The translations under genes and the position numbers were made by a program. From the IMG/VR virus record IMGVR_UViG_3300032770_000002, positions 166,254-230,253 of that record: a stretch of 64,000 nt of DNA; one strand, given 5' to 3'. Positions 1 through 64,000 of this stretch are shown here, piece after piece. Positions within the stretch are counted from its first letter, which is position 1, and each line of letters opens with the position of its first letter. The notes under the pieces are model-generated. The model did not search any database. It had not been told where the DNA came from and saw only the letters and a list, made by a program, of their open reading frames with translations.

Positions 1-591
1 GGCCAGGGTGAAGGCTCGTCCCGCAGCGACCTTGGCCGGTTTGGCTACATCAGCACTGGCACGACGACGACAGGAGCGTATAAGGTGTGGACGGGAGGTG
101 AACCAGGACTGAGCACAGATGAAGCGTATGGATTTGGTGGCAATTACATCGTGTCAACGGGCGGCACGCCCACCGACCAATTTTACGTCTACATAGGTTT
201 CGGAAACAACGTTGCGGCTGTGCCAACCACGGCCGCGTGCGGCTTCCTTTACGACCCTGGCAACGTCACCGGTTACACAGGGACGTCCTCATCAACCAAC
301 AACTGGTGGTTTCTTCACGGCACTGGCGGCGCCCTCGTGGCAACTGACACCGGCGTGGCTGTGACGTTTACCTCAGCGACGGCTCACAGACTTGGGGCCG
401 AATTTGACGCGTCTGGGATTACGGCAAAGGTTGACAGTTCAACTATCTTCTCTGATTCGACCGACATCACCGAAAGCGCGCTGTATAACTGGATTACCAT
501 CGTCAAGACAGCTGGCACTACATCTCGCCTTCTATATGAAGCTCGGCCTTGGCTGCACATCCGGCAATCGACGCTCAAGTTAAATCCGTAA
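1..591 (+). CDS. C-terminal part of a virion structural / tail-fibre-like beta-rich protein (5' truncated by window)
   Basis: Frame is open from base 1 (GQGEGSSRSDLGRFGY...) to the stop at 591; G/T/S/aromatic-rich lectin-like composition. Confidence 0.5.
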   Translation, partial: GQGEGSSRSDLGRFGYISTGTTTTGAYKVWTGGEPGLSTDEAYGFGGNYIVSTGGTPTDQFYVYIGFGNNVAAVPTTAACGFLYDPGNVTGYTGTSSSTNNWWFLHGTGGALVATDTGVAVTFTSATAHRLGAEFDASGITAKVDSSTIFSDSTDITESALYNWITIVKTAGTTSRLLYEARPWLHIRQSTLKLNP

Positions 592-603
592 GTTCTAAAA
601 CCA

Positions 604-882
604 GTGAACTACATCGTTTACGAAGAAGACGGTTTCGGAGTGGTGGAGTCACCTTGCGTTGAAGGGCGAAGTCTTGGCGTGTTTTCAGGGACGGAAGCTG
701 AGGTCGCGGCCTACTGTGAAGCTGAGACGCGTAAACTCCACCCGAAGCGAACGAACTGGGATTCACCGCAGATTCGTTTTAAGCCAGCGATTCAACTTAA
801 CCCAAATCACGTAGAATGGCAATCTTCATTAGTTTCGAAGGGGACGAGTGTGTCGGAAAGACCACACAAGCAAGCATCTTGA
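604..882 (+). CDS. hypothetical protein
   Basis: 92-aa ORF; GTTCTA element 6 nt before the GTG. Confidence 0.5.
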   Translation: MNYIVYEEDGFGVVESPCVEGRSLGVFSGTEAEVAAYCEAETRKLHPKRTNWDSPQIRFKPAIQLNPNHVEWQSSLVSKGTSVSERPHKQAS

Positions 883-1478
883 CGGCTCGGCTTAAGGCCT
901 CGCGCATCCCGGCCATCTTGGTCCGAGAACCTGGTGGGACGCCGTTTGGCGAAACATGCCGATCGATCCTAAAGGACCCAAACAACGACCTGTGCCCGGA
1001 AGCTGAGCTGCTCTTGATGAACGCTAGCCGCTCGCAACTTGTCAGCACAGTCATCTTGCCAGCTTTGAATGAAGGCGTTACCGTAATTGCCGATCGCTTT
1101 CATGACTCGACCATCGCCTATCAGGGTTACGGGCGTGAATTGGGACAGAAGGCCGAAGACGTTGTCAACGTCGCCATCGGTGACGTCATCCCAGACATTA
1201 CCTTTTACCTGTGGGCGGCCAAGGGCACGAAGGAACGCCGACAAATTCAGCGTGGAGCTCCGCCAACTGACAAGTTTGAGTCGCTAGACCAGGCCTTTTT
1301 TGCTAGGGTGCGTGAAGGCTACGAGCACATCATGACTCATAATGCGCGCGTTGCGTGCATCGAATCTAGCGGCGCCATTGACCAGGTTTCAGACGCAATT
1401 TGGAGCAAGCTACTCAGCTGGAAGGAGTGGTGCGTAAATCGGCCCAAAAAGCCCTGGGAGCCAAGTCTCAGCTTGTGA
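816..1478 (+). CDS. tmk: thymidylate (dNMP) kinase
   Basis: FISFEGDECVGKTTQ P-loop, REPGGT, ADRFHDSTIAYQG, PDITFYL motifs. Confidence 0.92.
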   Translation: MAIFISFEGDECVGKTTQASILTARLKASRIPAILVREPGGTPFGETCRSILKDPNNDLCPEAELLLMNASRSQLVSTVILPALNEGVTVIADRFHDSTIAYQGYGRELGQKAEDVVNVAIGDVIPDITFYLWAAKGTKERRQIQRGAPPTDKFESLDQAFFARVREGYEHIMTHNARVACIESSGAIDQVSDAIWSKLLSWKEWCVNRPKKPWEPSLSL

Positions 1479-1500
1479 GTATATTTAGGTTACGAACGAT

Positions 1501-1722
1501 ATGAAAAACGAACAGTTAGCTAACCAGATCTGTGACCAACTTTTGGCCCGTGAAGAAGTTAAAGAATGCGGCCCTGGAATGCGCGGCAGCCGCTCCGCCG
1601 AAGGGTCCGGAAGCCGAGCTGGGTTTGCTTCTCGGGCTTCGCGTGGATCCGCATCAGCTTCCCGTGAAGCGTCCGCGTCGCGTGAAGCATCGGCCTCGCG
1701 TGAAGCGGCTGGGTCGCGCTAG
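1501..1722 (+). CDS. small low-complexity protein with ASREAS repeats, putative internal head protein
   Basis: 73-aa ORF; N-terminus LANQICDQLLAREE; repeat-rich tail. Confidence 0.55.
   Translation: MKNEQLANQICDQLLAREEVKECGPGMRGSRSAEGSGSRAGFASRASRGSASASREASASREASASREAAGSR
1657..1710 (+). repeat. three imperfect 18-nt coding tandem repeats (ASREAS)
   Basis: gcttcccgtgaagcgtcc / gcgtcgcgtgaagcatcg / gcctcgcgtgaagcggct. Confidence 0.8.
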
Positions 1723-1994
1723 AAGGCCTTGATTTCGATGACCGGAAGTTGTGAACCGTCCGCCATTACCGGACGGTTTCGTTTTGTCTCCTGAAGGTCA
1801 TCTTCGGTTATTGCCGAGTTCCAGCACTCGGAACACAAGAATCCATCGTAGCCGTAGATGGAGTGGAAGTCGGATGATTTAATGAGGAGGGTTTGGCAGT
1901 TGACGCACACCCCACACGTCACCATGTCACGGTGCCACCCGATTATTGAGTAGCCCGCGTTGTCAACCCCAAAGTCGTCTGATTTTGCGGACAT
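1719..1994 (-). CDS. small Cys-rich (Zn-ribbon-like) hypothetical protein
   Basis: CVNC...CSEC pairs; stop overlaps the convergent gene. Confidence 0.45.
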   Translation of the reverse strand: MSAKSDDFGVDNAGYSIIGWHRDMVTCGVCVNCQTLLIKSSDFHSIYGYDGFLCSECWNSAITEDDLQETKRNRPVMADGSQLPVIEIKAF

Positions 1995-2037
1995 TGGTTT
2001 CTTCTCGCGATTTAAGAACAGCAGTGTTCTCAGGTTC

Positions 2038-2643
2038 GTGCGTTATTTACCTGGACATCAATTTGAAAGTGGTTTGATTTTAGTAAGGAGATCTCGAACC
2101 GTTCATCGAGGAATTTTCAAGTGTGTTTGCGGTGATGAATTTGAAACATTTATAGCCAATGTCGCTAGGGGTATTACTCGATCATGTGGATGTCTTAAGT
2201 CAATACTTCGTCGACAAACACTGGGTCCAATCGATTACGAGTCTGCTCGTGATAAAATTCTCTTTTCTACGATCAAATTTCATGCCAAAGATCGAGGTCT
2301 TGAGTTTGAGTTAACTCTCGATGATGTCCGAAGATTAACGCGTCAAAACTGCCATTTCTGTGGGAGTCCTCCGGCCAGTCGTCATTTTATTGGAGGTCGA
2401 AATAGACTTGCGTCATTTTACATCATTCATAATGGGATTGACCGATTGGATAATCTAAAAGGTTACACTGTCAAAAACTCGGTGCCCTGCTGTAAACAGT
2501 GCAACTATTCAAAACGCGACAACAGTGTCGACGAATTTAACGCCTGGATTGATCGCGTTGTGGCCCATCGTAACGCGGTTAAAGATCAAAGTGAGATGGC
2601 TTCAACAGTGATTCTCAGACGAAATTGTCAGTTGACGTGTTAA
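2038..2643 (+). CDS. HNH homing-endonuclease-like protein
   Basis: CVCG...SCGC N-terminal motif; CHFCG...GIDRLDNLKGYTVKNSVPCCKQCNYSK HNH motif; lower GC than flanks; start placed at GTG 2038 (ORF track starts at 1960). Confidence 0.8.
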   Translation: MRYLPGHQFESGLILVRRSRTVHRGIFKCVCGDEFETFIANVARGITRSCGCLKSILRRQTLGPIDYESARDKILFSTIKFHAKDRGLEFELTLDDVRRLTRQNCHFCGSPPASRHFIGGRNRLASFYIIHNGIDRLDNLKGYTVKNSVPCCKQCNYSKRDNSVDEFNAWIDRVVAHRNAVKDQSEMASTVILRRNCQLTC

Positions 2644-3679
2644 GAATTTCGTGAATGAGAAGATTTTTTTCATTGTTCGCACATTGGTGGCAGCAGTCTC
2701 TGACCGGGTCTAAGCCGTCAAACCTTGCCTTGGCCTCGTCGCTGAACCACAGCTCGCTAAACTTTCGGTCCTTGATTGACCCGATTGCGCCAGTCTCATC
2801 ATAGGCCTTGTTGTGGCAAGCATAGACGTTTAAGTCCGCGCCAACGACCGGGACAATCTGCATGAAATAGCACCGGTGATAGGTTCGAAAGCTGTTGTGG
2901 GCCGATGACATCAAGTCATAGGTCGTGTTGACCGAGAACGTCTTGTCAACGATCTTGTCGCGAATCTGGTCGAGTTGAACCTGCACCCGTGCAGCGATCT
3001 TGCGGTGATACTCGTGGAAGCCGGGTGAAAGCCACATCGGGCTGAAGCGCACGTTCTGAACGCCGCAGTCCTTAAGCTGCTGTGAGAATTGGAATAGCTT
3101 GGAGCAGTTGTCGGCGTGGACGATGAAGTTGACGTAGAGGTCGCAGGTCTTTGACTTTCTTTTTGCAAAGGCCGCAATGTTGACCATGATCTCGTCGAAC
3201 ATCGACTCATGGACGTGGCGGAACTTTGCCAGCTCCTCCTTGCACGAGTAGTCCATTGACACGCGAACCCACTTGGCGTTGGCGAGAGTCTCTGCCCGCT
3301 CGTCACTCAGAAAGGACCCGTTGGTGATGATGGAGAGGTCGATGTTCCGCTCAAGCGTGTATCGCATCATCGGCACGATGTCTGGGTGGATGAGCGGCTC
3401 ACCGCCACCAGAGAACGTCAAGGCCTTGACCCCAATGTCGGAAAAGTCGTCGAGAAGCTCAATCATCTTCTCGAGCTTGATGCGGTCACGCACGGCCATC
3501 TCCTTGTGCATCTGGGACATCTCTGGCGCGTGATAGACACACCACCAACAGTGATGGTTGCAGAGATTGATTGGCTTGACCCGGACGTAAATAGGCGCAC
3601 TGATGGTGCCTTTTCTGAACGACTTGAGCTTGTCCGGGAAGTGAACTATCTTCAGGTCTGAATACTTGTTGCTCGGCAC
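2615..3679 (-). CDS. radical SAM protein with SPASM/twitch-like C-terminal domain
   Basis: CNHHCWWC (CxxxCxxC), SGGGEPL, ITNG, WVRVSMD; C-terminal CYF...VYACH...CCHQC. Confidence 0.9.
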   Translation of the reverse strand: MPSNKYSDLKIVHFPDKLKSFRKGTISAPIYVRVKPINLCNHHCWWCVYHAPEMSQMHKEMAVRDRIKLEKMIELLDDFSDIGVKALTFSGGGEPLIHPDIVPMMRYTLERNIDLSIITNGSFLSDERAETLANAKWVRVSMDYSCKEELAKFRHVHESMFDEIMVNIAAFAKRKSKTCDLYVNFIVHADNCSKLFQFSQQLKDCGVQNVRFSPMWLSPGFHEYHRKIAARVQVQLDQIRDKIVDKTFSVNTTYDLMSSAHNSFRTYHRCYFMQIVPVVGADLNVYACHNKAYDETGAIGSIKDRKFSELWFSDEAKARFDGLDPVRDCCHQCANNEKNLLIHEILNTSTDNFV

Positions 3680-3686
3680 GGTTAAA

Positions 3687-4160
3687 CTACGCTGGCACTT
3701 TCTTCAGGCTGATGAACCACGGTCGTTCATAGTCAATTGACTTCATGGCTCGAATGAGGCCGTCGACTGACGCCGGAAATTTGGCCTGGATGTTTCGGAA
3801 CATTCCAGTCATTGACAGTGCGTCAAGTTCGTTGTGGCTTGGGCCGTAGGTTGGGTAGTCCGCGTAGCCAACTAAGCCGACCGGCAGTTTTTGGAAGTCA
3901 ATGTCAAGCTTGACTTGCTCAAAGGCCCGCTCAAGCAGGAATGGCGTGATCGTGTAGACGATCGGACGCAGACCGGCGATGGCCATCCCGGCGGCAAATC
4001 CAACCATGCTCTGCTCGGCAATTCCAAACTCAATGTGCCTCCGCGGGCAGAGCGCGCGAAACGTGTCGAACATCGCTCCGCCGACGTCGCCAGTGATGAG
4101 GTGGACACGCCCGTCTTGCAGGCCTAACGCGGCAATGGATTCGGCAAACTGTTTTCTCAT
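3687..4160 (-). CDS. transketolase, pyrimidine-binding (C-terminal-type) subunit
   Basis: LITGDVG, FGIAEQSMVGFAAGMAIAGLRP, FLLERAFEQVKLD, GPSH. Confidence 0.88.
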   Translation of the reverse strand: MRKQFAESIAALGLQDGRVHLITGDVGGAMFDTFRALCPRRHIEFGIAEQSMVGFAAGMAIAGLRPIVYTITPFLLERAFEQVKLDIDFQKLPVGLVGYADYPTYGPSHNELDALSMTGMFRNIQAKFPASVDGLIRAMKSIDYERPWFISLKKVPA

Positions 4161-4792
4161 AGTTCGGACATGATCGATTGAAATTCAGGGTCGGTTAGGA
4201 AGTGAACGTGCCAGTCAGGGTGGGCTTCGAAAAGCTTGACACCGAAGCCCTTCTGGCGTCCGTATGTCTTGATTGGGAACACTTGGTTCATGAGCTTAGT
4301 GATTGACGGATCGAGACACCGGCACGAGCCCTGCCACCCGTTGTCGTCGACGTGAACGGTGAGATTATCGAGGTTGTATCGGCGGGCGACGTTCAAACTT
4401 TCCCACGTCGTTCCCTCAAGGCACTCGCCATCGCCAAGCAGGACGTGGACGTGGCCAGGGGCGTGGATAAACTTCTTGGCGTAGGCGATCCCGACGGCCG
4501 TTGGAAGGCCGTGTCCAAGGCTGCCTGTTGTTGACGGAATGCCATTGGCCGGGTCAATGTCAGGGTGGACCTTCATGACGTTAGGGTGAAAGCCGTGGCT
4601 CTCCAAGACCGCAAACCACGCGACACACGCGTGACCCTTGCTAAGGATGAAGACGTCATTCTTGTGGTCGAATTGCTTGTAGATGTCCACGATGACCGGA
4701 AGTGCGCTCAGGCTGCTGGCGATGTGGCCGTGTGAGTTGATGTCACGGTGGGACCTGGCTATTTCAATGACGCGGCGAATGAGTTCTTTCAT
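4157..4792 (-). CDS. transketolase, N-terminal TPP-binding subunit
   Basis: GHIASSLS, FILSKGHA, TTGSLGHGL, GDGECLEGTTWE...DDN TPP motif. Confidence 0.9.
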   Translation of the reverse strand: MKELIRRVIEIARSHRDINSHGHIASSLSALPVIVDIYKQFDHKNDVFILSKGHACVAWFAVLESHGFHPNVMKVHPDIDPANGIPSTTGSLGHGLPTAVGIAYAKKFIHAPGHVHVLLGDGECLEGTTWESLNVARRYNLDNLTVHVDDNGWQGSCRCLDPSITKLMNQVFPIKTYGRQKGFGVKLFEAHPDWHVHFLTDPEFQSIMSEL

Positions 4793-4794
4793 AC

Positions 4795-5466
4795 ATGTTT
4801 AGCAAAGAAGAAGTCATCTCGAGCTTGACCACTCCACGTCAAGCTCTGCTTAACCCGGCTCGGTGGAACCAATTCCTCTCGATGGGCCTGCCGATTAAGG
4901 ACAAGACGATTTTTGAGCCAGGCGCTGGCATCGGCGACCAGACTGATTGGCTGTTGAAGCAGGGCGTGAAACACGTCACGGTCCACGACGGCCGGCCGGA
5001 GTCGTTGAAGGTGATTCAAGACCGTTTCGGCTCTGACCCTCGGCTCAGTTACGTGTGCGGTAACTTGGAGAACGGCCTGACTGAAGCGCAGTTCAACTTC
5101 ACCGTTGACTTCATCTACTGCTATGGCGTCTACTATCATCTCAACGAGTCAATGCAGAATTGGAACATCATGAAAGGCCTCGCCAAGATGGGACCAACCA
5201 TGGCCTTTGACTACCTTGAAAGTCACCGTGGTGACGACTACACGTATTCATACGGGTATGAAGTTCCAAGCACGTCAATGAGCCGGTTTGCGCTGCGTCC
5301 GACTCGCGCGACTTTAATCAAGGCTGTCAGGGACATCTGGGGCTTTGCCTACTTGCCAAAGAACCAGCTTCAGTGGAATGACCCTTACGACGGGACGGAG
5401 CGGCGCTTTGTCATGGTCGCTTCTCATGTTCCATTGGACGGCGCTAACCTTGAGCTTCAGACCTGA
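4795..5466 (+). CDS. class I SAM-dependent methyltransferase
   Basis: IFEPGAGIGD motif I, VHDGR, DFIYCYGVYYHL. Confidence 0.8.
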   Translation: MFSKEEVISSLTTPRQALLNPARWNQFLSMGLPIKDKTIFEPGAGIGDQTDWLLKQGVKHVTVHDGRPESLKVIQDRFGSDPRLSYVCGNLENGLTEAQFNFTVDFIYCYGVYYHLNESMQNWNIMKGLAKMGPTMAFDYLESHRGDDYTYSYGYEVPSTSMSRFALRPTRATLIKAVRDIWGFAYLPKNQLQWNDPYDGTERRFVMVASHVPLDGANLELQT

Positions 5467-5839
5467 CAGAGTCTGTTAGGGCTTTAGACACCTTCTGGCG
5501 TAGAATCAACGTGAGCAGGTGTTGGGCCGCGTCGCCTAGTTCTGGGTCATTTTTAATGTTGTGGAGCCATGTTGTGCAAAGGGTCTTGGCCGTTTCAGGG
5601 CCAAACGAGTCAATAAATTCATTGTCTTTCAAAAAGAAGACAATGATACCCTGTGGCAGCTTTCCTTTCAAAACTCGATGAATAGCTTGGTATATGTGCA
5701 TCCGCCTTTGGGCGCCTTTAACGCGAATGACGAGAAGAGACCCTGGCTTTAATTCGCGGACGTCACCCACAAGCTCACACGAGATCAGGGTAGACAACCA
5801 CAAGCCAAAGACGCGTAGAAAGTAAAATTTTTTAATCAT
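5444..5839 (-). CDS. hypothetical protein
   Basis: ORF; ATG 5839 overlaps the upstream stop (ATGATTAA). Confidence 0.45.
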   Translation of the reverse strand: MIKKFYFLRVFGLWLSTLISCELVGDVRELKPGSLLVIRVKGAQRRMHIYQAIHRVLKGKLPQGIIVFFLKDNEFIDSFGPETAKTLCTTWLHNIKNDPELGDAAQHLLTLILRQKVSKALTDSVRSEAQG

Positions 5840-6596
5840 TGAGGTTGTTGAGTTCACGCTCGAGTTGATCGACGCCATTGACGAGAACCACGCGGTCGTC
5901 AAAGTTCACGAGGTCGTGGCTGTAGTTGACCCACCGCTTGACGTGTGGAAAAGCGAGCTCATTGAACGTGGCCAGGAATGGGGCGTTGGCCACGCCAACC
6001 ACGAACTTGCACCGCGACGCCAGTTCACCGATTTGGTTGAGTTTCAACCCGAGTTGAGTCGTCACGGGGATGCGGTCATCGCCGCAAGGGTGAGTGGCCA
6101 CAAGTTTAAACTTTCCAGCAAAGCGGCGAACCAGCTCGTCAACTAGGCCCTGTGAAAACCCATGGCACTGCCCGCTCAATGGCGTGGAGTTGACGAAGAG
6201 CATGTCAAATGACTGGCCGCTGAGAGGGTGATTCGGGTCCATTGACTCGGCTGGAAACAACATCTCCTTGTGGCTCGGCGTGGCCCACGAAAGCCCTAAC
6301 AACTTGGCGATGTAGCCGTGAAACTCAATGAGAAAGTCGAGGAACTTGCTCGGGTTGCGGCGCGTCTGATACCAGTTATCACGGCCTATCCACCCATCAA
6401 AAGACCCGTCGACGTGCTTGTCAGTAATGATTAGGTTTGGCAACTTTCTGGCCATTCCACGAACCTGGTCGACATACTCCGGACGCACTGAAAAGACGAA
6501 CTCGTCCGTAGTTCGTTTGGCCGCAATGTTGAGGAACATTAACATGAACAACTGGTCACCGCAATGAAATGACGAAAAGACGTTCTTTGTTGACAT
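5832..6596 (-). CDS. glycosyltransferase-like protein (GT-B/GT9-like)
   Basis: N-terminal HCGDQL; C-terminal LNQIGELASRCKFVVGVANAP resembles the heptosyltransferase-type motif. Confidence 0.5.
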   Translation of the reverse strand: MSTKNVFSSFHCGDQLFMLMFLNIAAKRTTDEFVFSVRPEYVDQVRGMARKLPNLIITDKHVDGSFDGWIGRDNWYQTRRNPSKFLDFLIEFHGYIAKLLGLSWATPSHKEMLFPAESMDPNHPLSGQSFDMLFVNSTPLSGQCHGFSQGLVDELVRRFAGKFKLVATHPCGDDRIPVTTQLGLKLNQIGELASRCKFVVGVANAPFLATFNELAFPHVKRWVNYSHDLVNFDDRVVLVNGVDQLERELNNLND

Positions 6597-7337
6597 ATGA
6601 TCGTGATGACTACTCTGTTCCGATTAACCGGAGAACTAGCGAGTGATCGATTGAAGGAATTTCGGTATTGCATCGAGAAAAATGCTGACAACCCGATTGT
6701 CGAAAAGCTTCACGTCCTGTGGGAGCGGAAAGATCCTATCAAGTCTCGCGATCCGAAGCTGAAGGTGCGGGAGCATTACTTCGGTGATCCATTCCCGTTC
6801 GATGACGACCATCTATTTTTGAATCATCCTAAGATCACCGTTCATATCTGTGATGGTCGGCCGATGTATAGCGACTTTATTCGTGTGGCCAGGGACGAGC
6901 ACCTTGAAGGAAAGGTCATTGCAATTTGCAACACAGACATTTGGACTGACGAGACCTTAGCCCTGGCCGAGAACATCCAGACTGACACGATTTACGCCAT
7001 CACGCGCCACAACTGGGACCCTGGAAAAAAGGAGTCCACTGGGTTGCAAGGTGACGGGCTGCACGGGTCACAGGACACGTGGATCTTTCGCCACCCGCTC
7101 AGGCCATTCCAGAATGAGATCTACATGGGCGTTCTTGGGTGTGATTCATATTTTGCCCAGAAAGCCATCGAGATGGGCATCACGGTCATCAACCCGTGCC
7201 GCCAGATCAAGACGTATCACCTGCACACGATCGGGTGGCGAAACAACACTCCAGGCGGAAAAAGCTACTGGGATTCACCCGATTACATGGCTGTCTGTAT
7301 TCAACCGAGTGACATTAATGCGCCGCCGGCGCCCTAA
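6597..7337 (+). CDS. glycosyltransferase-like protein (GT-A-like)
   Basis: ICNTDIWTDE (xxD motif), AITR, SQDTWIF, GVLGCDS, NPC...YHLH; pattern typical of viral GT-like proteins. Confidence 0.55.
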   Translation: MIVMTTLFRLTGELASDRLKEFRYCIEKNADNPIVEKLHVLWERKDPIKSRDPKLKVREHYFGDPFPFDDDHLFLNHPKITVHICDGRPMYSDFIRVARDEHLEGKVIAICNTDIWTDETLALAENIQTDTIYAITRHNWDPGKKESTGLQGDGLHGSQDTWIFRHPLRPFQNEIYMGVLGCDSYFAQKAIEMGITVINPCRQIKTYHLHTIGWRNNTPGGKSYWDSPDYMAVCIQPSDINAPPAP

Positions 7338-7356
7338 AAATTTTTCCACTTTTTTG

Positions 7357-7384
7357 TTTACAAATGTCAGAAGAGCGGTATATT
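7357..7384 (+). promoter_or_regulatory. class 1 sigma70-like promoter TTTACA-N16-TATATT
   Basis: tttttgTTTACAaatgtcagaagagcggTATATT. Confidence 0.8.
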
Positions 7385-7429
7385 AGGGATGTAAGTTAAA
7401 ACTTAACACGACCAAAGAAAGATAATCAT

Positions 7430-8134
7430 ATGGCACTCAAAGACATTTCAGTCAAAACTCCCAAGGCCAAAGCCGGCAAGTCCGAAATGCCCGTCGTCGA
7501 GATCAACGCGATGACCACGGTGACCGACGCTGAAGGCGTTGCCAAACAAGTTCCGCTGATCACCGAGTTCAACAAGGCCAAACTGGCCATGAAGGACGCC
7601 GAAGCCAAGGTCAAGGAGATGGAGCCGGAAGTCAAAAAGCTTGGCGTGCTGGAGTGGATCAAAGCCAACGTTGACAAAGGCCCGGGTGAACCGCTCTCGA
7701 GCGTCAAGCTTATCGACCCCAATGGCAGCGAGCTGCGCCTGACCGGTCAAGACCGCTATCCGCTGGCCGACGCCGAGCCCGTCGACGTTCTCTTCACCGA
7801 GACCCTCCACGAGGACATCAACCAGTATGTTCAGTTCACGCTCAAGGCCGCGTTCAACAGCAAGGTGTTCCTCGACGCCGACGGCGACTTCCAGGAGGAG
7901 ATTTATGAGCAGTTCAACCAGGCGTGCGCCGCCGTGGCCAAGAAGCTTGGCGTCGCCAACCCGCTGTCCGCGACCAAGGTCCTCCAGCCGAAGCCTCAGT
8001 TCCACAAGGAACGCTGGGTCAACTTCAACGTCGTGCAGAACCGCCAGCTCTTTGACGTGCTGCCGAACGTCGTGACCATGACGCCGCTCGTGACCAACGA
8101 CAAGCCCGCAGTTAAAGCTGAGTCAGCTGCGTAA
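7430..8134 (+). CDS. hypothetical protein, probably highly expressed
   Basis: 234-aa ORF with strong C/G3 codon bias; own promoter and terminator. Confidence 0.75.
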   Translation: MALKDISVKTPKAKAGKSEMPVVEINAMTTVTDAEGVAKQVPLITEFNKAKLAMKDAEAKVKEMEPEVKKLGVLEWIKANVDKGPGEPLSSVKLIDPNGSELRLTGQDRYPLADAEPVDVLFTETLHEDINQYVQFTLKAAFNSKVFLDADGDFQEEIYEQFNQACAAVAKKLGVANPLSATKVLQPKPQFHKERWVNFNVVQNRQLFDVLPNVVTMTPLVTNDKPAVKAESAA

Positions 8135-8179
8135 CAATTTTGCTGGTGTGGTCGTGTCATCGTAAAGCATCAGCAACTA

Positions 8180-8216
8180 GGTGGCCGGGATTGTCTTCCC
8201 GGCCACCGCTCTTTTT
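8180..8216 (+). terminator. intrinsic terminator
   Basis: 11-bp stem GGTGGCCGGGA / TCCCGGCCACC, 6-nt loop, then gctcttttt. Confidence 0.8.
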
Positions 8217-8525
8217 ATGACTCGATTTGAAAAAGAAATCATGACTCGCTACAGCGATCACCCGTTGGCCATGGCTCGACAACTTTACGAGCGTGACAAT
8301 GAAATTTACGAGCGTGACCATGAAATCAAAAGGTTAAAGGCCGATCTAATCCACCTGACTGTCTGCGTGAGGCGTGCTCACGAAGCTTTGGACCGGGTGA
8401 TGAACGGACCGCCAACCGTCGAGAGGGGTAGAAAGATTGCCAAAATCACCAACTACCTCGAAGACTGCAATTCCATGTTCGGCTTCAAGAAGCCAGTGAA
8501 AAAATCAGCGAAGTCGAAGACATGA
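8217..8525 (+). CDS. hypothetical protein
   Basis: ORF from ATG 8217; ATGA overlap with the next gene. Confidence 0.6.
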   Translation: MTRFEKEIMTRYSDHPLAMARQLYERDNEIYERDHEIKRLKADLIHLTVCVRRAHEALDRVMNGPPTVERGRKIAKITNYLEDCNSMFGFKKPVKKSAKSKT

Positions 8526-9025
8526 GCGAACAACTTCAACGATCGGAACGCTTGACCCTCGACGAGATTGACGACCTTGAGAAGGGTCTCGAAGGGCTCA
8601 AGACGTGGATGGACACCCTTGGATTTGGCGTCATCGCTGAGACCCCGCGCACCATCACATTCAGTCCGCGCATGCGGTCGGCTTTGGCTCGCAGCGGAAA
8701 CCTGATCATGGACATGTCCATCATGGAGACGAGGTTCATCCAGCAGTGCGGCGCCACGACGGTCAAGGCGAAGGACCACGTCCAGGAGGAATTTTGCCTG
8801 CTTGTCACGTTGAACAACGAGCGTGAGACGATGGTCCAACTGTATGGCGTGATGAACGGCCAGGAGGTCTTCAACAACTTCAAGGGCTTCGTCCACGACG
8901 TCGTCACGAACCGGCTGGCCATGCCACAGCCGATCAAAGAAGAGCTGTCCAGGACGTTTCTGGAAGGCCTGCAGGTGCTCAAGAAAGACCCTGTGAAGCT
9001 TCTTCAATTTGGCGTTACGCCATGA
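8522..9025 (+). CDS. hypothetical protein
   Basis: 167-aa ORF with ATGA coupling at both ends. Confidence 0.65.
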   Translation: MSEQLQRSERLTLDEIDDLEKGLEGLKTWMDTLGFGVIAETPRTITFSPRMRSALARSGNLIMDMSIMETRFIQQCGATTVKAKDHVQEEFCLLVTLNNERETMVQLYGVMNGQEVFNNFKGFVHDVVTNRLAMPQPIKEELSRTFLEGLQVLKKDPVKLLQFGVTP

Positions 9026-9648
9026 AATGGACGCATTGCAAATATGACGGTGCAAGGCTGAGGAAAGATGCGGACAATACTGTCCAACGAAAAACTGTCA
9101 GTGGCACCATGGTCTTCCGACGTCAGAAGATGATGGGCCTCCACGTCATCGAAAATTCCATCGTGTTCCTATGGGTGATGTCAACCGCTCGACGAGTCAT
9201 TGACCAAGTTGCTGAGTCTGACGACCTCAGTCAGGCCATTCGTCAGCGTGAACACTTGATCCTGTGCATGCGCGACCCAGCATTTGTCGCGCGGAGTGAA
9301 AATCCTCGGAAAGCCATTACTGGAGACATTCTCAAGATCACACGGAGAATGAAGCACCCGCCTGGTTCAACAGTCCACATCATGCAATTGACCAGGGACG
9401 CCGAGGACATTGATCGGCCGTGGGACCGCGGCACGCGAACGGTTCGTGCAACTCAGTTTCAAGGAATTCCACCGCAGGACAGTAAGACGTGGGGTCGTCC
9501 AACTTATGGTCATTCCGTTGATTATTGGAACTATGAACCACACGAGTGGGGCACCCAGGAAGTCGAACTGGTCGGGCACGGAAAACGTCATGAGCTGGGA
9601 CGGCTATGGACGCCACGGCCTGGAAATCCTGGCTACGATTTGGGCTAG
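9022..9648 (+). CDS. hypothetical protein
   Basis: 208-aa ORF with ATGA coupling. Confidence 0.6.
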   Translation: MKWTHCKYDGARLRKDADNTVQRKTVSGTMVFRRQKMMGLHVIENSIVFLWVMSTARRVIDQVAESDDLSQAIRQREHLILCMRDPAFVARSENPRKAITGDILKITRRMKHPPGSTVHIMQLTRDAEDIDRPWDRGTRTVRATQFQGIPPQDSKTWGRPTYGHSVDYWNYEPHEWGTQEVELVGHGKRHELGRLWTPRPGNPGYDLG

Positions 9649-9655
9649 TTAGCAT

Positions 9656-10075
9656 ATGCCGAGTTTAGCTCGAGTCGTCATCAACATTTTCGAGGCATGT
9701 TACTGCCAAGCCTCTGGCGAGGAGGTCGTCAACTACCTGCTTGACATTGGCACGTCACATGGCGGATTTTTGCCAAAAACCTTGCGTGACATCGCCGGCC
9801 GTGACTTTGAGTTGACGTCAGTTCCCATTGACGACCTGCTCAGGTCCGATGACAAGTTCGCTGAATTTTATCGCAAGACCAAGCGGCCAGACCCAAACAA
9901 ACCTTACCAGCCGCGTGATTTAAGGCAGACCGACAAGGGTGAGCCGGTGGAGGCTGAGGACTTGATTGACTCGCCAGTCGTTGTCATTGATGGGAAGCTC
10001 CGTGACGGGTGGCACAGAACGGCCGGAAAATTGGACAGGGGTGACAAGAAGGTCTTGGCATACGTAGCAAAATGA
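9656..10075 (+). CDS. ParB/Srx-like domain protein
   Basis: VPIDDL...PVVVIDGKLRDGWHR...VLAYV (DGxHR motif). Confidence 0.55.
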   Translation: MPSLARVVINIFEACYCQASGEEVVNYLLDIGTSHGGFLPKTLRDIAGRDFELTSVPIDDLLRSDDKFAEFYRKTKRPDPNKPYQPRDLRQTDKGEPVEAEDLIDSPVVVIDGKLRDGWHRTAGKLDRGDKKVLAYVAK

Positions 10076-10668
10076 AAGCACGCGACATCATCGATTCGGT
10101 CACACCAGAGCGGGCGTGTGTTCAGTGCGAAATTGAACACGGCATTTACGACAAGTCAGACCCTAACAAGTCACATGGCTCGTGCCGGCGTCACCTTGAA
10201 CAGTGGGCAAGGGAACAAGGATTGACTGACGCCCAAGTTGATGAGATCATGCGTGAGACCAAGTCTTACCCACCGGACTTGGGGCCAGTTCGTGAAGCCT
10301 TAGAAAGGGCTTGTTCGCAGTGCGAAAAGGACCACGGGATTCGAAGCCACGGTAAAAGCCACGGGCTCTGCAAGCGGCATACCATTGAGTGGGCCAGGGA
10401 AGGCGGAGTCTCCGAACCTGAGATTGAGGCCATCGTTCGTGAAGTTGACGCTGGTAGTGGCTTTCCAGAGGACCTTGGGCCAGTCAAGAAGGATGAGGAC
10501 CTTGAAAAACAGTGCCTCTACTGTGGGCGGCTATTTGACCCGCAGTCAAACCAGTGGGTCGACGCAAAACCTAGGGACCCGAATAACGTCAGTCACGGCT
10601 ACTGCCCTGATTGTTTGGAGAAGTCCAAGCAACAGGTTCGGTCTATGTTTGGAACGGAGCGCCGTTGA
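10072..10668 (+). CDS. protein with three CxxC...SHGxCxx(H/C) zinc-binding repeats
   Basis: ACVQCE..SHGSCRRH; ACSQCE..SHGLCKRH; QCLYCG..SHGYCPDC. Confidence 0.7.
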   Translation: MKARDIIDSVTPERACVQCEIEHGIYDKSDPNKSHGSCRRHLEQWAREQGLTDAQVDEIMRETKSYPPDLGPVREALERACSQCEKDHGIRSHGKSHGLCKRHTIEWAREGGVSEPEIEAIVREVDAGSGFPEDLGPVKKDEDLEKQCLYCGRLFDPQSNQWVDAKPRDPNNVSHGYCPDCLEKSKQQVRSMFGTERR

Positions 10669-11171
10669 ACGCCCGCAATCTTATCGACCGGTTGGTTGAA
10701 ACGTCTGACTTGACGTTTGTCCCGATGGACGCTGACGAGATCCGGCAGGTTCAGTCTATTGCCGCTGGACAGCTGGCCAACGTGGACAATCTTTACTTCA
10801 TTAACCAGGACATTACTGATTATCACAGCCTTAACATCGACATCCCGCAGGAGTATTTGCGCAAGAAGGTTGGACACGGCCTTGAATCGGGTGACGTTCA
10901 CGGCGAGTTTTACGGATTCGGTCGAATGGCCTTCACACCTTCATCTCTTTTACGGTCTGAAATTGGAAGAGTTCCAGTTGTCTCTGGCTTGCACGTCATG
11001 GTGTTAAAGAGCAGCCAAGGGTGGGTTATTGGAACCACTCGCGGAGGGTCATACGGTGGCATAACTTTTTACAAGGACCACCCGATGCATGACCTCAACG
11101 CGGCCATCCAGAAGTTCATTGCCACGCTGGAAGTCATTGCAAATGGACAAAATTCCCGGTTTGACAGCTGA
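10665..11171 (+). CDS. hypothetical protein (N-terminus NARNLIDRLVE)
   Basis: TTG 10665 overlaps the upstream TGA; N-terminal motif shared with other putative head proteins. Confidence 0.6.
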   Translation: MNARNLIDRLVETSDLTFVPMDADEIRQVQSIAAGQLANVDNLYFINQDITDYHSLNIDIPQEYLRKKVGHGLESGDVHGEFYGFGRMAFTPSSLLRSEIGRVPVVSGLHVMVLKSSQGWVIGTTRGGSYGGITFYKDHPMHDLNAAIQKFIATLEVIANGQNSRFDS

Positions 11172-12126
11172 CGAACATGTCTAGCCGCTTGGCGTAGGGC
11201 GTCAGTCTATGGAAGTCGACCCACTCCAGAAAGTTGTCCAGGTCATTCTGGTCCAAGTTGGTCAGCCCGAGATAGTCAAGGAACGTGAACATCAGCCCGT
11301 CTGGGCGCGCAAGCTGAAGGCTGCGCATAAATTCACCCGTTGAAAATTCAAAGACGCGGCGCACGCGCTTCGTCACGGTTGTGATTTCGGGCTTTACGCC
11401 CAATGACGCCCACGTCAGCTCCTTTCCAGCACACGGCCCAGACGGCCCGCCAGTCCGTATCGGATATGTCCTAAAGACGCCATAGTAGCTCCAGTCAAGT
11501 CCACCAAGCCCATTGCGCTCAACTGCAACCCTCGGCAGCGTTGAGCGTGACGTGACGTGTGGAAAGAGCCCAAAATTCGTGTCGAGCAACAGGCCTTGTG
11601 AGCACTCAAAGATGGCCAAGTTGGAACTGATGTGCGAGATCAGGTTGAAGTAGGCCTCGTTGTCAACGACGACGATGTCCTGGTTGAGTGAGAAGAAGTC
11701 ATGTTCAATGACTGACTCAACACGGCGGTGGATAAACTTCCCTGCCCGGGCCATCCCTGTCCCTGACCCAGTTGACGAAATTCGCCTTACCAGGTCGGAT
11801 TCGTCGGCCTTCATCTCAGGCATTAAGACGGCCGCGTGCTCGTGGATGTAAATCGGCTTTTTGACGGCGCGCCAGTCTCGTTGAAGAAGTTCGAGTTCGA
11901 TGACTGAGTCTGGGCCCATCAAGATCGAGTCGGCCCAAAAGCTTGAAGCCGGGATGGAGCGCGTTGACCCTTGGGTGCTCGTGTGTCCGGAGTTCGGGCC
12001 GTTTTCACCAATGACGGTCAAGTGGAGTCCCGGGTATTCAGCCCTCAGTTTCTTGGCCAAAAATTCAGCCGCTGAGGCTTTTCCTTCACTGCCATATTGC
12101 CCGCCAAAGACAACGACGTGACGCAT
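11134..12126 (-). CDS. purZ: adenylosuccinate synthetase homologue, PurZ/PurZ0-like
   Basis: GGQYGSEGK (Ser where PurA has the catalytic Asp), PNSGHT, STGSGTG, ECSQGLLLD..FPHVTSRS, RTYPIRTGGPSGP, TTVTKRVRRV, TFLDY; 330 aa. Confidence 0.75.
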   Translation of the reverse strand: MRHVVVFGGQYGSEGKASAAEFLAKKLRAEYPGLHLTVIGENGPNSGHTSTQGSTRSIPASSFWADSILMGPDSVIELELLQRDWRAVKKPIYIHEHAAVLMPEMKADESDLVRRISSTGSGTGMARAGKFIHRRVESVIEHDFFSLNQDIVVVDNEAYFNLISHISSNLAIFECSQGLLLDTNFGLFPHVTSRSTLPRVAVERNGLGGLDWSYYGVFRTYPIRTGGPSGPCAGKELTWASLGVKPEITTVTKRVRRVFEFSTGEFMRSLQLARPDGLMFTFLDYLGLTNLDQNDLDNFLEWVDFHRLTPYAKRLDMFVSCQTGNFVHLQ

Positions 12127-12150
12127 GAGCTGAAGAACGTTCTATCGACC
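12127..12150. promoter_or_regulatory. bidirectional class 2 element (palindrome AGAACGTTCT)
   Basis: GTTCTT (minus) and GTTCTA (plus) each lie exactly 6 nt before the ATGs at 12126 and 12151. Confidence 0.65.
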
Positions 12151-12663
12151 ATGCATCGTTCCATCAAGATTATCTCCGGTGGTCAGACGGGGGCCGATCG
12201 TGCTGGTTTAATTTTTGCTCGCGACAACAACATCCCGTATGGAGGCTATGTGCCTTTGCGTCGAAAGGCCGAAGACGGGGTGGTGCCGATGATCTTCACC
12301 GAGATGACTGAGTCGGCATCGTCAGATTATCGTGTCAGGACTGAGTTAAACGTGAGAGAGGCCGACTGCACGATCGTCTTTACACGCTGCCCGCTCAGTG
12401 AAGTGGCCAGCGGGTCATGGCTGACGATTGCCTTCGCAAAGAAGTATGGGAAGGAGTGGCGGCACGTTGACGTCAACAAGCCGAACATGAACGAGGTTGA
12501 CAAGTGGCTTGAGATGCTTTACGCCAGGTGGCATCACTACGGAAGCGGGCTTCAATTCACGATCAACGTCGCTGGTGGGCGCGAGTCAAAGAACCGCGGC
12601 ATTCAAGACGCGGTCCTGGCGCTGTTAAAATCATCCACATTTTTGTTTACAAATCAAGGTTAG
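12151..12663 (+). CDS. SLOG-superfamily protein (putative molybdenum-carrier / YpsA-like)
   Basis: KIISGGQTGADRAGL, YRVRTELNVREADCTIVF, INVAGGRES. Confidence 0.8.
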   Translation: MHRSIKIISGGQTGADRAGLIFARDNNIPYGGYVPLRRKAEDGVVPMIFTEMTESASSDYRVRTELNVREADCTIVFTRCPLSEVASGSWLTIAFAKKYGKEWRHVDVNKPNMNEVDKWLEMLYARWHHYGSGLQFTINVAGGRESKNRGIQDAVLALLKSSTFLFTNQG

Positions 12664-12674
12664 TGTGGTATATT
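12646..12674 (+). promoter_or_regulatory. class 1 promoter, leaderless
   Basis: TTTACA-N17-TATATT, then ATG 6 nt later (12681). Confidence 0.85.
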
Positions 12675-12680
12675 AACGGC

Positions 12681-13769
12681 ATGATACGGATTGACAACGC
12701 GCCTGTTCCAAACGTGGTCTCGGACCGCAAACTGGGCCTTGAGATCGAGATTGATCTCGGCAACAATGGGGACCTCAGCGACCTTCCAGACATTCAAGGC
12801 TGGATCAAAAAGGGTGACGGCTCGCTCACGCACGGCTACGAATACACGTTCAACGGACCGTGCACACCGTCAACATCGAAGGAACGGTGTGAACGATTCT
12901 GTCAGTCGATTAAAGATGTGAACGTTCACCGCTCTGGCGGCTTTCACGTTCATGTCCAGGGCAACAACTATTCACACGAGGACGCATACAACCTTTGCTT
13001 GATTTACACGAAATTCCAGGACGTCATCAACAAGCTTGTGGCGCCTTCTCGAGTCAGCAACACCTACTGCGAAGCCTATTCGTGGACGTCACTCCGACAT
13101 CACACTCCGGCGTCATTCGCCCAGGCCTACAATTTGACGCCGCTTGTCAGCAGTCGTGGCTCCGCGAAAAACGTGGCCAACCGCTATCGGGCAGTCAACA
13201 CGAACATGCTAGCTTGCCGTGACGAGGCCGACCGCAGCATTGAATTTCGACAGGGCAGTGTCAGCAAGCGATTTGGCGTGGTCTACGGGTGGCCTTGCTT
13301 CCTTGCGGCATTGACTGAGTTGGCCCAGTGCAAAGACCTCTTCGACGAAGTCCTTAGTGCGCGGTCCATTCAACTTCGCGACCTCTTGGCCGTGCTTCAC
13401 GCCTGGGAGTCCAAGTCCGGTTCAACGGGCGTCGCCGACTGGGTGGAGTGGCGATACAATTACCTGAATCAGAAGCCTGACGACGCTGAACTTCGCCTCG
13501 CCTTGGAAGCCATCGCTGAGAAGCCAATCGGTCTTTATGGCCTGTCTCGCAAGATCGACATCAACCTGGCCGTGACAAAGCGGATCATTGATGACCTCTT
13601 GGCCAAGGGCCTCATCTTCAAGCGGGCCAACTCGACAGCTTATGTCACGTCCTATGAGTTTAAGGCTGAGGCCGACCTGAAGCAGATGATTGAGGCTTTG
13701 AAGAGCCGAGCGGCCAGTCTTACACCGCCTCCGCCAATGCCGGCCACCCTGCCTCCGCCACAAACATGA
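12681..13769 (+). CDS. putative amidoligase (COOH-NH2 ligase) 1
   Basis: LGLEIEI, DGSL..GYE, SGGFHVHV, NTYC, RYRAVN, SIEFRQ; possible C-terminal HTH and Pro-rich tail. Confidence 0.8.
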   Translation: MIRIDNAPVPNVVSDRKLGLEIEIDLGNNGDLSDLPDIQGWIKKGDGSLTHGYEYTFNGPCTPSTSKERCERFCQSIKDVNVHRSGGFHVHVQGNNYSHEDAYNLCLIYTKFQDVINKLVAPSRVSNTYCEAYSWTSLRHHTPASFAQAYNLTPLVSSRGSAKNVANRYRAVNTNMLACRDEADRSIEFRQGSVSKRFGVVYGWPCFLAALTELAQCKDLFDEVLSARSIQLRDLLAVLHAWESKSGSTGVADWVEWRYNYLNQKPDDAELRLALEAIAEKPIGLYGLSRKIDINLAVTKRIIDDLLAKGLIFKRANSTAYVTSYEFKAEADLKQMIEALKSRAASLTPPPPMPATLPPPQT

Positions 13770-13975
13770 CGACGCTTACCCACGAACAATTCGAAGAATA
13801 CATCAAGGACCCGCTGGCCGCTGACGCTAAAGTGCGCAAGTGGTGTGACCTGCCGGAGGATCGCTACTACACTGTCTCGGTCTGGCCAATGCCGGGGATC
13901 GTTCGGCCCACCAATGTCCACCGGCCGTTGCCGCCAAAAAGATCTCCAAGTCCAATCAGAGTTGAAAATTATTAA
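13766..13975 (+). CDS. hypothetical protein
   Basis: 69-aa ORF coupled by ATGA. Confidence 0.5.
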   Translation: MTTLTHEQFEEYIKDPLAADAKVRKWCDLPEDRYYTVSVWPMPGIVRPTNVHRPLPPKRSPSPIRVENY

Positions 13976-13978
13976 GCC

Positions 13979-14239
13979 ATGCCTGATTTCATCAAGCCTA
14001 ACATCGTCGGTCGGCACTGGGCCACGCACAGCTTTAAGCACGAGAGCACGCAAATTTACCTCTGCGAGAGCTACGATCCAGCTACGGGCTACAACATGAC
14101 GAACGTCAGCGACCCGACTGACAAACACTGCATTTCAGAGCGGGCCCCAAATCGAACTTGGTGGCCGGCTGAAGACCGCGGCGAACACTGGTGGATTGAA
14201 CAGTGGTGCCGTAAAATCCCAAAGCGTAGAATCCTATGA
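13979..14239 (+). CDS. hypothetical protein
   Basis: 86-aa ORF in a co-directional run. Confidence 0.5.
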   Translation: MPDFIKPNIVGRHWATHSFKHESTQIYLCESYDPATGYNMTNVSDPTDKHCISERAPNRTWWPAEDRGEHWWIEQWCRKIPKRRIL

Positions 14240-14769
14240 TGATTATCGTTGACGTTGAGTCTGACGGGCCCTGTCCTGTTGACTATTCAATGGTGTGTTT
14301 CGGTGCCGTCGTGGTTGAAGACACCAGTCGCACATTTTTCGGTCGAACGGCCCCGTTGCCTGGCGCAAAGTGGGACCCACAGGCCCTAGCAGTTAGTGGT
14401 CACACGCGCGAAGAGCACCTAACTTTTATGCATCCTGAAACCACGATGCTCGGGTTTGAAATGTGGCTGACTAGCTTGGGCAAGACCAAGTATCAGTTTA
14501 TCTCGGATAACCCGGCCTTTGATTGGCAGTGGATCAATTACTACTTCCACCACTTTGTCGGGCATAACCCATTCGGCTTTTCAGCAAGACGCATTGGCGA
14601 TTTCTATGCCGGGCTTGTCAAGAATTGGCGGTGCGCCAATGACTGGAAGAGCCTGCGTGTAACTGAGCACACGCACCACCCGGTCGATGACGCAAAAGGA
14701 AACGCTGAAGCGTTAATGGCGATGGCCCACAAGTATTCAGCGAAGCTGCTTAAGGTGGAGTCCACGTGA
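14236..14769 (+). CDS. DEDDh 3'-5' exonuclease (RNase AS-like)
   Basis: VDVESDGP, NPAFDW, THHPVDDA. Confidence 0.82.
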   Translation: MMIIVDVESDGPCPVDYSMVCFGAVVVEDTSRTFFGRTAPLPGAKWDPQALAVSGHTREEHLTFMHPETTMLGFEMWLTSLGKTKYQFISDNPAFDWQWINYYFHHFVGHNPFGFSARRIGDFYAGLVKNWRCANDWKSLRVTEHTHHPVDDAKGNAEALMAMAHKYSAKLLKVEST

Positions 14770-15631
14770 TGGTTCCAGCAACGGGGATTCCAGCCCTGTT
14801 GTCAATGACCGGGTTCTCGTCGATGTCACGCAAGTCTACGGTCGACGTCATCAACTGCTCCAACGTGTCAGGCGCGACGACCGCGTTCAAGTTCGTGGTC
14901 ACTTGCCACAAGGCCGGCAGGACGAGGTCTTGCATGTCGACCTGGTAGCCTTCAACCCGGACTGAGAACGTCGTCTGGTATCGAATCTGCTGGCTTCCAC
15001 GGTCATCCTCAGTGGCGTCGGACACGTCGGACTCAAGGCACAGCCTGATCAGCATCACATTTTCCTCAGTCGGATACTTCGCCCTGATCCACGTCTGGGG
15101 TTGCGCCCCGTTTCGCCAGAAGCATGCCCAGACGCGCTGCATGAATAGGGCCTGAGTGTCGGGACGCAGGCACCAATACGTGACGTCCAGGTGAAAGTTC
15201 AAGCCAATCGGCCTGTTTCTGACGCGGACGTTCCCGAGGTCCTGTTTTACGACGTCATTGGAAACGGTGGGCCAGCTGATGTGGCGGGCCCGGTGGGTTG
15301 AAAATGTCCCATAGTTTCGATACGATTGGCGCCGCCGCGTGATGGAGATGAGCGGGTATCGCGCTGGCGATGGATACGGCTCGTAGAGCGGGGAGCCATT
15401 TTTGTTCTTGGCCTTGAGCAGGTAAAGGTAAGGATTGTCAGGATTGGACCACTGCTGCTTAAAGTCCGCAAAGGCGTCCATCGGCTTTGCGAAGACGACC
15501 GGGACTGGATACCCGTCAGCAACAAAGAAGTGCGTGTGGCACCACCACTGCAGAGCCAGCTCGTGGATCCGCATTGGGGTCAAGTTAAAGTCAGGCGTGA
15601 CTCCAGGGCCGGTTATGATTGGCGCGTCCAT
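14750..15631 (-). CDS. tail completion / sheath terminator protein (T4 gp15-like)
   Basis: VPVVFA..., YPLISITR, PIGLNFHLDVTYW, IRYQTTFSVRVEGY resemble gp15-family proteins. Confidence 0.55.
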   Translation of the reverse strand: MDAPIITGPGVTPDFNLTPMRIHELALQWWCHTHFFVADGYPVPVVFAKPMDAFADFKQQWSNPDNPYLYLLKAKNKNGSPLYEPYPSPARYPLISITRRRQSYRNYGTFSTHRARHISWPTVSNDVVKQDLGNVRVRNRPIGLNFHLDVTYWCLRPDTQALFMQRVWACFWRNGAQPQTWIRAKYPTEENVMLIRLCLESDVSDATEDDRGSQQIRYQTTFSVRVEGYQVDMQDLVLPALWQVTTNLNAVVAPDTLEQLMTSTVDLRDIDENPVIDNRAGIPVAGTITWTPP

Positions 15632-15651
15632 CGTTTGCTACTTAAACTACC

Positions 15652-16002
15652 ATGACAGAATTGTTGACAGGCCGATCACGGCGAGGTTCAGAACCTTGGC
15701 TAGGTGTCGACCTTGACGCTACTTTGGCCACCCACAAAGAGGGCTCTGGCATTGATTCCATCGGTGAGCCAGTGCCTGGCATGCTTGAGAAGGTTAAGCG
15801 CGCATTGCGGGCCGGACGCAAGGTGAAGGTCTTCACCGCGCGAGCGGGTGACCCTAGGCAAATTCCGCTCATTCAGCAGTGGACAGTCAAACATGGGCTT
15901 GGAAAGCTCGAAGTGACCAACGAAAAAGACGAGAACTGTGAAGAGATTTGGGACGACCGTGCCAAGAGCGTGGTTCCTAACAAAGGACGCTTTGCCAACT
16001 AG
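15652..16002 (+). CDS. HAD-superfamily phosphatase-like protein
   Basis: GVDLDATLA (DxDxT), VFTAR, K...WDDRA. Confidence 0.7.
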   Translation: MTELLTGRSRRGSEPWLGVDLDATLATHKEGSGIDSIGEPVPGMLEKVKRALRAGRKVKVFTARAGDPRQIPLIQQWTVKHGLGKLEVTNEKDENCEEIWDDRAKSVVPNKGRFAN

Positions 16003-16006
16003 ATTT

Positions 16007-17143
16007 ATGAGTGAAGAGAACCAACAGGTGCCGGAATTTGACGTTCTAACTCCAGACATTCCACTGCCGCAAGTCGTGGCGAGGCAGGAAATTGCGGATG
16101 AACGGAAGGGAGCGTTTCGATTCAGCTTTATCGGGTCTGGCCAGGGTGGCGGGAGAATTGCGGCGACATTCCGCGCCCTGGGCTACAAGCGCGTTTGCGC
16201 GATCAACACGGCGCGTCAGGACCTGGCGTCGCTCCCAGCCGACGTTAAGAAACTCGTTATCGGCGATGGAGAAGGAGGTGCTGGCAAAGACCCAGCCGTG
16301 GCGAAGGCAGCGTTTGATAAAAACGCTGAAAATGTCCTAGACCTGATGCGGGCGTCATTTGGCCAAGTGTATGACCGAACAATCATCTGTGTTGGGGCCG
16401 GCGGTGGAACTGGCGCTGGAACGGTGATCGGCCTTGTCGACAAAGCGCGTGAGCTTCAGGTTGCCAGCAAGTGTCCGACTGACAAGGTCGGCGTCATCGT
16501 TGCCCTGCCCAAGGTGACCGAAGGCCGGCGTCCAAGCATCAACGCTCACACCGTCTTGTTATCATTGGTCGCCTACGTTGAACAGGGCTTTGTCTCACCG
16601 CTTATCGTTCTTGACAACGAGCGAATGAGCTCACTCTATCCTGGGCTCGCGATCGATCCATTCTGGGACACGGCCAATCAAAGCGTCTGTCGGCTGTTTG
16701 ACCTCTTCAACATGATCTGCGTTCAAAATTCGACATACACCGCGTTCGACCCGGCTGATTACAAGTCGATCCTCGACTCAGGCCTGATCGTCTTTGGGGC
16801 CACGCCCGTCGCCAACTGGTCGGAGGCCGGCCAAATCAGCTCCGCACTGCGAGACAACTTGAAGAAAAACATTCTTGCAGGAGGTGTCAACCTGTCAACT
16901 GGAACGGTCGCCGCGGCAATCGTTATTGCTGGAAAGAGCGTCTTAAGCCAAGTGCCGCACGAGCACCTCGACCAGGCCTTCGATCAATTGACAAGGTTGT
17001 TGAAAACAAACAGCATGGTGCACCGTGGCATCTACAGCGGAAACAAGGACTCCATGGCCATTTACACCGCAATTGGCGGCCTGGCCGCACCGACTGAGAA
17101 GCTGGACGAGCTGGCCAAAATCGGCGGGATAAGCGGTAAATAA
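16007..17143 (+). CDS. tubulin/FtsZ-family GTPase (PhuZ/TubZ/CetZ-like)
   Basis: IGSGQGGGRIA, AINTA, GAGKDP, GAGGGTGAG signature, LDNE, FDPADY (T7 loop); start ATG 16007. Confidence 0.9.
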   Translation: MSEENQQVPEFDVLTPDIPLPQVVARQEIADERKGAFRFSFIGSGQGGGRIAATFRALGYKRVCAINTARQDLASLPADVKKLVIGDGEGGAGKDPAVAKAAFDKNAENVLDLMRASFGQVYDRTIICVGAGGGTGAGTVIGLVDKARELQVASKCPTDKVGVIVALPKVTEGRRPSINAHTVLLSLVAYVEQGFVSPLIVLDNERMSSLYPGLAIDPFWDTANQSVCRLFDLFNMICVQNSTYTAFDPADYKSILDSGLIVFGATPVANWSEAGQISSALRDNLKKNILAGGVNLSTGTVAAAIVIAGKSVLSQVPHEHLDQAFDQLTRLLKTNSMVHRGIYSGNKDSMAIYTAIGGLAAPTEKLDELAKIGGISGK

Positions 17144-17206
17144 TTTGTTAACAACTTAAAGTTGCAAGTTCTATCTGATGTCGTCGTAAACGTCGTAGGA
17201 CGTTTT

Positions 17207-17237
17207 GGCGGGCCGGTTTTGGCGGCCCGCCTTCTTC
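17207..17237 (+). terminator. intrinsic terminator between convergent genes
   Basis: 9-bp stem GGCGGGCCG / CGGCCCGCC followed by ttctt. Confidence 0.7.
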
Positions 17238-17239
17238 AT

Positions 17240-17440
17240 TTAGAGGCCAAGTTCGTCAGGCGTTCCCTCGATTAGCCCATCAGACCTGGTCGAGGCTTTT
17301 GGCTCCAAATTTTCAACGTCTCCATGCGTTTTCGTGTGGTCTTCGTAGCATGCAGCACAGACGTTGTCGTCACAGTGCTCACACCGGCCAATCGTCATTC
17401 TCCCGCACTCACAGCAGGGTTGTTCAAGAGCGTCTGCCAT
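17240..17440 (-). CDS. small zinc-finger protein
   Basis: CCECG..CEHC..CAAC..H. Confidence 0.55.
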   Translation of the reverse strand: MADALEQPCCECGRMTIGRCEHCDDNVCAACYEDHTKTHGDVENLEPKASTRSDGLIEGTPDELGL

Positions 17441-17455
17441 ATCAAAAATAATCTA

Positions 17456-18298
17456 CTAGTCCCTAATTGCCCGGTCGAGGACTTCTGAATAGTGGTCAAT
17501 TTGGTTGTGCTTAAACCGCCTGACCCAGGCCGGGTGGCTGACTCGCCGAATCGGTGTCAACCCTAATTTTCTCAAGCCTTCGTGGGCTACGTTGCCCATG
17601 GCGATGATCTTCAACGTTGGTTTCCAGACCATCAAAGCCTGAATCAGGTTGGCTTCAGTCGGGTGAATGATGTTTGTCCACATTAGGTCCGATTCAAGCA
17701 CGTTGCTTTTTTCAAGGGCCAAGCTAATGTAACTGGCGGCGTCCCGGTCGTCGAAAAATGGCCAATGTTCGAAGTCCAAATATCGGTTGATTTCTTCACC
17801 TACTAAGACGGCCCGCGCTCGAATGTGCCCGCTCAGATTTTTGAGCCTAGGGTCAAGGGCTTCCGGAAACTGTGAATGGCGAAGCGCCGTCATTCGTTCG
17901 ATGGCGACGCGCGGCGTGTGCGAACCTGTCCACACGATGACGTCCGGGCGTGGAGCTTGGAGTGTCTCACACTTGAGCAAGGCCTTTTGGAGCGTGCTAG
18001 ACGTGATGATGTTGACAGCTCCAAATCGAAGCATGACTCTGTCGATGGCGCGAGCGGCTGCGAGAAAATTCTCTGATGAATCGGCAAGTTCTTTAACCCA
18101 GTTTGTGCAAACAATGACGAGATGATCACACGAAAGATCAATCGATTTTCTGACGATTTCGGTCAAGTAGATAAAGCGTCTTGACGATGACGACTTATCC
18201 ACGCGAATCACACTTGACTTAACCGTCGGTCCGACCACTTTTTGAATCAAGTCAACCATTTCGTGGCTAAAGTCATCTATGCAGATCAGTCCACGCAT
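17456..18298 (-). CDS. hypothetical protein with C-terminal uracil-DNA-glycosylase-like domain
   Basis: VLVGEE..WPFF..WTN..IIAMGNVA..SHPAWVRR resembles UDG-superfamily motifs. Confidence 0.5.
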   Translation of the reverse strand: MRGLICIDDFSHEMVDLIQKVVGPTVKSSVIRVDKSSSSRRFIYLTEIVRKSIDLSCDHLVIVCTNWVKELADSSENFLAAARAIDRVMLRFGAVNIITSSTLQKALLKCETLQAPRPDVIVWTGSHTPRVAIERMTALRHSQFPEALDPRLKNLSGHIRARAVLVGEEINRYLDFEHWPFFDDRDAASYISLALEKSNVLESDLMWTNIIHPTEANLIQALMVWKPTLKIIAMGNVAHEGLRKLGLTPIRRVSHPAWVRRFKHNQIDHYSEVLDRAIRD

Positions 18299-18321
18299 GC
18301 TAGGGTAGAACGAATTTCACT

Positions 18322-21135
18322 ATGAATGAGCCAATGCCAACACTGAATGAGCGCGTTGAGATCTTAGATGACCTACCAAAACCGATAATTGACGACGCTT
18401 CTGCTGCACCTGAACCAGCTCGCCTGACGCGAGTCTTTTCAAAGTCAGGAATTTGCCCATTTGACGACGTCACGTGGATCAAGCGAGACGTCGACATCAC
18501 CGATGACAAGGGTAAGGTCGTCTTCACGCAGAAGGGCGTCGAGACTCCAGAATTTTGGTCCGACCTGGCTGTCAAGATCGTCGCTTCGAAGTATTTTTGG
18601 GGCGAAAAGAACACCGACCAGCGTGAACACTCCGTGCGCCAGTTGATTCATCGCGTGTGTGACACCATTGCGACGTGGGCCGTTGAAGGACGATACGTTC
18701 ACCCTGACGACGAGACGCTCTTCTACAACGAACTTTGCTGGCTTTGCCTGCATCAACACGCGTCTTTTAATTCGCCCGTTTGGTTTAACGTTGGGCTGTT
18801 CCACCAATATGAAGCCGGGCGCGGCAGTGAAGGCGGGTGGGCTTGGGACCAAGACCTCGGCGAAGCTGTGAGGGTCAGGACGATGTATGAGAAGCCACAG
18901 TGCTCGGCTTGCTTCATCGTGTCCGTCGCTGACAACATGGAGGCACTCCTTGACTTGGCCAAGACTGAGGCGATGCTCTTCAAGTTTGGAAGCGGAACTG
19001 GGACGGACCTGACGCCCATTCGTTCATTTCGTGAGAAACTCTCCGGCGGTGGGTCGCCGTCAGGCCCGATGAGTTTTTTGCGCGTCTACGACCAGGTTGC
19101 TGGCATCGTCAAGTCAGGCGGCCGAACTCGTCGTGCGGCGAAGATGAACACCATCCGTGACTGGCACCCTGACATCGAGGAGTTCATTAACGCGAAGCCA
19201 GTTGAGGAACGAAAAGCGCGGGCCCTAATCGAGTCAGGCTATGATGGCTCCATTAACGGTGACGCCTACTCGAGCGTGATGTATCAGAATGAGAACCTTT
19301 CTGTTCGAGTCAGCGACCAGTTCATGAAGGCAGCCACGAATGGCGATGGAACGTGGTGGACAAAAGCGGTCACGAGTGGAGACCGGGTTGAGAAGAAAGA
19401 CGCCAAGGACTTGCTGCACAAGATGGCCGAAGCAGCTTGGTTCTGTGGTGACCCAGGCGTGCAGTTTGACGGCGTCATCCAGCGTTACCACACGTGTGCT
19501 GGAACGGAGCCGATTCACAGCACAAACCCATGTGCTGAATATGTCTTCATCAACAACACGTCGTGCAACCTCGCCTCAATTAACCTCGTCAAGTTCATGG
19601 AAGGCGAGGTGTTCAACGTCGAGCGGTTCAAAGCCGCGGTGCGGCTCATCTTTACGGCCCAAGAGATCTTGTTTGACAACTCGAGCTATCCAACCAAGAC
19701 GATTGCCGAGAACTCGCACATCTTCAGGACTGTAGGGCTTGGCTTTGCGAACCTTGGCTCGCTGTTGATGGGCCTTGGCATTCCATATAACTCTGACCAA
19801 GGCCGTAGCATTGCCGCTTCGATTACGGCCATCATGACGGGTGAAGCTTACGCCACGTCGGCTGGAATGGCCAAGACGCTGGGACCGTTTCCGGGGTTCT
19901 ATGACGCGCGCTGTTCGCACGTCAAGCACCCGGTCAAGGCGAACAATGTTGAGTCGATGCGCGACGTCTTAAACCTCCACGCCGCACACGCGAGCAAGCT
20001 CAAGACTCCAGGGCACCGCTATCTCGATGCCGCCGCAAACGAGTGTTGGCTGCGGGCGATTGGACTGTTCAACTGCCACGGTGTGCGCAACGCCCAGGCA
20101 ACGGTCATTGCGCCAACTGGAACGATCGCATTCATGATGGACTGCGACACGACCGGGATAGAGCCAGAGCTTAGCTTGGTCAAGGTTAAGTCGCTCATCG
20201 GTGGCGGGTCCTTGACGATCGTCAATCGCTCCATCGGTCGGGTGCTTCGCCAGCTCGGCTACAGTGAGCCTGAAATTGATGCCGCGATCAAACACGTGGA
20301 GAAATATGGCCACCTTGAGGCCATCAGCGAGGACATCAAGTCGCCGCTCAGGATTGACGACCACCACGACGTCTTTGACACGTCACTGCCGGCCGGGCCG
20401 AGCAAGCGCTCCATCCCATACATGGCCCACGTCCAGATGATGGCTGCAGTTCAGCCGTTCATCTCTGGGGCGATTTCAAAGACGATCAACATGCCAGAAA
20501 GCTCCACGGTCGAAGACGTGAAGCAGGCTTACGTGGAAGCGTGGAAGTCTGGTCTGAAGTGTGTGGCCATCTACCGTGATGGCTCTAAACGAGCCCAGCC
20601 ATTAAACGTCAAAAAGTTTGGTCAAGACAAAGCAGCGGACCCGGCGTTAAATGGCCACGGTGTTTATCTCCCAAATCGACACCGGCTCCCTGACACCCGG
20701 AAGGCCGTGACGCACAAGTTCAGCGTTGGTGGCCATGAGGGTTACCTGACTGTCGGCCTCTTTGAAAACGACATGCCAGGTGAGCTGTTCATCACGATGG
20801 CCAAGGAGGGTTCGACGGTAGGCGGCCTGATGGACACGATTGGCACGCTGACAAGTTTGGCGCTGCAGTATGGCGTGCCACTCGAAGCTTTAATCCGCAA
20901 GTTTCGGTCAACTCACTTCGAGCCATCTGGCATTACGACAAATCCAAAAATCCGGATGTCGGCCTCGATCATCGACTACATATTCCACTGGATGGCCCTT
21001 GAATTTGACCACGATGACGAAGTTTCCAGCGTCAGTGACGAGGTAAAGACGTGCCCACATTGCGGCCACGTGGCGCAGCGTAGTGGGACGTGTTACACTT
21101 GCACGAATTGCGGAAGCAGTCTCGGTTGCAGTTGA
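18322..21135 (+). CDS. nrdJ: class II (B12-dependent) ribonucleotide reductase
   Basis: FNSPVWFN, QCSACF, GGRTRRAAKM, TNPCAE, CNLASINL, IAPTGTI, ISGAISKTIN; TSCPD domain and C-terminal Zn ribbon. Confidence 0.95.
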   Translation: MNEPMPTLNERVEILDDLPKPIIDDASAAPEPARLTRVFSKSGICPFDDVTWIKRDVDITDDKGKVVFTQKGVETPEFWSDLAVKIVASKYFWGEKNTDQREHSVRQLIHRVCDTIATWAVEGRYVHPDDETLFYNELCWLCLHQHASFNSPVWFNVGLFHQYEAGRGSEGGWAWDQDLGEAVRVRTMYEKPQCSACFIVSVADNMEALLDLAKTEAMLFKFGSGTGTDLTPIRSFREKLSGGGSPSGPMSFLRVYDQVAGIVKSGGRTRRAAKMNTIRDWHPDIEEFINAKPVEERKARALIESGYDGSINGDAYSSVMYQNENLSVRVSDQFMKAATNGDGTWWTKAVTSGDRVEKKDAKDLLHKMAEAAWFCGDPGVQFDGVIQRYHTCAGTEPIHSTNPCAEYVFINNTSCNLASINLVKFMEGEVFNVERFKAAVRLIFTAQEILFDNSSYPTKTIAENSHIFRTVGLGFANLGSLLMGLGIPYNSDQGRSIAASITAIMTGEAYATSAGMAKTLGPFPGFYDARCSHVKHPVKANNVESMRDVLNLHAAHASKLKTPGHRYLDAAANECWLRAIGLFNCHGVRNAQATVIAPTGTIAFMMDCDTTGIEPELSLVKVKSLIGGGSLTIVNRSIGRVLRQLGYSEPEIDAAIKHVEKYGHLEAISEDIKSPLRIDDHHDVFDTSLPAGPSKRSIPYMAHVQMMAAVQPFISGAISKTINMPESSTVEDVKQAYVEAWKSGLKCVAIYRDGSKRAQPLNVKKFGQDKAADPALNGHGVYLPNRHRLPDTRKAVTHKFSVGGHEGYLTVGLFENDMPGELFITMAKEGSTVGGLMDTIGTLTSLALQYGVPLEALIRKFRSTHFEPSGITTNPKIRMSASIIDYIFHWMALEFDHDDEVSSVSDEVKTCPHCGHVAQRSGTCYTCTNCGSSLGCS

Positions 21136-21144
21136 GAAAGTCAC

Positions 21145-21441
21145 GTGATGAAAAAAGGCAAGAAGTCGGACAAGAAAATTGGCAAAAAACTCGAGAAGGT
21201 TTTGTTTCATGGGCTGGACCCTAAGATGTGCGACCTTCTTCGCCCGTCAGTGGAAAAGCTGAACAACACCGAAAAAGGCCTGCTCACGTTGATGGTCTTG
21301 ACACAGCGGGCCCACTCGAAGTTCATGCAGGAAGTCATGAATGAATTGATTCCAATGCAGTCGATGAATACGCCGGCGGCGAACGTCTTTTATCCAGACA
21401 TCGTTCACCGGAACGGCAGTAAGAAGAAGTCCAAGAAGTAA
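21145..21441 (+). CDS. hypothetical basic protein
   Basis: 98-aa ORF with Lys-rich ends. Confidence 0.55.
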   Translation: MMKKGKKSDKKIGKKLEKVLFHGLDPKMCDLLRPSVEKLNNTEKGLLTLMVLTQRAHSKFMQEVMNELIPMQSMNTPAANVFYPDIVHRNGSKKKSKK

Positions 21442-21451
21442 CGTATTTTTG

Positions 21452-21480
21452 TTTACAAACGTCTCTCTCCCGTGTAGATT
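21452..21480 (+). promoter_or_regulatory. class 1 promoter
   Basis: TTTACA-N17-TAGATT; in-frame GTG 7 nt later (21488). Confidence 0.7.
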
Positions 21481-21487
21481 ATGGCTC

Positions 21488-21772
21488 GTGAAGACGCTCA
21501 ATTTGCAAGTCGGTGCGATGTGCGGCATGCCAAGCCAGACGTGCCTCATGTCCAAGAAAAATCGTGAAGCTCTTCAACTTGACGTCAACGGCCTGGTCGT
21601 TGTGCGGTCCAATGACCAAGACACCTCGGTGGTTCGACGCATCCTTAAGGCTCCAAACATCCCGCAAAAGGACGCCTTCGTGTTCTTGTCACCTGACGAC
21701 CTAAACTTGCTCAATGTCAACATTGCAGACAACGTCGAGCTCAGCCAAGACACCGAGGGAGTGGAGACTTAG
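21488..21772 (+). CDS. hypothetical protein
   Basis: ORF, start reassigned to the GTG after the promoter. Confidence 0.55.
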   Translation: MKTLNLQVGAMCGMPSQTCLMSKKNREALQLDVNGLVVVRSNDQDTSVVRRILKAPNIPQKDAFVFLSPDDLNLLNVNIADNVELSQDTEGVET

Positions 21773-22544
21773 CGACTTTCTTTTAAACGAAACCGAAGTG
21801 GCCTATCTGACGTGTTTGGCTAACGTCATGGACAATGGAAAACCGACCGGTCCAAGGGGCCAGCAAACGCGTGAAGTCTTAAACGCGTCATTCAAAATCA
21901 GGCACCCATCTTCAGCCCCAATTCGAACGTGTGACCTAGAACGGAACAAGGTCATTGCGGAGTATACCCACAAGGAGATGGAGCTTTATCTTAGCGGTTC
22001 GAATAGCGTCAGTGACTTTGCAAAGGCAAGCCAATTCTGGAAGAAAATTGCCAACCCAGATGGGACCATCAATTCGGCCTACGGTTATTTGATTTGGCAC
22101 GAGAAAAGCTGTGGTGACCCAACAATGGAGGTCCCACATTTTGAACCAGGACGGATGAATGGAAGTTTGGCCATGCGGACTCCGTGGGAGTGGGCCCGCA
22201 ATTCCATGCTTCAAGATAAGGACACCAGACAAGCATTCCTTCGGTTTAGCCTGCCACGTCACCAGTGGGTCGGCAACCGCGACCAAGTCTGCACGATGCA
22301 CGGTCACTTTGTCATCCGCGACGACAAGCTGAACTTCTCCATCGTGATGCGGTCAAATGATTGTTTTAAGGGCCTCGTCTATGACCTTCCGTTTTTCATT
22401 AAGCTCATGGAATTGATGGCCGACGAGCTGAAGCCGACTTATCCAAATCTCCAAGTTGGCGAGTATTTTCACCTCGCCCACAGTCTCCACATCTACGAGT
22501 CAGACATCCCAAAGATCTTGAAGATGCTAGGCAGTTCTGCTTAG
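21714..22544 (+). CDS. thymidylate synthase homologue, probable dCMP (hydroxy)methylase type
   Basis: NSAYG, DTRQA, DQVCT (catalytic Cys), MRSNDCFKGLVYD (Asp at the E. coli ThyA N177 position), HSLHIYE; start uncertain. Confidence 0.8.
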   Translation: MSTLQTTSSSAKTPREWRLSDFLLNETEVAYLTCLANVMDNGKPTGPRGQQTREVLNASFKIRHPSSAPIRTCDLERNKVIAEYTHKEMELYLSGSNSVSDFAKASQFWKKIANPDGTINSAYGYLIWHEKSCGDPTMEVPHFEPGRMNGSLAMRTPWEWARNSMLQDKDTRQAFLRFSLPRHQWVGNRDQVCTMHGHFVIRDDKLNFSIVMRSNDCFKGLVYDLPFFIKLMELMADELKPTYPNLQVGEYFHLAHSLHIYESDIPKILKMLGSSA

Positions 22545-22545
22545 T

Positions 22546-23055
22546 GTGTCAAGACAAATCGTCCACTACTTGGGCCACGGCATGTCAGCCTGCATGCGGG
22601 AAGGGCCCCCTTCGCTGTGGCCTGACAACCATAAGTGGTCAAGTGACTGGAAGGACGTTACATGTGGAGAATGTCTCCTTGGAAAAAACGAAGTCCACAC
22701 GTTCATGATTTCGCCTGATGGTCGAAGCATCACGTGTCTTCGGTGCCACATGACGAGCTTTAATCCAACGGACGTCGAGCGACACTACTGCAGCTACTGT
22801 GATGTCTTCCATGACGACCTTTGGCCTCCAGCAAGGCGGGCGTGGATGCATTCACTTCTGGCCACGGTTAACCAAGTCTATGACGAAGACACGTTTTCGG
22901 TGACGGATCGACAAGGACAATCACACTGCATTTACGTTTCCAACCATGACGTCAATGTTGGCGACATCGGCATTCTTCGATATAACGATCGTGATTGGTC
23001 TTGGAAGCGGTTGGAAAAGCGCGAAACCGGCGTCGTCCTGATCTCCAGAAAATAA
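22546..23055 (+). CDS. Cys/His-rich hypothetical protein
   Basis: VTCGEC, ITCLRC..YCSYC..FH; GTTCTG 6 nt upstream. Confidence 0.6.
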   Translation: MSRQIVHYLGHGMSACMREGPPSLWPDNHKWSSDWKDVTCGECLLGKNEVHTFMISPDGRSITCLRCHMTSFNPTDVERHYCSYCDVFHDDLWPPARRAWMHSLLATVNQVYDEDTFSVTDRQGQSHCIYVSNHDVNVGDIGILRYNDRDWSWKRLEKRETGVVLISRK

Positions 23056-23058
23056 TTG

Positions 23059-23086
23059 TTTACAAACCTCAGAAGTGTGGTATATT
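23059..23086 (+). promoter_or_regulatory. class 1 promoter, leaderless
   Basis: TTTACA-N16-TATATT; ATG at 23093. Confidence 0.85.
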
Positions 23087-23092
23087 GGTTCC

Positions 23093-23281
23093 ATGAGTGA
23101 TGCACTTCGAGACAAAAATGGACGTGCCATCGGTTACGTGACCGAGGACAGCAGCCGCAAAACGGTCCGTGACGTCAACGGCCGGCCTCAAGGCAGCTAC
23201 GACTCACGAGACAACGCAACTCGCGATAAAAATGGGCGCGTGACCGGATACGGTGACCAGACATTCGGCTTTCTTCGATAA
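23093..23281 (+). CDS. small protein with three RDxNGR repeats
   Basis: LRDKNGRAIG / VRDVNGRPQG / TRDKNGRVTG. Confidence 0.7.
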   Translation: MSDALRDKNGRAIGYVTEDSSRKTVRDVNGRPQGSYDSRDNATRDKNGRVTGYGDQTFGFLR

Positions 23282-24531
23282 TGAACTTGACGACATCAGT
23301 TGGGTTTGAACTCGAGTTTAGCGGGTCAAATCTTGACCGTGTTGAACGCGAGCTTCGCTCTAAGGGGATCGACTGTCACAATTACGGCCGGTGGCGCCAC
23401 TCTGACGGCGACCTGTGGGACCTTAAGACCGACTCGTCATGTGGGTTTGAAGCCGTCAGCCCGATATTGCAGACCTATGAGGAGCTGGTTGATGCTGCTG
23501 GTGTCGGCGCCTTGATCGCCAATGTCGGTGGAACTGCGACAGAGAGGTGCGGGCTTCACGTTCACATCGGCGGCGGTGACTTCAGTTCGCTTCAACTTGA
23601 AAACGTCTTTCGATTTTTCACACGGTATGAGTTCGCCTTTTTTCTCATGGTGCCTCCGGCTAGGCGGACAAACATCTACTGCAAGCGGCTTTCACCAGCT
23701 ACGATCAACTCAATCAAGCGGGCGTCATTTCAGCGCAATGACTGGTGGATTCACACGTGGACTGACAAGAATGTCTGGCTGAATGGGCGCCGTTGGCCGG
23801 ACATCAGGACGCTTGAGTTTCGCATCATGCCCGGGTCACTCAGCCCATACTTCATCATTGGCTACGTGACGTTTCTTCAGTGCGTGATCAACACGGTCAA
23901 GGACCGAACGATTAACTGGGGCATGGCTCGCAGCAAGGATGACCGCTCGCTCTTCCAGACGATGCTTGGTCAGTCCGGATTTTATGGCCCATGGATTAGT
24001 GAAGACCTTAAGGAACTCTACCTCACCGGGCGCAAGTGGGCGATCGAGCGGTATAAGCTGGCGAACGAGTTAGTGTCGGGTTTCTTTGAAATGACGCGGG
24101 TCGTTCCTAAAATCCCGTCGGTCGACTGCCGGCCAAGTTGGGACCGTGGAGACACATCGCTCCCACAACGGACACGCCGTGTGAGGCGACGAGTGCCGGA
24201 AGTAGAGGTGCGAAGCCCCGCGTCATCTCCGCCTCCGCCATCGACGGCTTATTCACCGATTCAGCAGCCTCAGTTTATAAGCTCAACGCCTGTGGTGACG
24301 TCATTTGCTACTCAGACGACGCAGACGATGCCAGAAATTTCAATCAGCAACGCTACCACTACTTCCGGCGATTGGATTGTCTCATGGGGACAAGGAGGAA
24401 CGAGCCACTTGAACATGGGCCAAGCTTCTAGCTCAGCGGAAACAACTCCAACCGCAGAACGCAGTGAAACGACAGCAACTCCGCCGACGCCGTCGTCCGA
24501 ATCTACACCGTCTGAATCTCAGGGCTCGTAG
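23281..24531 (+). CDS. putative amidoligase 2
   Basis: VGFELEF, TDSSCGFEAVSP, CGLHVHIG, NIYC, TLEFR; long S/T/P-rich tail. Confidence 0.82.
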   Translation: MNLTTSVGFELEFSGSNLDRVERELRSKGIDCHNYGRWRHSDGDLWDLKTDSSCGFEAVSPILQTYEELVDAAGVGALIANVGGTATERCGLHVHIGGGDFSSLQLENVFRFFTRYEFAFFLMVPPARRTNIYCKRLSPATINSIKRASFQRNDWWIHTWTDKNVWLNGRRWPDIRTLEFRIMPGSLSPYFIIGYVTFLQCVINTVKDRTINWGMARSKDDRSLFQTMLGQSGFYGPWISEDLKELYLTGRKWAIERYKLANELVSGFFEMTRVVPKIPSVDCRPSWDRGDTSLPQRTRRVRRRVPEVEVRSPASSPPPPSTAYSPIQQPQFISSTPVVTSFATQTTQTMPEISISNATTTSGDWIVSWGQGGTSHLNMGQASSSAETTPTAERSETTATPPTPSSESTPSESQGS

Positions 24532-24541
24532 TTAGCCCAAG

Positions 24542-25702
24542 ATGAGACAGGCAAAAGCTACTATCGACCAGCTGTTTGAGCGCCAGATTGATGAGATCTG
24601 GCGCCCTCCAAATCTTCCCGATAAGGAGCCTGAAGACATCTTTCAAGACACCATGGACCGCGCTTACGCGGGCTATGAGCAAAAGGCTGGTCGACAGCAG
24701 GTTAATCGGGCATTCGACAACCGTGAAAAGCAGTCCGGTCATCGTAATTTTCTAGACGCTTTGGCGGAACCCGAACAACTTGCAGTCGTCTTCGGGAACC
24801 TCAACTATCAAGTTGAAAATGGCGGATTCACACAGTGGATCGACAACAATTATTACGAAGACACGATCGACAGGCTGCGTGAATTTGGTGACCGATTCAA
24901 GGAACGATTTCCAGTTTTAGGCCGGGTGTTAGCGATCATCGATGAGTTGGAGGAGTATGCCTCGAATTTTGGCGAGGACATGACCCTGCCCAAGTTGACC
25001 GGCCGCGAGTGGGATGAGGACATCGGCAACGCCTTTTACGATGAGGATTGGGACAGGCTCAACGAGCTTACGGGCGGAACTGACATCGACAAGCGCAGGG
25101 TTGACGACGCCACGGAGGATGTGCTCAAGGACATGATCGAACTTTCGGTCGATGAGTCAGAGACCGAAGGCCAGTTTTACTGGGCGATTAAGCGGTCACG
25201 CCTGCATGGCCACGATGAGGAGATTGAGCGTTCGAGCATGACATATGCTGACGAGGACCAGGCTTACGAAGCGGGTGAAAAGAGAGCTGAGGAACTCCAA
25301 AAAGAAGCCATGGAGGAGCAGAATGAGCTCTACGACTTAGCCCGTGAGGAAGCAAAGAATGAACTGGAAAAGGAGCTGCGTGAGGGTCTTGACAAAGACG
25401 TTCATCGGACTTTTGAACGAGCCGACCACGACTATTACGCGATTCACACCGAGGTTCTTGACGCAATTTCTAGCATCCTTCGCACGGAATATAACGTCAA
25501 TTCGTCATTCAGTCAATTTTTCACTCAGGCCATGGGCAAGGTCCGTCAGTCACTTAAACGCGTGGCCGATGTAGCTCGACAAAAACTCTCGTCCGGACTT
25601 GGACGGGCAGCTGGAGCATTGACTCGAGCTTCACAGAAAGTTCGTCCGGGAGAATCTGCGGAAGAATCTGCGAAAGACTCGATCTGTCGACTCATCTCAT
25701 AG
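24542..25702 (+). CDS. acidic protein with DMP19/DUF4375-like motif
   Basis: LNYQVENGGFTQWIDNNY...ADHDYY; D/E-rich middle. Confidence 0.6.
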   Translation: MRQAKATIDQLFERQIDEIWRPPNLPDKEPEDIFQDTMDRAYAGYEQKAGRQQVNRAFDNREKQSGHRNFLDALAEPEQLAVVFGNLNYQVENGGFTQWIDNNYYEDTIDRLREFGDRFKERFPVLGRVLAIIDELEEYASNFGEDMTLPKLTGREWDEDIGNAFYDEDWDRLNELTGGTDIDKRRVDDATEDVLKDMIELSVDESETEGQFYWAIKRSRLHGHDEEIERSSMTYADEDQAYEAGEKRAEELQKEAMEEQNELYDLAREEAKNELEKELREGLDKDVHRTFERADHDYYAIHTEVLDAISSILRTEYNVNSSFSQFFTQAMGKVRQSLKRVADVARQKLSSGLGRAAGALTRASQKVRPGESAEESAKDSICRLIS

Positions 25703-25718
25703 CCTGGGAGGTCAGGAC

Positions 25719-26021
25719 ATGATTATGGGCCGAGAACAGACAAAAGGAGGAACAAGCCTGCTTCAGGCCATTCAGATGATCTTAGTCGCAGTCATGCTGG
25801 GGGCCATCTCATGGATGGCAAACTCAATCGTTCAAAGCCGTGAGGAGATAGTTAGATTAAGGACTCAATTCGACGAGCGTAAAGCTACTGTCGATGATTT
25901 GGTCAAAACGCAGCAAGAGGTTTTGAGAACGTTGATTAGCCTGAGGGATGAAGATGCCAGGGCCGATCAACGAATTAGTCAGCTTGAACAGCGGGTTCAA
26001 CGTTTAGAAAAAAGTCCGTGA
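25719..26021 (+). CDS. membrane-anchored coiled-coil protein (lysis-related?)
   Basis: One N-terminal TM segment followed by heptad repeats. Confidence 0.55.
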   Translation: MIMGREQTKGGTSLLQAIQMILVAVMLGAISWMANSIVQSREEIVRLRTQFDERKATVDDLVKTQQEVLRTLISLRDEDARADQRISQLEQRVQRLEKSP

Positions 26022-26440
26022 AAAGCATCGTCAAATTCGCCTGGCTAAGCACCGGGTTGACGTCGTTGCTCACAGGTCTCGTTACGGGTCTTATGGGAAA
26101 GTTCAACGCTAAAATGGTGGCCAGCATATTAAGCTTGCTGACCATTGCCATCGCCACGTTTTTTGCAATGGGCTACATCTTCAACCAGCCAAATCTTTAT
26201 ACGTGGCCGACGAATGCCACCCCCGTGGCTCTTCCAACGTCGATCATCTTCATCATTGTCGGTTCATCCGTGTTCATTCTGTCAGCCAGAACGCACGGGG
26301 AAGTATATCATCGCTTTGATGTCGAGGACGATCGGTTGGACCTCGTTGAGAGGCGGGTCAATCGCGTTGAATCGATGGTCGCTGAATTACGCCATCAGAA
26401 TGGAAATGGCGAAGTCAGTTCGCGATCACACGATACTTGA
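26018..26440 (+). CDS. multi-TM membrane protein (holin-like?)
   Basis: About three hydrophobic segments and a charged C-terminus. Confidence 0.5.
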   Translation: MKSIVKFAWLSTGLTSLLTGLVTGLMGKFNAKMVASILSLLTIAIATFFAMGYIFNQPNLYTWPTNATPVALPTSIIFIIVGSSVFILSARTHGEVYHRFDVEDDRLDLVERRVNRVESMVAELRHQNGNGEVSSRSHDT

Positions 26441-26996
26441 ACTTAAACCAGTCCGAAGAGTCTTGTTCGGGACTTCCAAGCGGCCGATAAGGAGTGCCTT
26501 TTCGTTTCAACACAACGCCCTCGAACTCAGATCGAAGCGTGTGCTCAGTGAGCAGCTCCCCAAGCAGCCAGTCCTCTGTCACTGAAAACATCCACGGAAG
26601 TCCAAGTTGTCCACTGATCTTGACAGCCGCGGCTTGGCGCACGTCCGGTCCTTGGTCGAGGAGTGAAAAGCCGTCGACGCAGAGAGCCTCAAACGGGTAG
26701 AATTTTGACTTGTAGACCTCACCGTCGAGGACCATCAGTTTGCTGACGTGTGTGAAGTCTTTGGCGTTGAGCGCCGGGTGACGAAATTGTTCGGCTCGTC
26801 GATTGATGATTTGAACCTGTCCATTGATGACGGCCAAGACGGCACGGTCACCGTTGAGCTTTCGCTGGACGACGTCGCCGTTTTTCATGCGCGTCATCAG
26901 TTCTGTAATCTTTGACGCCGTCAATTCTTGGCCTTTGGTTGGCCGCATCGGGAACAGGGGAAAGCTCAGTCCTGGGACGATCAGAGTTCGATTCAT
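26415..26996 (-). CDS. ATP-dependent ligase / capping-type nucleotidyltransferase domain only
   Basis: KLNGDR (motif I), LDGEV (III), FEAL (IIIa), EGVVLK (IV), WFKFK (V); no OB domain. Confidence 0.75.
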   Translation of the reverse strand: MNRTLIVPGLSFPLFPMRPTKGQELTASKITELMTRMKNGDVVQRKLNGDRAVLAVINGQVQIINRRAEQFRHPALNAKDFTHVSKLMVLDGEVYKSKFYPFEALCVDGFSLLDQGPDVRQAAAVKISGQLGLPWMFSVTEDWLLGELLTEHTLRSEFEGVVLKRKGTPYRPLGSPEQDSSDWFKFKYRVIAN

Positions 26997-27002
26997 GGCT
27001 CA

Positions 27003-27030
27003 AATATAACGACCGGCCGTAATTTGTAAA
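27003..27030 (-). promoter_or_regulatory. class 1 promoter, leaderless (minus strand)
   Basis: TTTACA-N16-TATATT, then tgagcc-ATG (26996). Confidence 0.85.
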
Positions 27031-27044
27031 CAGAAAAATAATTG

Positions 27045-27073
27045 TTTACAAATTATGGAACTTGTGGTATATT
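27045..27073 (+). promoter_or_regulatory. class 1 promoter, leaderless
   Basis: TTTACA-N17-TATATT, then ccaccc-ATG (27080). Confidence 0.85.
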
Positions 27074-27079
27074 CCACCC

Positions 27080-27691
27080 ATGAACATCGCCACGATCGAT
27101 TTTCAGATGACGGTAAAGTCCAACGGGTGGTCGAGCGACAAGCTCAAATACGCCGACCTGGCCAAGGACGCTTCCATGCTTGTCGACATGCTCGACGACC
27201 TCGACGCGGACCTGGAAGTCATCACGTTCATCTTCAACGTCAGCATGACATACGATCAGGTCATGCGCATGTTCAGGCTTTTTGCCAAGGGCCGAAACCA
27301 CATGGCATACCACTTCGGCCGATCCTTGCAGGCGACGTCGGCATACGACCCTGATTACAGCCGTGACGGTCAGACGCTGGTTTTCCGGGACATCTGCAAG
27401 GTTGAAAATGCGTCGTGGGACGGGAACAAATCTGCTCCAGTCACAATCACGTTCGAGGACATCCTCAAAATTCAAAACCAACAGCTTCGCGGGTTTACGA
27501 TCGTGGCCAACCTGATTCGATTGGCCAACCTCATTGCGTGGTCCGTGGTGAATGACGTCAAGCTCTCACCAAAACCGGTGACGATGAAGACGTGGAACAC
27601 GATCACCATCTGGGGCGAGAGCCCGTGGACGAAAAAAGTCGAAGGTGTTGGAGCGGTCCCGGACGACGATGACCTTTACGCCGAGGAGTAA
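27080..27691 (+). CDS. hypothetical protein
   Basis: ORF starting 6 nt after the -10 element. Confidence 0.7.
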   Translation: MNIATIDFQMTVKSNGWSSDKLKYADLAKDASMLVDMLDDLDADLEVITFIFNVSMTYDQVMRMFRLFAKGRNHMAYHFGRSLQATSAYDPDYSRDGQTLVFRDICKVENASWDGNKSAPVTITFEDILKIQNQQLRGFTIVANLIRLANLIAWSVVNDVKLSPKPVTMKTWNTITIWGESPWTKKVEGVGAVPDDDDLYAEE

Positions 27692-27694
27692 CAC

Positions 27695-27925
27695 ATGAAC
27701 TTAAAAGAGCAAATTGTGCAGCTTTCTTCCCAAGCTATCGCCACTAAAAAGGATACCTGTTTGGAATTTAACACGACTGGAGGATACATGTCGTTGACGT
27801 TGACGCCAGCCGGTCGAGTAGAAATTTTGTGGAGAGATAGAGCTGGCATTAAAGAGGGTTGGTTCATGAAAGACTGGACTGTTGAAACCACGTTAAAAAA
27901 GCTCGATGGACTCTTGCGGTCATGA
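27695..27925 (+). CDS. hypothetical protein
   Basis: 76-aa ORF coupled to the next gene. Confidence 0.55.
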   Translation: MNLKEQIVQLSSQAIATKKDTCLEFNTTGGYMSLTLTPAGRVEILWRDRAGIKEGWFMKDWTVETTLKKLDGLLRS

Positions 27926-28935
27926 AGGAGCGATTTCAAGACATCAGCTTTACTGAGCAGGAGGGCGCGCTCATCAAGGTCTGCAACCGGATCATTGACG
28001 GGTATGCTCGTCAGGGCTACGATTTGTCACTCCGTCAGCTCTACTACGTGCTGGTGACCAAGAACATCATCCCAAACGTCCCGCGCTCCTATGAGAAACT
28101 GGGCGCTCTCATCAACGAGGCGAGAATGGCAGGCCTGGTCGACTGGGACATGATCGTTGACCGTGGGCGCCACGCCATCGTGACTCGGAAATTTTCCGGC
28201 CCTGGAAAGGCCGTCAGCCAGCTCGTCAAGACCTTCAAGCTGAACCGCTGGATTCACCAGCCATTTTACATCGAGGTGATGGCCGAGAAGCAGGCCCTTG
28301 AGGGCGTGCTTTCACCCGTCTGCAGTTATTGGGGCATCACCTACAGCTCGAACAAAGGCTACAGCTCAGCGTCGGCCCTTTATGCGGCGGCCAAGCGCTT
28401 GGCGAAGAAGGCCGAGGCCGGCAAGCAAGTTGTCGTGCTTTACCTTGGCGACCATGACCCAAGTGGCATCGACATGACGCGAGACATCCGTGACCGACTG
28501 ACCATGTTTTCAAGGCTTCCCATCGACGTCAAGCGCCTCGCGTTGAACATGAGCCAGGTTCAGAAGCTCAACTTGCCGCCAAATCCGGCCAAGATGTCGG
28601 ACAGTCGAGCGCCGGACTATTGTGCGAAATTTGGCAACTCATCGTGGGAATTGGACGCCATCCCACCGCGCATCTTGTCAGAGATCATCTCACGTGCTGT
28701 CATGCGTCGCTTGGACGATGACGCGTGGAAAAAAGATGAGAAGCGTGAGAAAAAGGCGATCGAAATTTTAAAGAATGCTGTTCATAGTATTGATCGCGAG
28801 TTCTCAGGCCCGGCGAAGCAGGAAGTTGTTGTCGATGACGATTCAACGCCTCCTCCGAAAGTAGAGATGCCTAAGTTAACTCGTGAGAGTGGCGACGACG
28901 TTGACGAAGGCGACTCAACTCAGCCAACAACATAG
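27922..28935 (+). CDS. Topo VI-A/Spo11/JetD-like WHD-TOPRIM protein
   Basis: LSLRQLYY, EVMAEKQAL, YLGDHDPSG (DxD), WELDA. Confidence 0.8.
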   Translation: MKERFQDISFTEQEGALIKVCNRIIDGYARQGYDLSLRQLYYVLVTKNIIPNVPRSYEKLGALINEARMAGLVDWDMIVDRGRHAIVTRKFSGPGKAVSQLVKTFKLNRWIHQPFYIEVMAEKQALEGVLSPVCSYWGITYSSNKGYSSASALYAAAKRLAKKAEAGKQVVVLYLGDHDPSGIDMTRDIRDRLTMFSRLPIDVKRLALNMSQVQKLNLPPNPAKMSDSRAPDYCAKFGNSSWELDAIPPRILSEIISRAVMRRLDDDAWKKDEKREKKAIEILKNAVHSIDREFSGPAKQEVVVDDDSTPPPKVEMPKLTRESGDDVDEGDSTQPTT

Positions 28936-29461
28936 TCTCCATCGTCGCCTTGGCAACGTGTTCAAGACGACGACAATCAAGATCACAGTGGGCGCGTCAT
29001 CATTCGAAAGGGTGGCGATGCGTTGTTTTGAGGCTTCCGAGGATCTTCACATCGTCATCCTTGGCGAGGACCACGACGACCACGACGTCTGGGCGCTCAC
29101 GTCGGACACGATCGAGCTGATTGGCACGTTCAAGAAGTCAGCGCTCAAACGATTTCACGAGCTGATGTTAATGAAGCGGATCAAGCTTGTCGCAAAGGAC
29201 TTCGAGTTTCTCCAGGACCACTACGCGAGAATTGACATGGAGGTCCGACGTGTCTCGATGCGGCTGATTGAAGGGTCCTACAACTACGTTGAATTCTGCA
29301 CGCACTGCAATCGGTATCTCATGGACCCGATTGAGCTTTGCGAACAGAAGGAATGCCTCAAAAACATTCGCAGGCCGGATGAAATTCGCCGAGTTCTTAA
29401 GCTGCCGTGGCCAAAGCTTCAGCCGCAGCCGCATTCTCGGTCTCAGCGCCATTCTGACTGA
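28883..29461 (+). CDS. hypothetical protein
   Basis: ORF of about 190 aa; start uncertain. Confidence 0.5.
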   Translation: MRVATTLTKATQLSQQHSLHRRLGNVFKTTTIKITVGASSFERVAMRCFEASEDLHIVILGEDHDDHDVWALTSDTIELIGTFKKSALKRFHELMLMKRIKLVAKDFEFLQDHYARIDMEVRRVSMRLIEGSYNYVEFCTHCNRYLMDPIELCEQKECLKNIRRPDEIRRVLKLPWPKLQPQPHSRSQRHSD

Positions 29462-29972
29462 CCACCATCGCGGCAAGTTCAGCCGCTGCAGCCTGCATTG
29501 CCGAGGAGATGGACTGGTATTCACCTGCATTCTGGCCGTAGTGGCGAATGACGCTAAGGAACCCGGTGATGAAGATGTCATCAGGCACCAGCTTTAACTG
29601 GACCCGCTCGTCCTCATCGCGTTTCGGAATTCCATGGCGGTCGGTGACAACCTTGATGTGGGAAAGCTCGTGGTCAAGCAAAGCTTCACGCTGCTGGTCG
29701 TTCTTCTCCTCCCACATGTGGCCGTCAATGTCAATTTCGGCCTCGTGCGGGTCGCGCAACTTACGCCTCCGGCTAATCAGCTTTACGTAGGCTTCGCAAT
29801 AGTGCCCGGCGTGCTTGAGGGCCGGGGTTGGCTCGTCGTCCTTGTCAAAGGCCTTGACGAAGTTCAATGACACCCTGGACTGGGCGTCAACGAGTTCGTG
29901 GTGATATCGGGCCATGACTTGGTTGAGCATGGCGTAATCGGCACGCGTGCCGTCGGAGAACGCTTTAGACAT
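29397..29972 (-). CDS. phage metallopeptidase-like protein
   Basis: REALLDHELSHI (HExxH), then VIRHYG. Confidence 0.72.
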   Translation of the reverse strand: MSKAFSDGTRADYAMLNQVMARYHHELVDAQSRVSLNFVKAFDKDDEPTPALKHAGHYCEAYVKLISRRRKLRDPHEAEIDIDGHMWEEKNDQQREALLDHELSHIKVVTDRHGIPKRDEDERVQLKLVPDDIFITGFLSVIRHYGQNAGEYQSISSAMQAAAAELAAMVVSQNGAETENAAAAEALATAA

Positions 29973-29986
29973 ACAGATGAGAACTA

Positions 29987-30235
29987 CTAGTCTTCAGTTT
30001 TTGCGTGGCCAATGTCAGGGAATTTCCGATGAACAGCCGCGCGCACTTTGGCTTTTTCAGCCGGAGTGCCGTGCTGCGAAACTCGTGCCAGGGCATTTCT
30101 GGCGTGGGCTTTGTCATGAATTGGATAGCGGCGTTCTTTTGGAAAGACAAAGTCACCGCCGGGCAAATTCTTGCGAGCTTGGGTCGTTAGTTTACGCTCA
30201 TCAATCAGAGCGTCAATCAGGTGTCTTGCGTTCAC
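29987..30235 (-). CDS. small basic protein (DUF6582-like), putative head protein
   Basis: RKNLPGGDFVFPKERRYPIHDKAHARNALAR. Confidence 0.7.
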   Translation of the reverse strand: MNARHLIDALIDERKLTTQARKNLPGGDFVFPKERRYPIHDKAHARNALARVSQHGTPAEKAKVRAAVHRKFPDIGHAKTED

Positions 30236-30250
30236 GGGCTTAAGTATAGC

Positions 30251-30598
30251 ATGAGCGACGAACCACTGCCAGCTGGGCGCCTTTTATCGGATGACCAGAT
30301 CAAAACTGCGATTGGTGCTGGACAATTTTATTTTGAGGTGCTTCAGTATTATGACCGTGACTTTAGCCTGGTTTCCATCAGCACGGAGGCCGACCTCGAC
30401 AGGGCTATTTCACTGGCCACGCAGTTTTCAAGCGCTCCACAGACGTTGTTCAAGCCGCATGTTTGGCTGATGGTTCCGGTCGTGTGGAGCGAGTCTCAAG
30501 CCCAGCCGACGTCGCTCGTTGACATGCAGCGAATCAAGGAACTGTTTGTCGGGATGGGCGACTCAGACAAGTATGCGCCCGATGTCGGTGAGCTTTAG
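30251..30598 (+). CDS. hypothetical protein
   Basis: ORF from ATG 30251. Confidence 0.55.
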   Translation: MSDEPLPAGRLLSDDQIKTAIGAGQFYFEVLQYYDRDFSLVSISTEADLDRAISLATQFSSAPQTLFKPHVWLMVPVVWSESQAQPTSLVDMQRIKELFVGMGDSDKYAPDVGEL

Positions 30599-31542
30599 CC
30601 CAGTCGAGCCACGCCATTCGTGCTGTTGTCAACGATGACCGACGACTTGAGGCGCTGGAGAACCTCGCGGACTGGTTCCTTCAACGCGTAAGCGCCGACG
30701 ATCAGTTCGCGCAGGTGTCCAAATGACATGCCATTGGTCTGCTCGGCGAGCCACTGAATCTGCTCTGGTTTTTCAACGGCTTCGAGCTTCTTGGTCAAGT
30801 AGACCTTGCGGGCTTCGAGGGCTGGCGGCCCAAGGTGAATGACCTTGTCAAACCGGCCAGGTCGGCGCAGCCGCGGTGGGATTCGGTCAAGGTAGTTCGT
30901 GCTGCCAAGGTAAAGGATGTTTTGAATCTGGGCGTCGCCGTCGAGGAGCTGGAGCATGGACCGCTCTGAATAGCCGACAATTTCATCAAGGTCTTCGAAG
31001 ACGACCACGACCTTGCGCTCTGGCTCGACCTCACGGTAATTCTTCAGGCCCTCACGCAGCGTGCCAACTTCCGTCGTGAAGAAGATGATGTCGCCGCGGT
31101 TGACCATCATCTCACTGACCTGTTGAAACATCGATGACTTGCCGCACCCGGGCGGGCCCTCCACGAGGATGCCTCGGTTGTGGAGAAAACCAAGCTGATT
31201 GAAGTTTTCCTTCAGGCCCCAGAATCGGTCGATCTCGTCAAGGACCTTTCGCATCGGGCTGGACTCGAACAGGTAAAGCTCGTCGGTCTTTGGCGCAAAC
31301 TTGGTGTAGACCGGGCCTTCCATCGAGCTTTCAATGCGATACGCGAATGCTTGAAGTGCCGGGCGCAGGGTCACGTCACCGATTGGCTTGAGTGAGTTGC
31401 CGCTTTGAAGAAATTGAATGTAGTGCTTCTTAAGTTCTTCTTCGTTTTTAGACTTAAGCCCCTCCATGATGGCGCCACTTTGACGGGCGATGTCACGGGC
31501 TTCGACCACATTCCCGAGAATTTTTGAGATGCTGTTGATCAC
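30595..31542 (-). CDS. AAA+ ATPase
   Basis: GPPGCGKS Walker A, FEDLD Walker B, STN, RRPGRFD. Confidence 0.9.
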   Translation of the reverse strand: MINSISKILGNVVEARDIARQSGAIMEGLKSKNEEELKKHYIQFLQSGNSLKPIGDVTLRPALQAFAYRIESSMEGPVYTKFAPKTDELYLFESSPMRKVLDEIDRFWGLKENFNQLGFLHNRGILVEGPPGCGKSSMFQQVSEMMVNRGDIIFFTTEVGTLREGLKNYREVEPERKVVVVFEDLDEIVGYSERSMLQLLDGDAQIQNILYLGSTNYLDRIPPRLRRPGRFDKVIHLGPPALEARKVYLTKKLEAVEKPEQIQWLAEQTNGMSFGHLRELIVGAYALKEPVREVLQRLKSSVIVDNSTNGVARLG

Positions 31543-31682
31543 GTTTTATCTATCAGTCAAAACAATCCCCGGCGGTCCATTTCGCTCACGGAGCGCGTGA
31601 TTGAGCCGCTAAAATACGCTGTTTGACGGTCTTTAAACGTCACTGTTACGCCCCAGGCGTCAAAACTTTTTACATTTTTTTG

Positions 31683-31711
31683 TTTACAAATGGCAGGAGA
31701 CGTGATATATT
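31683..31711 (+). promoter_or_regulatory. class 1 promoter, leaderless
   Basis: TTTACA-N17-TATATT, then ccctcc-ATG (31718). Confidence 0.85.
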
Positions 31712-31717
31712 CCCTCC

Positions 31718-33718
31718 ATGACAACGACCACAGTTGAGATTGAGAAGCTCCTCAAGTGGAGTGAGCCTCAGATTCGTCAGACGTCGCGCGGCATCCGCTG
31801 CTTGCGCACGGCCGAACCGACCCAAGAATTTCGCGCCATTTGGAAGACCAACAGGCAGGTGCTCAAGGACGCTGGCCTTGGTTGGACCGAGTATCAGGGT
31901 GTCTGGACCGTCAATTGGTGGACTGACCCGCCGAAGGACTTCATGGAAGAGACCGCCGCGAAGGTCGCCGCCTCTTACAAAAAGGTCAGCGACATCACCG
32001 TCCCATCTCCCGACGGCCTCGCATACATGCCCTACCAGCTGGCGGCCATCGAGTTTGCGCAAGGGCGCAACGGCACGCTGTTTGGCGACGAGATGGGCCT
32101 GGGCAAGACCATCGAGGCCATTGGCGTCATCAACAACGACGCGACGATCAAAAATGTCCTGGTCATCTGTCCGTCTCGCCTCAAGATCAATTGGTCCCGT
32201 GAGTTGAACAAGTGGCTTACTCGGCCGATGACTGTCGGCTTGACCAACGGCATTCTTCCCGCCACGAACGTGGTCATCATCGCTTATACGTCTTGCGCCA
32301 AGTTTGAGGCCGAGATCCTGGCCCGCAAGTGGGACCTCGTTGTGATGGACGAAATTCACTACATCAAAAACCCTGGTGCGCAGCGCACTCGGACGGTCAC
32401 CAACATCGCCAAGGAGACGGCGCGCAAGATCGGCATGACTGGCACCCCGATTCAGAATCGCATTGGCGAGCTGTTCACCGTCCTCAACCTCCTTGACCCG
32501 GTCACCTGGAATGACCGCAACAAGTTTTTCCGCCGCTACGTCTACTACGCGAATGAAACTCGCCTCGCTGAACTGCAGCGCCTGCTTCGGACGAGCGTGA
32601 TGATTCGCCGGATGAAGAAGGACGTGCTGACTGAGCTCCCGGCGAAGCGCCGCCAGACCATCATCATCGGCAAGGAAGGTTACGAGAATGCCCTCGCCCA
32701 CGAGCGCGAAGTTATGGCCAAGTTTGAGAAGCAGCTTCTCGAAAGCCACGTCGAGCTCGAGTTAGCCAAGGCCAGTGGCAATGAGGCTGAATATAAGTCA
32801 GCGCTTGCCCGCCTTCGCAGCGCCAACACCGTTTGCTTCGCTGAGATTTCGAAGGCCCGCCACGAGACGGCCAAGGCCAAAGTCCCCGACGTCATCGAGC
32901 AGGTCAAAGGGTTCCTTGACGCAACGAGCGAGAAGATCGTCGTCTTCGCCCATCACGTTGACGTGCTCGAGGCCATTCACGCTGCGTTTCCTGGCTCTGG
33001 GCTTATCCACGGCCAAGTCAGTCAACAGGCTGGTCAAGCCGCTCTGGATCGCTTTCAGACCGACCCTGACTGCCGCGTGCTGGTCAGCTCCATCCTCGCT
33101 GGTGGACTTGGGCTGAACATGACCGCGGGCAGCGTGGCCATCTTTGCCGAACTCGATTGGGTTCCCACAAACTTGGACCAAGCTGAAAGCCGCCTGCATC
33201 GCAAAGGCCAAGAGCTGTCCACGCTGTTTGCCTACGTCATCCTCGAAGACTCGCTCGACGGGCGGATGATTGACATCCTCCTTGAGAAGCTGGCCATCAT
33301 TGACTCAGCCATGGGCGATGAGAAAGACGGCGACGAGCCGCTGTTCCCGAACCTGTCCGGAAACACGGACAAGTCGGCAGTCACCATCACGATGAAGGAA
33401 TATCGTGAGACGACCCTCGTGATGCCCGAGGCCCAGATGAAGGCCATTCACACCGGTCTGCGAATGCTCGCGCGGGTCTGTGACGGAGCCGTTGAGCTGG
33501 ATGGCCAGGGCTTCAACAAGCTTGACACGGCGGTTGGGCATCGGCTGGCCACGCTCAATTATCTCAGCCCGCGGCAAGCCCTGCTAGGTCAGAAGCTGGT
33601 CAATCGCTATCGTGGTCAGCTCCCGGCTGACTTGGTCGCCGTGGCTAAGGGAACACCAGCTACGCAGCCTGAAACTTCCGTGGCGCAGCCCACGCAAACC
33701 TACGACTGTGGGCTATGA
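31718..33718 (+). CDS. SNF2-family helicase (HARP/SMARCAL1-like)
   Basis: DEMGLGKT, DEIH, TGTPIQN, RRMKKDVLTELPAK, GLGLNM, QAESRLHRKGQ. Confidence 0.92.
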   Translation: MTTTTVEIEKLLKWSEPQIRQTSRGIRCLRTAEPTQEFRAIWKTNRQVLKDAGLGWTEYQGVWTVNWWTDPPKDFMEETAAKVAASYKKVSDITVPSPDGLAYMPYQLAAIEFAQGRNGTLFGDEMGLGKTIEAIGVINNDATIKNVLVICPSRLKINWSRELNKWLTRPMTVGLTNGILPATNVVIIAYTSCAKFEAEILARKWDLVVMDEIHYIKNPGAQRTRTVTNIAKETARKIGMTGTPIQNRIGELFTVLNLLDPVTWNDRNKFFRRYVYYANETRLAELQRLLRTSVMIRRMKKDVLTELPAKRRQTIIIGKEGYENALAHEREVMAKFEKQLLESHVELELAKASGNEAEYKSALARLRSANTVCFAEISKARHETAKAKVPDVIEQVKGFLDATSEKIVVFAHHVDVLEAIHAAFPGSGLIHGQVSQQAGQAALDRFQTDPDCRVLVSSILAGGLGLNMTAGSVAIFAELDWVPTNLDQAESRLHRKGQELSTLFAYVILEDSLDGRMIDILLEKLAIIDSAMGDEKDGDEPLFPNLSGNTDKSAVTITMKEYRETTLVMPEAQMKAIHTGLRMLARVCDGAVELDGQGFNKLDTAVGHRLATLNYLSPRQALLGQKLVNRYRGQLPADLVAVAKGTPATQPETSVAQPTQTYDCGL

Positions 33719-34137
33719 GCGACTTGCCATTTAACGTGCTTGTCGGTTTGACGTTGACTGAGGTTAACGCGACTGTCGGTGACACTGAAGTCTTTCTTCT
33801 TTCAGCCGATGGGCGTCTTTTTAGGATGCACAACTTCGAGTCGGATTGCGGCAATGACGTCGACGTTCAACTTGACGACATCTGCGGTGAGCTCAGCGAC
33901 ATCATCGGTGAACCGATCGTTCAAGCCGAGATGTCGAACAATGACCGCCAGACAATTCACGAACTTCTTGAAACTGGCGTCGTAAAGGGAAAGTCCGATG
34001 ACGAGAATTTTACCTGGACATTTTATCGGATTACGACAATAAAAGGCCAGGTCGTTCTTCGATGGTATGGAAGATCCAATGGCTACTACAGTGAGGAAGT
34101 CCAACTAACGGAGATTAAACCGCGTGAAAACATTTAA
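33715..34137 (+). CDS. conserved phage hypothetical protein
   Basis: TWTFYRITTIKG..LRWYGRSNGYYSE motif. Confidence 0.7.
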   Translation: MSDLPFNVLVGLTLTEVNATVGDTEVFLLSADGRLFRMHNFESDCGNDVDVQLDDICGELSDIIGEPIVQAEMSNNDRQTIHELLETGVVKGKSDDENFTWTFYRITTIKGQVVLRWYGRSNGYYSEEVQLTEIKPRENI

Positions 34138-34492
34138 AGCAAGACTAATCGCTGAATTTGAGTTCGAGACTGACGCCGACAGTGTCGGTGACGCCCAAGT
34201 TGACGCCTTGCGTTTCGTGCAGGCGCACATCATGGACGACGAAGACCAGCGTCCAATTCGGATTAAACGGTTGGCCATCGGTGAGGAACCGCTTACCTTA
34301 GACAAGGGCCACATCGACCAGGTAGAGCACAACATCTCGCCACCAATGAGGAAAGCCATCACACTTCCCATTGAACTTGGCGGTGGTAAACGATGCGCCG
34401 TCTACGTGGCGCTGGGCGGTTTTACCGCGCTCAACTACCCAATCTCTAACGAGGAACTTCAAACAATCGCAAAAAGATTGGAGGTCATATGA
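34124..34492 (+). CDS. hypothetical protein
   Basis: ORF in a coupled run. Confidence 0.55.
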   Translation: MKTFKARLIAEFEFETDADSVGDAQVDALRFVQAHIMDDEDQRPIRIKRLAIGEEPLTLDKGHIDQVEHNISPPMRKAITLPIELGGGKRCAVYVALGGFTALNYPISNEELQTIAKRLEVI

Positions 34493-34878
34493 CACTGCCT
34501 GAACTACGAAAGCGGCTTGGCTTGACTGAAGGCCAGTTGCTAAAAAGCGACACCGGGATGCTCGGTGACATACTGGGCGTCGTCGATGACTACGCCCTGA
34601 TCGGCGTGCTAGCCACTGGAAGGGTCGAGCGGGTGCCGATCACCTCCCTGCTTGCCAACGCGCCGTGCAAGCTGACGGACCAGGAGAAAGAGGTGGCGCT
34701 TTGCCTTGCCCAAGGGTTCAACAGCATCGAAAAAATTGCCAACATGACAGGCGTTGATGAGGAGGCCGTTGAGGCAATGGTGGCTGTCGTGCGCGACGAA
34801 AAGACCTACCTCGAACTCCTTGAAAAGGACCTTGACGACACGGTCGAATTTTTGGGTGAACACAATTGTGGATTATGA
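34489..34878 (+). CDS. hypothetical protein, possible LuxR-like HTH
   Basis: LTDQEKEVALCLAQGFNSIEKIANMTG. Confidence 0.55.
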   Translation: MTLPELRKRLGLTEGQLLKSDTGMLGDILGVVDDYALIGVLATGRVERVPITSLLANAPCKLTDQEKEVALCLAQGFNSIEKIANMTGVDEEAVEAMVAVVRDEKTYLELLEKDLDDTVEFLGEHNCGL

Positions 34879-35102
34879 GAAAAACGATCAATGACGCTGA
34901 GAAACCTCGTGGCACGCCCATCGAACGGCCGTGGCTTGACAAGGAAGACAAGCCGATACTTGACGAACTGGGTCAACAAATGCGCTGCACTCAGCGTCTT
35001 CTCGTTGACCACGGGCACCACTACATCTTCTGTGGGGCTTACCATCCTAAACTGCCGACCGTCATGACTGAAAAAGGGCCGAGGTGCATTTTTCACCGAT
35101 GA
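34875..35102 (+). CDS. hypothetical protein
   Basis: ATGA coupling at both ends. Confidence 0.5.
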   Translation: MRKTINDAEKPRGTPIERPWLDKEDKPILDELGQQMRCTQRLLVDHGHHYIFCGAYHPKLPTVMTEKGPRCIFHR

Positions 35103-35818
35103 AAACTCTCGTTCTCCACCTTAAGGATTCGACAACGGACTTTCTCAAGGCCATTTACGATGGCCGGCCTGACTGCACGGTCATGACGAATGGTTCGAGG
35201 CGCCAGATCGCGGAAGCTCTGGCTAGTCACGATCAAGTCTACATGCTTGGCCATGGTTGCTTTGACGGTCTCTTCTGGGACGGCTTCATGATCAGCCATG
35301 AGTTTGGGCCGCTCATCAAACTAAAGCCGGGCCTCTTTATCTGGTGCAACGCCGACGGTTACGCCATTCGGCACAAACTGACCGGGCTTGTCTCAGGGAT
35401 GTTCATCTCCGAGGTGATGGAGGCCCAAATTTACAGCGTCCCAACCACGCAGGAGCAGGTGACGGCCTCGAATGACTTCTTCTCAAGGACCGTTCGAAAC
35501 TGCATCGACTCCAATACTCCGCTGGACGCCGTTCGTTTGAACTACTCCAATCACCTTCCAGTGACGGCTTTTAACCGAGATCGGATCTACGTCTTCGACA
35601 AAGGTGAACCGACTCCAAAACTTCACCCAACGAGCGTGGTCAACAAGCTTTATGAAATACGTGATGTTCACTCACAAACCATCAGGGATGCGCTACCCGG
35701 TCTTCATGGCCGGCCATATCAGCCATTCGGACGTAAAACTGGACGACAAAAACTTCGAGGCGACGTCGGCCGGCGAATTCGACGTCGAGACGGGGAGGTG
35801 CGTGGGCCAGAGCTCTAG
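35099..35818 (+). CDS. hypothetical protein
   Basis: MLGHG...FIWCNAD...SGMFISE; His-Cys pair could be caspase/CHAT-like. Confidence 0.55.
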   Translation: MKTLVLHLKDSTTDFLKAIYDGRPDCTVMTNGSRRQIAEALASHDQVYMLGHGCFDGLFWDGFMISHEFGPLIKLKPGLFIWCNADGYAIRHKLTGLVSGMFISEVMEAQIYSVPTTQEQVTASNDFFSRTVRNCIDSNTPLDAVRLNYSNHLPVTAFNRDRIYVFDKGEPTPKLHPTSVVNKLYEIRDVHSQTIRDALPGLHGRPYQPFGRKTGRQKLRGDVGRRIRRRDGEVRGPEL

Positions 35819-35927
35819 CCTGCGGATGAAGCCGGCCCACGGCGACGACGTCATCTGCCACCTGGTCGTTTCAAACCTCGAGTCGATGATGATCATGGCC
35901 CAGGACATTGTCGATAATTCTCGTTAA
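35652..35927 (+). CDS. hypothetical protein
   Basis: MKYVMF...H...SAGEF...GQSSSL; overlaps the end of the upstream ORF. Confidence 0.55.
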   Translation: MKYVMFTHKPSGMRYPVFMAGHISHSDVKLDDKNFEATSAGEFDVETGRCVGQSSSLRMKPAHGDDVICHLVVSNLESMMIMAQDIVDNSR

Positions 35928-35933
35928 TTTTTG

Positions 35934-35961
35934 TTTACAAAATTCGGATTGTATGTATAAT
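35934..35961 (+). promoter_or_regulatory. class 1 promoter
   Basis: TTTACA-N16-TATAAT; ATGs at 35966 and 35969. Confidence 0.85.
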
Positions 35962-35965
35962 GGTT

Positions 35966-36604
35966 ATGATGACATTTGACAAAGGCAAACTTGACTTGAT
36001 GGCGATTTACCTGTGCCAGTGTCGCGTGAAGTCGCTGGCCGAATCACAGGACGTCCACGTTCCGCCGAGCGCTGGCGAGGCCATTCAGCTCATTCGATTT
36101 CTCAAGGACGCGGGTGTCAAGCCGCTGGTCATCGGGTCCGTTGGCGTCCTCAGTTACCTGAACGTTGACCCAACCAAGAATTTCAGGCCGACCGTTGACC
36201 TGGACCTCTGGGTTGAAAAAGTTCCGCGTCAGTTGCCGCGTGGTTGGACGATCGACCACGAAGCGATTGGCGTCGACAGCTGGGTGAGTCCTTCGGGTGG
36301 CACGGTTGACTTCATTGTTCCTGGACAAAAATTTCCGTCTGGCGGGCGTTCACCGAAGTCGATCAACGCCAACCCTGACTTTGTCGACACTGACTTTCCA
36401 GTCGCTGATTGGGTTGACTTGGTTAAGCTGAAGCTTAACTCGGTTCGTGAGAAAGACCTGGCTGACGTCATTGCGCTTGTGCGCGCCATGGGCCGCGTTC
36501 CAAGTCCAACTGAACTTGGTTCTTTGAATGGTGACCAGCGCGATAATCTTGACTTGGTTAAGAAGTGGTTCCAGCTTCGTCCAAGTGGTCAATACGGCGA
36601 GTGA
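35966..36604 (+). CDS. nucleotidyltransferase (AbiEii/MenT/DUF6036-like)
   Basis: VIGSVGV, RPTVDLDL, VDFI, LVKLKL..REKDLADV. Confidence 0.7.
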   Translation: MMTFDKGKLDLMAIYLCQCRVKSLAESQDVHVPPSAGEAIQLIRFLKDAGVKPLVIGSVGVLSYLNVDPTKNFRPTVDLDLWVEKVPRQLPRGWTIDHEAIGVDSWVSPSGGTVDFIVPGQKFPSGGRSPKSINANPDFVDTDFPVADWVDLVKLKLNSVREKDLADVIALVRAMGRVPSPTELGSLNGDQRDNLDLVKKWFQLRPSGQYGE

Positions 36605-36612
36605 TCAACGTT

Positions 36613-37179
36613 ATGCCAGACGAAAAGGAAAGTAAGCCAAAGCCGGCGGCAAAGCGACCGCCCGTTCTCGACGTTCATCGCCACATTCGTGAACTTGACG
36701 TCGTGTGGTATCACCACAGCTGCTGGGCGTGCGTTCGCTTGACCGACTGTTCAGCCAAGCTGGTCGAAGTGGGCCCAAACTGGGCCGAGGCGACTGGCAT
36801 TCGAACTGACGGAAACGGGATACGCGTCAGTCCTGGGATTCTGGTGGGCTCTGAGGACGGGGTGACAAGCCGTGACTCGACCACGATGTGGCTCATCGGC
36901 CGCCTTACGCCGGGTCAGATTATTCGTGAGGAGACGCCGATCTCGCCAAGTCGAGGACGAACGATCATTGGGACAGTTGACGTGCCAATGCCTGGATTTG
37001 CCCCAAGCGCCAAGCGAAAGCGCGCCCCGGTTGAAGTTGAATCGGCCAGTGATGACTCGCCTATACCGGCTCCCCTGGACCCAATTTTGATGGCGCTACA
37101 ATCTGCCGCCGAACAATTTGCCCGCGTCTTGGGACCGGTTGCGGCACCCGCTGGCGAATCATCTGCTGCCACCGAGTAA
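36613..37179 (+). CDS. hypothetical protein
   Basis: ORF from ATG 36613. Confidence 0.55.
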   Translation: MPDEKESKPKPAAKRPPVLDVHRHIRELDVVWYHHSCWACVRLTDCSAKLVEVGPNWAEATGIRTDGNGIRVSPGILVGSEDGVTSRDSTTMWLIGRLTPGQIIREETPISPSRGRTIIGTVDVPMPGFAPSAKRKRAPVEVESASDDSPIPAPLDPILMALQSAAEQFARVLGPVAAPAGESSAATE

Positions 37180-37423
37180 GCGGATACTCGCGCAAGAGGC
37201 GGCCCAGTTCCTGGATTACCTTAAAAGCGTCCCCGTTGCGCCCAGTCTCTTCCATCCACAAGGCCACGGCATTCCTCAGCCCTTCGCTGCCAAGAGTCTT
37301 CCAGAGTGAATGCAGGTTGTCCTGCCAGTCATATTGGCCGACCTCGTCCTGGATGAACTCGGCCGCCAGGTCCTCTGGGTCTTCAACTTCAAAGGCAGAC
37401 TCAATCAGTTTCTTTGCCAGCAC
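37061..37423 (-). CDS. hypothetical protein (N-terminus LAKKLIESAFE)
   Basis: TAGTTA 4 nt upstream; convergent overlap with the neighbour. Confidence 0.5.
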   Translation of the reverse strand: MLAKKLIESAFEVEDPEDLAAEFIQDEVGQYDWQDNLHSLWKTLGSEGLRNAVALWMEETGRNGDAFKVIQELGRLLREYPLTRWQQMIRQRVPQPVPRRGQIVRRQIVAPSKLGPGEPV

Positions 37424-37474
37424 GCCGTAACTAATGCGAGTTTACACACGAGCCGAAGTTCTGTATCTTGTCAT

Positions 37475-37666
37475 ATGAGTGAAGACGCTAACGGGAAGTG
37501 GTGCGTGCTCGTTGACGGGCGCCAGGTGACTGGTCCACTTGACGAGTCCTCCGCTAAGACCCAAGCAGATGAACGCCGACGAAAAATCGCCAAGTCCAAG
37601 TCAACCAACGAAGGACAAGGCGCTTCCGTCCCAATCATCGAAGCGAAACAAATCCTCTTCGGTTGA
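37475..37666 (+). CDS. hypothetical protein
   Basis: ORF from ATG 37475 ending KQILFG. Confidence 0.5.
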   Translation: MSEDANGKWCVLVDGRQVTGPLDESSAKTQADERRRKIAKSKSTNEGQGASVPIIEAKQILFG

Positions 37667-38276
37667 GAAACAATCGACGCCACCACCGTCGGTTCAGGCT
37701 TCCGTTGCGATTCCACTCGAGGTCCTTCTCAACCCTGGACAATTTCTTAAGGCCTGTCTAGACGCCCCTGAAACCGGGGCTGAGCTCCTAACCACTGACC
37801 CATCGCTATCCGTTTTGCAGGACTTGGTTGAGGCGATGCGGACTGGCGAGAGCGTTGACGACCTCAAAGTCCCAATCATTCAGCTGACTGGGAACCAGGA
37901 AGAACGGGCCAAGCTCGTTCGCAGCCTCCAACTTTCACACGACTACACGCGCCTCGCAAAATTCCTCATCATTCGGTCGAAACTGGAGCAAGTCGTGATG
38001 GGCTATGCCGCGGATGGAAAGTTTACCCCGGCCGAAAGCCTTTCATTTTACCGCACGGTTCGTGAGGAAATTTCTGACATTCAAAGCGCCGTTAGTGAGG
38101 GTGCTGCCGCGGGCGGTGACGTGACGACGATGCTGAACAAGGTTACGTTTGCGACCAAGGCCCAGGAGGTTGAGCTGGCCAAGCGAGTCAAGGGCTCGCC
38201 TTACAACCGCGAGCTAGTTAGAAAGCTAGTTTACAAACTCTCAAAATTGGTTAGGGATAAAAAGGTTAAGGCATGA
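37539..38276 (+). CDS. hypothetical helical protein, candidate terminase small subunit
   Basis: Directly upstream of terL; start uncertain. Confidence 0.45.
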   Translation: MTSPPLRPKQMNADEKSPSPSQPTKDKALPSQSSKRNKSSSVEKQSTPPPSVQASVAIPLEVLLNPGQFLKACLDAPETGAELLTTDPSLSVLQDLVEAMRTGESVDDLKVPIIQLTGNQEERAKLVRSLQLSHDYTRLAKFLIIRSKLEQVVMGYAADGKFTPAESLSFYRTVREEISDIQSAVSEGAAAGGDVTTMLNKVTFATKAQEVELAKRVKGSPYNRELVRKLVYKLSKLVRDKKVKA

Positions 38277-38279
38277 GCG

Positions 38280-40388
38280 ATGGCTGACAAGCAGACCGAA
38301 AGTCCGATTATCGAGCCAGTTGGCCCGCCAATCATCCACACGGGCCACACGACCGATGTCGATCGGTCCCTTGACTTGATCTTAGATGGTGAGGACGCGA
38401 CAAGGGTTCTCGCCAATCTTGACCCAACAAGCCTCGAGTTTTTCTACGAGCTGATTGATTCGATTAGGCAGGGCAACGACAAGGAGGCCCTTGACCGGCT
38501 GTGGCGGGTTGACTACATCAAGGCTCCGCCGACCATCGAGGAGTTCATTGACGACCCGTATTGGCTGGGTGAGGTGACCTGCCACACGGACGAAAATGAA
38601 GGCATTTTTCCAATATGGCGAAAGGTGCTGCTGACTGACTTTGACCTCGACTCAAAAATCCATAACGCGGTTGTCACTGGCAGCTTGGGCGTTGGCAAAA
38701 GCTTCATCTCCGTCGTCATCTTGCTCTACCGCATTGCCTTGGCTAGGCTCCTGAGAAACCCGTATAACTTCTTCTCGATGTCGAGGGGCACGCAGCTTTT
38801 CTACACGATCATCTCCATCACGCGGGCCCAGGTTCAAGAGACTGCCTTTGGCGACGCGCTGAACTTCATGGCGAACAGCCCGTTCTTCATTGAGGAGTGC
38901 GGGTTTGACCCAAACATGATGTATCGCTCACAGGTCATTGACCTTGGCAACAACGTCATGATCAACGCGGGGTCAAAAGGCTGGCACTTCATCGGTAAAA
39001 GCGTGATGGGGATTCTCTTTGACGAAGGCAACTTTCGCATTGAATCGAACCCAAATTTAAAAGCCTACCAGATGTTCAACGAGGCGAGGAAGCGGTTTAA
39101 GTCACGCTTCCAGAAGAAGGCCACCTACCTTCCGGCCATCTCACTGCTCTCCTCATCTGCAGCTGACGAGTCATCATTCACCGAGCAAATCGTCAAGGAG
39201 ATTGCTGAGTCAGGTGACCCACACCAGAAGGTGTATCGGTTTTCAACTTACGTTGCCCGCGCGCACCTTCTTGAAGACCTCAACCAAGACCGGTGGTTCA
39301 GGGTTTCTTACGGCTTGCGCAACATTGAGCCGACGATTCTTCGTGGGTGGTTTGACGCCGATGGTAAACTGCTGCTGGCGTCTGGCACCCCTGAAGAGCA
39401 AACTCTGGAGCAACCTGCTCCAGGTTGTTCGGTTGAGTATGTGCCAGAGCGGTATTTCGACGTCTATCGACGCGACTGCCGTGGCTCACTTCAGGCGATT
39501 AGCGGCATTTCCGTTGGCGGCACGCATCGGTTGTTCCCATCGACGATTGACATCGAGATCTGCATCGACATGGCCATTAAGGACGGACTGAAAAACCCGT
39601 GCTTGACTGAGCTGATGCCGATCTCGATGGAGGACGACAAGAACGTCTGGGACTACCTGGACCACAACTCATTCTTGATGCTCCATCGCAGCCAGGTCGT
39701 GCCGCGCAGACACCCTGACATGCTGCGATTCGCCCACATCGACTTGGCCACCGAGACCATGGCCGGCGTCAGCATCTGCCACCTTCTCGGGCGGCAGTTG
39801 GTTGAGGACCAAAAGCTCGGCGAGGTCTTCAAGGAATATCGGCTCATCGTCGAGTATGACTTTGTCCTGACCATTATCGCTGGGCAGCGAAAGCCAATTT
39901 CGATTGGGAAGATCTTCAACTTCTTCTTTTGGCTGCGTGACAAGTGCGGCTTCCACTTCGGGTTAATCACCGCGGACCAGTGGCAGTCGGTCCTTCCACT
40001 CCAGACGCTCGAAGCGGCTGGTTTTAACGTCGGCAACGTCTCGTTGGACAGGACGTCGGCGCCATACCATGAGTGGCGCCGTGGATTCAGTGAACACCGC
40101 ATCCGAACTTATCGCCAAAACCAGATGATCAAGGAATGTGAAGCGCTGCTTGACTTCGGCGACCGCGTTGAAAAGCCAGAGGGCGGGTCGAAAGACACGA
40201 CTGACGGTGCCGCTGGAGCGTATTGGAATGCGGTCAGTTCAGCAAGCGAGATGGGCAAGCAGACGACGTCAGCTCCACCGTCCGTGTTTCAGGAAAATGT
40301 CTTCGCCAACGAGGAGGCAGAGAAGCCGCCCATTGAAATTCCAGTCAACATCGAACACCCGCAGGTCGATTCGATCACGATCATTTAG
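38280..40388 (+). CDS. terL: terminase large subunit
   Basis: PPTIEEFIDDPYWLG, TGSLGVGKS Walker A, LFDEGN Walker B, LLSSS, HIDLA and TADQWQS nuclease motifs, SKDTTDG. Confidence 0.85.
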   Translation: MADKQTESPIIEPVGPPIIHTGHTTDVDRSLDLILDGEDATRVLANLDPTSLEFFYELIDSIRQGNDKEALDRLWRVDYIKAPPTIEEFIDDPYWLGEVTCHTDENEGIFPIWRKVLLTDFDLDSKIHNAVVTGSLGVGKSFISVVILLYRIALARLLRNPYNFFSMSRGTQLFYTIISITRAQVQETAFGDALNFMANSPFFIEECGFDPNMMYRSQVIDLGNNVMINAGSKGWHFIGKSVMGILFDEGNFRIESNPNLKAYQMFNEARKRFKSRFQKKATYLPAISLLSSSAADESSFTEQIVKEIAESGDPHQKVYRFSTYVARAHLLEDLNQDRWFRVSYGLRNIEPTILRGWFDADGKLLLASGTPEEQTLEQPAPGCSVEYVPERYFDVYRRDCRGSLQAISGISVGGTHRLFPSTIDIEICIDMAIKDGLKNPCLTELMPISMEDDKNVWDYLDHNSFLMLHRSQVVPRRHPDMLRFAHIDLATETMAGVSICHLLGRQLVEDQKLGEVFKEYRLIVEYDFVLTIIAGQRKPISIGKIFNFFFWLRDKCGFHFGLITADQWQSVLPLQTLEAAGFNVGNVSLDRTSAPYHEWRRGFSEHRIRTYRQNQMIKECEALLDFGDRVEKPEGGSKDTTDGAAGAYWNAVSSASEMGKQTTSAPPSVFQENVFANEEAEKPPIEIPVNIEHPQVDSITII

Positions 40389-40391
40389 TTG

Positions 40392-40419
40392 TTTACAAAT
40401 TTAGGATTCGTGGTATACT
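40392..40419 (+). promoter_or_regulatory. class 1 promoter, leaderless
   Basis: TTTACA-N16-TATACT, then ggggcc-ATG (40426). Confidence 0.85.
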
Positions 40420-40425
40420 GGGGCC

Positions 40426-40608
40426 ATGAAGAAGTTTGTTGTCCTGCTCTTTATGGCCTGCTCAGGGTGCGTCACATACATCGAGCCGGGCTATCACGAC
40501 ATTGACGGGGCCGCTCGATGGACGAGCGCCGATTACAGTCAAAGTTCCTGGGTTGAATTTCAATCTGAACCAGGGACTCCAGTCAGAATTCGTCGGTCTA
40601 ACCCTTAG
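40426..40608 (+). CDS. small putative lipoprotein
   Basis: MKKFVVLLFMACSGC signal with lipobox-like SGC. Confidence 0.6.
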   Translation: MKKFVVLLFMACSGCVTYIEPGYHDIDGAARWTSADYSQSSWVEFQSEPGTPVRIRRSNP

Positions 40609-40613
40609 ACTTT

Positions 40614-41288
40614 ATGCCAGAATACGTCCTTGGAAAGAAGCCAAGAAAAAAGATCACGCCATTCATTGATTGCGAATTTTTTGTGATTTCTCACTCACGT
40701 CATCGGCTCTATTGGACTATCAGAGGTCAATTTGTAGGGTTAAATGGGTCAAAGCGTAAAATCTACATTGAAGATCTATTAGATGAGTCCTATATTCTAA
40801 TTCATCTAATTCATCCAGATAGGTTTTGCTTTAAATTTAAGGCCCATCCTTCTAACGTGGAGGCGGAATTTCGTGAGGCCGTCAGCCGAATGGGCGTTTC
40901 TCCATCTCACTATGAATTTATCTTAGATCGACCACTGACAGAGCTCCTTAATCTGTTGAAGACATTTCACGAAATGGACGTGGAAAAAGTCTACATGGGC
41001 GAACGCATCAAGCCAGACCGTTGCTTTGAGATTAAGGCAGATTTTCGTCCGTTCGTCTCAAAGTATCGATACATCGACAGGACTCGGAATGACTCAAAGC
41101 CAACATTTTACGCCTTTGTCCTGGGCCACAGAAAACCAGGAGACCAAGTCATGGAGGTTAAAGTCAGAGGTTCCTGGCAAAATAGGTGCGAGTTTGTCCT
41201 GCTCATCGGGCCTGACGAGGCCGATCAATTTCAGCTTGACATAAAGTTGTGCATGCGGGACATGGTTCAAAACGCCCTGAGTAGTTAG
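40614..41288 (+). CDS. hypothetical protein (lower GC)
   Basis: 224-aa ORF with AT-rich codons. Confidence 0.6.
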   Translation: MPEYVLGKKPRKKITPFIDCEFFVISHSRHRLYWTIRGQFVGLNGSKRKIYIEDLLDESYILIHLIHPDRFCFKFKAHPSNVEAEFREAVSRMGVSPSHYEFILDRPLTELLNLLKTFHEMDVEKVYMGERIKPDRCFEIKADFRPFVSKYRYIDRTRNDSKPTFYAFVLGHRKPGDQVMEVKVRGSWQNRCEFVLLIGPDEADQFQLDIKLCMRDMVQNALSS

Positions 41289-41336
41289 GCCGTTCTTTGA
41301 CATCCGCACCAGCGGTAGAAAGCGAGGTGATTGCAA

Positions 41337-41624
41337 ATGACGCGAACCGTCATAAAAGGTCAGCACGTAATCTTCGTTGATGAGGACAGAGTCGAACACG
41401 CGGCGCTCGTGACACAAGTCTGGGGCACTGGAACGTGGGATGACGAAAAACCACTGGTTCCGAATGGAGACCAAGCAAATTGGCCGACATGTCTGAATAT
41501 GGTCTATGTCCTCAAAGATGATAAACGCACGGACCAATACGGCAACCAAATTCGCCACGTGTCAAGTGTGGTTCACCAGTCCTTGAGTCAAGCGGCTGGC
41601 GGCTACATGTGGCATCACGCGTAA
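41337..41624 (+). CDS. hypothetical protein
   Basis: HAALVTQVW...CLNMVYV phage-type motif. Confidence 0.6.
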   Translation: MTRTVIKGQHVIFVDEDRVEHAALVTQVWGTGTWDDEKPLVPNGDQANWPTCLNMVYVLKDDKRTDQYGNQIRHVSSVVHQSLSQAAGGYMWHHA

Positions 41625-41642
41625 AGAGGTTCTGTAAAGTGC

Positions 41643-41918
41643 ATGAGGAATGTAATACAAACCAATAATGCGTTTTACGTTTACACGCTTTCTGGTCCTT
41701 GTGGGGTGTTTTATGTGGGTAAAGGTCAAGGACATAGAATGCTGTGGCATGTCGCTACGGTTAAGCGCACCGGCAGCCATCCACACAATCAAAGACTGGC
41801 CAATTGCATTCGTCAAATTCTCGAGTCTGGCCATGATGTTGTCATTCAAAAAGTTTTTACGGGTTCAGAACAATTGGGGCCGAAGCAGTCAGGAAGTAGC
41901 CATGTTCTAAGTGGCTGA
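41643..41918 (+). pseudogene. GIY-YIG endonuclease fragment
   Basis: FYVYTL..VFYVGKGQGHR..H, ending before the expected catalytic Glu helix and Asn. Confidence 0.55.
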
Positions 41919-41939
41919 CGGTTCAAACGTCAGCCACGT

Positions 41940-42449
41940 ATGTTTTACCACATTCAAGGTCTCTGCCCACGTCCAAAAGAGGTTTCTGGGTGTGGATTCT
42001 GCGTCTCACTCTGGCTTGCGTTCAAGGAGGCCGTCGCCAGGTCTGATCTCACTCAAGACATGGTCAACACGGGCATTAGCAACTTGCACCGTGAGTGGCT
42101 TGACGGCTGTGGCTATGACGGAATGTTTGACCCTGACGAGGACCCACTGGAGCGGTGGAAGACTGACCGTGGCCTGCAGGAGAAAAAATATGGCCCGCGT
42201 GCCCATCACCTTTATGACGTCCACTCGATTCGGGTTCAGTGGGGTGAGTGGGGTCCAGAGCACATCACCGTTCCAGGGAATGCGTGTGGTTTAGATTTGG
42301 ACCGAAGCGCGATAGGCCATCCACGTGGTGGAGTTTCTCTGCTGCCGCACAATGTCGACACGATCCGACAGGCCCACCTTCTGCTTGTGATCTTTACGTT
42401 TTTTGCCGACAGCGTCATCCTTCGATCCTCAGCAAAGACGGTTAGATAG
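41940..42449 (+). CDS. hypothetical protein
   Basis: 169-aa ORF. Confidence 0.55.
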   Translation: MFYHIQGLCPRPKEVSGCGFCVSLWLAFKEAVARSDLTQDMVNTGISNLHREWLDGCGYDGMFDPDEDPLERWKTDRGLQEKKYGPRAHHLYDVHSIRVQWGEWGPEHITVPGNACGLDLDRSAIGHPRGGVSLLPHNVDTIRQAHLLLVIFTFFADSVILRSSAKTVR

Positions 42450-42451
42450 TT

Positions 42452-42799
42452 GTGGACAACACGACTGCAGACCAACTCATTCTGGACCAGGTAACCCGAC
42501 CGGCGTTCTCGATGTTTGTGGCAACGCCGCTCTATGTCATTGACGGATTTCCTGTCTACGGGTTAATGCGTCCACCAGTGTTTCCTGACCCGACAGACCA
42601 GGTTTTTACGATGACGGTCCAAGCACAACACAGGCTTGACCTTGTGTCCTACGCATTTTACCAGACGCCTGAATTGGCGCCAGTCATCGCCGAAGTCAAC
42701 AACATTCACGACATGCTGATGGGAGTGCGTGTTGGCTCAACGCTGCGCATACCCCTGAAGTCGAGGTTGACGGCGCTTGGCTTATTGAACAACGCTTGA
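42452..42799 (+). CDS. baseplate LysM-like protein (gp53 / tail X-like)
   Basis: RLDLVSYAFYQTPELAPVIAEVNNI...GSTLRIP. Confidence 0.75.
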   Translation: MDNTTADQLILDQVTRPAFSMFVATPLYVIDGFPVYGLMRPPVFPDPTDQVFTMTVQAQHRLDLVSYAFYQTPELAPVIAEVNNIHDMLMGVRVGSTLRIPLKSRLTALGLLNNA

Positions 42800-42800
42800 T

Positions 42801-43289
42801 ATGGCCTACATCACTGACAGCGTGTTGCGAAACACGATTGACGTTCCAATCTCACTTCCAGGGACTCGTGTGACAGCGAACGCGTGGCTTGTCGTCGCGA
42901 CGGTCCCAATCAGCGGGTCAACGACGGCCGAGTTCAGGTTCATGCTGCTCCAGCTGCTTGACGCCATTCGAAACAACGTGGTCATCACCCTGAATGACGC
43001 GTGCAATCCAGTCTCGATTGGATTGGTGAACAACAACCGCGGACTGGCTTATTTAGGCATCGTCAAGGACATCGTTGGAAATTCCATTGATCCGGCGACC
43101 GTCCAGTTTGTTGGCACCGTGGCCGATGTCATCTCAGTCTCAACTCAGGGGGTCGTTGTGCGTGACGAGTCCGCGCCATCGCTAATCATCGACGCCCCTG
43201 GGAATTACTCGTTTGTCATCATCAACAACTGCGTCGACGTGGACCTTAGGCTTCTCGTTTCAGGCGTCTTACGGGTCAACTCTTCATAG
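42801..43289 (+). CDS. putative virion structural protein
   Basis: beta-rich; NNCVDVDLRLLVSG C-terminus resembles the next gene. Confidence 0.55.
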   Translation: MAYITDSVLRNTIDVPISLPGTRVTANAWLVVATVPISGSTTAEFRFMLLQLLDAIRNNVVITLNDACNPVSIGLVNNNRGLAYLGIVKDIVGNSIDPATVQFVGTVADVISVSTQGVVVRDESAPSLIIDAPGNYSFVIINNCVDVDLRLLVSGVLRVNSS

Positions 43290-43291
43290 CC

Positions 43292-43930
43292 ATGGGCTTT
43301 GTCACTACTGAGGACTTTGCGAACTCAACGGCGTTTCCCATTGCCATGCCACAGGGCAAGATGCAGGCGGGTGAAACGATCACGCTGGCGACCATTCAAC
43401 TTGATGAAACGTCGCGCCTCGACCTCGCGTGGTTGACGATGCACCTCTTGACGACGGCTCCGGCCATCCGCAGCAGCTTGTTGACGTTCGCTTCACAGCT
43501 TGGATTTACGGTCACGGCCAACACGCCAATCTTTCAACCTCAAGACGTCGGGTCATTTATCCAGTGGGAGGCAGGAACTCGGTCAACCATCGTGGCCTAC
43601 GTCAGTCCAACGGTCGTGACAGTTGACGTGTCGACGACGCTCGACCCTGACTACTTCACGATTGTCGGCAGCTCACCAGCCTTCATCAACAGCAGCTTTG
43701 GACTTGTCTACGTCGGCCTTTACACCCAAGAATTTTACCGCCTAAGCACTCCTGGAGCGGTGCCGATTTTCTTCCTTTCACTTCCAAACATTGGCCTGGC
43801 TTCGTTGCCTTCACGAACAAGGCGCATCGTTCACGGCCCTGACGTGGTGACGGTCGCCGTGACAAACAACACCACAAACGTCGACGACGTTGAAGTAACG
43901 GTCAGTGGTGTCATCAAAGTTTACAACTGA
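43292..43930 (+). CDS. putative virion structural protein
   Basis: beta-rich; NNTTNVDDVEVTVSG. Confidence 0.55.
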   Translation: MGFVTTEDFANSTAFPIAMPQGKMQAGETITLATIQLDETSRLDLAWLTMHLLTTAPAIRSSLLTFASQLGFTVTANTPIFQPQDVGSFIQWEAGTRSTIVAYVSPTVVTVDVSTTLDPDYFTIVGSSPAFINSSFGLVYVGLYTQEFYRLSTPGAVPIFFLSLPNIGLASLPSRTRRIVHGPDVVTVAVTNNTTNVDDVEVTVSGVIKVYN

Positions 43931-46170
43931 TGTTCGACGCAACCATCATCCTCAACCGTGACGACATTCTCGTCTGGGCCAGTGCCGGAACGCTGACAAG
44001 CGACCTTGACCAGCAGTCTGGCATCGTCTTTGACTGGTCCACGGCCGCTCGTCGTGACGCCCAGTTGTCACGCCGGGACATTGCACTGGCCAACTCGATT
44101 GCTGATGTGGCCGCGACCGTCGCGACTGTCTGGGGTGGCACCGTGGCGTATTCAGCGCCGCCTGAGCCCCAGGGTGTCGACATTCCAGGCGAGATGGCAC
44201 CGATCACCAACGTGGCAGGAACGGTTGCTCACGTCAAGCCAAGCTCAGTTCCTGGGGACTCCTACACGACCGACCAAGACCTTCTGCAGCGTGACTTGGT
44301 CATCCTTGAAGGGCTTCGCCAGGTCACGAAGATGGTGCCTGACGCTGTCATCAGCGGGACATTGCCGGGTCCAGTGGAACTGTCCGTCGCCTGGTCGCTG
44401 GCTGAAGGGGCGCCAACTGGGGTTTCGGTCAGTCCGATCCTTCCGATGGCCATTGACACGTTTAAGTCGCCTGACGAAGACCTGGCCAACAACGACAACC
44501 AGCTTGCACTGAACGTCGCCTCGCTGTCTCAGTTGTTGAGCAACCCGTTTTTGATGGCCAGTCGGCTGATTGTTCAATCTTCAGACGGGTCGCATGAGGC
44601 CGAAAGTTACGTCCTCATCTCTGAGGATTCGAACACGAAGGTGTGGCAAGCTGAGCCTGGGATTGAAGGGCGGATGCGTGTCACCTATGACAAGCTGCGT
44701 CACACGCTGGCCTGGACTGACGAAACGGAGTCTCCTGCGTTGCCCTACCCACAACCTTATGCTGTGGGCGGCACGATTTCCGGGCCAATTGAGGTCTTGC
44801 CGGCGCTCGACGAGGCGAAGGACGTTGAATTTTGGCGTAAGAAGGCCACGCAGGTCAACTTGCTTTCCGTCAAGGAAGTTCAAGCCGCCCACGTCACCGA
44901 CCCTGGACTGACGGCGATGGGCGACGCTTATGAAAGTCACGGAGCGGCCGTCTTTGTCCAAGCTGGGACATTGACGACAATCGTGGCTGGAACACTCGAC
45001 CCTGGGACGACGCGAGTCGCGCTGCTTGCCGCGTCGGTTCCTGAAGTGGTTGTTGACGGCGCTAAGGGCGTCGGTGGGACACCAACGGGTTTTGCAACGG
45101 ACTTTCCAGCGTCAGGCGGCACAATCCTGTGGGGCATCCAGTTGACTCCAGGGCTGTGGTCAATGACGGTTTATTTTACGAACGTGCTCGGAACGGCGCC
45201 GACGTCGTGGCCATTTTTGGTCCAACTTGGGACGAATGTCGTGTCGGCCTTGGGGCTGCGCTTCACAAAGGACAACGGTGAAGTCGACTCGGCCAACTAT
45301 GCCATCAACGCTCCGGCCGGTCCAGTCACTCTGTCGCTGGCGTGGGGACCGCCAGACGCGTCAAACCAACTTCGCATTGAACGCATTGTCTTTACGCGGC
45401 AAAGCGCTGAACAGACCTATTCATTGTCCGCCTTTCTAGGTTCAACTGGGCCGGCGACCGTCGAGGTGGACATGCTTCCGTATAGGTTGGACGTTCTTTC
45501 GTTTGCCTTTGAAACGACGGAGCAGCTGATTGACCCGGTCTTGACGCTCCTGTGGGAGGACACGGTCATCGTGACTCCAAACGCGACGGACGCGGACACG
45601 ACGCCACTCAGCATCTTTGCGGTCGACGCGATGAACTACCACTCGGTTGAGGTGACAAAGAATGCTGATGGGTTTGAGGCGTGGAAGAGCGAGATGGTCG
45701 AGCGCGCGGCTGAATCGGTCGTTGACGCGTTTAACGCCAGCATCCTAGTCGATCCTGGTTTTGACCCGACTGTTCTCGTGTATGGAACAATCGGTGGCAC
45801 TGTCGTAACTCAGCGGTATTGGACGCTCGACTCCACAAACGCGTGGCTCAACTACCTGCGTGAAAGCGAAGCCAGGTTTGACCTCGCCCTGCGTGAAGGC
45901 GGACCGGGCGACATTGGTCGGCCGGCCATCATTCCAATGGGACTCAAGTATGACTTCGACCAAAACGTGTTTCCACGCAGTGTCACGCTTGAGGAAGAGG
46001 TCATCAACGACACGGTCCCACTCCAAGTGACTGCACGCGTGGCCGGCACGCTGTGCACGCCAATCCTTGCGGCGTATCAGCCATGGATGGCTCGAATCTC
46101 ACTGCCGGTCTTCGTCGAAGATTTTTGGGCCGAAAGCCGAGTTGGTGGGACGGTGACCACAGTCGACTAG
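43930..46170 (+). CDS. putative virion structural protein (746 aa)
   Basis: Acidic and V/T/G-rich, with a recurring (G/A)GT(V/L/I) motif; co-directional with the baseplate gene. Confidence 0.55.
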   Translation: MFDATIILNRDDILVWASAGTLTSDLDQQSGIVFDWSTAARRDAQLSRRDIALANSIADVAATVATVWGGTVAYSAPPEPQGVDIPGEMAPITNVAGTVAHVKPSSVPGDSYTTDQDLLQRDLVILEGLRQVTKMVPDAVISGTLPGPVELSVAWSLAEGAPTGVSVSPILPMAIDTFKSPDEDLANNDNQLALNVASLSQLLSNPFLMASRLIVQSSDGSHEAESYVLISEDSNTKVWQAEPGIEGRMRVTYDKLRHTLAWTDETESPALPYPQPYAVGGTISGPIEVLPALDEAKDVEFWRKKATQVNLLSVKEVQAAHVTDPGLTAMGDAYESHGAAVFVQAGTLTTIVAGTLDPGTTRVALLAASVPEVVVDGAKGVGGTPTGFATDFPASGGTILWGIQLTPGLWSMTVYFTNVLGTAPTSWPFLVQLGTNVVSALGLRFTKDNGEVDSANYAINAPAGPVTLSLAWGPPDASNQLRIERIVFTRQSAEQTYSLSAFLGSTGPATVEVDMLPYRLDVLSFAFETTEQLIDPVLTLLWEDTVIVTPNATDADTTPLSIFAVDAMNYHSVEVTKNADGFEAWKSEMVERAAESVVDAFNASILVDPGFDPTVLVYGTIGGTVVTQRYWTLDSTNAWLNYLRESEARFDLALREGGPGDIGRPAIIPMGLKYDFDQNVFPRSVTLEEEVINDTVPLQVTARVAGTLCTPILAAYQPWMARISLPVFVEDFWAESRVGGTVTTVD

Positions 46171-47738
46171 TGGAGTCTTTGAACGGCCTGTTTCCACCAA
46201 TTCGGGAAGAAACCGGAGTAGCGTCCGTAAATCATCTCAAAGTCAGCGTCTAGGAAGTATGTCACTCCCCAGTCGTCATCAGACCTGACAATTCGCCCGG
46301 ACATCTGGACAATCGTCTTGACCGTTTCAACTTGATACCACTCAGGGTCACGCTGCATCTTTGCGTGGACCTGCCTGTCGCCAAGATTTGGAAATGGAAC
46401 TTTGACAATGACTTGCCACCTGGCTAGGTTTCCCATGAAGTCGAAGCCTTCAGTCATTGATGGGCTGATGATGACTGTCGGGTCTACAGAATTTTTGTGC
46501 AGCTCAAAGGCCGTTTCACGGTCTTCACTGCTTAGCGGCGCGATGATCCTTGCCCTGTGCCTGGTTCGGCCAAGAGCGGTCACAATCTCCTTTTGGATAG
46601 CGTAGCTGTTGGAGTGAATAAGGCCCTTCTCACCCGCGTGCTTGTCAAGAATCATCGTGATAAACTTGATGGCTTTCGGCAGCGTCTGCTCTTGGCAGGC
46701 CTTGCGCATCTGGCCGACATAGGTCAGCATGATGGGTCGCTTGTCTGGGGCGAATGAGCTCGTCAACTTGGCCCACATGACCTTCGCCGGGTCAATGCCG
46801 AGTGACCGGCAGTAGACGGCCTTCTGCCCTGGGAAAGCCGACATGTGAACCTTGACCTTGGCTGAATCGAACAAGAGCGGGGCAAATGGAGCTGCATTCA
46901 GCGGGCGGATAAGCGCTTCGAACGTGCCATCTTCCTGCTCTTGTTGCCAATAGACCCAGTCAGTCGGGTCTTTTTCATAGAGCGTGATGGCCGTCTTAAG
47001 CTTACTGACGTGCTGTGAAATGGCGATGGCCTCACGCGTAAGCTTGTCATCAGCTTGGCCGTCGGACATGATCAGCAGGTTTTCTGAGACCTCAACAAGG
47101 CGTGGCATCAGTTGAAGTTTAATCCAGCTGAGAAACTGGCCAAGGTCAGTCGTTCGAAGGATCTCAATGTCGACGTTCCACTTCTTGAGTTGCTTCGAGT
47201 TGATCGCAAACTCAACGGCGTTGATGATTTGTTTTTCGACGGAGTGGCACTCGTCTAGGACCAAGATCGGCCTTGCGCCAAGCTTGTTGACGTAGAGTCG
47301 TTCCGTCAGGAAGAATGGGTAGTTTGTCACTCCAATCCGCGAACCCATAAAATCAAGCCTGGCCTGAGAGTAGGAGCACGCGCCTTCCTTAAATCGTTCA
47401 CACTTTCGAATGCCACCGAGCGCACAATTTTTATGGCGCTGGCAAGGATACTCGACGGCGGATTTAAGCAAAAAGCACCCCAGTGTCCGGTCAGCGGCCA
47501 GTTCACTTTCAAGCTGGTCTTGGAGCAATTTTTGTGTGACGAGATAGTATCCACTCCCGTGTGAAAGGCAGGCCGTGGCTCCCAACAAACTCTTGCCTGC
47601 CCCAGTTGGCGCCTCAATGACAATGTGTTCGTAACCGCGCCCAATGGCCTCGTCCATAAAGCGCATGGCTTCGACCTGAGACTGCCGCGGAATTTTAAGC
47701 GGAAAGAAGTCGGCCATTTGACGCTTGGTATCGCTCAT
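46167..47738 (-). CDS. DinG/Rad3-family SF2 helicase
   Basis: EAPTGAGKS, DECH, HMSA, TEGFDF, KVPFP, QMSGRIVRS. Confidence 0.9.
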   Translation of the reverse strand: MSDTKRQMADFFPLKIPRQSQVEAMRFMDEAIGRGYEHIVIEAPTGAGKSLLGATACLSHGSGYYLVTQKLLQDQLESELAADRTLGCFLLKSAVEYPCQRHKNCALGGIRKCERFKEGACSYSQARLDFMGSRIGVTNYPFFLTERLYVNKLGARPILVLDECHSVEKQIINAVEFAINSKQLKKWNVDIEILRTTDLGQFLSWIKLQLMPRLVEVSENLLIMSDGQADDKLTREAIAISQHVSKLKTAITLYEKDPTDWVYWQQEQEDGTFEALIRPLNAAPFAPLLFDSAKVKVHMSAFPGQKAVYCRSLGIDPAKVMWAKLTSSFAPDKRPIMLTYVGQMRKACQEQTLPKAIKFITMILDKHAGEKGLIHSNSYAIQKEIVTALGRTRHRARIIAPLSSEDRETAFELHKNSVDPTVIISPSMTEGFDFMGNLARWQVIVKVPFPNLGDRQVHAKMQRDPEWYQVETVKTIVQMSGRIVRSDDDWGVTYFLDADFEMIYGRYSGFFPNWWKQAVQRLH

Positions 47739-47748
47739 GGAAATTTTG

Positions 47749-47777
47749 TTTACAAGTTTATGGTTCTTTGGTATGGA
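47749..47777 (+). promoter_or_regulatory. degenerate class 1 promoter
   Basis: ttttgTTTACAag present; -10 is poor (TATGGA). Confidence 0.4.
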
Positions 47778-47840
47778 TAGACTGCGGATGCCGCCACCAG
47801 GCTCTGTGTGACATGTTAGTTAAGCGTGATGGCGTAAAAC

Positions 47841-48566
47841 ATGAAGACCGTCAATCAACTTGTTGAATTTCTCTTTCATAGCTCGAAAGAACTGGCCTCG
47901 CTTGGTGATGACCAGCCGTTCTTTGAGGAGCTGAGCGCCGCTGTGCCTGTCAAGGTGTTGGACAAGCAACCGCTGGTTTCTGCCTTAAAGAAGGCTGGCA
48001 TTGAGGGCCTTGGCAACAACCTCAAGTCTGACGCGTCGGGCTTGTTCGCGGAGTTTGACAATACCGCTGATTATCAAGCATTTGTCGGCCAGCTTGTCGA
48101 TGGCGGAAAGCTTTATGACCTCGCTTCGTATGGGTGGGTCGCCACATACTGCGACGACACTTCGGCCCTGGGTGACACGCCCAAGTTTCGAGTCAATTTC
48201 CTTGACATCGGCGAGGTCGAGCCAGGTGACACCAAAGGACATGAGTCTGAAGACGCCGACATCATGGCCATGGACCGCGAGGCCGTCGCGGCCTATAAGG
48301 AAGTCAATGACCTCACAGGACGCAAGGACCAGTTGAAGAAAAAGGAAGAGACGGCGACCTACACTGAGAGTCGAAAGATTGTCGACAACCTGTCGAACGC
48401 CGCCCAAGTAGTGGACGAAATGCTGCGTCGTTCAGAGTCCAAGAAAGACAACACGGACAACACTGTTACCTGCCCAAAATGCCACACCGGGCACGTTAAA
48501 CAGAAGACCGTCAGCGGACAGAGCGAGTTTGAGTGCCAGGACTGTGGCCACACTTTTAAAAGATGA
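47841..48566 (+). CDS. hypothetical protein with C-terminal Zn ribbon
   Basis: CPKC...CQDC. Confidence 0.65.
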   Translation: MKTVNQLVEFLFHSSKELASLGDDQPFFEELSAAVPVKVLDKQPLVSALKKAGIEGLGNNLKSDASGLFAEFDNTADYQAFVGQLVDGGKLYDLASYGWVATYCDDTSALGDTPKFRVNFLDIGEVEPGDTKGHESEDADIMAMDREAVAAYKEVNDLTGRKDQLKKKEETATYTESRKIVDNLSNAAQVVDEMLRRSESKKDNTDNTVTCPKCHTGHVKQKTVSGQSEFECQDCGHTFKR

Positions 48567-49096
48567 GCGAGTTTGGCTTTGACCAAGAGTGGGCGTCGCA
48601 GGCCTTGCGTAATACTCAACGGGCCTTGGTCGAATTTTATGACGGTGAGGACCTGACGGACTGGCAGGAGCGCAAGATTCGCATTCAGCTTTACAACTTG
48701 GCCCGCTCCTACAAGGAGAAAAATGCTGACTACGCCAAGACCCTTGAGAAGTTCATTGAGATTTGGGAGAATCCCGCGAACAAGCTGGACGGCAACACGA
48801 ACATTGAGGCCGTCAACGCTTTAATTGGGGCCGCGAGTTTGGAAGCGGCGCGCGAGTGGCCGCTGCAGAATTTCTTCATGAACCTCGAGGCGTCACTTCG
48901 TCGAATCACCTCGTCTGAAAACAAGCTCCCTCGAATGCCAGTCGGCGGCAATGAACCGCCCAAGGGCATGACCGGCAAAAAACCACTTGGCGCTCAACTC
49001 CCGTCCATGTTTGGCCCAGAGAAGGAGATGCCGACCGGAGCACAACCTGAATTTCCAAAACCTGGAGAAGCTGAAAAACCAGAGCCTGCACTATGA
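48563..49096 (+). CDS. hypothetical protein
   Basis: ATGA-coupled ORF with Pro-rich tail. Confidence 0.65.
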   Translation: MSEFGFDQEWASQALRNTQRALVEFYDGEDLTDWQERKIRIQLYNLARSYKEKNADYAKTLEKFIEIWENPANKLDGNTNIEAVNALIGAASLEAAREWPLQNFFMNLEASLRRITSSENKLPRMPVGGNEPPKGMTGKKPLGAQLPSMFGPEKEMPTGAQPEFPKPGEAEKPEPAL

Positions 49097-49632
49097 GAAA
49101 GCAAATCGCGACAAAGTTACTCGAGCATCGGGTCGTCAATTTTTCATCGTTTATACCCGCTGGCTTGCTTGAGCCGGACGAGCTCGCGGAGGCGATTCGC
49201 TTGCGGTGGGTTGAGGGAACGCCCGAGACGGATGGGCGCCTTCACGTGACGCACCAGCTTGGCAAGATTGAGGAGATGGAAAATTCACGTGACGAACTTG
49301 GCCAAGGTGACACCGTCACAGTTGGTGAGGACGGCGAGAGCTACACCGGCACCGTTCACTCGATTGACAAGGACGGCGTGCGCGTCTCATTTGGCACTGG
49401 AACGGACACGGCGGGAAATGTCAAGAAGACGCCGAAGAAAGCTCAAGGCGGAGTGGCTTTATATCGGCCTGAAGAGCTTCAACGTGTAGCCCAGCCAAAG
49501 TTTGTGGCGCCTCCAGGCCAGCAGGCGACTGACCGCCAGCACCAGATGTTCGGCTACGCCAGGCAGATGATGGGCGGCGCGGCACCTACGTCCGGAAGCG
49601 GTGGACCTGGCGCTTTTGGACTGTCTCGCTGA
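49093..49632 (+). CDS. hypothetical protein
   Basis: ATGA-coupled; SH3-like GDTVTV..GTVHSI..VRVSF. Confidence 0.6.
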   Translation: MRKQIATKLLEHRVVNFSSFIPAGLLEPDELAEAIRLRWVEGTPETDGRLHVTHQLGKIEEMENSRDELGQGDTVTVGEDGESYTGTVHSIDKDGVRVSFGTGTDTAGNVKKTPKKAQGGVALYRPEELQRVAQPKFVAPPGQQATDRQHQMFGYARQMMGGAAPTSGSGGPGAFGLSR

Positions 49633-50085
49633 TCATTCCTTGGTCACGTTACCGCACTCCTTGCAGACATAGGTGGTGACGACGTTGTTCTCACCGATGG
49701 TTCGGTGTATTGCTTCCCTTTGGCCACCGCAGGAAACGCACCGTTCGACCTCCTCTTCAACTTCGAGATTCGTGCTTGGGCTGTGAATTTTGTCTAGCTC
49801 ACGCACCTTGTCGAGCTCACGTGTGTTGTCCTGTTTTTGGTCTTCAACAGTCAGGGCCTGATTTTCTGGGGTTGCCGGTCGAGTTGGCCTGGTCAGTGGA
49901 AGCAACGTTGACCAGCTTGTGCTTGGGATGGGCTGAGTGGTGTCCGACGTCGACTTTTTAAACAGGTCTTGCAGGGCCCTTAACGTCGACTTAAAAGCGA
50001 GAATCAAGACCACGGAAGAAACGATCTGGAGCGCCGCAAGAATCGCCAGGATAACGACCAGGATTGTGTTTGAATTTTGGTTCAC
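49633..50085 (-). CDS. membrane-anchored protein with C-terminal Zn ribbon
   Basis: N-terminal TM segment; CVSCG...CKECG. Confidence 0.6.
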   Translation of the reverse strand: MNQNSNTILVVILAILAALQIVSSVVLILAFKSTLRALQDLFKKSTSDTTQPIPSTSWSTLLPLTRPTRPATPENQALTVEDQKQDNTRELDKVRELDKIHSPSTNLEVEEEVERCVSCGGQREAIHRTIGENNVVTTYVCKECGNVTKE

Positions 50086-50092
50086 TTTTTTG

Positions 50093-50121
50093 TTTACAAA
50101 TTACGGTTGTTGTGGTATAGT
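50093..50121 (+). promoter_or_regulatory. class 1 promoter, leaderless
   Basis: TTTACA-N17-TATAGT, then gtggcc-ATG (50128). Confidence 0.85.
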
Positions 50122-50127
50122 GTGGCC

Positions 50128-50349
50128 ATGATGACCGACGACATTCTTGACGGAGCAGAACTTGCTATTGATGACGGAAGCGCCAGGGAAGACTTGGACA
50201 GGCTGGAAGCCGCCGTCTCAAAGACCATCGCTGAGGACCAGTATTTCTGGGCCATTGAGATGGGCTTCAACAACACCGAAGCCTGCGCCATCGCTGACGC
50301 TGCTGTGATCGATTACAACTCGAGCTTTATCTTAGCTCGAGCCAATTGA
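50128..50349 (+). CDS. small acidic early protein
   Basis: 73 aa; about 16 D/E against 4 K/R. Confidence 0.6.
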   Translation: MMTDDILDGAELAIDDGSAREDLDRLEAAVSKTIAEDQYFWAIEMGFNNTEACAIADAAVIDYNSSFILARAN

Positions 50350-51625
50350 TGGAAAACGAGCAGGCGCTCGTCCCGGTATAACTGGTGAGCAGCAAAGTGA
50401 GCGTGCCAAGTGACCGAACGGCCCCTGAGCGGTCCAAACTGATCGGGTAACTCATTGCGATGTCCTTCGACACTGATTGCTTGCCGGCAGTTCCACCCGT
50501 TGGAACAAACCCCGATTGGATGACGAGGCCGCCAGTCAAGTTTGAATACGTTGCCCCAGTTGCGGCCTCAATAAATGAATAGGTGCTGTTGACGGCCGCG
50601 TAACTCGGAGCCGGGCTGAAGTTGCAACCGATGACGAGTTCCCACAGCACTTGATTCGCTCCTGACAGGATTTCAATCGAATCAAGCACGAAGAGTCCAC
50701 GATTTGTAAGCCCATTGAACGTGGTCAGCGGACGGAGTGAGACGGCCTGCGTGCGAGTGTCCTTGGCCGCGGTGACTGAGCCGTTGGTTGAAAAGTTTCT
50801 TCCAAGCCCAAATTCGAGGCCGCCTTCACTGATGACAGTCGCGCATTTAAACTGGGCCGACGCGGGACTTCCAAGGCCACTTGCGGCAACCACTTCGGCC
50901 ATGACTGGAAGCGTGGCCGTCTGCATGTATGGGACGCTCAGGACGTTGGCGCTCACAAATTGGTGCGCATAGGTGATGACGCCGTTAAAGTCAAAGCCAA
51001 CTCGGACACGGCCCATTGAGAGGAACTGCAGGTCGATGACAAGGATGAAGTCCTTGGTCGGGTCTAACGTGATCCCGCTGTAACCGGTCCCGTCGAGCCT
51101 GTCCAAGTTCCAGTTCGCTTGGGTAACGGTGTTGTTGACGATGCTGCCACTGGTTGACGTGCGGCGGTTAAACTGGAGCCCACTGGTGCCATTCTGTTCG
51201 TAGAAGATGCCATTGGACGCGTCCCCGTAGCCAAAGCGCTTGACTGCACCAGCTACTGCGGAGTTGAGCACGCCGGTCATGAAAATCAACTGTGACTTTC
51301 CTGGCTGATAAGGAACGTATTGAAAACTTTGGGTGAATGACGTCCCGCCAGAGGAGCCAGCGTTGACTTGCAGTGTTACCATCCTAGTGCTTGATGACCA
51401 AGATGGAGCAATGGCGTCAGTTCCGCTGTTTCCTGTCTCCATCCGCAGCGTGTCGGAGTTGTATTGGGTCTGTGACTCGAAGAGTGTTATCGGGTTGCTG
51501 ACACGTAGACGGCCAAAGGCGTCCACATTGTAGCAATCATTAAGCTCGACGACCGCTACTTCCGATTCCGGCGCTGTCGTGTATGGAACGCGAGTTACCC
51601 ACGACGGTAACGCTATTTGGGCCAC
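50327..51625 (-). CDS. virion structural protein (lectin-like fold)
   Basis: VDAFGRLRVS, YQPGKSQ, DLQFLSMGRVRVGF, INWLEL motifs common in phage structural proteins. Confidence 0.65.
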   Translation of the reverse strand: MAQIALPSWVTRVPYTTAPESEVAVVELNDCYNVDAFGRLRVSNPITLFESQTQYNSDTLRMETGNSGTDAIAPSWSSSTRMVTLQVNAGSSGGTSFTQSFQYVPYQPGKSQLIFMTGVLNSAVAGAVKRFGYGDASNGIFYEQNGTSGLQFNRRTSTSGSIVNNTVTQANWNLDRLDGTGYSGITLDPTKDFILVIDLQFLSMGRVRVGFDFNGVITYAHQFVSANVLSVPYMQTATLPVMAEVVAASGLGSPASAQFKCATVISEGGLEFGLGRNFSTNGSVTAAKDTRTQAVSLRPLTTFNGLTNRGLFVLDSIEILSGANQVLWELVIGCNFSPAPSYAAVNSTYSFIEAATGATYSNLTGGLVIQSGFVPTGGTAGKQSVSKDIAMSYPISLDRSGAVRSLGTLTLLLTSYTGTSACSFSINWLELR

Positions 51626-51639
51626 GCATTTTAACTACC

Positions 51640-54600
51640 TTATTGGTCCTGTCGCTCATCTAGCAACTTGTCCCAATCGATGTCACCTGTCTTAGGAATG
51701 GTGCGCAGGTCGTAGTAGTTCTTGCCGATTTCACCGTCGCCGTCAAATGGCACGATCATCCAACTGAGGTCGACGTCGTCGCCGAACCAGAGCTGCATCA
51801 CCTCTGGCATGTTTTGAAGGACCGACATGACGATCTCATGGATAGTCGGCAACTCTGACCGCCGTCGGAAGTCGATGGCCAAGGAGTCGTGGACGGTTAG
51901 GACTAGCTTCGATTCCAGTTCGGCCTGTCGCATTAGGTCCTCAATGACGCACAGGCAAATCAGCATCATGTCTGAGGCCGTGGCTTGGATGAGGTGATTG
52001 CACCCAGCTCGCAAGGCCTTGTTGACCAGTCCTCGGTCATCGCTGAACACCTCTTCGAAGACTCGAACGCGCCCGAGGATGGAGACGGCCACGCCATATT
52101 CGAGGATGAACTGCTTGTATGCGGCAAGGTAATTTTTCAGCGTTGGATAGCTGTCGAAGAAGGCCTCAAGGAACTCTTCACAGGCCTCGAGCGTGAAGTA
52201 GACAGAGTCAGCCGCGAGCGTGCCTTGCAGGCCATTGGCTCCGCCACCATACCCCGTGAGAAAGTTGATCGTCTTTGAAATTTTACGCTGGATTTTGCAC
52301 TTCTTCGACTCTTCGGTTCGTCCCTGTTGCTGGAGCCACTCGTCAAACTCCTTCGTGCATTCCTCATAGGGTCGGTTGAAGATCTTGCTGTGTGACAGTG
52401 AGTGCAAGTCAATCCCATTCCAGTAAGCGTCGACCATGGCCGAATCGCCACACGCGGCGGCAATGAGGCGCAACTCAATCTGGCTCAGGTCATACGACAT
52501 GATGCCACCGTCTTCGCTGGCCCACCTGGAATTGTAGATGCGCTTGACGAAGGACTTTGTTGGAAGCTGCTGAAGGTTGGGGTCATGCGCGGCCAGCCTC
52601 CCAGAGCGAGTGCCCGGGATGATGAACTGTCCGTGGACACAACCATCAGCCATCAGGTGCGGGTGCTTCTCTCGGTGTTTCTTGTCAAGTCCTTCGGAGA
52701 ACGCATTGCGCATTGGCCTGATGTAGCTCGACCAAGCCTTGAAGAGGCGCCGGTAGTCGAGCATAGGCCTGATTGACTCGTGTTCAGCGGCCAGCGCGTT
52801 CAGCGTGTATTTGTCGACGGCCGCATACTTGAGCAGCTCATCTTTCGGTAACAGGCTAAAGTCAGCGTCGTCACCGTAGAGCTTTCGGCCTCCTTCAGTT
52901 AAGGCCTTGACTGGATACTCGAGGACGTCAAATAACAGTCCTTTGAGGACTTCCTTGTTTTCGAGGTCAAACTCCCACTCCGGGTCGTTGGCTACCTGCA
53001 CGTCACACCAGCTGAGAATGCGTGGGTCGCTTTCACGAATTTTGTGCTTTGCCTCAGCGATTTGGCGTGGAAGAAATGTCTCTTGGTTTTGAAGCTCAGC
53101 GAGGTCGACGTGCATTCCACGGGCCATCATCTTGATGAGCGTGCGTGAGGCCGGCGAGATGACCTTATTGTAGACCGTGTTGCGTGAAATGGGCGTAAAC
53201 CGCCTGAACCGGCCACGGTTGGTCACGTGGGCCAGTGGGATCTGGTAGACAGGCGCCTCCTCAAGCTTATTCTGGAGCGCCCGGTGGCACAGGTGGGTTG
53301 CCTCAACGTCACCCATGACGTAGCACTTAAGGTGCGTGTCCCAATACTCCGTGGGACACCGGGCGTAGTGCCCACCAAAATCTGGGTGCATCTGCTCCTT
53401 GAACAGCTCAATGAGGAGCGTAAAGTCCTCTTCGTAGCCTGCAATGTCCGGCGCGTATGTGTAGGCGAGGAGCTCAAGGCCAAGCGATCCACGTTGCTGG
53501 CGGAGCGTGTAAGCTTCATGCCACGTGTCAAACTTCATGGACGGCGCGATGACGTCAATGCTATCAGGGCCAAGGTCGGCCATCTCGAAAAGGGCGTCAA
53601 AGGTCAGGTTGTGGCCAACGACGTTGGAGACACGAAAAACTTCGAGGACGTAGGGTCGTAGCTCATCGAGGTGGCCAAGAAGCGGGCTTTCAGGGTAGTC
53701 CCACGGAAAGCCAATGGACTGCGGCTGCCCTTGGTCGTCAACCCATCGAAACATCTTGAAGACGACGCCCTGCCGAACGTCAAGAAGTTGTTTCTTGATC
53801 ATCTTCCAACCCCACGGCTTGAGGCCGCTCGTTTCGGTGTCGAACGTCACCTCAGTTCCAGGGTGCTCAATGATCCACATCAATTTCGACTTGATGTGCT
53901 CGACGTCAGTGGAGATGTCATACCAGGGCCGAAAATAGTTCGGTGGTTGGATGCCATTGACGGCCACGGTCATGGCCTTTTTGACGTGAAGCCGCCACCG
54001 GTCAATGACCTGCCTGTTTTGCGTGGCCCAGACGATTCGTGGATTTTGAATCGGAAGGAGCGTCACTCTTTCAGTTGGAATTGGCCCAAAGAGCGGGTGG
54101 CCAGTGATGGTGGAGTGTTCTGGGTCGCGTGGGTCTGGGCGTGGCAGGACATTTTCCTTGTCCGTCAGCCAATCGTCAGGCCAGCCGCGCCACGTCAACA
54201 CGCGGCCACCCCAATCTTGGGCATTTGACTTGTGGCTTAGCAGACCAAGGACAACGCTGCCAATGGGCATGATGACCTTTGGCGTGTGGTCACGCAGCTC
54301 TTGGATGACGTGATTTCTGCACCACCCTCCTTTGGTGCCGAAGTCGGGCCGCTTTCCTATTCGCGCGGAACACCGGGTGATCGGGACCCACCGAATCCGA
54401 CTGAGGTCAAACTTTGTCTCGATGGCCAATTCGGCCATGACCTTGTGGACAAACCCTGACACGCCGTCTTTTCCAAGGTCGCCAGAGTCATCTTCACGGG
54501 CGGACACGCTTTCGTAGATGACGGTGATAAGCGGCTCTTCACTTCCGGCGTAATTGATAAATGGGTTTTTAGCGCCGCTGGTGTGCAGTCCACACTTTGC

Positions 54601-54846
54601 GCAGATGGGTGAGTCCGGCCCTGGAATGAGCAGCGAGCCATTAAGCGGGTTAACTGGGTCAAAGCTTGTAACCTGGTTGCGTTCATCCCCTTGAACTCCG
54701 TGGACCCACTTCAATGTGTCGCGAAAAACTTTGTTGACTGACTTGAGGTCGAGCGGCCGACCATCGTAGTCCTGAAATATGTGGCGCGGCTTCTTCTGAC
54801 GTCGTGGCTGTGGGACGTTAATCAGATCAAGCTGCTTGTTGGACAT
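51640..54846 (-). CDS. polA: family A DNA polymerase with N-terminal UDG-like domain and 3'-5' exonuclease
   Basis: CAKCGL..RC..WC UDG4-like N-terminus; FDTETSG, GHNLTFD, YVMGD exonuclease; TRSGRL..PNLQQLP, DLSQIELR, RKISKTINFLTGYG, IQATASD, VHDS. Confidence 0.93.
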   Translation of the reverse strand: MSNKQLDLINVPQPRRQKKPRHIFQDYDGRPLDLKSVNKVFRDTLKWVHGVQGDERNQVTSFDPVNPLNGSLLIPGPDSPICAKCGLHTSGAKNPFINYAGSEEPLITVIYESVSAREDDSGDLGKDGVSGFVHKVMAELAIETKFDLSRIRWVPITRCSARIGKRPDFGTKGGWCRNHVIQELRDHTPKVIMPIGSVVLGLLSHKSNAQDWGGRVLTWRGWPDDWLTDKENVLPRPDPRDPEHSTITGHPLFGPIPTERVTLLPIQNPRIVWATQNRQVIDRWRLHVKKAMTVAVNGIQPPNYFRPWYDISTDVEHIKSKLMWIIEHPGTEVTFDTETSGLKPWGWKMIKKQLLDVRQGVVFKMFRWVDDQGQPQSIGFPWDYPESPLLGHLDELRPYVLEVFRVSNVVGHNLTFDALFEMADLGPDSIDVIAPSMKFDTWHEAYTLRQQRGSLGLELLAYTYAPDIAGYEEDFTLLIELFKEQMHPDFGGHYARCPTEYWDTHLKCYVMGDVEATHLCHRALQNKLEEAPVYQIPLAHVTNRGRFRRFTPISRNTVYNKVISPASRTLIKMMARGMHVDLAELQNQETFLPRQIAEAKHKIRESDPRILSWCDVQVANDPEWEFDLENKEVLKGLLFDVLEYPVKALTEGGRKLYGDDADFSLLPKDELLKYAAVDKYTLNALAAEHESIRPMLDYRRLFKAWSSYIRPMRNAFSEGLDKKHREKHPHLMADGCVHGQFIIPGTRSGRLAAHDPNLQQLPTKSFVKRIYNSRWASEDGGIMSYDLSQIELRLIAAACGDSAMVDAYWNGIDLHSLSHSKIFNRPYEECTKEFDEWLQQQGRTEESKKCKIQRKISKTINFLTGYGGGANGLQGTLAADSVYFTLEACEEFLEAFFDSYPTLKNYLAAYKQFILEYGVAVSILGRVRVFEEVFSDDRGLVNKALRAGCNHLIQATASDMMLICLCVIEDLMRQAELESKLVLTVHDSLAIDFRRRSELPTIHEIVMSVLQNMPEVMQLWFGDDVDLSWMIVPFDGDGEIGKNYYDLRTIPKTGDIDWDKLLDERQDQ

Positions 54847-54868
54847 ATAATTCTAAGCACTGCTCTAG

Positions 54869-55831
54869 ATGAGAACACCGCGGCCGCCATCGCCTTTGCC
54901 TTGTTTTGGACTTTGGACCGAAAGTCTTCAGCCTTGTGTCGTGTGCCCGCACCGTCCGGCGTGTCAGAACTCAAATCAAGCTAGAAAACAACGCGTCCCG
55001 ATTGAAAGCGTCCAAGTCGAACTGGCGCCAAAAAAGCTGGCTGAGGACGTGGCCGTTAAGGAAAGCTTGGACCAGCTGTATGACTTGACCCACGTCATCG
55101 TCTATGACCGGCCAGCGAAAGATAAGATCTCACGCATTGACGACTATGAAACGCGTTACGATGAGATCTGCGACCAGCTTGGGTGCTCACGCCAGCTGTT
55201 CATGCTCGCGGTCATGACCAGTGCTTTTGCCGCTGACAAGGACCAGGTATTTTGGGCGAACATGCTGTTCGGGCCAAGTGCAATTTCACGCTACGAGCAA
55301 TACAAGGAGATGTGCCGGGTTAAGTTTGGCCAATTTGACTTGACGTCCATCGAACTGACTCGGCCGTCAGCTTCCCGTGGCCGATTTTTGAGCAGTGAGC
55401 AGATCTTCGGTGATTTCGTCATTGACGCCATCATCAACAAGGAGAATGAGATTTCATTTTGGAACCTTTACAGGTTTCGCGAGCTGGCTTTTGACCCGTT
55501 TTGGCTGGCCATTGAGGACAGTTATTTGGACACCGTTCTCAAGCCGCACTTGAATGGTCTGATTGAAAAGACCGGTGAGACGAGCCACTTCCGGTCCAAC
55601 GTCGCTCAAGCTAGGCGGGCGCTTTTAAAACACAAGGCCCACGCACTGACAGTGTTTAAACTTCGTGGTCTCGTTCTTAAGGACGCGATGCGGCTCGTTC
55701 TTCATCGCTATCGCTTGAATGAACACGATTTTCTCTTCGAGCCGCAATTCACGGATGCCGTTCATTTTTGGACATCTTTAGGTTTGGCCATTCGGCGCGT
55801 TGAGTTGCTGCGCCTGCTTGGCGACTTATGA
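54869..55831 (+). CDS. hypothetical protein with N-terminal Cys cluster
   Basis: PCFG..PCVVCPHRPAC; lies between the polymerase and the helicase. Confidence 0.65.
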   Translation: MRTPRPPSPLPCFGLWTESLQPCVVCPHRPACQNSNQARKQRVPIESVQVELAPKKLAEDVAVKESLDQLYDLTHVIVYDRPAKDKISRIDDYETRYDEICDQLGCSRQLFMLAVMTSAFAADKDQVFWANMLFGPSAISRYEQYKEMCRVKFGQFDLTSIELTRPSASRGRFLSSEQIFGDFVIDAIINKENEISFWNLYRFRELAFDPFWLAIEDSYLDTVLKPHLNGLIEKTGETSHFRSNVAQARRALLKHKAHALTVFKLRGLVLKDAMRLVLHRYRLNEHDFLFEPQFTDAVHFWTSLGLAIRRVELLRLLGDL

Positions 55832-55846
55832 TCGAAAGAGCTTTGA

Positions 55847-57259
55847 ATGCCTGAAGTTTCAGACCAATCCTTTAATTTTTCGCCAGAATTTCAAGACTTA
55901 ATCCTGTCTTGCATTGTCAAGGAACACCAGGAGTTTGGCTTTCTCACGATCAACCTTTCAGCGCGCCACTTTACCGGGTTGCAAGCGTCGGTCATCGCGA
56001 AGGTCATGCTTGAATATATTGGCATCTACACCACGCCGCCGTCTTTTCCGATGCTCTATGAGCTCTCCAGATCGGAGGCCGTCCGCCACGGGATGGACAA
56101 GACCCAGCTCTCGGACTACGTCAAGAAGCTTGAGGACATGGACACGACGCGGCACTGGCGCAAGGTCAAGGACAAGGTGGCCAACTTCATCAAGGAGCGT
56201 GAGATCATCGCGACGCACCGTCGGTCACTTGAGTCCATGCGTGAGGGAACGCCTTTTGACTACGTGACGGAGTTCACCAAGGCTGTCAACGTCTGCAATG
56301 ACTTGAATGAGATGGGGCTTCTGTTCGACCCAACGGACACGGCCAAGACGATCAGGAAGGTGACGTCACGCGGCTACGGCGTCAGGTGCGGGTATCCGCT
56401 GATTGACAACCACTTCCCATGGGGCTTTATGCCAGGTGAGCTCATTGTCCCATTGGCCCCACCCAAGTCCTGCAAAACGACCTTGTGTTTGAATTTTGCA
56501 TTCAACATGGTTTCGCCAGCCGTTGACGTTGACGTGCTCTATTACACCTGCGAGATCAGCCAAGAGATTGCGTTGCTTCGCCAGGCCTGTCGATTGGCCC
56601 GCCTTCCACTGGCGTCAATCTTTCAGAATCCGGACCTTTTCATCGAGCAGTTCAACCAGGCTTTTGCGACAATCGGGTTTCGTTCACGGCTTTTGTTTAA
56701 GGGCTTTGCGTCCAACACGGCCACGATTTCAGACATTCAAAATCACGCGCTGGCCATCAAGGCCATGGGGCTGGAACCGAAGGCCATCTTCATTGACTAT
56801 GCCGAGCGCGTCAAATACTCGAAGCCAGTCGGTGAAGCGAAAGACCACCGGTTGTCGGCTAACATCTTCAGTGAGGCTAGAGCGTTCGGAACAAACCTCG
56901 AGTGCCCAGTCTTCATGCCTGAACGCTGCAACGCGGAGACCGTGTCAAAAGCTGTCCCGAACATGACGTCATTCCAAGGGTCTTTCGAAAAAGGAGGCAT
57001 TGTCGACTACGCGTTTGGAATTTGCATGACGGAGCAGGAGAAGTTGAACAACATCTTTCGCCTGTTCTTTTTCCTGGCCCGCAATCAAAAGTCGATGCAG
57101 TATTTTCGAGGCACGCTTGACCTTGAGACATACCGAATGGAGGTGAATGAGGAGATCGAGTATGCCCCGGATCCTGACGATCATGTGGCCGTTAGAGCGC
57201 GCCAAAGCAGGACGCGGAACAGCGGCGACCACGCTTTGCCAACGGAGCTTCAAGAATGA
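55847..57259 (+). CDS. DnaB/T4 gp41-like replicative helicase
   Basis: GFMPGELIVPLAPPKSCKT, YYTCEIS, IFIDYA, ARN. Confidence 0.8.
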   Translation: MPEVSDQSFNFSPEFQDLILSCIVKEHQEFGFLTINLSARHFTGLQASVIAKVMLEYIGIYTTPPSFPMLYELSRSEAVRHGMDKTQLSDYVKKLEDMDTTRHWRKVKDKVANFIKEREIIATHRRSLESMREGTPFDYVTEFTKAVNVCNDLNEMGLLFDPTDTAKTIRKVTSRGYGVRCGYPLIDNHFPWGFMPGELIVPLAPPKSCKTTLCLNFAFNMVSPAVDVDVLYYTCEISQEIALLRQACRLARLPLASIFQNPDLFIEQFNQAFATIGFRSRLLFKGFASNTATISDIQNHALAIKAMGLEPKAIFIDYAERVKYSKPVGEAKDHRLSANIFSEARAFGTNLECPVFMPERCNAETVSKAVPNMTSFQGSFEKGGIVDYAFGICMTEQEKLNNIFRLFFFLARNQKSMQYFRGTLDLETYRMEVNEEIEYAPDPDDHVAVRARQSRTRNSGDHALPTELQE

Positions 57260-57474
57260 ACGTTCGACTGTGGTTTGTCAGAGACAATCCCGGCGGTTTG
57301 TCGAGGATTTATTCACGCATTCCGAGTTCACGAAATCCGGATGACTTTGACATGATTCTCATTCCACGAAGTCAAATTGAACGCTGTCAAAAGTGGCCAG
57401 TCAAGGAGGGTGAAAGGTGGCCTGAGCACCACATTACTATTCCGGACTGGCTTGCCCAAAAGAAGGGCCTGTAA
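57256..57474 (+). CDS. hypothetical protein
   Basis: IPRSQI...ITIPDWLAQKKGL motif. Confidence 0.65.
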   Translation: MNVRLWFVRDNPGGLSRIYSRIPSSRNPDDFDMILIPRSQIERCQKWPVKEGERWPEHHITIPDWLAQKKGL

Positions 57475-57491
57475 ATTTTTTCAATTTTTTG

Positions 57492-57520
57492 TTTACAACT
57501 TCGGTTCGTTGTGGTATATT
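57492..57520 (+). promoter_or_regulatory. class 1 promoter
   Basis: TTTACA-N17-TATATT; ATG at 57534. Confidence 0.85.
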
Positions 57521-57533
57521 CATCCCAGAGTTT

Positions 57534-58634
57534 ATGCCAAACGTTGATGAGAAACTGACATTCGGGATTGAGTTGGAAGGCGTGCGAGCCTCCTCTGAAT
57601 CGCAGGTCTTGGCCCAAATGTGGAACTTCACAAAGCGTTACGATCACTCCATCACTGACGACCACGGGCAACCGCTTCCTCGGACACTTGAAGAGGGCGG
57701 CGGCTTTGAATACATCACGCCTGTGCTGAGCGTCGATGTTCGCATGACCAACGCCGGTGAGCGATTGGCCATCAACTGGGGCACTTCACTGAATGCCATC
57801 CGCGACCTCTGTTTATGCGTCGCTCACGTCAACAAGTCGTGCGGCGTTCACATTCACCTCGGCCGCCCGGCAAGTGACAGCGTGACCCACTCGAAGTGGG
57901 AGCCAGAGCGAGTTCGGACCATGCTGACAGTCGGCATGCTCCTGGAGCCCAAGATTTTTGACGTCGTTCCTGAAAGCCGCCGTGGAAATCACCACTCGAA
58001 CTTCATTCGTTCACGATACTCCTCTGACGACATCTGCCAATTTTATCCGACTGGAAATGTGGTCGCCAGAAAGTTCGATAATCCCAAGCGGTATTGCTGG
58101 ATGAACCTCATTGAGACTCGGCGAGTGGGCAACGACACGCGTCCAGGGCGTGGTTCATCGACGGCTCTTGGAACGATCGAAATCCGGGCTCTTGGCAACA
58201 CAGCGTCTTACGACTACATCAGCGCTTGGACAGTCCTGTGGATGAAGATTGCAGCTTTCGTGGCCTACTTGCCATCATCGCTGGCCATGATGCGGTGCGT
58301 GTTTTCCGAAGAGCTTGCGTCGGACTTTGCGACACTGGCCAAGCTCAAGTCGACGGTCGACGAGAGCGTGGTGCTGCCGGCTGAACCGCCATCGCCGGCT
58401 CTGCCTCAGTTGACTCCTCAGCCAGCACCGCCGCGGCCACATCGACCGCTTCGTCGCCCGCTGAATGTGCTGGCCGAGCGTGAAGCTCGAAGAGAGCGCG
58501 CTCCACGTGAAGCTCGACAAGCTGGCATCCCGTCGCATGACGCAATTTTACGTGGGGCTGAACGGCTTGCTGAACCACAGACGCCTCAAATCCCGGCTGA
58601 AAATGACGGTCCGGTCGAGGAAAATCGTGACTGA
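57534..58634 (+). CDS. putative amidoligase 3
   Basis: FGIELEG, YDHSI, GFEYITP, SCGVHIHLG, RYCWMN, TIEIR; Pro-rich tail. Confidence 0.82.
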   Translation: MPNVDEKLTFGIELEGVRASSESQVLAQMWNFTKRYDHSITDDHGQPLPRTLEEGGGFEYITPVLSVDVRMTNAGERLAINWGTSLNAIRDLCLCVAHVNKSCGVHIHLGRPASDSVTHSKWEPERVRTMLTVGMLLEPKIFDVVPESRRGNHHSNFIRSRYSSDDICQFYPTGNVVARKFDNPKRYCWMNLIETRRVGNDTRPGRGSSTALGTIEIRALGNTASYDYISAWTVLWMKIAAFVAYLPSSLAMMRCVFSEELASDFATLAKLKSTVDESVVLPAEPPSPALPQLTPQPAPPRPHRPLRRPLNVLAEREARRERAPREARQAGIPSHDAILRGAERLAEPQTPQIPAENDGPVEENRD

Positions 58635-58644
58635 CGTTTAATTG

Positions 58645-58672
58645 TTTACAAATCGCAGAAACGTGATATATT
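58645..58672 (+). promoter_or_regulatory. class 1 promoter
   Basis: TTTACA-N16-TATATT; ATG at 58683. Confidence 0.85.
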
Positions 58673-58682
58673 AAGGACAAGT

Positions 58683-59645
58683 ATGTGTGCCATCATCTCC
58701 TGGAAAGGAAAACTTCCAAAAGGCCTGCTGACTCAGTTGCTTCTCAAGTCTGAGCGGCGTGGGCGTGACTCGACTGGCGTTGCATTTCGCTTGGCGTCAA
58801 GCACGGTGTCATATCGTCAGGCAGTTCCGGCCAATGAATTTGTCAGCGACCCTGAAAACAACAAGTTTTTGGGTGACGCTCGTCGGGCCATGAGCGGCAT
58901 TGCTCACACTCGTCGCGCCAGTCCTGGCATGCCAATTGACAACAGGAACGCACACCCGTTCCTTTATTGGCGGTATTTCTTTGCGCACAATGGCAAGATC
59001 CAAAACTGGAAGTCGTTGCAACAGCGCTTGATCGACCACTACTCTCAGGTGGCCAATTCCGCGACTGACGATGAGAGCAGGAAAAGCGCCGAGTGGTGTG
59101 TTCACTATTGCCGAAACATTCAGACCGATTCGAAGGTCCTTGGTCCATACATCCACACTGAGAACTTTTCACTGATCGAAGGGTGCATGGCCTTGGTGTG
59201 GCTTAAGGGCGACGAAGCCTTTACGCTGCGCATGGCCAAAGAGGCCACGGCCACGTCAGTCATTTGGCGATACATCGTTCCGCCGAAGGACGAGGAAATT
59301 GAGGACCACATGGTGACGATTGTCGGGTCAACTCACGAGATCATCGATGACTCGCTCAAGTCGCTGTCGAAGGTCATTGAGTATGACCGTGGCTCATTCA
59401 ACGACTTTCCTGAAGGGATCATTTACAAGATCGAGGCCAATGGCCTGAAGGAGCACAAGCGCCTTGACCAAAAGCCCGTCGCAATGGAGGACCAGTTTAC
59501 GTCCGAGGAAGTCAAGGACGAGACGCCCATTCAAGAGAATATCGGGTCGACTCCAGCTACTGGAGAACCTGGCGAGCCGCCGTCACCCAACTTTGAGTCG
59601 GCCCCGGCGCCTGAGTCAGCGACCACGACCACGAATCCTGTCTAA
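58683..59645 (+). CDS. class II (Ntn) glutamine amidotransferase
   Basis: N-terminal MC, RGRDSTG, HTRRAS, NAHPF, AHNGKI, TDS. Confidence 0.88.
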   Translation: MCAIISWKGKLPKGLLTQLLLKSERRGRDSTGVAFRLASSTVSYRQAVPANEFVSDPENNKFLGDARRAMSGIAHTRRASPGMPIDNRNAHPFLYWRYFFAHNGKIQNWKSLQQRLIDHYSQVANSATDDESRKSAEWCVHYCRNIQTDSKVLGPYIHTENFSLIEGCMALVWLKGDEAFTLRMAKEATATSVIWRYIVPPKDEEIEDHMVTIVGSTHEIIDDSLKSLSKVIEYDRGSFNDFPEGIIYKIEANGLKEHKRLDQKPVAMEDQFTSEEVKDETPIQENIGSTPATGEPGEPPSPNFESAPAPESATTTTNPV

Positions 59646-59647
59646 CC

Positions 59648-60184
59648 GTGTCAATCTGCCTTTCATGTTACAAGCCCATTGAGCAGGAGAAGGTCGCCGT
59701 TCTCCCTGACGCTCGATACTGCATGAAGTGCGCTCACGCGATGATGGTCGCACCCTCAAAGAGGAAGAAGAGCAATAACGGCAATGGCCACATCTCCATG
59801 GTGCCGACCCAAATGCCGACTCAGCTGCTTCTTCCTGATTCTTCGACGGTCTTGACGACGGACGCCCCAAAGGTCGTCTACGTCAAGCGTCCGTCCGTTT
59901 TGAAGGAGGAGGTTTTTGACGATGGCAAGTGCTCAACGTCGATGATGAAACGTCATCGCAAGCGAAAATCATCGCCGAGTGCTTGGCGTTATTCAAATGG
60001 CGGTGAGGCTAAAGTCGGTGACATCGTTGGACAAAGTGACGACTGTCCATCATGGGTCGTTGTTGAAGTTGACGCCAACGTGATCCACTGCCGGCGAGCT
60101 GGAGAAAGCAAGGGAACGGCCTCATTCTACATTCGCATGATGGAGCTGTTCTTCAGAGAATCGGAACTCTCAGTCGATGAATGA
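59648..60184 (+). CDS. protein with N-terminal DksA/TraR-type C4 zinc finger
   Basis: CLSCYKPIEQEKVAVLPDARYCMKC. Confidence 0.6.
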   Translation: MSICLSCYKPIEQEKVAVLPDARYCMKCAHAMMVAPSKRKKSNNGNGHISMVPTQMPTQLLLPDSSTVLTTDAPKVVYVKRPSVLKEEVFDDGKCSTSMMKRHRKRKSSPSAWRYSNGGEAKVGDIVGQSDDCPSWVVVEVDANVIHCRRAGESKGTASFYIRMMELFFRESELSVDE

Positions 60185-60548
60185 ACCACAATACATCCTG
60201 CCGGAATATCGCGAGCTCTTTAAGCGGCTGCGACCGGAAGACCTTCAATTCCCTGAGTGGCTTCAACGCAAGCTGCAGTCAAGTTTTTGCTACAGCCAGT
60301 GGGGCCCGCACTTGAGGGCTGCCGTCGTGGCCTGCCTTCAGGAGTCGGTTGTCCGGACGGACGATGACTTCGTCATTGAACTGGCCCTTCGATTCGAGAA
60401 TGAAGCCAACGCACGCCGCGACCTGGTGCGGGTCTTGGCCAAGATCGCCGAGAAGAAGGCCATCCCGTTTGACGAGTTCGTCAACGTCCAGTTTGACCAC
60501 ACTTCGCCCATGGCCAATTTGACGCCGCACCCGCTTGACGATATTTAA
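60177..60548 (+). CDS. hypothetical protein
   Basis: 123-aa ORF. Confidence 0.55.
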   Translation: MNEPQYILPEYRELFKRLRPEDLQFPEWLQRKLQSSFCYSQWGPHLRAAVVACLQESVVRTDDDFVIELALRFENEANARRDLVRVLAKIAEKKAIPFDEFVNVQFDHTSPMANLTPHPLDDI

Positions 60549-60573
60549 GCGTCTGGCAAGCTGAAAATTTTTG

Positions 60574-60602
60574 TTTACAAACCACGGTAAGCGTGGTATA
60601 TT
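60574..60602 (+). promoter_or_regulatory. class 1 promoter, leaderless
   Basis: TTTACA-N17-TATATT, then acctac-ATG (60609). Confidence 0.85.
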
Positions 60603-60608
60603 ACCTAC

Positions 60609-62729
60609 ATGAATGACACGATCTCCATCTCTGACAGAATCAAAGAGCTGCGTCAAATCATCCACACGCACAACCACAATTACTTCATTCTCAACAAGCC
60701 GACAATCCCTGACGAGACGTTCGACCAGATATTCCGCGAGCTTCTTGAGCTTGAAAGAGCGCACCCTGAATTTGCCGACCCAAACAGCCCGACAGTGCGG
60801 GTTGGGTGTGACCTCGTCAACGACTTCTCAAAGGTCCAGCACGTTCGGCCGATGCAAAGCCTGGCCAAGTCGTTCACGACCGAAGAGACCGTCGGATTTT
60901 TCGTCTCGGCTCTTGGCGAAAGCTTTGACACCGACGTCGAGGTCGTTGTTGAGCCAAAAATTGACGGCCTGTCCCTGTCACTTCACTATGAGAATGGCAA
61001 GCTGGTCCAAGCCGTGACGCGTGGTGACGGAGCTGTCGGCGATGACGTCACGGCAAATGCTCGAACGATCGTGTCGGTCCCTATCGACGTTGTCCCGGAC
61101 GCCAAGGTGCGAAGCACAAACCTCACGTTTGAAGTTCGTGGTGAGGTTTACATGAGCCGGCAAACCTTGAATGAGCTCAACGCCGAACGGGCCGAAAACA
61201 ACCTTGAACCCTTTGCCAACCCACGCAATGCGGCCGCTGGAACCATGAAGCTGAAGGACTCGCGTGAAGTGGCTCGCCGGCACCTTAAGTTCGTGGCTTA
61301 TCAGGCCTTTGGCTTGGACGTCGAGTCACACGCGGCCATGATCGGCATGCTCAACCTTCTTGGCTTTACCACGCCGAACACCCACGTTTATTCCTGCAAG
61401 TTGGACGCTGATGAGGTCGACGCGATCATCGAAAAAATCAGCAAGGAACGCAATGATTACCCTTACGACATCGATGGCGTCGTTTTCAAGATCGCCTCAA
61501 TTCCACTGCGAACTGAACTGGGCCTGGCCACGTCGACACCACGTTGGGCCGTGGCCTACAAGTTTCCGGCTGAGCGCAAAGCGACAAAGCTTCTTGGCAT
61601 TGAACTGACCGTTGGTCGCACGGGCCAAATCACGCCAAACGCTCGCATCGAGCCGGTCCAATTGGCCGGAACGACGGTTAAAAACGCCAGCTTGAGCAAC
61701 ATCGATGAGATCGTCAGGATGCGAATCAATGTGGGTGACAGGGTCATCATCCAAAAGGCGGGCGAAATTATCCCACAGGTTGTCGGCGTTGAATTTGGCC
61801 GATTTTGCTTCATCGAGGGCGTGCTCGACAGCGAAGCCACTGGCGGCCTTGACGCCGATGCTCCGGCAGCCGCTGAAAAGACCGTCGCCGATTTCAGCCA
61901 GAAGCCCGTCTGGCCAATGCCTGAAACCTGCCCAAGTTGCAACGAGCCATTGCACCGAGACGGCGTCCACTACTTCTGCGTCAATGCGCGCTGCAAGGAA
62001 CGCCTTGTCCAGGGCCTAATCTATTCCCTTGGAAAAGGGTGCCTTGACATGAATGGGTCTGGTGAGGCGACTTGCCGAGCCCTCGTGGACAATGGCCGGT
62101 TGACGCTCCTGGACGTTTTTAAGATGTCCAAAACTGAAGTCTGCAGTCTATTCACAGGGTCGGCCGCAAGTAAGTTCATGCGCGAACGGGAGCGCATCAA
62201 GACGGCTCCGCTCTGGCGTAAGCTGAAGGCGCTAGGCATCAATGGACTTGGGTCAACTAACGCCAAGGCCTTGGCTCAGAAGTGGAGCAACATTGCCGAC
62301 ATCGTCGACCACATGCCGGAGCTTGCTTCTGTCATTGGCACGGTCAACGCGGGTGAATTTTCCAAGTATGTTGAGGAAAACCAAGACTACCTCATTCAGC
62401 TTCAAGAGGTTGGTCTTGTCTTTGCTGAAGAGCGCCACGACGGTCCGCTTTCTGGGAAGGTCTTCGTGATCACCGGCGCGCTGCAATCTGGATCGCGCGA
62501 ACAAGTTGTTTCGCGAATTGAAGCGGCGGGCGGCATCGTCAAAGACTCAGTGGGTCGAAAGGTCAATTACCTCATTGCTGGTGAAGGCGGCGGTCGGAAG
62601 CGTCAAGACGCCGCGAAGCACAATGTGCCAGTCATTTCCGAGGAAGACCTCTACAAAATGCTTGGCCAGGAGATGCCGACCGGAACCGGCCACGGCAAAG
62701 CCAACGAGTTCGAGTTTCAACAACCCTAA
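60609..62729 (+). CDS. ligA: NAD-dependent DNA ligase
   Basis: EPKIDGLS, TRGDG, EVRGEVY, ANPRNAAAG, DGVVFK, AYKFP, C4 zinc finger, HhH, BRCT (FVITG). Confidence 0.95.
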   Translation: MNDTISISDRIKELRQIIHTHNHNYFILNKPTIPDETFDQIFRELLELERAHPEFADPNSPTVRVGCDLVNDFSKVQHVRPMQSLAKSFTTEETVGFFVSALGESFDTDVEVVVEPKIDGLSLSLHYENGKLVQAVTRGDGAVGDDVTANARTIVSVPIDVVPDAKVRSTNLTFEVRGEVYMSRQTLNELNAERAENNLEPFANPRNAAAGTMKLKDSREVARRHLKFVAYQAFGLDVESHAAMIGMLNLLGFTTPNTHVYSCKLDADEVDAIIEKISKERNDYPYDIDGVVFKIASIPLRTELGLATSTPRWAVAYKFPAERKATKLLGIELTVGRTGQITPNARIEPVQLAGTTVKNASLSNIDEIVRMRINVGDRVIIQKAGEIIPQVVGVEFGRFCFIEGVLDSEATGGLDADAPAAAEKTVADFSQKPVWPMPETCPSCNEPLHRDGVHYFCVNARCKERLVQGLIYSLGKGCLDMNGSGEATCRALVDNGRLTLLDVFKMSKTEVCSLFTGSAASKFMRERERIKTAPLWRKLKALGINGLGSTNAKALAQKWSNIADIVDHMPELASVIGTVNAGEFSKYVEENQDYLIQLQEVGLVFAEERHDGPLSGKVFVITGALQSGSREQVVSRIEAAGGIVKDSVGRKVNYLIAGEGGGRKRQDAAKHNVPVISEEDLYKMLGQEMPTGTGHGKANEFEFQQP

Positions 62730-63181
62730 TGTCCACGTTCGTTACAATCAAGGTTCAGGACACGATTCAGGTCGATGAGTTCGAGGCAAGGCTGACGTGT
62801 GGCGTTGATGGCTTTCACGTGTGGGACTTCTTTGCGCCAAAACTGTCAAACAGTCTGCGGCACAAGGTTGGCCAAGTTGTGCTGACGCGTGAAATTGGCT
62901 CAGACATGTGGACCGTGGCCAACTTGTTTCTTCGTGACTCGATTACAAACAAGCACGCCAAGTTTGTTGGGTTGAAGTCTGAGGCGATTGACGTCAACAT
63001 TCGTGGGCGCGGCATCATGCGCCGCTTTCTGATGATGATCTTGCCACGTTACGGCAAGATCTGTGCCGATCGGTCTGGGACGTGGTCAGATGACGCGATT
63101 AAGATGTGGAAGGCCATCGGGGCCAAGCGGCTTAAAACTAAGGAGTGCCCTAAAGGATTCGTTTATGTCATCGAAGTCTAA
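62729..63181 (+). CDS. GNAT acetyltransferase-like protein
   Basis: IRGRGIMRR acetyl-CoA motif; SDDAIKMWKAIG. Confidence 0.55.
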   Translation: MSTFVTIKVQDTIQVDEFEARLTCGVDGFHVWDFFAPKLSNSLRHKVGQVVLTREIGSDMWTVANLFLRDSITNKHAKFVGLKSEAIDVNIRGRGIMRRFLMMILPRYGKICADRSGTWSDDAIKMWKAIGAKRLKTKECPKGFVYVIEV

Positions 63182-63377
63182 TAAAGTCGTGCGAATCGTC
63201 AAAGGAACGCTTGGGATTTTAATCATCATCGGTTTCTTTGTCCCCAAGTTGTTGGAGATCTACCGTGATGAAGGAGGCTTGTCAGCTGTGTTTCTCAATG
63301 TCGGAATTTTTGGCGCGTTATTAGCCCTGCTTTTGTTAGCCATGTGGCTGATAGTAAGCTCGGTGTTCGACCACTAG
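63165..63377 (+). CDS. small two-TM membrane protein
   Basis: Two hydrophobic segments. Confidence 0.5.
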   Translation: MSSKSNKVVRIVKGTLGILIIIGFFVPKLLEIYRDEGGLSAVFLNVGIFGALLALLLLAMWLIVSSVFDH

Positions 63378-64000
63378 TCCGTGTTTCCATTTAGGATTAT
63401 ATTGCCCACCTTTAGAAGCTCGGTCTCACCCGCGACGACACTGGAACTGCTGTTCAGTGGCGTTCCAAGCGAAAGCTTGGTGACGCTGTCAACGTCTGGA
63501 GTTGCCTCGATGACGGCCGTTAAATTTGACTGCGAGATGGTGACTCCTTGGGCCGTGTCCCCGTAAAGGGTTGACCCAATCCCAAGTCCTTCAGCCCACG
63601 TTCGAATGCGTGTGCGAATTTCCTGTCGTTTTTCAGGCGTGGACAGGCCCGTGTAATTGGCGTAGACGTTGATGGTCCGCTCCGTCGTGTAGCCTTGAAT
63701 CGTGATGAGTGACAGTGTCAAGTCACCGACCACGCCGATGGTTGACAGCACGGCTTGGCCAGTCAGGAGGTTGACGTAAGACGGAAAGGCTGGGTCGCTG
63801 CTCAAAAGCTGCGTGTTGTAAAGCTGAGCTGTTCCTGGAGTGATTCCAGGCACGACGGCGATGTTTTGCCCGACGAGCGCAAGATTGAATGCCCAGGGTG
63901 CCAACGGAGCGACTGGAAGTTGAGCGGTGTAAACAGTCACGGTCTGGAGGTCAACCGTGGACAGGGCGTCGCTTTGGTAATTCTTCGTGACCGTGTATGA
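63374..64000 (-). CDS. baseplate wedge / baseplate J-like protein, C-terminal part (5' truncated)
   Basis: Frame is open to the window end; LGIGSTLY..ISQSNLTAVIEATPDVDSV..ELLKVGNI. Confidence 0.6.
   Translation of the reverse strand, partial: SYTVTKNYQSDALSTVDLQTVTVYTAQLPVAPLAPWAFNLALVGQNIAVVPGITPGTAQLYNTQLLSSDPAFPSYVNLLTGQAVLSTIGVVGDLTLSLITIQGYTTERTINVYANYTGLSTPEKRQEIRTRIRTWAEGLGIGSTLYGDTAQGVTISQSNLTAVIEATPDVDSVTKLSLGTPLNSSSSVVAGETELLKVGNIILNGNTD

What the first reader, a model, noticed from the sequence alone, without database searches (positions are those of the whole stretch)
592..41642. Second promoter class: GTTCTN about 6 nt before start codons (candidate phage-specific 'middle' element)
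Seen: GTTCT(A/T/G/C) lies exactly 6 nt before the starts at 604, 2038, 4795, 12126(-), 12151, 22546 and 29972(-), 7 nt before 18298(-), and 8-11 nt before 41643, 6597 and 37475. None of these has the class 1 -35 box. The spacing equals the -10-to-ATG distance of the class 1 promoters. Several copies sit inside the coding sequence of the opposite-strand gene. Inference: a short -10-like element read by a phage sigma factor or phage RNA polymerase, giving leaderless mRNAs. Targets include nucleotide- and sugar-modification genes.
Basis: partly seen in the sequence, partly recalled or inferred. Interest (0 to 1): 0.75.

Follow-up and report, generated by a model that had tools for sequence, protein, structure and literature searches.

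The report
Phage middle-gene promoter motif GTTCT
A five-base motif, GTTCT, sits a fixed 7 (up to 10) bases before the start codons of a conserved set of DNA-replication and nucleotide-metabolism genes in this 230-kb phage and its distant relatives. It most likely acts as a phage-specific promoter that makes messenger RNAs with no leader, but no transcript data exist to prove it.

Summary
All 11 listed sites check out. An annotation-free count in the window gives 7 GTTCT sites exactly 7 nt before an ORF start, against 0.32 expected. Genome-wide, GTTCT at offset -12 is the best or near-best positional 5-mer (10 observed, 0.23 expected).

The window is the last 64 kb of a complete 230-kb T4-like myovirus from a wetland metagenome. 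The virus uses no Shine-Dalgarno sites, and its host is probably a member of the Verrucomicrobiota.

Four relatives share only 38-49% protein identity with it, yet carry the same motif at the same spacing. Pooled over 1285 genes the counts are d=7: 34, d=8-10: 12-19 each, d=4-6: 0-1.
- Motif genes sit at divergent operon heads twice as often as other genes.
- Orthologues keep the motif (0.47 against 0.075) although the flanking DNA is randomised.
- The set includes the PolA DNA polymerase, helicases and nucleotide genes.
- The set excludes a second motif, TAGTTA, which precedes structural genes.
- A Verrucomicrobiota genome lacks both motifs.

The phage has no RNA polymerase gene. It does encode one divergent sigma-like protein, outside the window.

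Best reading: a phage-specific "middle" promoter element at the -10 position that gives leaderless mRNAs. The protein that reads it, and the transcription start sites, remain unproven.

The parts
592..606 (+). GTTCT (592-596), 7 nt, then GTG 604. Head of a 92-aa ORF (604-882). The motif starts directly after the stop of the 1131-aa gene that ends at 591.
   Evidence: My gene caller did not call this ORF, because it overlaps the thymidylate kinase gene 816-1478.
2026..2040 (+). GTTCT (2026-2030), 7 nt, then GTG 2038. The gene is an HNH/endonuclease VII-like gene (2038-2643). It forms the arrangement AGAAC-N6-GTTCT with a copy on the opposite strand at 2015-2019.
   Evidence: (phrog_3322, 2e-13).
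4783..4797 (+). GTTCT (4783-4787), 7 nt, then ATG 4795. The gene is a methyltransferase (4795-5466). The motif lies inside codons 2-4 of the divergent gene 4157-4792(-), whose start is 2 nt away.
   Evidence: junction 20.
6582..6599 (+). GTTCT (6582-6586), 10 nt, then ATG 6597 (246-aa gene). It stands back to back with gene 5832-6596(-), with no intergenic base between them.
   Evidence: It has the second-best flank score against the relatives' consensus.
12124..12138 (-). GTTCT (12138 down to 12134), 7 nt, then ATG 12126. The gene is the PurZ-like adenylosuccinate synthetase (11134-12126).
   Evidence: phrog_1211, 1.6e-41; junction 22.
12139..12153 (+). GTTCT (12139-12143), 7 nt, then ATG 12151. 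The gene is a cpYpsA SLOG-family gene (12151-12663). Together with the previous part it forms the palindrome AGAACGTTCT in a 24-nt divergent spacer.
   Evidence: PF12694, 2.6e-36.
18296..18311 (-). GTTCT (18311 down to 18307), 8 nt, then ATG 18298 (280-aa gene 17456-18298). It is divergent from the class II ribonucleotide reductase gene 18322-21135.
   Evidence: junction 24.
22534..22548 (+). GTTCT (22534-22538), 7 nt, then GTG 22546 (169-aa ORF). The motif lies inside the 3' end of the co-directional upstream gene, which ends at 22544.
   Evidence: This GTG is the first start of the ORF.
29970..29984 (-). GTTCT (29984 down to 29980), 7 nt, then ATG 29972. The gene is a phage metallopeptidase-like gene (29397-29972).
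   Evidence: PF18894, 4.9e-11.
41629..41645 (+). GTTCT (41629-41633), 9 nt, then ATG 41643. The gene is a GIY-YIG endonuclease-like ORF (41643-41918).
   Evidence: PF22945, 2.2e-7.
37458..37477 (+). GTTCT (37458-37462), 12 nt, then ATG 37475. This is a doubtful member: the spacing is outside the enriched 7-10 range and the ATG is internal to ORF 37310-37666.
54844..54876 (-). GTTCT (54876 down to 54872), 25 nt upstream of the PolA DNA polymerase start at 54846. In all four relatives the orthologous PolA gene has GTTCT 7-9 nt before its start. Here it would give a short leader.

Best explanation
GTTCT(W) is the core of a phage-specific promoter element. It takes the place of the -10 hexamer, at positions -12 to -7 relative to the A of the start codon. 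RNA polymerase starts transcription 7-10 nt downstream of GTTCT, at or just before the start codon. The mRNAs therefore have no leader, or almost none. This suits a phage and a likely host phylum that do not use Shine-Dalgarno sites.

The element marks a conserved set of DNA-replication and nucleotide-metabolism genes, a 'middle' class. That class is distinct from the sigma-A-like class 1 promoters (TTGTTTACAAA-N-TGGTATAnT, probably early). It is also distinct from a third motif, TAGTTA, which precedes structural (late) genes.

The phage has no RNA polymerase of its own, so the host core enzyme must be redirected. The agent would be the phage's divergent sigma-like protein (G000:9264-10355) or another, unrecognised phage factor.

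Shown here: the motif, its spacing, its conservation, its regulon and its absence from a host-phylum genome. Inferred: that it acts on DNA as a promoter, where transcription starts, and which protein reads it.
For: 1. Position. GTTCT at -12 is the best or near-best positional 5-mer in G000. It is also among the top-ranked positional 5-mers in relative G007 (11 observed, 0.27 expected) and the top one in G008 (8 observed, 0.10 expected).

2. Spacing. Pooled over 1285 genes of five genomes the counts are d=7: 34, d=8: 12, d=9: 19, d=10: 13, d=4-6: 0-1, with a background of 1-2. GTTCT plus 7-10 nt equals GTTCTN plus 6-9 nt. That is the range in which RNA polymerase picks its start downstream of a -10 element. 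It is reported as 6-8 bp, and once as 6-9 bp, for the single-element promoters of phage phiEco32 (PMC8948821). It also matches class 1 here, where 6-7 nt is the commonest distance.

3. Start context. The base before the start codon is a pyrimidine in 89% of d=7 and d=8 sites. It is C in 66% of d=7 sites, against 30% of all genes. The start codon begins with a purine in 122 of 124 sites.

4. Transcription-unit heads. 41% of motif genes are the first gene after a divergent junction, against 20% of other genes (p=2e-5). Some divergent pairs are only 0-24 nt apart, so their promoters must overlap the start regions.

5. Regulon conservation. An orthologue of a motif gene has the motif with probability 0.47, against 0.075 otherwise (p=2e-32). 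Among pairs below 50% protein identity the figures are 0.39 and 0.08. The 30 nt upstream of the motif are only 29% identical between such pairs, which is about what unrelated sequence of this composition gives. PolA carries the motif in all five genomes.

6. Separate classes. Only 2 of 157 orthologues of GTTCT genes carry TAGTTA, against 126 of 1103 for other genes. TAGTTA precedes the sheath, portal and giant structural genes.

7. Phage-specific. In 314 genes of a Verrucomicrobiota genome (the closest ribonucleotide reductase relatives, 55-61% identity) there are 0 GTTCT at -12 and 0 TAGTT at -10, and no Shine-Dalgarno use.

8. A candidate reader. One orthologous protein of 335-363 aa gives weak matches to the T4 gp55 late-sigma family in 4 of 5 genomes (E about 1e-4). 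It also matches Sigma70_r2 in 2 of 5 and the Mor helix-turn-helix family in 3 of 5. Nearly all of the 50 best Foldseek matches in the PDB are sigma factors; the best is sigma-32 at E=7e-3.

9. One anecdote. In relative G006 a strong intrinsic terminator is followed within 30 nt by GTTCT, 8 nt, then ATG.
Against: - There are no transcript or 5'-end data; no RNA run was listed.
- GTTCTW lacks the A at -11 and the T at -7 that sigma-70-family -10 elements normally need. No -35 partner is conserved. Matches to TTGACA/TTTACA are only slightly in excess (6 of 21 sites with at least 5 of 6 bases, against 5.6% of random positions).
- The sigma-like protein is a weak call (model pLDDT 56, E-values 1e-4 to 7e-3). 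By analogy with T4 gp55 it may serve TAGTTA instead.
- The spacing profile alone would also fit a ribosome-binding-type signal.
- The flank consensus of the relatives (A-n-ATTC-n before GTTCT, TA after) transfers only weakly to this genome (p=0.057).
- Inside genes, the motif is depleted on the antisense strand in all five genomes (z -3 to -7). That ranks only 18th to 216th of 1024 5-mers under the same null, so it is not exceptional.
- About half of the motif genes are internal to co-directional runs.
Confidence: 0.6

Rival explanations
1. GTTCT acts in the RNA. GUUCU would lie in a short 5' leader and serve one of three roles: a non-Shine-Dalgarno ribosome-binding signal, the binding site of a phage translational repressor (as T4 RegA binds near the start codons of early mRNAs), or the target of a sequence-specific endoribonuclease (as T4 RegB cuts GGAG). 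The comparisons with T4 are from my own knowledge.
For: - The distance to the start codon is fixed, with a spread of 7-10 nt. That resembles the spacing of Shine-Dalgarno sites.
- About half of the motif genes are internal to co-directional gene runs.
- Neither the phage nor the host phylum uses Shine-Dalgarno sites, so another signal is conceivable.
Against: - The 3' ends of 16S rRNA in two Verrucomicrobiota genomes are the canonical GGATCACCTCCTTTCT, with nothing complementary to GUUCU in the free tail.
- The host-phylum genome has no GTTCT at -12, so this is not a general ribosome signal.
- Enrichment at divergent heads is not expected of a translation signal.
- The pyrimidine-purine context at the start codon and the identity with class 1 promoter geometry are not expected either.
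- In divergent pairs 0-24 nt apart, an RNA element would need both promoters to lie deep inside the neighbouring genes.
Confidence: 0.15
2. GTTCT is an operator, not a promoter element. A phage or host DNA-binding regulator would sit over the -12 to -8 region of weak, unrecognised promoters. It would switch a block of replication genes off or on together.
For: - Inverted arrangements AGAAC-Nx-GTTCT occur at several divergent junctions (window 2015/2026 and 12134/12139; genome 49076/49078 and 118759/118769).
- The regulon is conserved.
- This genome encodes a GerE/LuxR helix-turn-helix protein at G000:19271-19825.
Against: - The spacing between the two arms varies (0, 1, 6 and 10 nt), and most sites are single copies. 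That is unlike a dimer operator.
- No separate -10-like hexamer (TAnnnT) accompanies the motif.
- The GerE/LuxR protein has no counterpart in the four relatives that share the motif.
- A repressor site gives no reason for the sharp minimum distance to the start codon.
Confidence: 0.12
3. GTTCT is a promoter element read by an alternative sigma factor of the host rather than by a phage factor. An ECF (extracytoplasmic-function) sigma is one possibility: some ECF -10 elements contain GTT or GTC (from my own knowledge).
For: - The Verrucomicrobiota genomes examined carry 11-31 sigma-70-family genes each.
- The motif does not resemble a housekeeping -10 element.
Against: - ECF sigmas depend on a conserved -35 element (GGAAC-like), and none is present.
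- There are 0 occurrences at -12 among 314 genes of a host-phylum genome. However, a small regulon could be missed, and the true host is unknown.
Confidence: 0.08
4. The finding is chance, or an artefact of choosing start codons to fit the motif.
For:
- Several of the ORFs are small or were not called by my gene caller (604, 2038, 37475, 41643).
Against: - Annotation-free and rule-based choices of start give the same peak.
- 19 permutations of the motif's letters give about 1 hit per spacing. Their maximum is the same motif shifted by one base.
- The peak was found independently in four divergent genomes.
Confidence: 0.01

Closest known systems
Single-element middle/late promoters of coliphage phiEco32, read by the phage sigma factor gp36 (consensus tAATGTAtA, PMC8948821)
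   Same: Both are a short single element at the -10 position with no -35 partner. In phiEco32 the start site lies 6-8 bp downstream, which matches GTTCTN plus 6-9 nt here. Both serve non-early phage genes, and both depend on the host core polymerase plus a phage-encoded specificity protein. For this phage that last point is inferred.
   Different: The sequence is unrelated and is not TA-rich. Here most start codons coincide with the inferred start site, so the mRNAs would be leaderless. The candidate sigma here appears to have a C-terminal helix-turn-helix domain (Mor-like), whereas gp36 lacks region 4. Function is untested.
T4 late promoters (TATAAATA at -10) read by gp55, with gp33 and the sliding clamp; and T4 middle promoters (MotA box plus AsiA). 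From my own knowledge and PMC2988021 as listed.
   Same: The phage is T4-like in its head and tail genes: gp23-type capsid, S77 prohead protease, sheath and a UvsX-like recombinase. It has a gp55-like candidate. It has three tiers of motifs, and the later tiers are defined by a short element near -10.
   Different: The GTTCT set consists of replication genes. These belong to the middle class in T4, where specificity comes from a box at -30 plus a normal sigma-70 -10 element. Here nothing is conserved at -30, and the -10 position itself is replaced. No MotA or AsiA was looked for or found. T4 mRNAs have leaders with Shine-Dalgarno sites.
Leaderless middle and late transcripts of Thermus phages such as phiYS40 and P23-45 (from my own knowledge; not checked in a paper here)
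   Same: Many phage mRNAs start at the start codon, with promoters that have a -10 element only.
   Different: Those promoters are extended -10 elements of the TATAAT type, read by the host sigma-A. GTTCT is not of that type.
Short promoters of the non-virion RNA polymerases of jumbo phages (phiKZ, AR9; PMC5312081 and PMC7598289 as listed)
   Same: Jumbo phage; very short promoter motif near the start site; independent of the host sigma.
   Different: Those phages encode multisubunit RNA polymerases. None is detectable here: no Rpb1 or Rpb2 domains and no DxDGD motif in large proteins.

Membership tests
Sigma-70-family housekeeping -10 element (TAnnnT) | A at -11 and T at -7 on the non-template strand | tested here: not met
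   At 53 sites with d=7, position -11 is T in all 53. Position -7 is T in 25, A in 19, G in 7 and C in 2.
Sigma-70-family housekeeping promoter | -35 element (TTGACA-like) 16-18 bp upstream, or an extended -10 TG | tested here: not met
   No conserved column upstream of -19. There is a slight excess of near-matches (6 of 21 sites, against 5.6% of random positions). There is no TG at -15/-14.
Phage sigma-dependent single-element promoter (phiEco32 gp36 type, T4 gp55 type) | One short conserved element centred near -10 and no -35 | tested here: met
   Consensus A-n-ATTC-n-GTTCT-TA at -19 to -6, and nothing further upstream.
Phage sigma-dependent single-element promoter (phiEco32 gp36 type, T4 gp55 type) | Transcription starts 6-9 bp downstream of the element | not testable with these tools
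   Only inferred, from the spacing to start codons (never below 7 nt after GTTCT). No RNA run was listed.
Phage sigma-dependent single-element promoter (phiEco32 gp36 type, T4 gp55 type) | The phage encodes the sigma factor that reads it | tested here: inconclusive
   There is one sigma-like protein per genome. All matches are weak, and it could not be assigned to GTTCT rather than TAGTTA.
Promoter of a phage-encoded RNA polymerase (T7-like or multisubunit) | The phage encodes an RNA polymerase | tested here: not met
   PF00562 and PF00623 gave no match at E<=1, and their controls matched in 14 of 14 genomes. There is no DxDGD motif in large proteins. PF00940 also gave no match, but its control matched nowhere, so that search is uninformative.
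Shine-Dalgarno-type ribosome-binding site | Complementary to the free 3' end of the host 16S rRNA | tested here: not met
   The 16S 3' ends of two Verrucomicrobiota genomes are GGATCACCTCCTTTCT, with no AGAAC in the free tail. The true host is unknown.
ECF-sigma promoter | Conserved -35 element (GGAAC-like) about 16-17 bp upstream of a short -10 element | tested here: not met
   No such column in the matrices.

The most novel reading that the evidence does not exclude
A whole clade of T4-like jumbo phages, probably infecting Verrucomicrobiota, runs a three-tier and largely leaderless transcription programme. Its middle tier uses a -10-position element, GTTCT, that lacks the A(-11) and T(-7) bases which known sigma-70-family factors flip out of the helix. 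That would imply either a new mode of promoter recognition by a very divergent phage sigma, or a new way of taking over the host sigma. It would also mean promoters routinely embedded in the coding sequence of the neighbouring gene.
Probability: 0.35. Interest if true: 0.75.

Novelty: new variant of a known kind. Interest (0 to 1): 0.6.

Why it matters
- Almost nothing is known about promoters or translation initiation in Verrucomicrobiota or their phages. If the reading is right, it gives a ready-made map of early, middle and late regulons for an uncultivated clade of 200-250-kb phages.
- It provides a testable pair: a short non-TA promoter element and a candidate divergent sigma factor.
- It is an example of genome-wide leaderless expression in which promoters overlap neighbouring genes.
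- It also improves annotation: GTTCT plus 7 nt and TAGTTA plus 4 nt can be used to place start codons in these genomes.

Tried and rejected
- RNA evidence. Two run searches found only two wetland DNA runs and no RNA run. I did not use read laying, because DNA contigs cannot show transcription start sites.
- Relatives through the PurZ-like gene. An IMG/VR scan gave one relative at 31% identity. Three contigs carrying PurZ homologues of 60-67% identity showed no shared gene order and no GTTCT peak. PurZ appears to be mobile, so these are not the right relatives.
- PolA as a probe of IMG/VR gave nothing.
- A class 1 promoter pattern scan of IMG/VR gave 114 single hits, which look like chance.
- The 20-kb pieces around the capsid gene of three relatives held too few sites to test, and their records could not be searched whole. 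Four IMG/VR relatives could be fetched whole, and those gave the result.
- Sigma search with Pfam. Sigma70_r4 and TIGR02937 gave nothing. The Sigma70_r2 hit at window 7285-7383 (E=0.066) lies out of frame within gene 6597-7337 and is spurious. The Sigma70_r4_2 hit (E=0.009) is the GerE/LuxR protein, which is not conserved in the relatives.
- A profile search of the sigma-like family against PDB sequences gave nothing useful.
- The terminator-then-motif test was uninformative: only 15 of 1285 upstream regions have a clear intrinsic terminator.
- The test for motif avoidance by codon shuffling points the right way, but the result is not exceptional among 5-mers.
- The flank matrix from the relatives barely separates this genome's sites from its other GTTCT copies (p=0.057).
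- Pairing of GUUCU with GGAAC in the 16S helix-45 loop was considered and rejected. That loop is universal and carries dimethylated adenines (from my own knowledge).

Full report
WHAT THE WINDOW IS

The window is bases 166254-230253 of a 230,253-bp virus record. IMG/VR classes it as having direct terminal repeats, and its completeness is estimated at 100%. The only runs that hold it are two wetland metagenome DNA runs. GC content is 54%, and there are no tRNA genes.

It is a T4-like myovirus. It has a gp23-family major capsid protein, an S77 prohead protease, a tail sheath and a UvsX-like recombinase. In the window it also has:
- a family A DNA polymerase (PolA)
- a class II ribonucleotide reductase
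- an NAD-dependent ligase
- DnaB-like and SNF2 helicases
- thymidylate kinase, a radical-SAM enzyme and split transketolase-like genes
- a PurZ-like adenylosuccinate synthetase.

Genes are packed on both strands, with 63 strand switches among 308 called genes. Shine-Dalgarno sites are not used: 18% of upstream regions hold a GGAG-like word, against 12% of random windows.

The closest cellular relatives of the ribonucleotide reductase are all Verrucomicrobiota (55-61% identity), followed by Planctomycetota. The host is therefore probably from that group. A Verrucomicrobiota genome of similar GC content likewise shows no Shine-Dalgarno use (7.6%), although its 16S 3' end is canonical.

THE OBSERVATION

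Every coordinate in the finding is correct.
1. With my own dicodon-based gene calls, I scanned all 5-mers at all offsets from -40 to -5. GTTCT at -12 ranks first with starts chosen by maximum coding score (10 observed, 0.23 expected). It ranks third with the longest-ORF start (8 observed).
2. The spacing between GTTCT and starts of called genes peaks at 7 nt: 18 sites, against 1-7 at any other spacing.
3. In the window alone, with no gene model, 7 sites have d=7 against 0.32 expected, and other spacings have 0-2.

The class 1 promoter is real: TTGTTTACAAA, a 16-17 nt spacer, then TGGTATAnT. About 27 copies exist. The distance from the hexamer to ATG is 6 nt in 12 copies and 7 nt in 4.

RELATIVES

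The capsid protein has hundreds of relatives at 65-89% identity, many on contigs of 200-246 kb. Four IMG/VR records could be fetched whole: G005 (238 kb), G006 (199 kb), G007 (211 kb) and G008 (129 kb). They are very distant from this genome and from each other. Reciprocal best hits average 38-49% protein identity.

The same unbiased scan finds GTTCT at -12 among the top hits in G007 (11 observed, 0.27 expected) and as the top hit in G008 (8 observed, 0.10 expected). The motif is also present in G005 and G006.

Pooled over 1285 genes, the spacing profile is:
- d=7: 34
- d=8: 12
- d=9: 19
- d=10: 13
- d=4-6: 0-1
- other spacings: about 1-5.
Nineteen permutations of the motif's letters give about 1 per spacing.

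The profile has a sharp lower edge and a short upper tail. Written as GTTCTN plus 6-9 nt, it equals the window in which RNA polymerase chooses its start downstream of a -10 element. That distance is reported as 6-8 bp, and once as 6-9 bp, for the phage-sigma promoters of phiEco32 (PMC8948821).

The matrix of 53 sites with d=7 gives A at -19, A at -17, T at -16, T at -15, c at -14, then GTTCT, W at -7, g at -2 and C at -1 before ATG. Nothing is conserved further upstream. The base before the start codon is a pyrimidine in 89% of d=7 and d=8 sites. It is C in 66% of d=7 sites, against 30% of all genes.

DNA SIGNAL OR RNA SIGNAL?

Several results favour a promoter.
- Motif genes are the first gene after a divergent junction in 41% of cases, against 20% for other genes (p=2e-5).
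- Divergent partners can be 0, 2 or 24 nt apart (window 6596/6597, 4792/4795 and 12126/12151). The signals for each gene then lie in or beside the other gene's first codons.
- The motif is absent at -12 in 314 genes of a Verrucomicrobiota genome.
- It is not complementary to the free 3' tail of that phylum's 16S rRNA.
- Inside coding sequences, with synonymous codons shuffled as the control, the motif is depleted more strongly on the antisense strand (z -3.2 to -7.3) than on the sense strand (z -0.3 to -3.8), in all five genomes. An RNA signal would not predict this. However, the values rank only 18th to 216th of 1024 5-mers under the same null, so I give this little weight.
- Intrinsic terminators are too rare to test. 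One clear case exists, in G006: a terminator, then GTTCT within 30 nt, then 8 nt, then ATG.

A CONSERVED REGULON

If a gene carries GTTCT at d=7-10, its reciprocal-best-hit orthologue in another genome carries it with probability 0.47, against 0.075 otherwise (p=2e-32). For pairs below 50% protein identity the figures are 0.39 and 0.08. The 30 nt upstream of the motif are 29% identical in such pairs, about what unrelated sequence of this composition gives. The motif is therefore maintained by selection, not inherited passively.

Members of the set include:
- PolA in all five genomes: d=7 in G005 and G006, 9 in G007 and G008, and 25 in this genome at window 54872-54876(-)
- the gene divergent from PolA
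- the DnaB-like helicase
- a Helicase_C_2 helicase.
In this window the motif precedes the PurZ-like gene, a cpYpsA SLOG-family gene, a methyltransferase, two homing-endonuclease-like genes and a metallopeptidase-like gene.

A THIRD MOTIF

A second phage-specific motif, TAGTTA, is even stronger. Only 23 copies exist on both strands of this genome, and 17 of them lie 4-18 nt before a gene start. Its spacing peaks at 4 nt, with 40 of 1285 genes. It precedes the sheath, portal and giant structural genes.

Its regulon almost never overlaps the GTTCT regulon: 2 of 157 orthologues of GTTCT genes carry TAGTTA, against 126 of 1103 for other genes.

The simplest scheme has three tiers:
- class 1: host sigma-A type, early
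- GTTCT: replication and nucleotide metabolism, middle
- TAGTTA: structural, late.

WHO READS IT?

No RNA polymerase gene is detectable (the T7-type search had no working control). Pfam sigma domains give no significant match in six frames.

The T4 gp55 family (phrog_234, identified through T4 itself) hits one orthologous protein of 335-363 aa in four of the five genomes, each at E about 1e-4. In this genome the protein is at 9264-10355, outside the window. The further evidence on it is:
- The five orthologues share a stretch of the form KG-x-LFSWFSKCAKNAF, which resembles sigma region 2 (the resemblance is my own reading).
- Scanned singly, 2 of 5 match Sigma70_r2, 3 of 5 match the Mor helix-turn-helix family, and 4 of 5 match phrog_836, a 'late transcriptional activator'.
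- A low-confidence AlphaFold model (pLDDT 56, but 72-89 over residues 30-130) has sigma factors as nearly all of its 50 best Foldseek matches in the PDB. The best is sigma-32 at E=7e-3.
- There is one copy per genome.

I take it as a probable divergent sigma factor. Whether it reads GTTCT or TAGTTA cannot be decided here. By analogy with T4 it would read the late motif, and GTTCT would then need another factor.

The GerE/LuxR protein at G000:19271-19825 is not conserved in the relatives. It cannot be the reader of a motif shared by the whole clade.

LIMITS

- There are no transcript data.
- Gene calls are my own and crude.
- The host is inferred from one gene.
- In this genome the flanks of the motif fit the relatives' consensus only weakly (p=0.057). 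The case for this genome rests mainly on position and spacing.

VERDICT

The promoter reading is the best-supported explanation, at about 0.6. Its rivals are an RNA-level signal, an operator, and a host alternative sigma.

Compared with known systems, it works most like the single-element promoters of phage-encoded sigma factors (phiEco32 gp36, T4 gp55). It differs in three ways: the element has an unrelated, non-TA sequence; it sits in a leaderless architecture; and the phage group and host phylum have no known promoter biology. I rate it a new variant of a known kind, of moderate to good interest.

Noticed in passing
whole genome G000, including window 1-64000: The tetranucleotide GTAC is completely absent from the 230-kb genome (0 sites). 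Relative G005 has 8. Relatives G006 and G007 have normal GTAC counts but 0 CCWGG and 0 GGWCC. This is lineage-specific, total avoidance of short palindromes and points to restriction avoidance.
   Followed up: partly
window 9646-9651(+), 24529-24534(+), 37428-37433(-), 47817-47822(+), 51632-51637(-), and elsewhere in the genome: TAGTTA is a third upstream motif. Only 23 copies exist in the genome, and 17 lie 4-18 nt before gene starts. The extended consensus is G-TAGTTA-aggC-GTG. The spacing peaks at 4 nt in five genomes. It precedes structural genes and excludes the GTTCT set. It is probably the late promoter class.
   Followed up: partly
window 11134-12126(-); PolA at 51640-54846(-): A PurZ-like adenylosuccinate synthetase (phrog_1211, 1.6e-41), together with a family A DNA polymerase, suggests that the DNA may carry 2-aminoadenine in place of adenine. 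Homologues of 44-71% identity occur on many unrelated-looking phage contigs. I did not look for the partner enzymes.
   Followed up: no
G000:9264-10355 (outside the window): A divergent sigma-like protein is conserved in all five genomes. It gives weak matches to T4 gp55, Sigma70_r2 and the Mor family, and nearly all of its 50 best fold matches are sigma factors.
   Followed up: yes
G000:18936-19253 and 19271-19825 (outside the window): Just after the capsid gene lies a hybrid promoter: a class 1 -35 box with TGGTAT followed directly by GTTCT, then 7 nt and ATG. Downstream is a GerE/LuxR helix-turn-helix gene found only in this genome.
   Followed up: partly
window 6596/6597, 4792/4795 and 12126/12151: Divergent gene pairs whose start codons are 0, 2 and 24 nt apart. 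All their expression signals must lie inside, or right next to, the partner's coding sequence.
   Followed up: partly
L303 and L304 (16S rRNA of two Verrucomicrobiota genomes): The anti-Shine-Dalgarno tail is intact (CCTCC) in genomes whose genes show almost no Shine-Dalgarno sites: 7.6% of 314 genes.
   Followed up: no

Follow-up and report, generated by a model that had tools for sequence, protein, structure and literature searches.

An N-terminal tag shared by unrelated proteins of an uncultivated jumbo phage, most likely of the T4 capsid-targeting kind

Tagged open reading frames in the window

The window analysed here is a stretch of 64,000 nucleotides, positions 166,254 to 230,253 of the 230,253-bp IMG/VR record IMGVR_UViG_3300032770_000002, a phage known only from a wetland metagenome. 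Within it, otherwise unrelated proteins begin with the same short helix, for which the conserved core is M-(K/N)-A-R-x-(L/V)-I-D, often followed by L-x-E. Four carriers lie in tandem on the plus strand. The first, at 9178..9648 (156 aa from 9178), has the tag MSTARRVIDQVAE at 9178-9216, although its start is ambiguous, because an upstream ATG at 9022 would make the motif internal. The second, at 9656..10075 (139 aa), has a weaker tag, MPSLARVVINIFE, at 9656-9694, with TAGTTA at 9646-9651, 4 nt before the ATG; neither of these two proteins has a Pfam family. The third, at 10072..10668 (198 aa), is Cys-rich, with only a sub-threshold hit to the SBP zinc finger; its tag MKARDIIDSVTPE is located at 10072-10110 and its ATG overlaps the stop of the previous gene. 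The fourth, at 10665..11171 (168 aa), starts with (TTG)NARNLIDRLVE at 10665-10700, with a TTGA overlap with the stop of the previous gene, and is a paralogue of the ORF at genome position 106946.

The carrier at 24542..25702 (+) is 386 aa long and contains a DMP19-like domain at residues 72-175. Its tag MRQAKATIDQLFE is at 24542-24580, with TAGTTA at 24529-24534, and orthologues elsewhere keep a tag-like N-terminus. On the minus strand, the carrier at 29987..30235 (82 aa) has a DUF6582 domain preceded by the tag (GTG)NARHLIDALIDE at 30197-30235, with TACTTA at 30241-30246, and the carrier at 37061..37423 (120 aa) has the tag (GTG)LAKKLIESAFE at 37388-37423, with TAGTTA at 37428-37433. The latter has homologues in all three related phages examined (G001, G002 and G003, with capsid proteins 66-70% identical); the G001 copy shows a tag-like N-terminus (AQSLVEVLLE), while those of G002 and G003 do not. 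The ORF at 49093..49632 (+; 179 aa, ATGA overlap with the previous gene) starts with MRKQIATKLLE at 49093-49125, which fits the version of the tag seen in the related phages rather than the core of this genome.

Three further ORFs are weak candidates only. The one at 30595..31542 (-; 315 aa) has a possible tag of the relatives' type, (GTG)INSISKILGNVVE, at 31501-31542. The ORF at 1501..1722 (+; 73 aa), with a low-complexity SASREA tail, has the loose match MKNEQLANQICDQLLARE. The ORF at 47841..48566 (+; 241 aa), with a C-terminal zinc ribbon and TAGTTA at 47817-47822, has a loose N-terminal MKTVNQLVE and an internal NAAQVVDEML at residues 186-195.

An earlier note, made from the sequence of the window alone, had proposed a shared leader A-x-x-(L/I)-(I/V)-D/E-x-(L)-x-E on a set of packaged and injected cargo proteins. 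All nine N-termini it cited (30235(-), 10665, 10072, 24542, 37423(-), 9656, 1501, 47841 and 49093) translate as written, but the phenomenon is larger than it described: it missed 9178 and about 28 carriers outside the window. Its statement that most carriers follow a TANWTA element holds for the window set, in which TAGTTA or TACTTA lies 4-18 nt upstream of 9656, 24542, 37423(-), 30235(-) and 47841, but not genome-wide, where only about 9 of 37 carriers have it directly upstream. Of the cargo functions it listed, DMP19-like and DUF6582-like were confirmed by Pfam and zinc ribbons only weakly, while ParB-like was not reproduced.

Frequency, conservation and modularity of the tag

We searched all six-frame ORFs of at least 60 codons in the whole genome with the regular expression A[RK].[LIVMT][IV][DEN].[LIVMAF].{1,2}E, which gave 11 hits; ten lie 2-4 codons after ATG, GTG or TTG and the eleventh lies 8 codons after a Met. 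The shorter core [AS][RK].h[IV][DE] gave 44 hits, 30 of them 1-4 codons after a start and 20 exactly 2 codons after one, against 5.8% expected (binomial p = 8e-14). An unbiased scan of all three-residue N-terminal patterns ranked M.A+.hh- first (p about 1e-16 over about 9e4 tests). In total, the core Met-x-[A/S]-[R/K]-x-h-[I/V]-[D/E] occurs on about 37 ORFs, roughly 12% of genes. The trailing h-x-E, which the earlier note had included in its motif, is present in only 20 of 35 tags (57%), the other 15 having none within 8 residues of the core; this is still enriched over the 15-17% of controls (p about 1e-7). Where present, its Glu falls at residue 9 or at residues 12-15.

Conservation is at the protein level. 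The DNA pattern DTGNNNGCNMRNNNNNTNRTNGAN matches 24 times in the genome and 0 times when read backwards, but information content is high at codon positions 1 and 2 and close to zero at wobble positions and upstream. All four Ala codons and both Arg codon families (CGN and AGR), plus Lys codons, are used, and the related phages keep the amino-acid pattern with different codons. Most genes have no Shine-Dalgarno box and many appear to be leaderless, so the first codons could matter for initiation; nevertheless, many carriers start with GTG or TTG inside operons, and the possibility that the peptide is a by-product of a translation signal, a promoter-proximal element or a repeated DNA cassette is largely refuted.

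Most carriers show no similarity to each other beyond the tag and have no Pfam or PHROG family. BLAST of the carriers against each other beyond residue 14 revealed only a few small paralogue groups: genome ORFs 108972 and 110577, and the group 12935/154606/146979/141230, share a C-terminal block, and 106946 pairs with the window ORF at 10665. These groups, and the frequent tandem arrangement of carriers, would fit remnants of one or a few rapidly diverging paralogue families in which only the first helix has stayed recognizable, for structural reasons such as dimerization and without a sorting function. We consider this doubtful, as carrier lengths range from 62 to 503 aa (up to 1190 aa in the related phages) and the tag sits on members of independent Pfam families (DUF6582, DMP19, Amidoligase_2 and HAD-like), with 63 of 120 DUF6582 homologues and the HAD-like orthologues in G003 and in this genome starting without it. 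AF2 models place the tag as a low-confidence helix, at residues 3-13 in one carrier and 2-19 in another, detached from the fold; in the carrier at 24542 the helix 2-19 (pLDDT about 54) is followed by disordered residues 21-30 and a confident domain from residue 33.

The tag is also modular, having been added to and lost from orthologues exactly at the h-x-E boundary, so that its end aligns with the N-terminus of untagged homologues. The DUF6582 copy has a 13-aa tag ending in L-I-D-E followed by RKLTTQ, whereas 63 of 120 homologues start MAKLT. In the HAD-like protein, the G002 orthologue has MRAKQLVDILLE before DKKVIAVDLDG, while that of G003 starts MDKRWIGVDLDG and the orthologue in this genome also lacks the tag.

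G001, G002 and G003 each have 12-17 ORFs starting M-x-A-x-x-h-V-x-x-L-L-E. These ORFs (64-1190 aa), which share M..A..hV..LLE, are unrelated beyond residue 28, and their start-proximal enrichment has p = 2e-5 to 6e-7. In the tags picked out in these phages the last three residues read L-L-E or a close variant. A core gene of the related phages (genome 152449, 40 homologues) keeps [IL]-L-E at one aligned position behind a variable helix; this gene, which carries the ancestral form of the tag, has no identifiable fold or virion annotation. The carriers themselves are fast-evolving accessory genes, with 3 of 32 conserved in relatives, against 81 of 237 size-matched other genes (p = 0.004). Six of the 18 TAGTTA copies that lie just before a start codon precede carriers; others of the 18 precede the tail sheath, a minor tail protein and a virion structural protein.

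A proposed capsid-targeting role

The genome encodes a 606-aa protein in which a T4 gp21-family prohead protease (Pfam Peptidase_S77, E = 3.8e-16) is fused to a scaffold-like tail, and a gp23-family capsid protein (Gp23, E = 1.1e-23). L16-x-E18, near the protease N-terminus, and L500-x-E502, in the scaffold tail, are invariant in 15 protease-scaffold orthologues, and the capsid protein has conserved [LM]-L-E and L-D-E at residues 70-72 and 81-83; that these sites are actually used is inferred. Taken with the properties of the tag, this makes a portable prohead-core (capsid) targeting propeptide the best-supported interpretation, to which we assign a probability of about 0.5, but the evidence is indirect and includes no proteomic, structural, expression or cleavage data, the closest cultured phage having a capsid protein only 30% identical. 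In the mechanism we propose, a 9-15 residue amphipathic helix, reading M-x-A-x-x-h-h-x-x-L-L-E in the related phages and reshaped in this genome to M-(K/N)-A-R-x-(L/V)-I-D-(x-h-x-E), would dock a protein onto an assembling core built from the protease-scaffold fusion. The gp23-type shell would close around the core, the gp21-family protease would cut after the Glu of h-x-E, freeing the cargo inside the head, and the cargo would be ejected with the DNA. The roughly 37 carriers would then be a large, fast-evolving set of internal or ejected proteins, and tags without h-x-E would be targeted but not cut.

Some observations fit this mechanism less well. Many carriers lie in long runs of small genes headed by host-type early promoters, a small HAD-like enzyme, tagged in relatives, is an odd capsid cargo, and 37 cargo species is many times the number known for T4. 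About 10 G002 tags stay conserved for some 12 residues past L-L-E, into VGPDEVxPKDYL, which a pure propeptide does not require. Together with the roughly 40% of tags in this genome that lack h-x-E, the early promoters, the HAD-like carrier and the conservation in G002 leave it possible, though less likely, that the acidic amphipathic helix is a docking epitope for a different common partner, such as a phage hub protein, a host target or another intracellular assembly, and that L-L-E is not a cleavage site. However, no candidate receptor was found, the most conserved part of the tag in the relatives is exactly the T4-type cleavage triplet, also conserved in the capsid protein and the protease, and the tag boundary coincides with the natural N-terminus of untagged homologues. 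An exposed, detached helix on many accessory proteins that look early might instead be a degradation or turnover signal, read by a host or phage protease other than the prohead protease and timing the lifetime of these proteins, given that N-terminal recognition motifs probably exist for AAA+ proteases. This seems unlikely, as conserved acidic residues and an L-x-E ending do not appear to be features of N-degrons, and it does not explain why the same triplet is conserved in the capsid protein and the prohead protease.

Comparison with known packaging signals

[quoted passage not shown] T4 CTSs are N-terminal propeptides of 10-19 residues on divergent internal proteins, cut by gp21 after L/I-X-E, with separable targeting and processing residues and a cargo set that varies between related phages (PMC9026906). 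The tag described here has no sequence similarity to the T4 CTS, is found on 12-37 proteins per genome instead of a handful, and has a consensus that has drifted between relatives (A-R-x-h-I-D here, h-V-x-x-L-L-E elsewhere); in addition, the protease is fused to a scaffold-like tail. The Dar antirestriction proteins of phage P1 are accessory anti-defence proteins that are loaded into a capsid and ejected with the DNA (PMC9024508), but P1 has a different head lineage and apparently no short leader shared across many proteins.

The giant phages phiKZ, 201phi2-1 and SPN3US have many internal head proteins and paralogue families, and a gp21-related protease that cuts after Glu. Conserved N-termini on diverged paralogues, such as SPN3US gp53 and gp54, have been read as CTS-like (PMC5694885), and many packaged proteins are not cleaved, 42 head proteins in the case of SPN3US (PMC10052503). 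Those propeptides are mostly longer than 100 residues, have the cleavage motif S/A/G-X-E and are not one short tag shared by dozens of unrelated proteins. The phage analysed here is not related to phiKZ: its polymerase is family A and its head genes are T4-type.

Frequency and position of the N-terminal motif

The 64-kb window forms the end of a single contig of 230,253 bp with direct terminal repeats, which is rated 100% complete, has a GC content of 54% and was obtained from a wetland metagenome. The contig is the genome of a jumbo phage, encoding ribonucleotide reductase, a family-A DNA polymerase, DnaB-like and other helicases, an NAD-dependent ligase, a tail sheath and a T4-type portal. 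No close relative is present among GenBank phages, the polymerase being at most 25% and the capsid protein at most 30% identical. However, IMG/VR contains a set of related contigs with capsid proteins that are 58-87% identical, several of them 200-240 kb long, and three of these (here named G001, G002 and G003) were retrieved in full.

The N-termini listed in the earlier note, which proposed a shared leader on unrelated proteins as a candidate capsid-targeting or cleavage signal, are all present as written, as is the internal NAAQVVDEML. When the motif of the note was expressed as a regular expression and run over every six-frame ORF of at least 60 codons in the whole genome, 11 hits were obtained; ten lie 2-4 codons after ATG, GTG or TTG, and the eleventh lies 8 codons after a Met. 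A position-weight scan and a direct N-terminal regular expression then showed that the real core is shorter and much more common: Met-x-[A/S]-[R/K]-x-h-[I/V]-[D/E], typically M-K/N-A-R-x-L/V-I-D. It occurs on about 37 ORFs spread over the genome, often in tandem runs. Of 44 core hits, 30 lie 1-4 codons after a start and 20 lie exactly 2 codons after one, against 5.8% expected (p = 8e-14). An unbiased scan of all three-residue N-terminal patterns also puts this motif first, and a degenerate DNA pattern for it matches 24 times, against 0 for the reversed control; chance can therefore be rejected. The trailing h-x-E, which was stressed in the note, follows the core in 20 of 35 tags, still enriched over the 15-17% in controls (p about 1e-7), with the Glu at residue 9 (the I-D-E form) or at residues 12-15.

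In the window, the clear carriers start at 10072, 10665, 24542, 30235(-) and 37423(-). The tag at 9656 is weaker, the one at 9178 has an ambiguous start, and those at 1501 and 47841 are loose matches. The ORF at 1501-1722 is short and its C-terminal half is a low-complexity Ser/Ala/Arg/Glu repeat (SASREA units); it is uncertain whether it codes for protein. The ORFs at 49093 and 31542(-) fit the form of the tag found in the related phages. Elsewhere in the genome, a 27-codon ORF with a full tag (MSLLSESSARRLIDSQLEM...) at 141227-141310(-) (L010:6227-6310; L numbers are our labels for individual sequence stretches) stops directly upstream of another tagged gene (141230-) and looks like a remnant or a frameshifted duplication. 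At genome position 150050 (L010:15050), a Met plus tag (MSNARKVIDEF..) lies in frame near the C-terminal end of a larger ORF. This arrangement is conserved in three phages, with MLNARQTIDEF.. and MSKARQLIDEY.. also found (L073:8584 and L075:3716), and may be a nested internal start that produces a small tagged protein.

The signal is at the protein level. Information content is high at codon positions 1 and 2 of the conserved residues, and close to zero at wobble positions and in the 30 nt upstream. All synonymous codon families are used, and many carriers start with GTG or TTG overlapping the stop of the preceding gene. A repeated DNA cassette, a promoter element or a start-region signal therefore does not explain the motif, and we regard a nucleotide-level origin as very improbable.

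The carriers are mostly unrelated to each other. With the first 14 residues removed, BLAST of all carriers against each other finds only a few paralogue groups, and the possibility that the carriers are remnants of paralogue families appears unlikely. Pfam gives families for only four: a DMP19-like domain (window 24542), DUF6582 (window 30235-), Amidoligase_2 (genome 88453) and weak zinc ribbons. The DMP19-like label rests on Pfam alone (29 bits against a cut-off of 25), as Foldseek on the whole model found no match. The ParB-like cargo suggested in the note has no Pfam support. The remaining carriers have no Pfam family, and the two tested against PHROGs have none there either. Carriers are accessory genes: only 3 of 32 have a homologue in G001-G003, against 81 of 237 size-matched other genes (p = 0.004).

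The tag in related phages and its modular placement

The pattern specific to this genome is nearly absent from G001-G003, and the three-residue pattern scan did not reveal any tag there; clustering of N-termini by BLOSUM score, however, uncovered a sister tag in each of them. G002 has at least 17 ORFs starting M-[K/N/R]-A-x-x-[L/I]-V-x-x-L-L-E, G003 has about 15 and G001 about 12. These ORFs are 64-1190 aa long and unrelated beyond residue 28, and the large tagged proteins among them have no Pfam family. Start-proximal enrichment of the pattern h-h-x-x-h-h-E has p = 2e-5 to 6e-7. Closer relatives, on contigs L073 and L075, have the A-[R/K]-x-L-I-[D/E] form.

One gene conserved across these phages (genome 152449, 423 aa, 40 homologues at 41-62% identity) always begins with such a helix and keeps [I/L]-L-E at one aligned column, directly before a conserved [A/M]-x-[I/L]-D-x-G. 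This protein has no Pfam or PHROG family. A profile search against the PDB gave nothing, Foldseek gave nothing against the PDB and only one uncharacterised phage protein against BFVD, and a protein atlas gave no usable hit. The DMP19-like protein also keeps a tag-like N-terminus in its orthologues. The tag is thus ancestral to this group of phages, and its most constant part outside this genome is L-L-E.

G002 also carries a second, unrelated shared N-terminus, M-[I/L]-P-E-x-G-[T/S]-x-x-[D/E]-F-K-[R/H]-x-[V/L]-L, on 16 small ORFs (72-193 aa), many of them rich in CxxC. These are located mostly at 192-198 kb on the minus strand (L061:12771-18133), and also at G002 positions 52078, 157381-159088, 168446 and 173369. 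They show no BLAST similarity beyond residue 20, and their wobble positions vary.

The tag behaves as a modular addition. Of 120 DUF6582 homologues, 63 begin MAKLT... directly, while in the copy of this genome a 13-residue tag ending in L-I-D-E is placed in front of RKLTTQ. A small HAD-like protein reads MRAKQLVDILLE-DKKVIAVDLDG in G002, starts MDKRWIGVDLDG in G003 and has no tag in this genome. In both cases, the residue after the Glu aligns with the natural N-terminus of untagged homologues. About a dozen DUF6582 proteins from other metagenomic contigs (among homologues P0057-P0165) share a different 18-residue N-terminal extension (M.NFW.GFEKRA.ELT..), and the same domain may carry other lineage-specific leaders elsewhere. 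AF2 models of two carriers show the tag as a low-confidence helix (residues 3-13 and 2-19), followed by a disordered linker and then a confident domain.

Head machinery and the possible role of the tag

Genome ORF 15568-17385 (606 aa) has a Peptidase_S77 (T4 gp21) domain at residues 43-184 and a long helical tail. The next gene is a Gp23-family capsid protein, with no separate scaffold gene between them. Across 15 orthologues of the protease-scaffold, L16-x-E18 near the N-terminus and L500-x-E502 in the otherwise poorly conserved tail are invariant. The capsid protein has conserved [L/M]-L-E at residues 70-72 and L-D-E at residues 81-83, about 35-50 residues before the conserved VQPM block; gp23 of T4 is probably cut in the corresponding region. 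The capsid protein peptide NARRKFGRLDE (residues 73-83, L001:17638-17670) lies between the two conserved L-x-E sites and resembles the tag (compare NARNLIDRLVE); relatives that lack the A-R-x-h-I-D tags have NCRSRFGRLDE at this position. A second capsid protein stretch, NDVIDQLV, also echoes the tag core.

It has been reported that gp21 cuts after L/I-X-E, that T4 capsid targeting sequences (CTS) are N-terminal propeptides of 10-19 residues on divergent internal proteins, that targeting and processing residues are separable in those sequences, that gp21 itself has an N-terminal LIE, and that the set of tagged proteins varies among T-even phages (PMC9026906; PMC5694885). In SPN3US, many packaged head proteins are not cleaved (PMC10052503). 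The best-supported explanation for the tag is a T4-CTS-like prohead-core targeting propeptide, removed at h-x-E by the S77 protease, which would mark a large and rapidly changing set of internal or ejected proteins. We put the probability of this reading at about 0.5. Points against it are that there is no virion or cleavage evidence, 40% of the tags in this genome lack h-x-E, the number of carriers is high, an enzyme-like HAD protein is tagged in relatives, and in G002 conservation runs on after L-L-E. A docking tag for another partner is a possible but less likely alternative, while a turnover signal appears improbable.

The principle is known from T4, but in the literature we searched, no description was found of a short tag shared by 12-37 unrelated ORFs per genome, conserved across a group of uncultivated jumbo phages and drifting in consensus between them. 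If the tag is a capsid address, a sequence rule alone would list the proteins a jumbo phage injects ahead of its genome, a class that in T4 includes anti-restriction and host-takeover factors. Here, the list would comprise about 37 unknown proteins in one genome, one of them with a DMP19-like DNA-mimic domain, and dozens more in relatives, giving a focused set of candidates for anti-defence functions. It would also extend the T4 CTS principle to a distant group of uncultivated phages at a much larger scale than in T4, show how such a code drifts alongside a fast-evolving scaffold, and supply a short tag for loading foreign proteins into large capsids. A more speculative and rather unlikely possibility is that the tag is a general, evolvable protein-sorting code shared by these related, uncultivated jumbo phages with T4-type heads and genomes of 200-250 kb, which drifts between relatives, is copied onto new genes and is lost from orthologues. 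If so, the complete packaged and ejected proteome (12-37 proteins per genome) could be read from the sequence alone. In a more radical variant, the destination would not be the capsid but an unknown phage-built assembly, which would make it a new sorting system rather than a relative of the T4 CTS.

Elements preceding start codons

Two kinds of start-proximal element stand out. The hexamer TAGTTA has 23 copies in the genome and is 25-fold enriched upstream of starts, 18 of the copies lying 2-18 nt before a start codon. In the window, it is found at 9646-9651, 24529-24534, 37428-37433(-), 47817-47822 and 51632-51637(-). The hexamer precedes the tail sheath, a minor tail protein, a virion structural protein and a 1789-aa ORF, and also six carriers, and in several cases its TAG is also the stop codon of the preceding gene. 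It may be a late-gene element. Its positions suggest that some carriers are expressed together with virion genes; no RNA run contains the region. Other carriers lie in long operons headed by the second element, a host-type promoter, so that timing remains open.

This promoter, GTTTACAA-N13-TGnTATAnT, ends only 6-8 nt before the ATG and precedes replication genes. It is found at window 60573-60608, before the ligase gene, and also before window starts 23093, 27080, 31718, 57534 and 58683, with at least 12 sites genome-wide. The strong promoter architecture so close to the start implies leaderless mRNAs; most genes have no Shine-Dalgarno box, but the capsid protein gene has AAGGA. Three tandem copies of GTTTACAA/TTGTAAAC lie directly before the T4-type portal gene, at genome 61363-61396 (L005:1363-1396), and single copies without a -10 box are scattered between genes.

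What the first reader, a model, noticed from the sequence alone, without database searches (positions are those of the whole stretch)
2615..7337. Sugar-tailoring cluster: radical SAM + split transketolase + methyltransferase + two GT-like genes
Seen: seven tightly packed genes. The transketolase is split into 211-aa and 157-aa subunits and lacks the usual last domain. Established: split transketolase-like pairs, radical SAM/SPASM proteins and methyltransferases occur in bacterial surface-polysaccharide loci, and TPP enzymes can add two-carbon branches to NDP-keto sugars. Inference: the phage builds an unusual branched or methylated sugar for virion glycosylation, host surface remodelling, or hypermodification of the modified cytosine, rather than for pentose-phosphate metabolism.
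Basis: partly seen in the sequence, partly recalled or inferred. Interest (0 to 1): 0.75.

Follow-up and report, generated by a model that had tools for sequence, protein, structure and literature searches.

The report
Phage sugar-tailoring and glycosyl-transfer cassette
A jumbo phage carries a compact gene cassette, shared with hundreds of other phages, bacteria and small archaea, that most likely rebuilds a nucleotide-activated sugar (probably a heptose) and attaches it to a target; neither the sugar nor the target is known.

Summary
Window 2615-7337 encodes a radical SAM/SPASM enzyme, a two-subunit mini transketolase-like TPP enzyme (211 aa and 157 aa, no C-terminal domain), a SAM methyltransferase and two proteins that model as glycosyltransferases, one GT-B nearest family GT9 and one GT-A. 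The seventh ORF (5444-5902) is doubtful.

The core is a mobile four-gene cassette: GT9-like transferase, TPP subunit, TPP subunit, radical SAM. The radical SAM enzyme is highly conserved and was found on 184 viral contigs and in 398 species genomes. It almost always sits beside a mini TPP enzyme, which is PDH-E1-like in most phages and transketolase-like here.

More distant bacterial versions lie inside full NDP-heptose pathways (GmhA, GmhB, HldE-like). The phage also encodes an HldE-domain-II-like nucleotidyltransferase elsewhere in its genome.

Best reading: the cassette tailors an NDP-heptose-type sugar. A radical step creates a carbonyl, the TPP enzyme adds two carbons, a methylation follows, and the sugar is transferred, most likely to a virion protein. 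A pentose-phosphate role is unlikely.

DNA hypermodification is a live rival for this phage. It is not the cassette's general role, because complete small phages that carry it have no thymidylate-synthase homologue.

No published description was found.

The parts
2615..3679 (-). Radical SAM enzyme with a C-terminal Fe-S (SPASM/twitch-type) domain, 354 aa, GTG start. It is the most conserved gene of the cassette.
   Evidence: Pfam Radical_SAM 8e-16 and SPASM just above cut-off. Invariant C40/C44/C47 plus C270, C288, C329, C333 across 23 homologues. More than 1000 homologues at E<1e-10, with 53-83% identity to phage and proteobacterial copies. Nearest solved relatives by sequence are the sugar-acting enzymes BlsE, BtrN and, weakly, DesII.
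3687..4160 (-). Pyrimidine-binding (Pyr) subunit of a mini transketolase-like TPP enzyme, 157 aa, with no Transketolase_C domain.
   Evidence: Pfam Transket_pyr 2e-18. It keeps the N-terminal Arg (MRK), the GIAEQ glutamate and the GPSH histidine. It ends where long split transketolases continue. Identity is 64-74% to the subunits in L177 and L178.
4157..4792 (-). Diphosphate-binding (PP) subunit of the mini transketolase-like TPP enzyme, 211 aa. Its stop overlaps the Pyr start by 4 nt.
   Evidence: Pfam Transketolase_N 1.5e-14. Best PDB hit is the split-transketolase N chain 6yak (7e-24). The GH, SKGHA, HP and GDGE...N motifs and a C-terminal WH are aligned. More than 7000 homologues of about 205-235 aa. 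NCBIfam transketolase score is 86.5 against a cut-off of 488.
4795..5466 (+). Class I SAM-dependent methyltransferase, 223 aa, divergent from the PP gene across a 2-nt gap.
   Evidence: Methyltransf_11 (28.1 bits, cut-off 21.2) and Methyltransf_25 (28.1, cut-off 27). Glycine-rich EPGAGIGD motif. Coding score 0.235 against -0.054 for the antisense ORF. An 85%-identical homologue lies in the same divergent position in L178.
5444..5902 (-). Doubtful ORF (152 aa, or 131 aa from an internal start). More likely a convergent spacer between the methyltransferase and the GT9-like gene.
   Evidence: Coding score 0.062, about 1.7 SD below the genome mean. No family hit. Atlas model pLDDT 0.49 and no relatives. 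Promoter-like and terminator-like matches lie inside it, at chance frequency.
5832..6596 (-). Compact GT-B glycosyltransferase nearest family GT9 (heptosyltransferases), 254 aa. It is the fourth member of the conserved cassette.
   Evidence: AF2 model pLDDT 91.3. Top Foldseek hits are WaaC, a GT9 protein (3tov), TibC and WaaF. VIA-align gives Z about 14 for all GT9 entries against about 10 for the next GT-B groups. Homologues lie next to the radical SAM gene in 38 loci, with 51% identity in L177. G13-D14 is invariant. No Pfam GT9 hit for any of 20 members.
6597..7337 (+). GT-A-fold glycosyltransferase, 246 aa, start codon back to back with the GT9-like gene.
   Evidence: AF2 model pLDDT 89.3. 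Foldseek probability 1.0 to GalNAc-T2, chondroitin synthases, WrtF and RmlT and to Swiss-Prot GT2-type enzymes. 2448 representative homologues. N112-x-D114, D160, H208 and H210 are invariant. Homologues occur in L001, L006 and L175 beside the cassette.

Best explanation
The region is a glycan-building cassette.

Its conserved core is four genes: a GT9-like transferase, the two subunits of a minimal TPP enzyme, and a radical SAM enzyme. This phage adds a SAM methyltransferase and a GT-A transferase.

Proposed mechanism:
1. The substrate is a nucleotide-activated sugar, most likely an NDP-heptose. It is either drawn from the host ADP-heptose pathway or activated by the phage's own HldE-domain-II-like nucleotidyltransferase, which is encoded at a second locus.
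2. The radical SAM enzyme abstracts a hydrogen from the sugar and oxidises or dehydrates it to a carbonyl.
3. The TPP enzyme adds a two-carbon unit to that carbonyl. The unit would be a glycolaldehyde-type unit for the transketolase-like form here, and a hydroxyethyl or acetyl unit for the PDH-E1-like form in most relatives.
4. The methyltransferase methylates the product.
5. The two transferases attach it to an acceptor, most probably a virion protein.

Shown: gene identities, folds, the conservation and linkage of the cassette, and the heptose-pathway context of its relatives.

Inferred: the substrate, the order of steps, the chemistry of the radical SAM and TPP steps, and the acceptor.
For: (1) Linkage of radical SAM and TPP genes.
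- In 63 of 79 viral loci both TPP subunits lie within 3 kb of the radical SAM orthologue.
- In 52 of 79 cellular loci at least one does.
- The same quartet is contiguous and co-directional in L177, at 51-70% identity.

(2) The TPP partner is interchangeable. It is PDH-E1-alpha-like in most phages and proteobacteria. It is transketolase-like here, in L153, L175-L178 and in DPANN archaea. This argues for a shared C2-carbanion function rather than sedoheptulose-7-phosphate synthesis.

(3) Sugar context.
- L001 has C-methyltransferases and GT25, GT2 and Fringe-like genes.
- L041, L040 and L031 have GmhA, GmhB, HldE-like, SDR, DegT, cupin and methyltransferase genes.
- L170 has SIS, RmlA-, RmlB- and RmlC-like genes and a C-methyltransferase.

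(4) Three independent pointers to heptose.
- The transferase is GT9-like.
- Relatives carry full heptose pathways.
- The phage has a 148-aa protein matching rfaE_dom_II at 8.8e-39. It lies beside a paralogous radical SAM gene and a GT47-like transferase.

(5) The nearest solved relatives of the radical SAM enzyme act on sugars or cyclitols: BlsE, BtrN and DesII.

(6) Evidence on the acceptor.
- The cassette lies between terminase and portal in L177.
- It lies right after a P22-like coat gene in group B phages.
- It lies near flagellins in three bacterial loci.

(7) 0 of 10 complete 30-40-kb phages that carry the cassette have a thymidylate-synthase-family gene.
Against: - No member of the radical SAM family or of the mini TPP pairs has been characterised, so the chemistry is inferred by analogy.
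- The phage lacks GmhA, a heptose kinase and GmhB. Its nucleotidyltransferase scores below the NCBIfam cut-off (132.6 against 181.5).
- GT9 assignment rests on fold only. No Pfam GT9 hit was found in 20 members.
- 27 of 79 cellular loci show no TPP gene within 3 kb. One transketolase-type pair (L176) occurs with a zinc alcohol dehydrogenase and no radical SAM gene.
- In this phage and its jumbo relatives the cluster lies among nucleotide-metabolism and replication genes, namely dTMP kinase, a PurZ-like gene and DnaB. It does not lie among structural genes.
- Flagellin proximity is rare: 3 loci.
Confidence: 0.55

Rival explanations
1. DNA hypermodification. The tailored sugar is transferred by the GT-B and/or GT-A enzyme onto a hydroxymethyl- or hydroxy-pyrimidine in the phage DNA, to block host nucleases.
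For: - The genome has two divergent thymidylate-synthase homologues besides a canonical ThyA, one of them at window 21714-22544.
- A dTMP-kinase-like gene sits next to the cluster, and this adjacency is kept in the closest relative. That resembles the kinase/GT/TS-homologue clusters of RB69, DLP3 and RL38J1 (PMC13326640).
- Phage gene clusters with a cytidylyltransferase-like enzyme and a GT-B transferase make heptosyl-5hmC (bioRxiv 10.1101/2023.12.21.572611).
- In jumbo relatives the cluster lies beside DnaB and PolA.
Against: - 0 of 10 complete small phages carrying the cassette have a thymidylate-synthase-family gene.
- 0 of 11 complete (≥90%) genomes, the window's own among them, have a Tet_JBP gene. 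That search had no positive control.
- The same cassette occurs in bacterial flagellar and polysaccharide loci and in DPANN archaea.
- In other phages the cassette sits in the head or packaging modules.
- The divergent TS homologue here is 14 kb away, next to an amidoligase. That suggests a non-sugar modification.
- The best fold matches are GT9 enzymes, not T4 beta-GT.
Confidence: 0.2
2. Auxiliary transketolase. The split pair is an ordinary transketolase that raises sedoheptulose-7-phosphate supply for heptose synthesis. The radical SAM enzyme acts independently.
For: - Sedoheptulose-7-P is the first substrate of the GmhA/HldE/GmhB pathway present in the bacterial clusters.
- The PP subunit keeps the transketolase-type histidines and the TPP motif. 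The Pyr subunit keeps the catalytic Glu and the N-terminal Arg.
- The best PDB hit is a functional split transketolase.
Against: - Orthologous radical SAM genes pair with PDH-E1-alpha-like mini enzymes in most loci, and those cannot make sedoheptulose-7-P.
- The pair stays glued to the radical SAM gene and the GT9-like gene in minimal cassettes that have no heptose genes.
- The Pyr-domain stretch that reads THAG...GEDG.SH in the functional split and human transketolases is not conserved, either here or in the cluster-linked long transketolases.
- Scores lie far below the transketolase equivalog cut-offs.
- The C-terminal domain and parts of the PP domain are missing.
Confidence: 0.1
3. Host-envelope remodelling. 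The tailored sugar is added to the infected cell's LPS core or another surface glycan, for example to block superinfection, rather than to the virion.
For: - GT9 enzymes canonically act on the LPS inner core (WaaC and WaaF are the top fold matches).
- Bacterial homologues lie in polysaccharide-type clusters.
- In this phage the cluster is not in a structural module.
Against: - No membrane-associated or lipid-carrier genes (flippase, polymerase, undecaprenyl-phosphate transferase) were seen in the phage loci examined.
- TibC, a protein heptosyltransferase, matches about as well as WaaC.
- The cassette sits in the head module in L177 and in group B phages.
Confidence: 0.15

Closest known systems
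TPP-dependent two-carbon branching of NDP-keto sugars. Examples: AviB1/AviB2 (PDH-E1 alpha/beta-like) in avilamycin eurekanate, the paulomycose enzymes, and YerE in yersiniose (cited in PMC4753412).
   Same: A two-subunit TPP enzyme (PP plus Pyr) is encoded inside a sugar-nucleotide tailoring cluster with methyltransferases and GTs. Most relatives of this cassette carry a PDH-E1-alpha-like PP subunit.
   Different: - The subunits here are far smaller (211 and 157 aa).
- They are transketolase-lineage in this phage.
- They lack the C-terminal domain.
- They are coupled to a radical SAM enzyme rather than to an SDR 4,6-dehydratase.
- No activity has been tested.
- YerE belongs to a different TPP family (acetolactate-synthase type; from my own knowledge).
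Split-chain transketolase (Carboxydothermus hydrogenoformans, PDB 6yak/6yaj).
   Same: It is the best sequence match for the PP subunit, 7e-24. For the Pyr subunit it matches at 1.2e-11, on a par with the top-ranked DXP synthases (9e-12 to 1.1e-11). The PP-then-Pyr order on two chains is the same, as are the TPP motif, the catalytic Glu and the transketolase-type histidines.
   Different: - The subunits are 211 against 309 aa and 157 against 341 aa.
- There is no Transketolase_C domain.
- The Pyr-domain substrate stretch is not conserved.
- The genomic context is glycan tailoring, not central metabolism.
Radical SAM enzymes acting on sugars and cyclitols: BlsE (cytosylglucuronate decarboxylase), BtrN (dehydrogenase) and DesII.
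   Same: These are the nearest solved relatives by sequence. They share a radical SAM core plus a C-terminal auxiliary Fe-S domain. They are also encoded in sugar-tailoring clusters.
   Different: Similarity covers only the core (E 1e-13 with a profile). The family here is a distinct, tightly conserved clade with its own invariant residues and an obligate-looking TPP partner. Its reaction is unknown.
GT9 heptosyltransferases: WaaC and WaaF (LPS core) and TibC (protein O-heptosylation).
   Same: The fold matches over the whole 254-aa model at Z about 14. There is an N-terminal Gly-Asp motif. Relatives sit in heptose-pathway contexts.
   Different: The protein is about 70-130 aa shorter. No Pfam GT9 match was found in 20 family members. 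Donor and acceptor are untested.
Phage virion glycosylation (mycobacteriophage capsid and tail-tube glycans; Freeman et al. 2023, as cited in PMC12619734) and phage DNA glycan hypermodification (bioRxiv 10.1101/2023.12.21.572611).
   Same: Phage-encoded GTs are combined with sugar-activating or sugar-tailoring genes. In relatives the cassette lies beside capsid, portal or terminase genes. Heptose is a known phage DNA adduct.
   Different: In the text searched, the DNA paper does not mention a radical SAM or transketolase component. The virion-glycosylation paper itself was not read. The target here is undetermined.

Membership tests
Transketolase (EC 2.2.1.1) | PP domain with the TPP-binding GDG...N motif and transketolase-type active-site histidines | tested here: met
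   The GH, SKGHA, HP, GDGE...DDN and C-terminal WH motifs align to 6yak and human transketolase. Residue roles are from my own knowledge.
Transketolase (EC 2.2.1.1) | Pyr domain with the cofactor-activating glutamate | tested here: met
   The GIAEQ motif is conserved in the 157-aa subunit and in all aligned homologues.
Transketolase (EC 2.2.1.1) | C-terminal (Transketolase_C) domain | tested here: not met
   There is no Pfam hit. The protein ends where long split C subunits continue.
Transketolase (EC 2.2.1.1) | Pyr-domain sugar-phosphate-binding stretch (His...Asp-Gly-x-Ser/Thr-His, as in 6yaj and human transketolase) | tested here: not met
   The window has a shortened GYAD-YPTYGPSH stretch. 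The upstream His and the Asp are absent, as they are in cluster-linked long transketolases. The roles of these residues are recalled from memory.
Transketolase (EC 2.2.1.1) | Score above the NCBIfam equivalog cut-off | tested here: not met
   86.5 bits against 488 for the PP subunit and 52.2 against 488 for the Pyr subunit.
Radical SAM superfamily with SPASM/twitch domain | CxxxCxxC cluster motif and a Pfam score above cut-off | tested here: met
   C40, C44 and C47 are invariant. Radical_SAM scores 59 bits against a cut-off of 29.5.
Radical SAM superfamily with SPASM/twitch domain | Auxiliary Fe-S cluster cysteines (seven for a full SPASM domain, three or four for a twitch domain) | tested here: inconclusive
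   SPASM scores 23.5 bits against a cut-off of 21.5. Only four C-terminal Cys are invariant (C270, C288, C329, C333). That fits one auxiliary cluster, but the metal content cannot be tested here.
Glycosyltransferase family 9 (heptosyltransferases) | GT-B fold closest to GT9 structures | tested here: met
   The top Foldseek hits are all GT9 enzymes. VIA-align gives Z 13-14 for GT9 against about 10 for other GT-B groups.
Glycosyltransferase family 9 (heptosyltransferases) | Match to the sequence model PF01075 | tested here: not met
   No hit for the window protein or for any of 20 family members at E<=0.1.
Glycosyltransferase family 9 (heptosyltransferases) | Use of ADP-heptose as donor | not testable with these tools
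   Support is circumstantial only: heptose pathway genes in related loci and an HldE-domain-II-like gene in the phage.
GT-A glycosyltransferases (GT2-like) | GT-A Rossmann-like fold with an acidic metal and nucleotide motif | tested here: met
   Foldseek probability is 1.0 to many GT-A enzymes. An invariant N112-x-D114 stands in place of DxD, with D160, H208 and H210 also invariant. No Pfam hit.
Class I SAM-dependent methyltransferase | Pfam score above cut-off and the glycine-rich SAM motif | tested here: met
   Methyltransf_11 scores 28.1 (cut-off 21.2) and Methyltransf_25 28.1 (cut-off 27). The EPGAGIGD motif is present.
NDP-heptose biosynthesis pathway (GmhA, HldE/HldA kinase, GmhB, HldE/HldC nucleotidyltransferase) | All four activities encoded | tested here: not met
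   Only a nucleotidyltransferase-like gene is present, outside the window (132.6 bits against a cut-off of 181.5). tblastn with the bacterial GmhA, kinase and GmhB proteins finds nothing in the 230-kb genome.
Phage DNA glycosylation systems | Co-occurrence of the GT cassette with an enzyme that makes a hydroxylated pyrimidine (TS homologue or TET/JBP) | tested here: inconclusive
   Met in this genome, which has two divergent TS homologues. Not met in 10 of 10 complete small phages carrying the cassette. The Tet_JBP search was negative but had no positive control.

The most novel reading that the evidence does not exclude
The radical SAM enzyme and the mini TPP enzyme form a previously undescribed two-enzyme system. 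It would build a new higher-carbon or C2-branched heptose derivative from an NDP-heptose. Phages, freshwater proteobacteria and DPANN archaea would display this sugar on virions, flagella or S-layers. In this phage it might instead go on hypermodified DNA bases.
Probability: 0.3. Interest if true: 0.8.

Novelty: new variant of a known kind. Interest (0 to 1): 0.62.

Why it matters
Sugar-nucleotide tailoring clusters are well known. This particular core is not: a tightly conserved radical SAM enzyme bound to a stripped-down two-subunit TPP enzyme, usually with a compact GT9-like transferase.

The core is on at least 184 viral contigs and in 398 species genomes across bacteria and DPANN archaea. 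I found no paper describing it.

If the proposed chemistry holds, it defines a new oxygen-independent route to a C2-modified heptose. It would also define a new class of phage glycan. Such a glycan would bear on phage-host recognition, on immune or defence evasion, and on the interpretation of 'transketolase' auxiliary genes in viromes.

The cassette is small enough (about 3 kb in L177) to reconstitute directly.

Tried and rejected
- Megablast of the region against phage records found nothing.
- tblastn of the methyltransferase against phage records found nothing.
- A single-protein scan of genome contigs found nothing. The alignment-based scan worked.
- 'relatives' mode is not available for virus records.
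- PHROGs gave only generic radical SAM hits. NCBIfam gave no above-cut-off family for any cluster gene.
- Literature searches on radical SAM with transketolase, heptose, flagellin, glycosylation island, split transketolase and ADP-heptose found no relevant description.
- General association with flagellin is rejected. Only 3 loci have a flagellin within 8-10 kb.
- The antisense ORF 4789-5139 is rejected.
- ORF 5444-5902 is doubted.
- My first single-linkage clustering merged unrelated proteins into the 'TPP' cluster. I replaced it with HMM-based assignment.
- Pfam scanning of the 20-member GT9-like alignment gave no GT family.
- The promoter and terminator scan was at chance level.
- The rare case of the transketolase-type pair with a zinc alcohol dehydrogenase and no radical SAM gene (L176) is a single observation. 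I did not build on it.

Full report
**Setting**

The window is the last 64 kb of a complete 230,253-bp virus record with direct terminal repeats and 54% GC. It has no close relative among deposited phage genomes.

**The observation**

Domain assignments come:

| Coordinates | Strand | Length | Assignment |
|---|---|---|---|
| 2615-3679 | - | 354 aa | Radical SAM enzyme with a C-terminal SPASM-type domain |
| 3687-4160 | - | 157 aa | Transketolase pyrimidine-binding (Pyr) domain protein |
| 4157-4792 | - | 211 aa | Transketolase diphosphate-binding (PP) domain protein |
| 4795-5466 | + | 223 aa | Class I SAM methyltransferase |

The three minus-strand genes form a translationally coupled unit. 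The PP and Pyr genes overlap by 4 nt, and a 7-nt gap separates Pyr from the radical SAM gene.

The methyltransferase lies on the other strand, 2 nt from the PP start. A codon-usage score trained on the genome's long ORFs supports this call: 0.235 against -0.054 for the antisense ORF, with a genome mean of 0.20 and SD of 0.08. The closest relative, L178, keeps an 85%-identical methyltransferase in the same divergent position.

ORF 5444-5902 is weak. Its coding score is 0.062, it has no relatives, and its model is poor. I treat it as doubtful.

The two remaining ORFs, 5832-6596(-) and 6597-7337(+), start back to back. They have no sequence-family hit.

**The two unknown ORFs are glycosyltransferases by fold**

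The 254-aa protein:
- With a 20-sequence alignment it models at pLDDT 91.
- All top Foldseek matches are GT9 heptosyltransferases: WaaC, a Veillonella GT9 protein, the protein heptosyltransferase TibC, and WaaF.
- VIA-align places these at Z 13-14. The next GT-B groups reach about Z 10.
- No Pfam GT9 match exists for any of the 20 family members. The assignment is therefore at fold level only.

The 246-aa protein:
- It belongs to a family with 2448 representative members.
- It models at pLDDT 89 as a GT-A fold.
- It has an invariant N-x-D in place of the usual DxD motif.

The ESM Atlas gave the same two leads independently.

**The transketolase-like pair**

The PP subunit:
- It is closest to the N chain of a functional split transketolase (6yak, 7e-24).
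- It keeps the TPP motif and the transketolase-type histidines.

The Pyr subunit:
- It keeps the N-terminal arginine, the catalytic glutamate and the GPSH histidine.
- It stops exactly where ordinary split C subunits go on into the Transketolase_C domain.
- The stretch that reads THAG...GEDG.SH in functional transketolases is shortened and not conserved.

Scores are far below the transketolase equivalog cut-offs.

This mini format is a family trait, not a truncation:
- More than 7000 homologues of about 205-235 aa exist.
- DPANN archaeal loci carry pairs of 245-258 aa plus 158-184 aa.

**A conserved, mobile cassette**

Distribution of the radical SAM enzyme:
- It has more than 1000 homologues at E<1e-10.
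- Identity is 53-83% to phage and proteobacterial copies and about 40% to copies in Lachnospiraceae, Rhodospirillales, Planctomycetes, Omnitrophota and DPANN archaea.
- Alignment-based scans found it in 398 species genomes and on 184 IMG/VR contigs.

Linkage, from HMM-based assignment:
- Both TPP subunits lie within 3 kb of the radical SAM orthologue in 63 of 79 viral loci.
- At least one lies within 3 kb in 52 of 79 cellular loci.

The TPP partner comes in two lineages:
- Most phages and proteobacteria have a PDH-E1-alpha-like PP subunit of about 205 aa with a Pyr subunit of about 171 aa.
- This window, L153, L175-L178 and the archaea have the transketolase-like pair.

A GT partner is nearly always present. 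It is either the GT9-like protein (38 loci) or an Anp1/GT62-like GT-A protein (46 loci).

The best match to the window is L177, a 20-kb phage contig. There the GT9-like, PP, Pyr and radical SAM genes are contiguous and co-directional, at 51%, 70%, 64% and 67% identity. They lie between the terminase and portal genes.

In the window the methyltransferase and a spacer have been inserted between the GT9-like gene and the PP gene. An HNH endonuclease of foreign composition (GC3 0.36) sits between the radical SAM gene and the dTMP kinase gene. It is absent from L178.

**What the neighbours say**

- In the 735-kb phage LR756501, the trio lies among two NDP-hexose C-methyltransferases and GT25, GT2 and Fringe-like genes.
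- In Lachnospiraceae and other bacteria, the orthologue and a paralogous radical SAM gene lie with GmhA, GmhB, an HldE-like kinase/nucleotidyltransferase, a 4,6-dehydratase-type SDR, a DegT aminotransferase, a cupin, several methyltransferases and a long split transketolase.
- In a Methylococcaceae locus, the four-gene cassette is flanked by SIS, RmlA-, RmlB- and RmlC-like genes and a C-methyltransferase.
- In Polynucleobacter and one other bacterium, it lies within a few kb of flagellin genes. This is rare overall: 3 loci.
- In group B phages, it follows a P22-like coat gene and a GT2 gene.
- In group A phages, it follows YqaJ, RecT and RusA genes.
- In jumbo relatives of this phage, it lies between DnaB and a baseplate gene, with up to four methyltransferases.

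**Heptose**

Three independent lines point to an NDP-heptose:
- The GT9-like fold.
- The full heptose pathway in the more distant bacterial clusters.
- A second locus in this same genome, outside the window.

The second locus is at G000:C1 about 114,034-116,592 (L088). It encodes:
- a 148-aa protein matching HldE domain II (heptose-1-phosphate adenylyltransferase) at 8.8e-39, below the curated cut-off;
- a 129-aa unknown;
- a second radical SAM/SPASM enzyme most like the paralogue of the bacterial clusters;
- a GT47-like transferase.

The phage has no GmhA, heptose kinase or GmhB. It would depend on the host for the early steps.

**Mechanism**

The radical SAM enzyme's nearest solved relatives act on sugars or cyclitols: BlsE, BtrN and DesII. 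It has four invariant C-terminal cysteines, which fits one auxiliary cluster.

The minimal cassettes lack an SDR dehydratase. I therefore infer that the radical SAM enzyme creates the carbonyl and the TPP enzyme attacks it with a two-carbon carbanion. This parallels the PDH-E1-like and YerE-type branching enzymes. Methylation and transfer would follow.

A PDH-E1-like enzyme and a transketolase-like enzyme can each partner orthologous radical SAM enzymes. That argues for a common C2-transfer role and against sedoheptulose-7-phosphate supply.

One transketolase-type pair (L176) occurs with a zinc alcohol dehydrogenase instead of a radical SAM gene. This is compatible with an oxidation step, but it is a single case.

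None of this chemistry is shown.

**Acceptor**

Head-module placement in L177 and in group B phages, together with the flagellar loci, favours protein.

The DNA rival is serious for this phage:
- The genome has two divergent thymidylate-synthase homologues, an amidoligase, a PurZ-like gene and a dTMP kinase next to the cluster.
- Heptosyl-5hmC made by a cytidylyltransferase plus a GT-B transferase is documented.
- Kinase/GT/TS-homologue clusters make glycosylated 5-hydroxycytosine.

Against it:
- Ten of ten complete 30-40-kb phages carrying the cassette lack any thymidylate-synthase-family gene.
- None of eleven complete genomes searched, the window's own among them, has a Tet_JBP match, though that search had no positive control.

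DNA therefore cannot be the cassette's general target.

**Verdict**

It is refined to a widespread, uncharacterised cassette of radical SAM enzyme, mini TPP enzyme and GT, probably acting on a heptose. The chemistry and the acceptor remain inferences.

Noticed in passing
L088:6035-8593 (G000:C1 about 114,034-116,592, outside the window): A second sugar locus in the same genome. It holds an HldE-domain-II-like nucleotidyltransferase (148 aa), a 129-aa unknown, a second radical SAM/SPASM enzyme (323 aa) and a GT47/RXYLT1-like transferase (248 aa). A DUF1565 beta-helix protein and a NADAR protein follow on the other strand.
   Followed up: partly
window 11134-12126 (-): A 330-aa adenylosuccinate-synthetase homologue. 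Its best solved relatives are phage PurZ enzymes: phiVC8 6fm1 at 1.5e-23 and S-2L 7odx at 8e-18. This suggests 2-aminoadenine (Z) in the DNA.
   Followed up: partly
window 21714-22544 (+) and 23281-24531 (+): A divergent thymidylate-synthase homologue (54.6 bits), with an Amidoligase_2 protein about 0.7 kb downstream (one 169-aa ORF between them) and a class II ribonucleotide reductase upstream (18322-21135). The genome has three TS-family genes in all. This is a possible pyrimidine hypermodification system, separate from the sugar cluster.
   Followed up: partly
window 1960-2643 (+): An HNH/endonuclease VII-like gene with foreign composition (GC3 0.36, coding score -0.098). It overlaps the 3' end of the radical SAM gene by 29 nt. 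It is absent from the closest relative L178, where dTMP kinase directly neighbours the cassette. It is probably a homing-endonuclease insertion.
   Followed up: partly
window 4790-4797 and 6594-6599: Two pairs of divergent genes have start codons 2 nt and 0 nt apart (CAT-AC-ATG and CATATG). Promoters and ribosome-binding sites must therefore lie inside the neighbour's coding sequence, or translation is leaderless. The first arrangement is conserved in L178.
   Followed up: no
window 15938-17143 (+): A tubulin/TubZ-like protein (401 aa; Tubulin and TubZ-like_C domains), as in jumbo phages that position their replication compartment with PhuZ-type filaments.
   Followed up: no
window 63374-63940 (-) and G000:C1:2-1807: A homologue of the 787-aa baseplate-J-like protein of L006 matches both ends of the contig. 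The gene therefore spans the record's ends, which fits the direct terminal repeats reported for the record.
   Followed up: no
L176:8001-10651: A transketolase-type mini PP/Pyr pair (51% and 47% identity to the window's) occurs with an FkbM-type methyltransferase and a zinc alcohol dehydrogenase. No radical SAM gene lies within 8 kb. This may be an oxygen-tolerant variant of the same step.
   Followed up: no
window 816-1478 (+): A thymidylate-kinase-family gene directly neighbours the cassette, both here and in L178 (54% identity). Nucleotide kinases sit beside GTs in known DNA-glycosylation clusters.
   Followed up: partly
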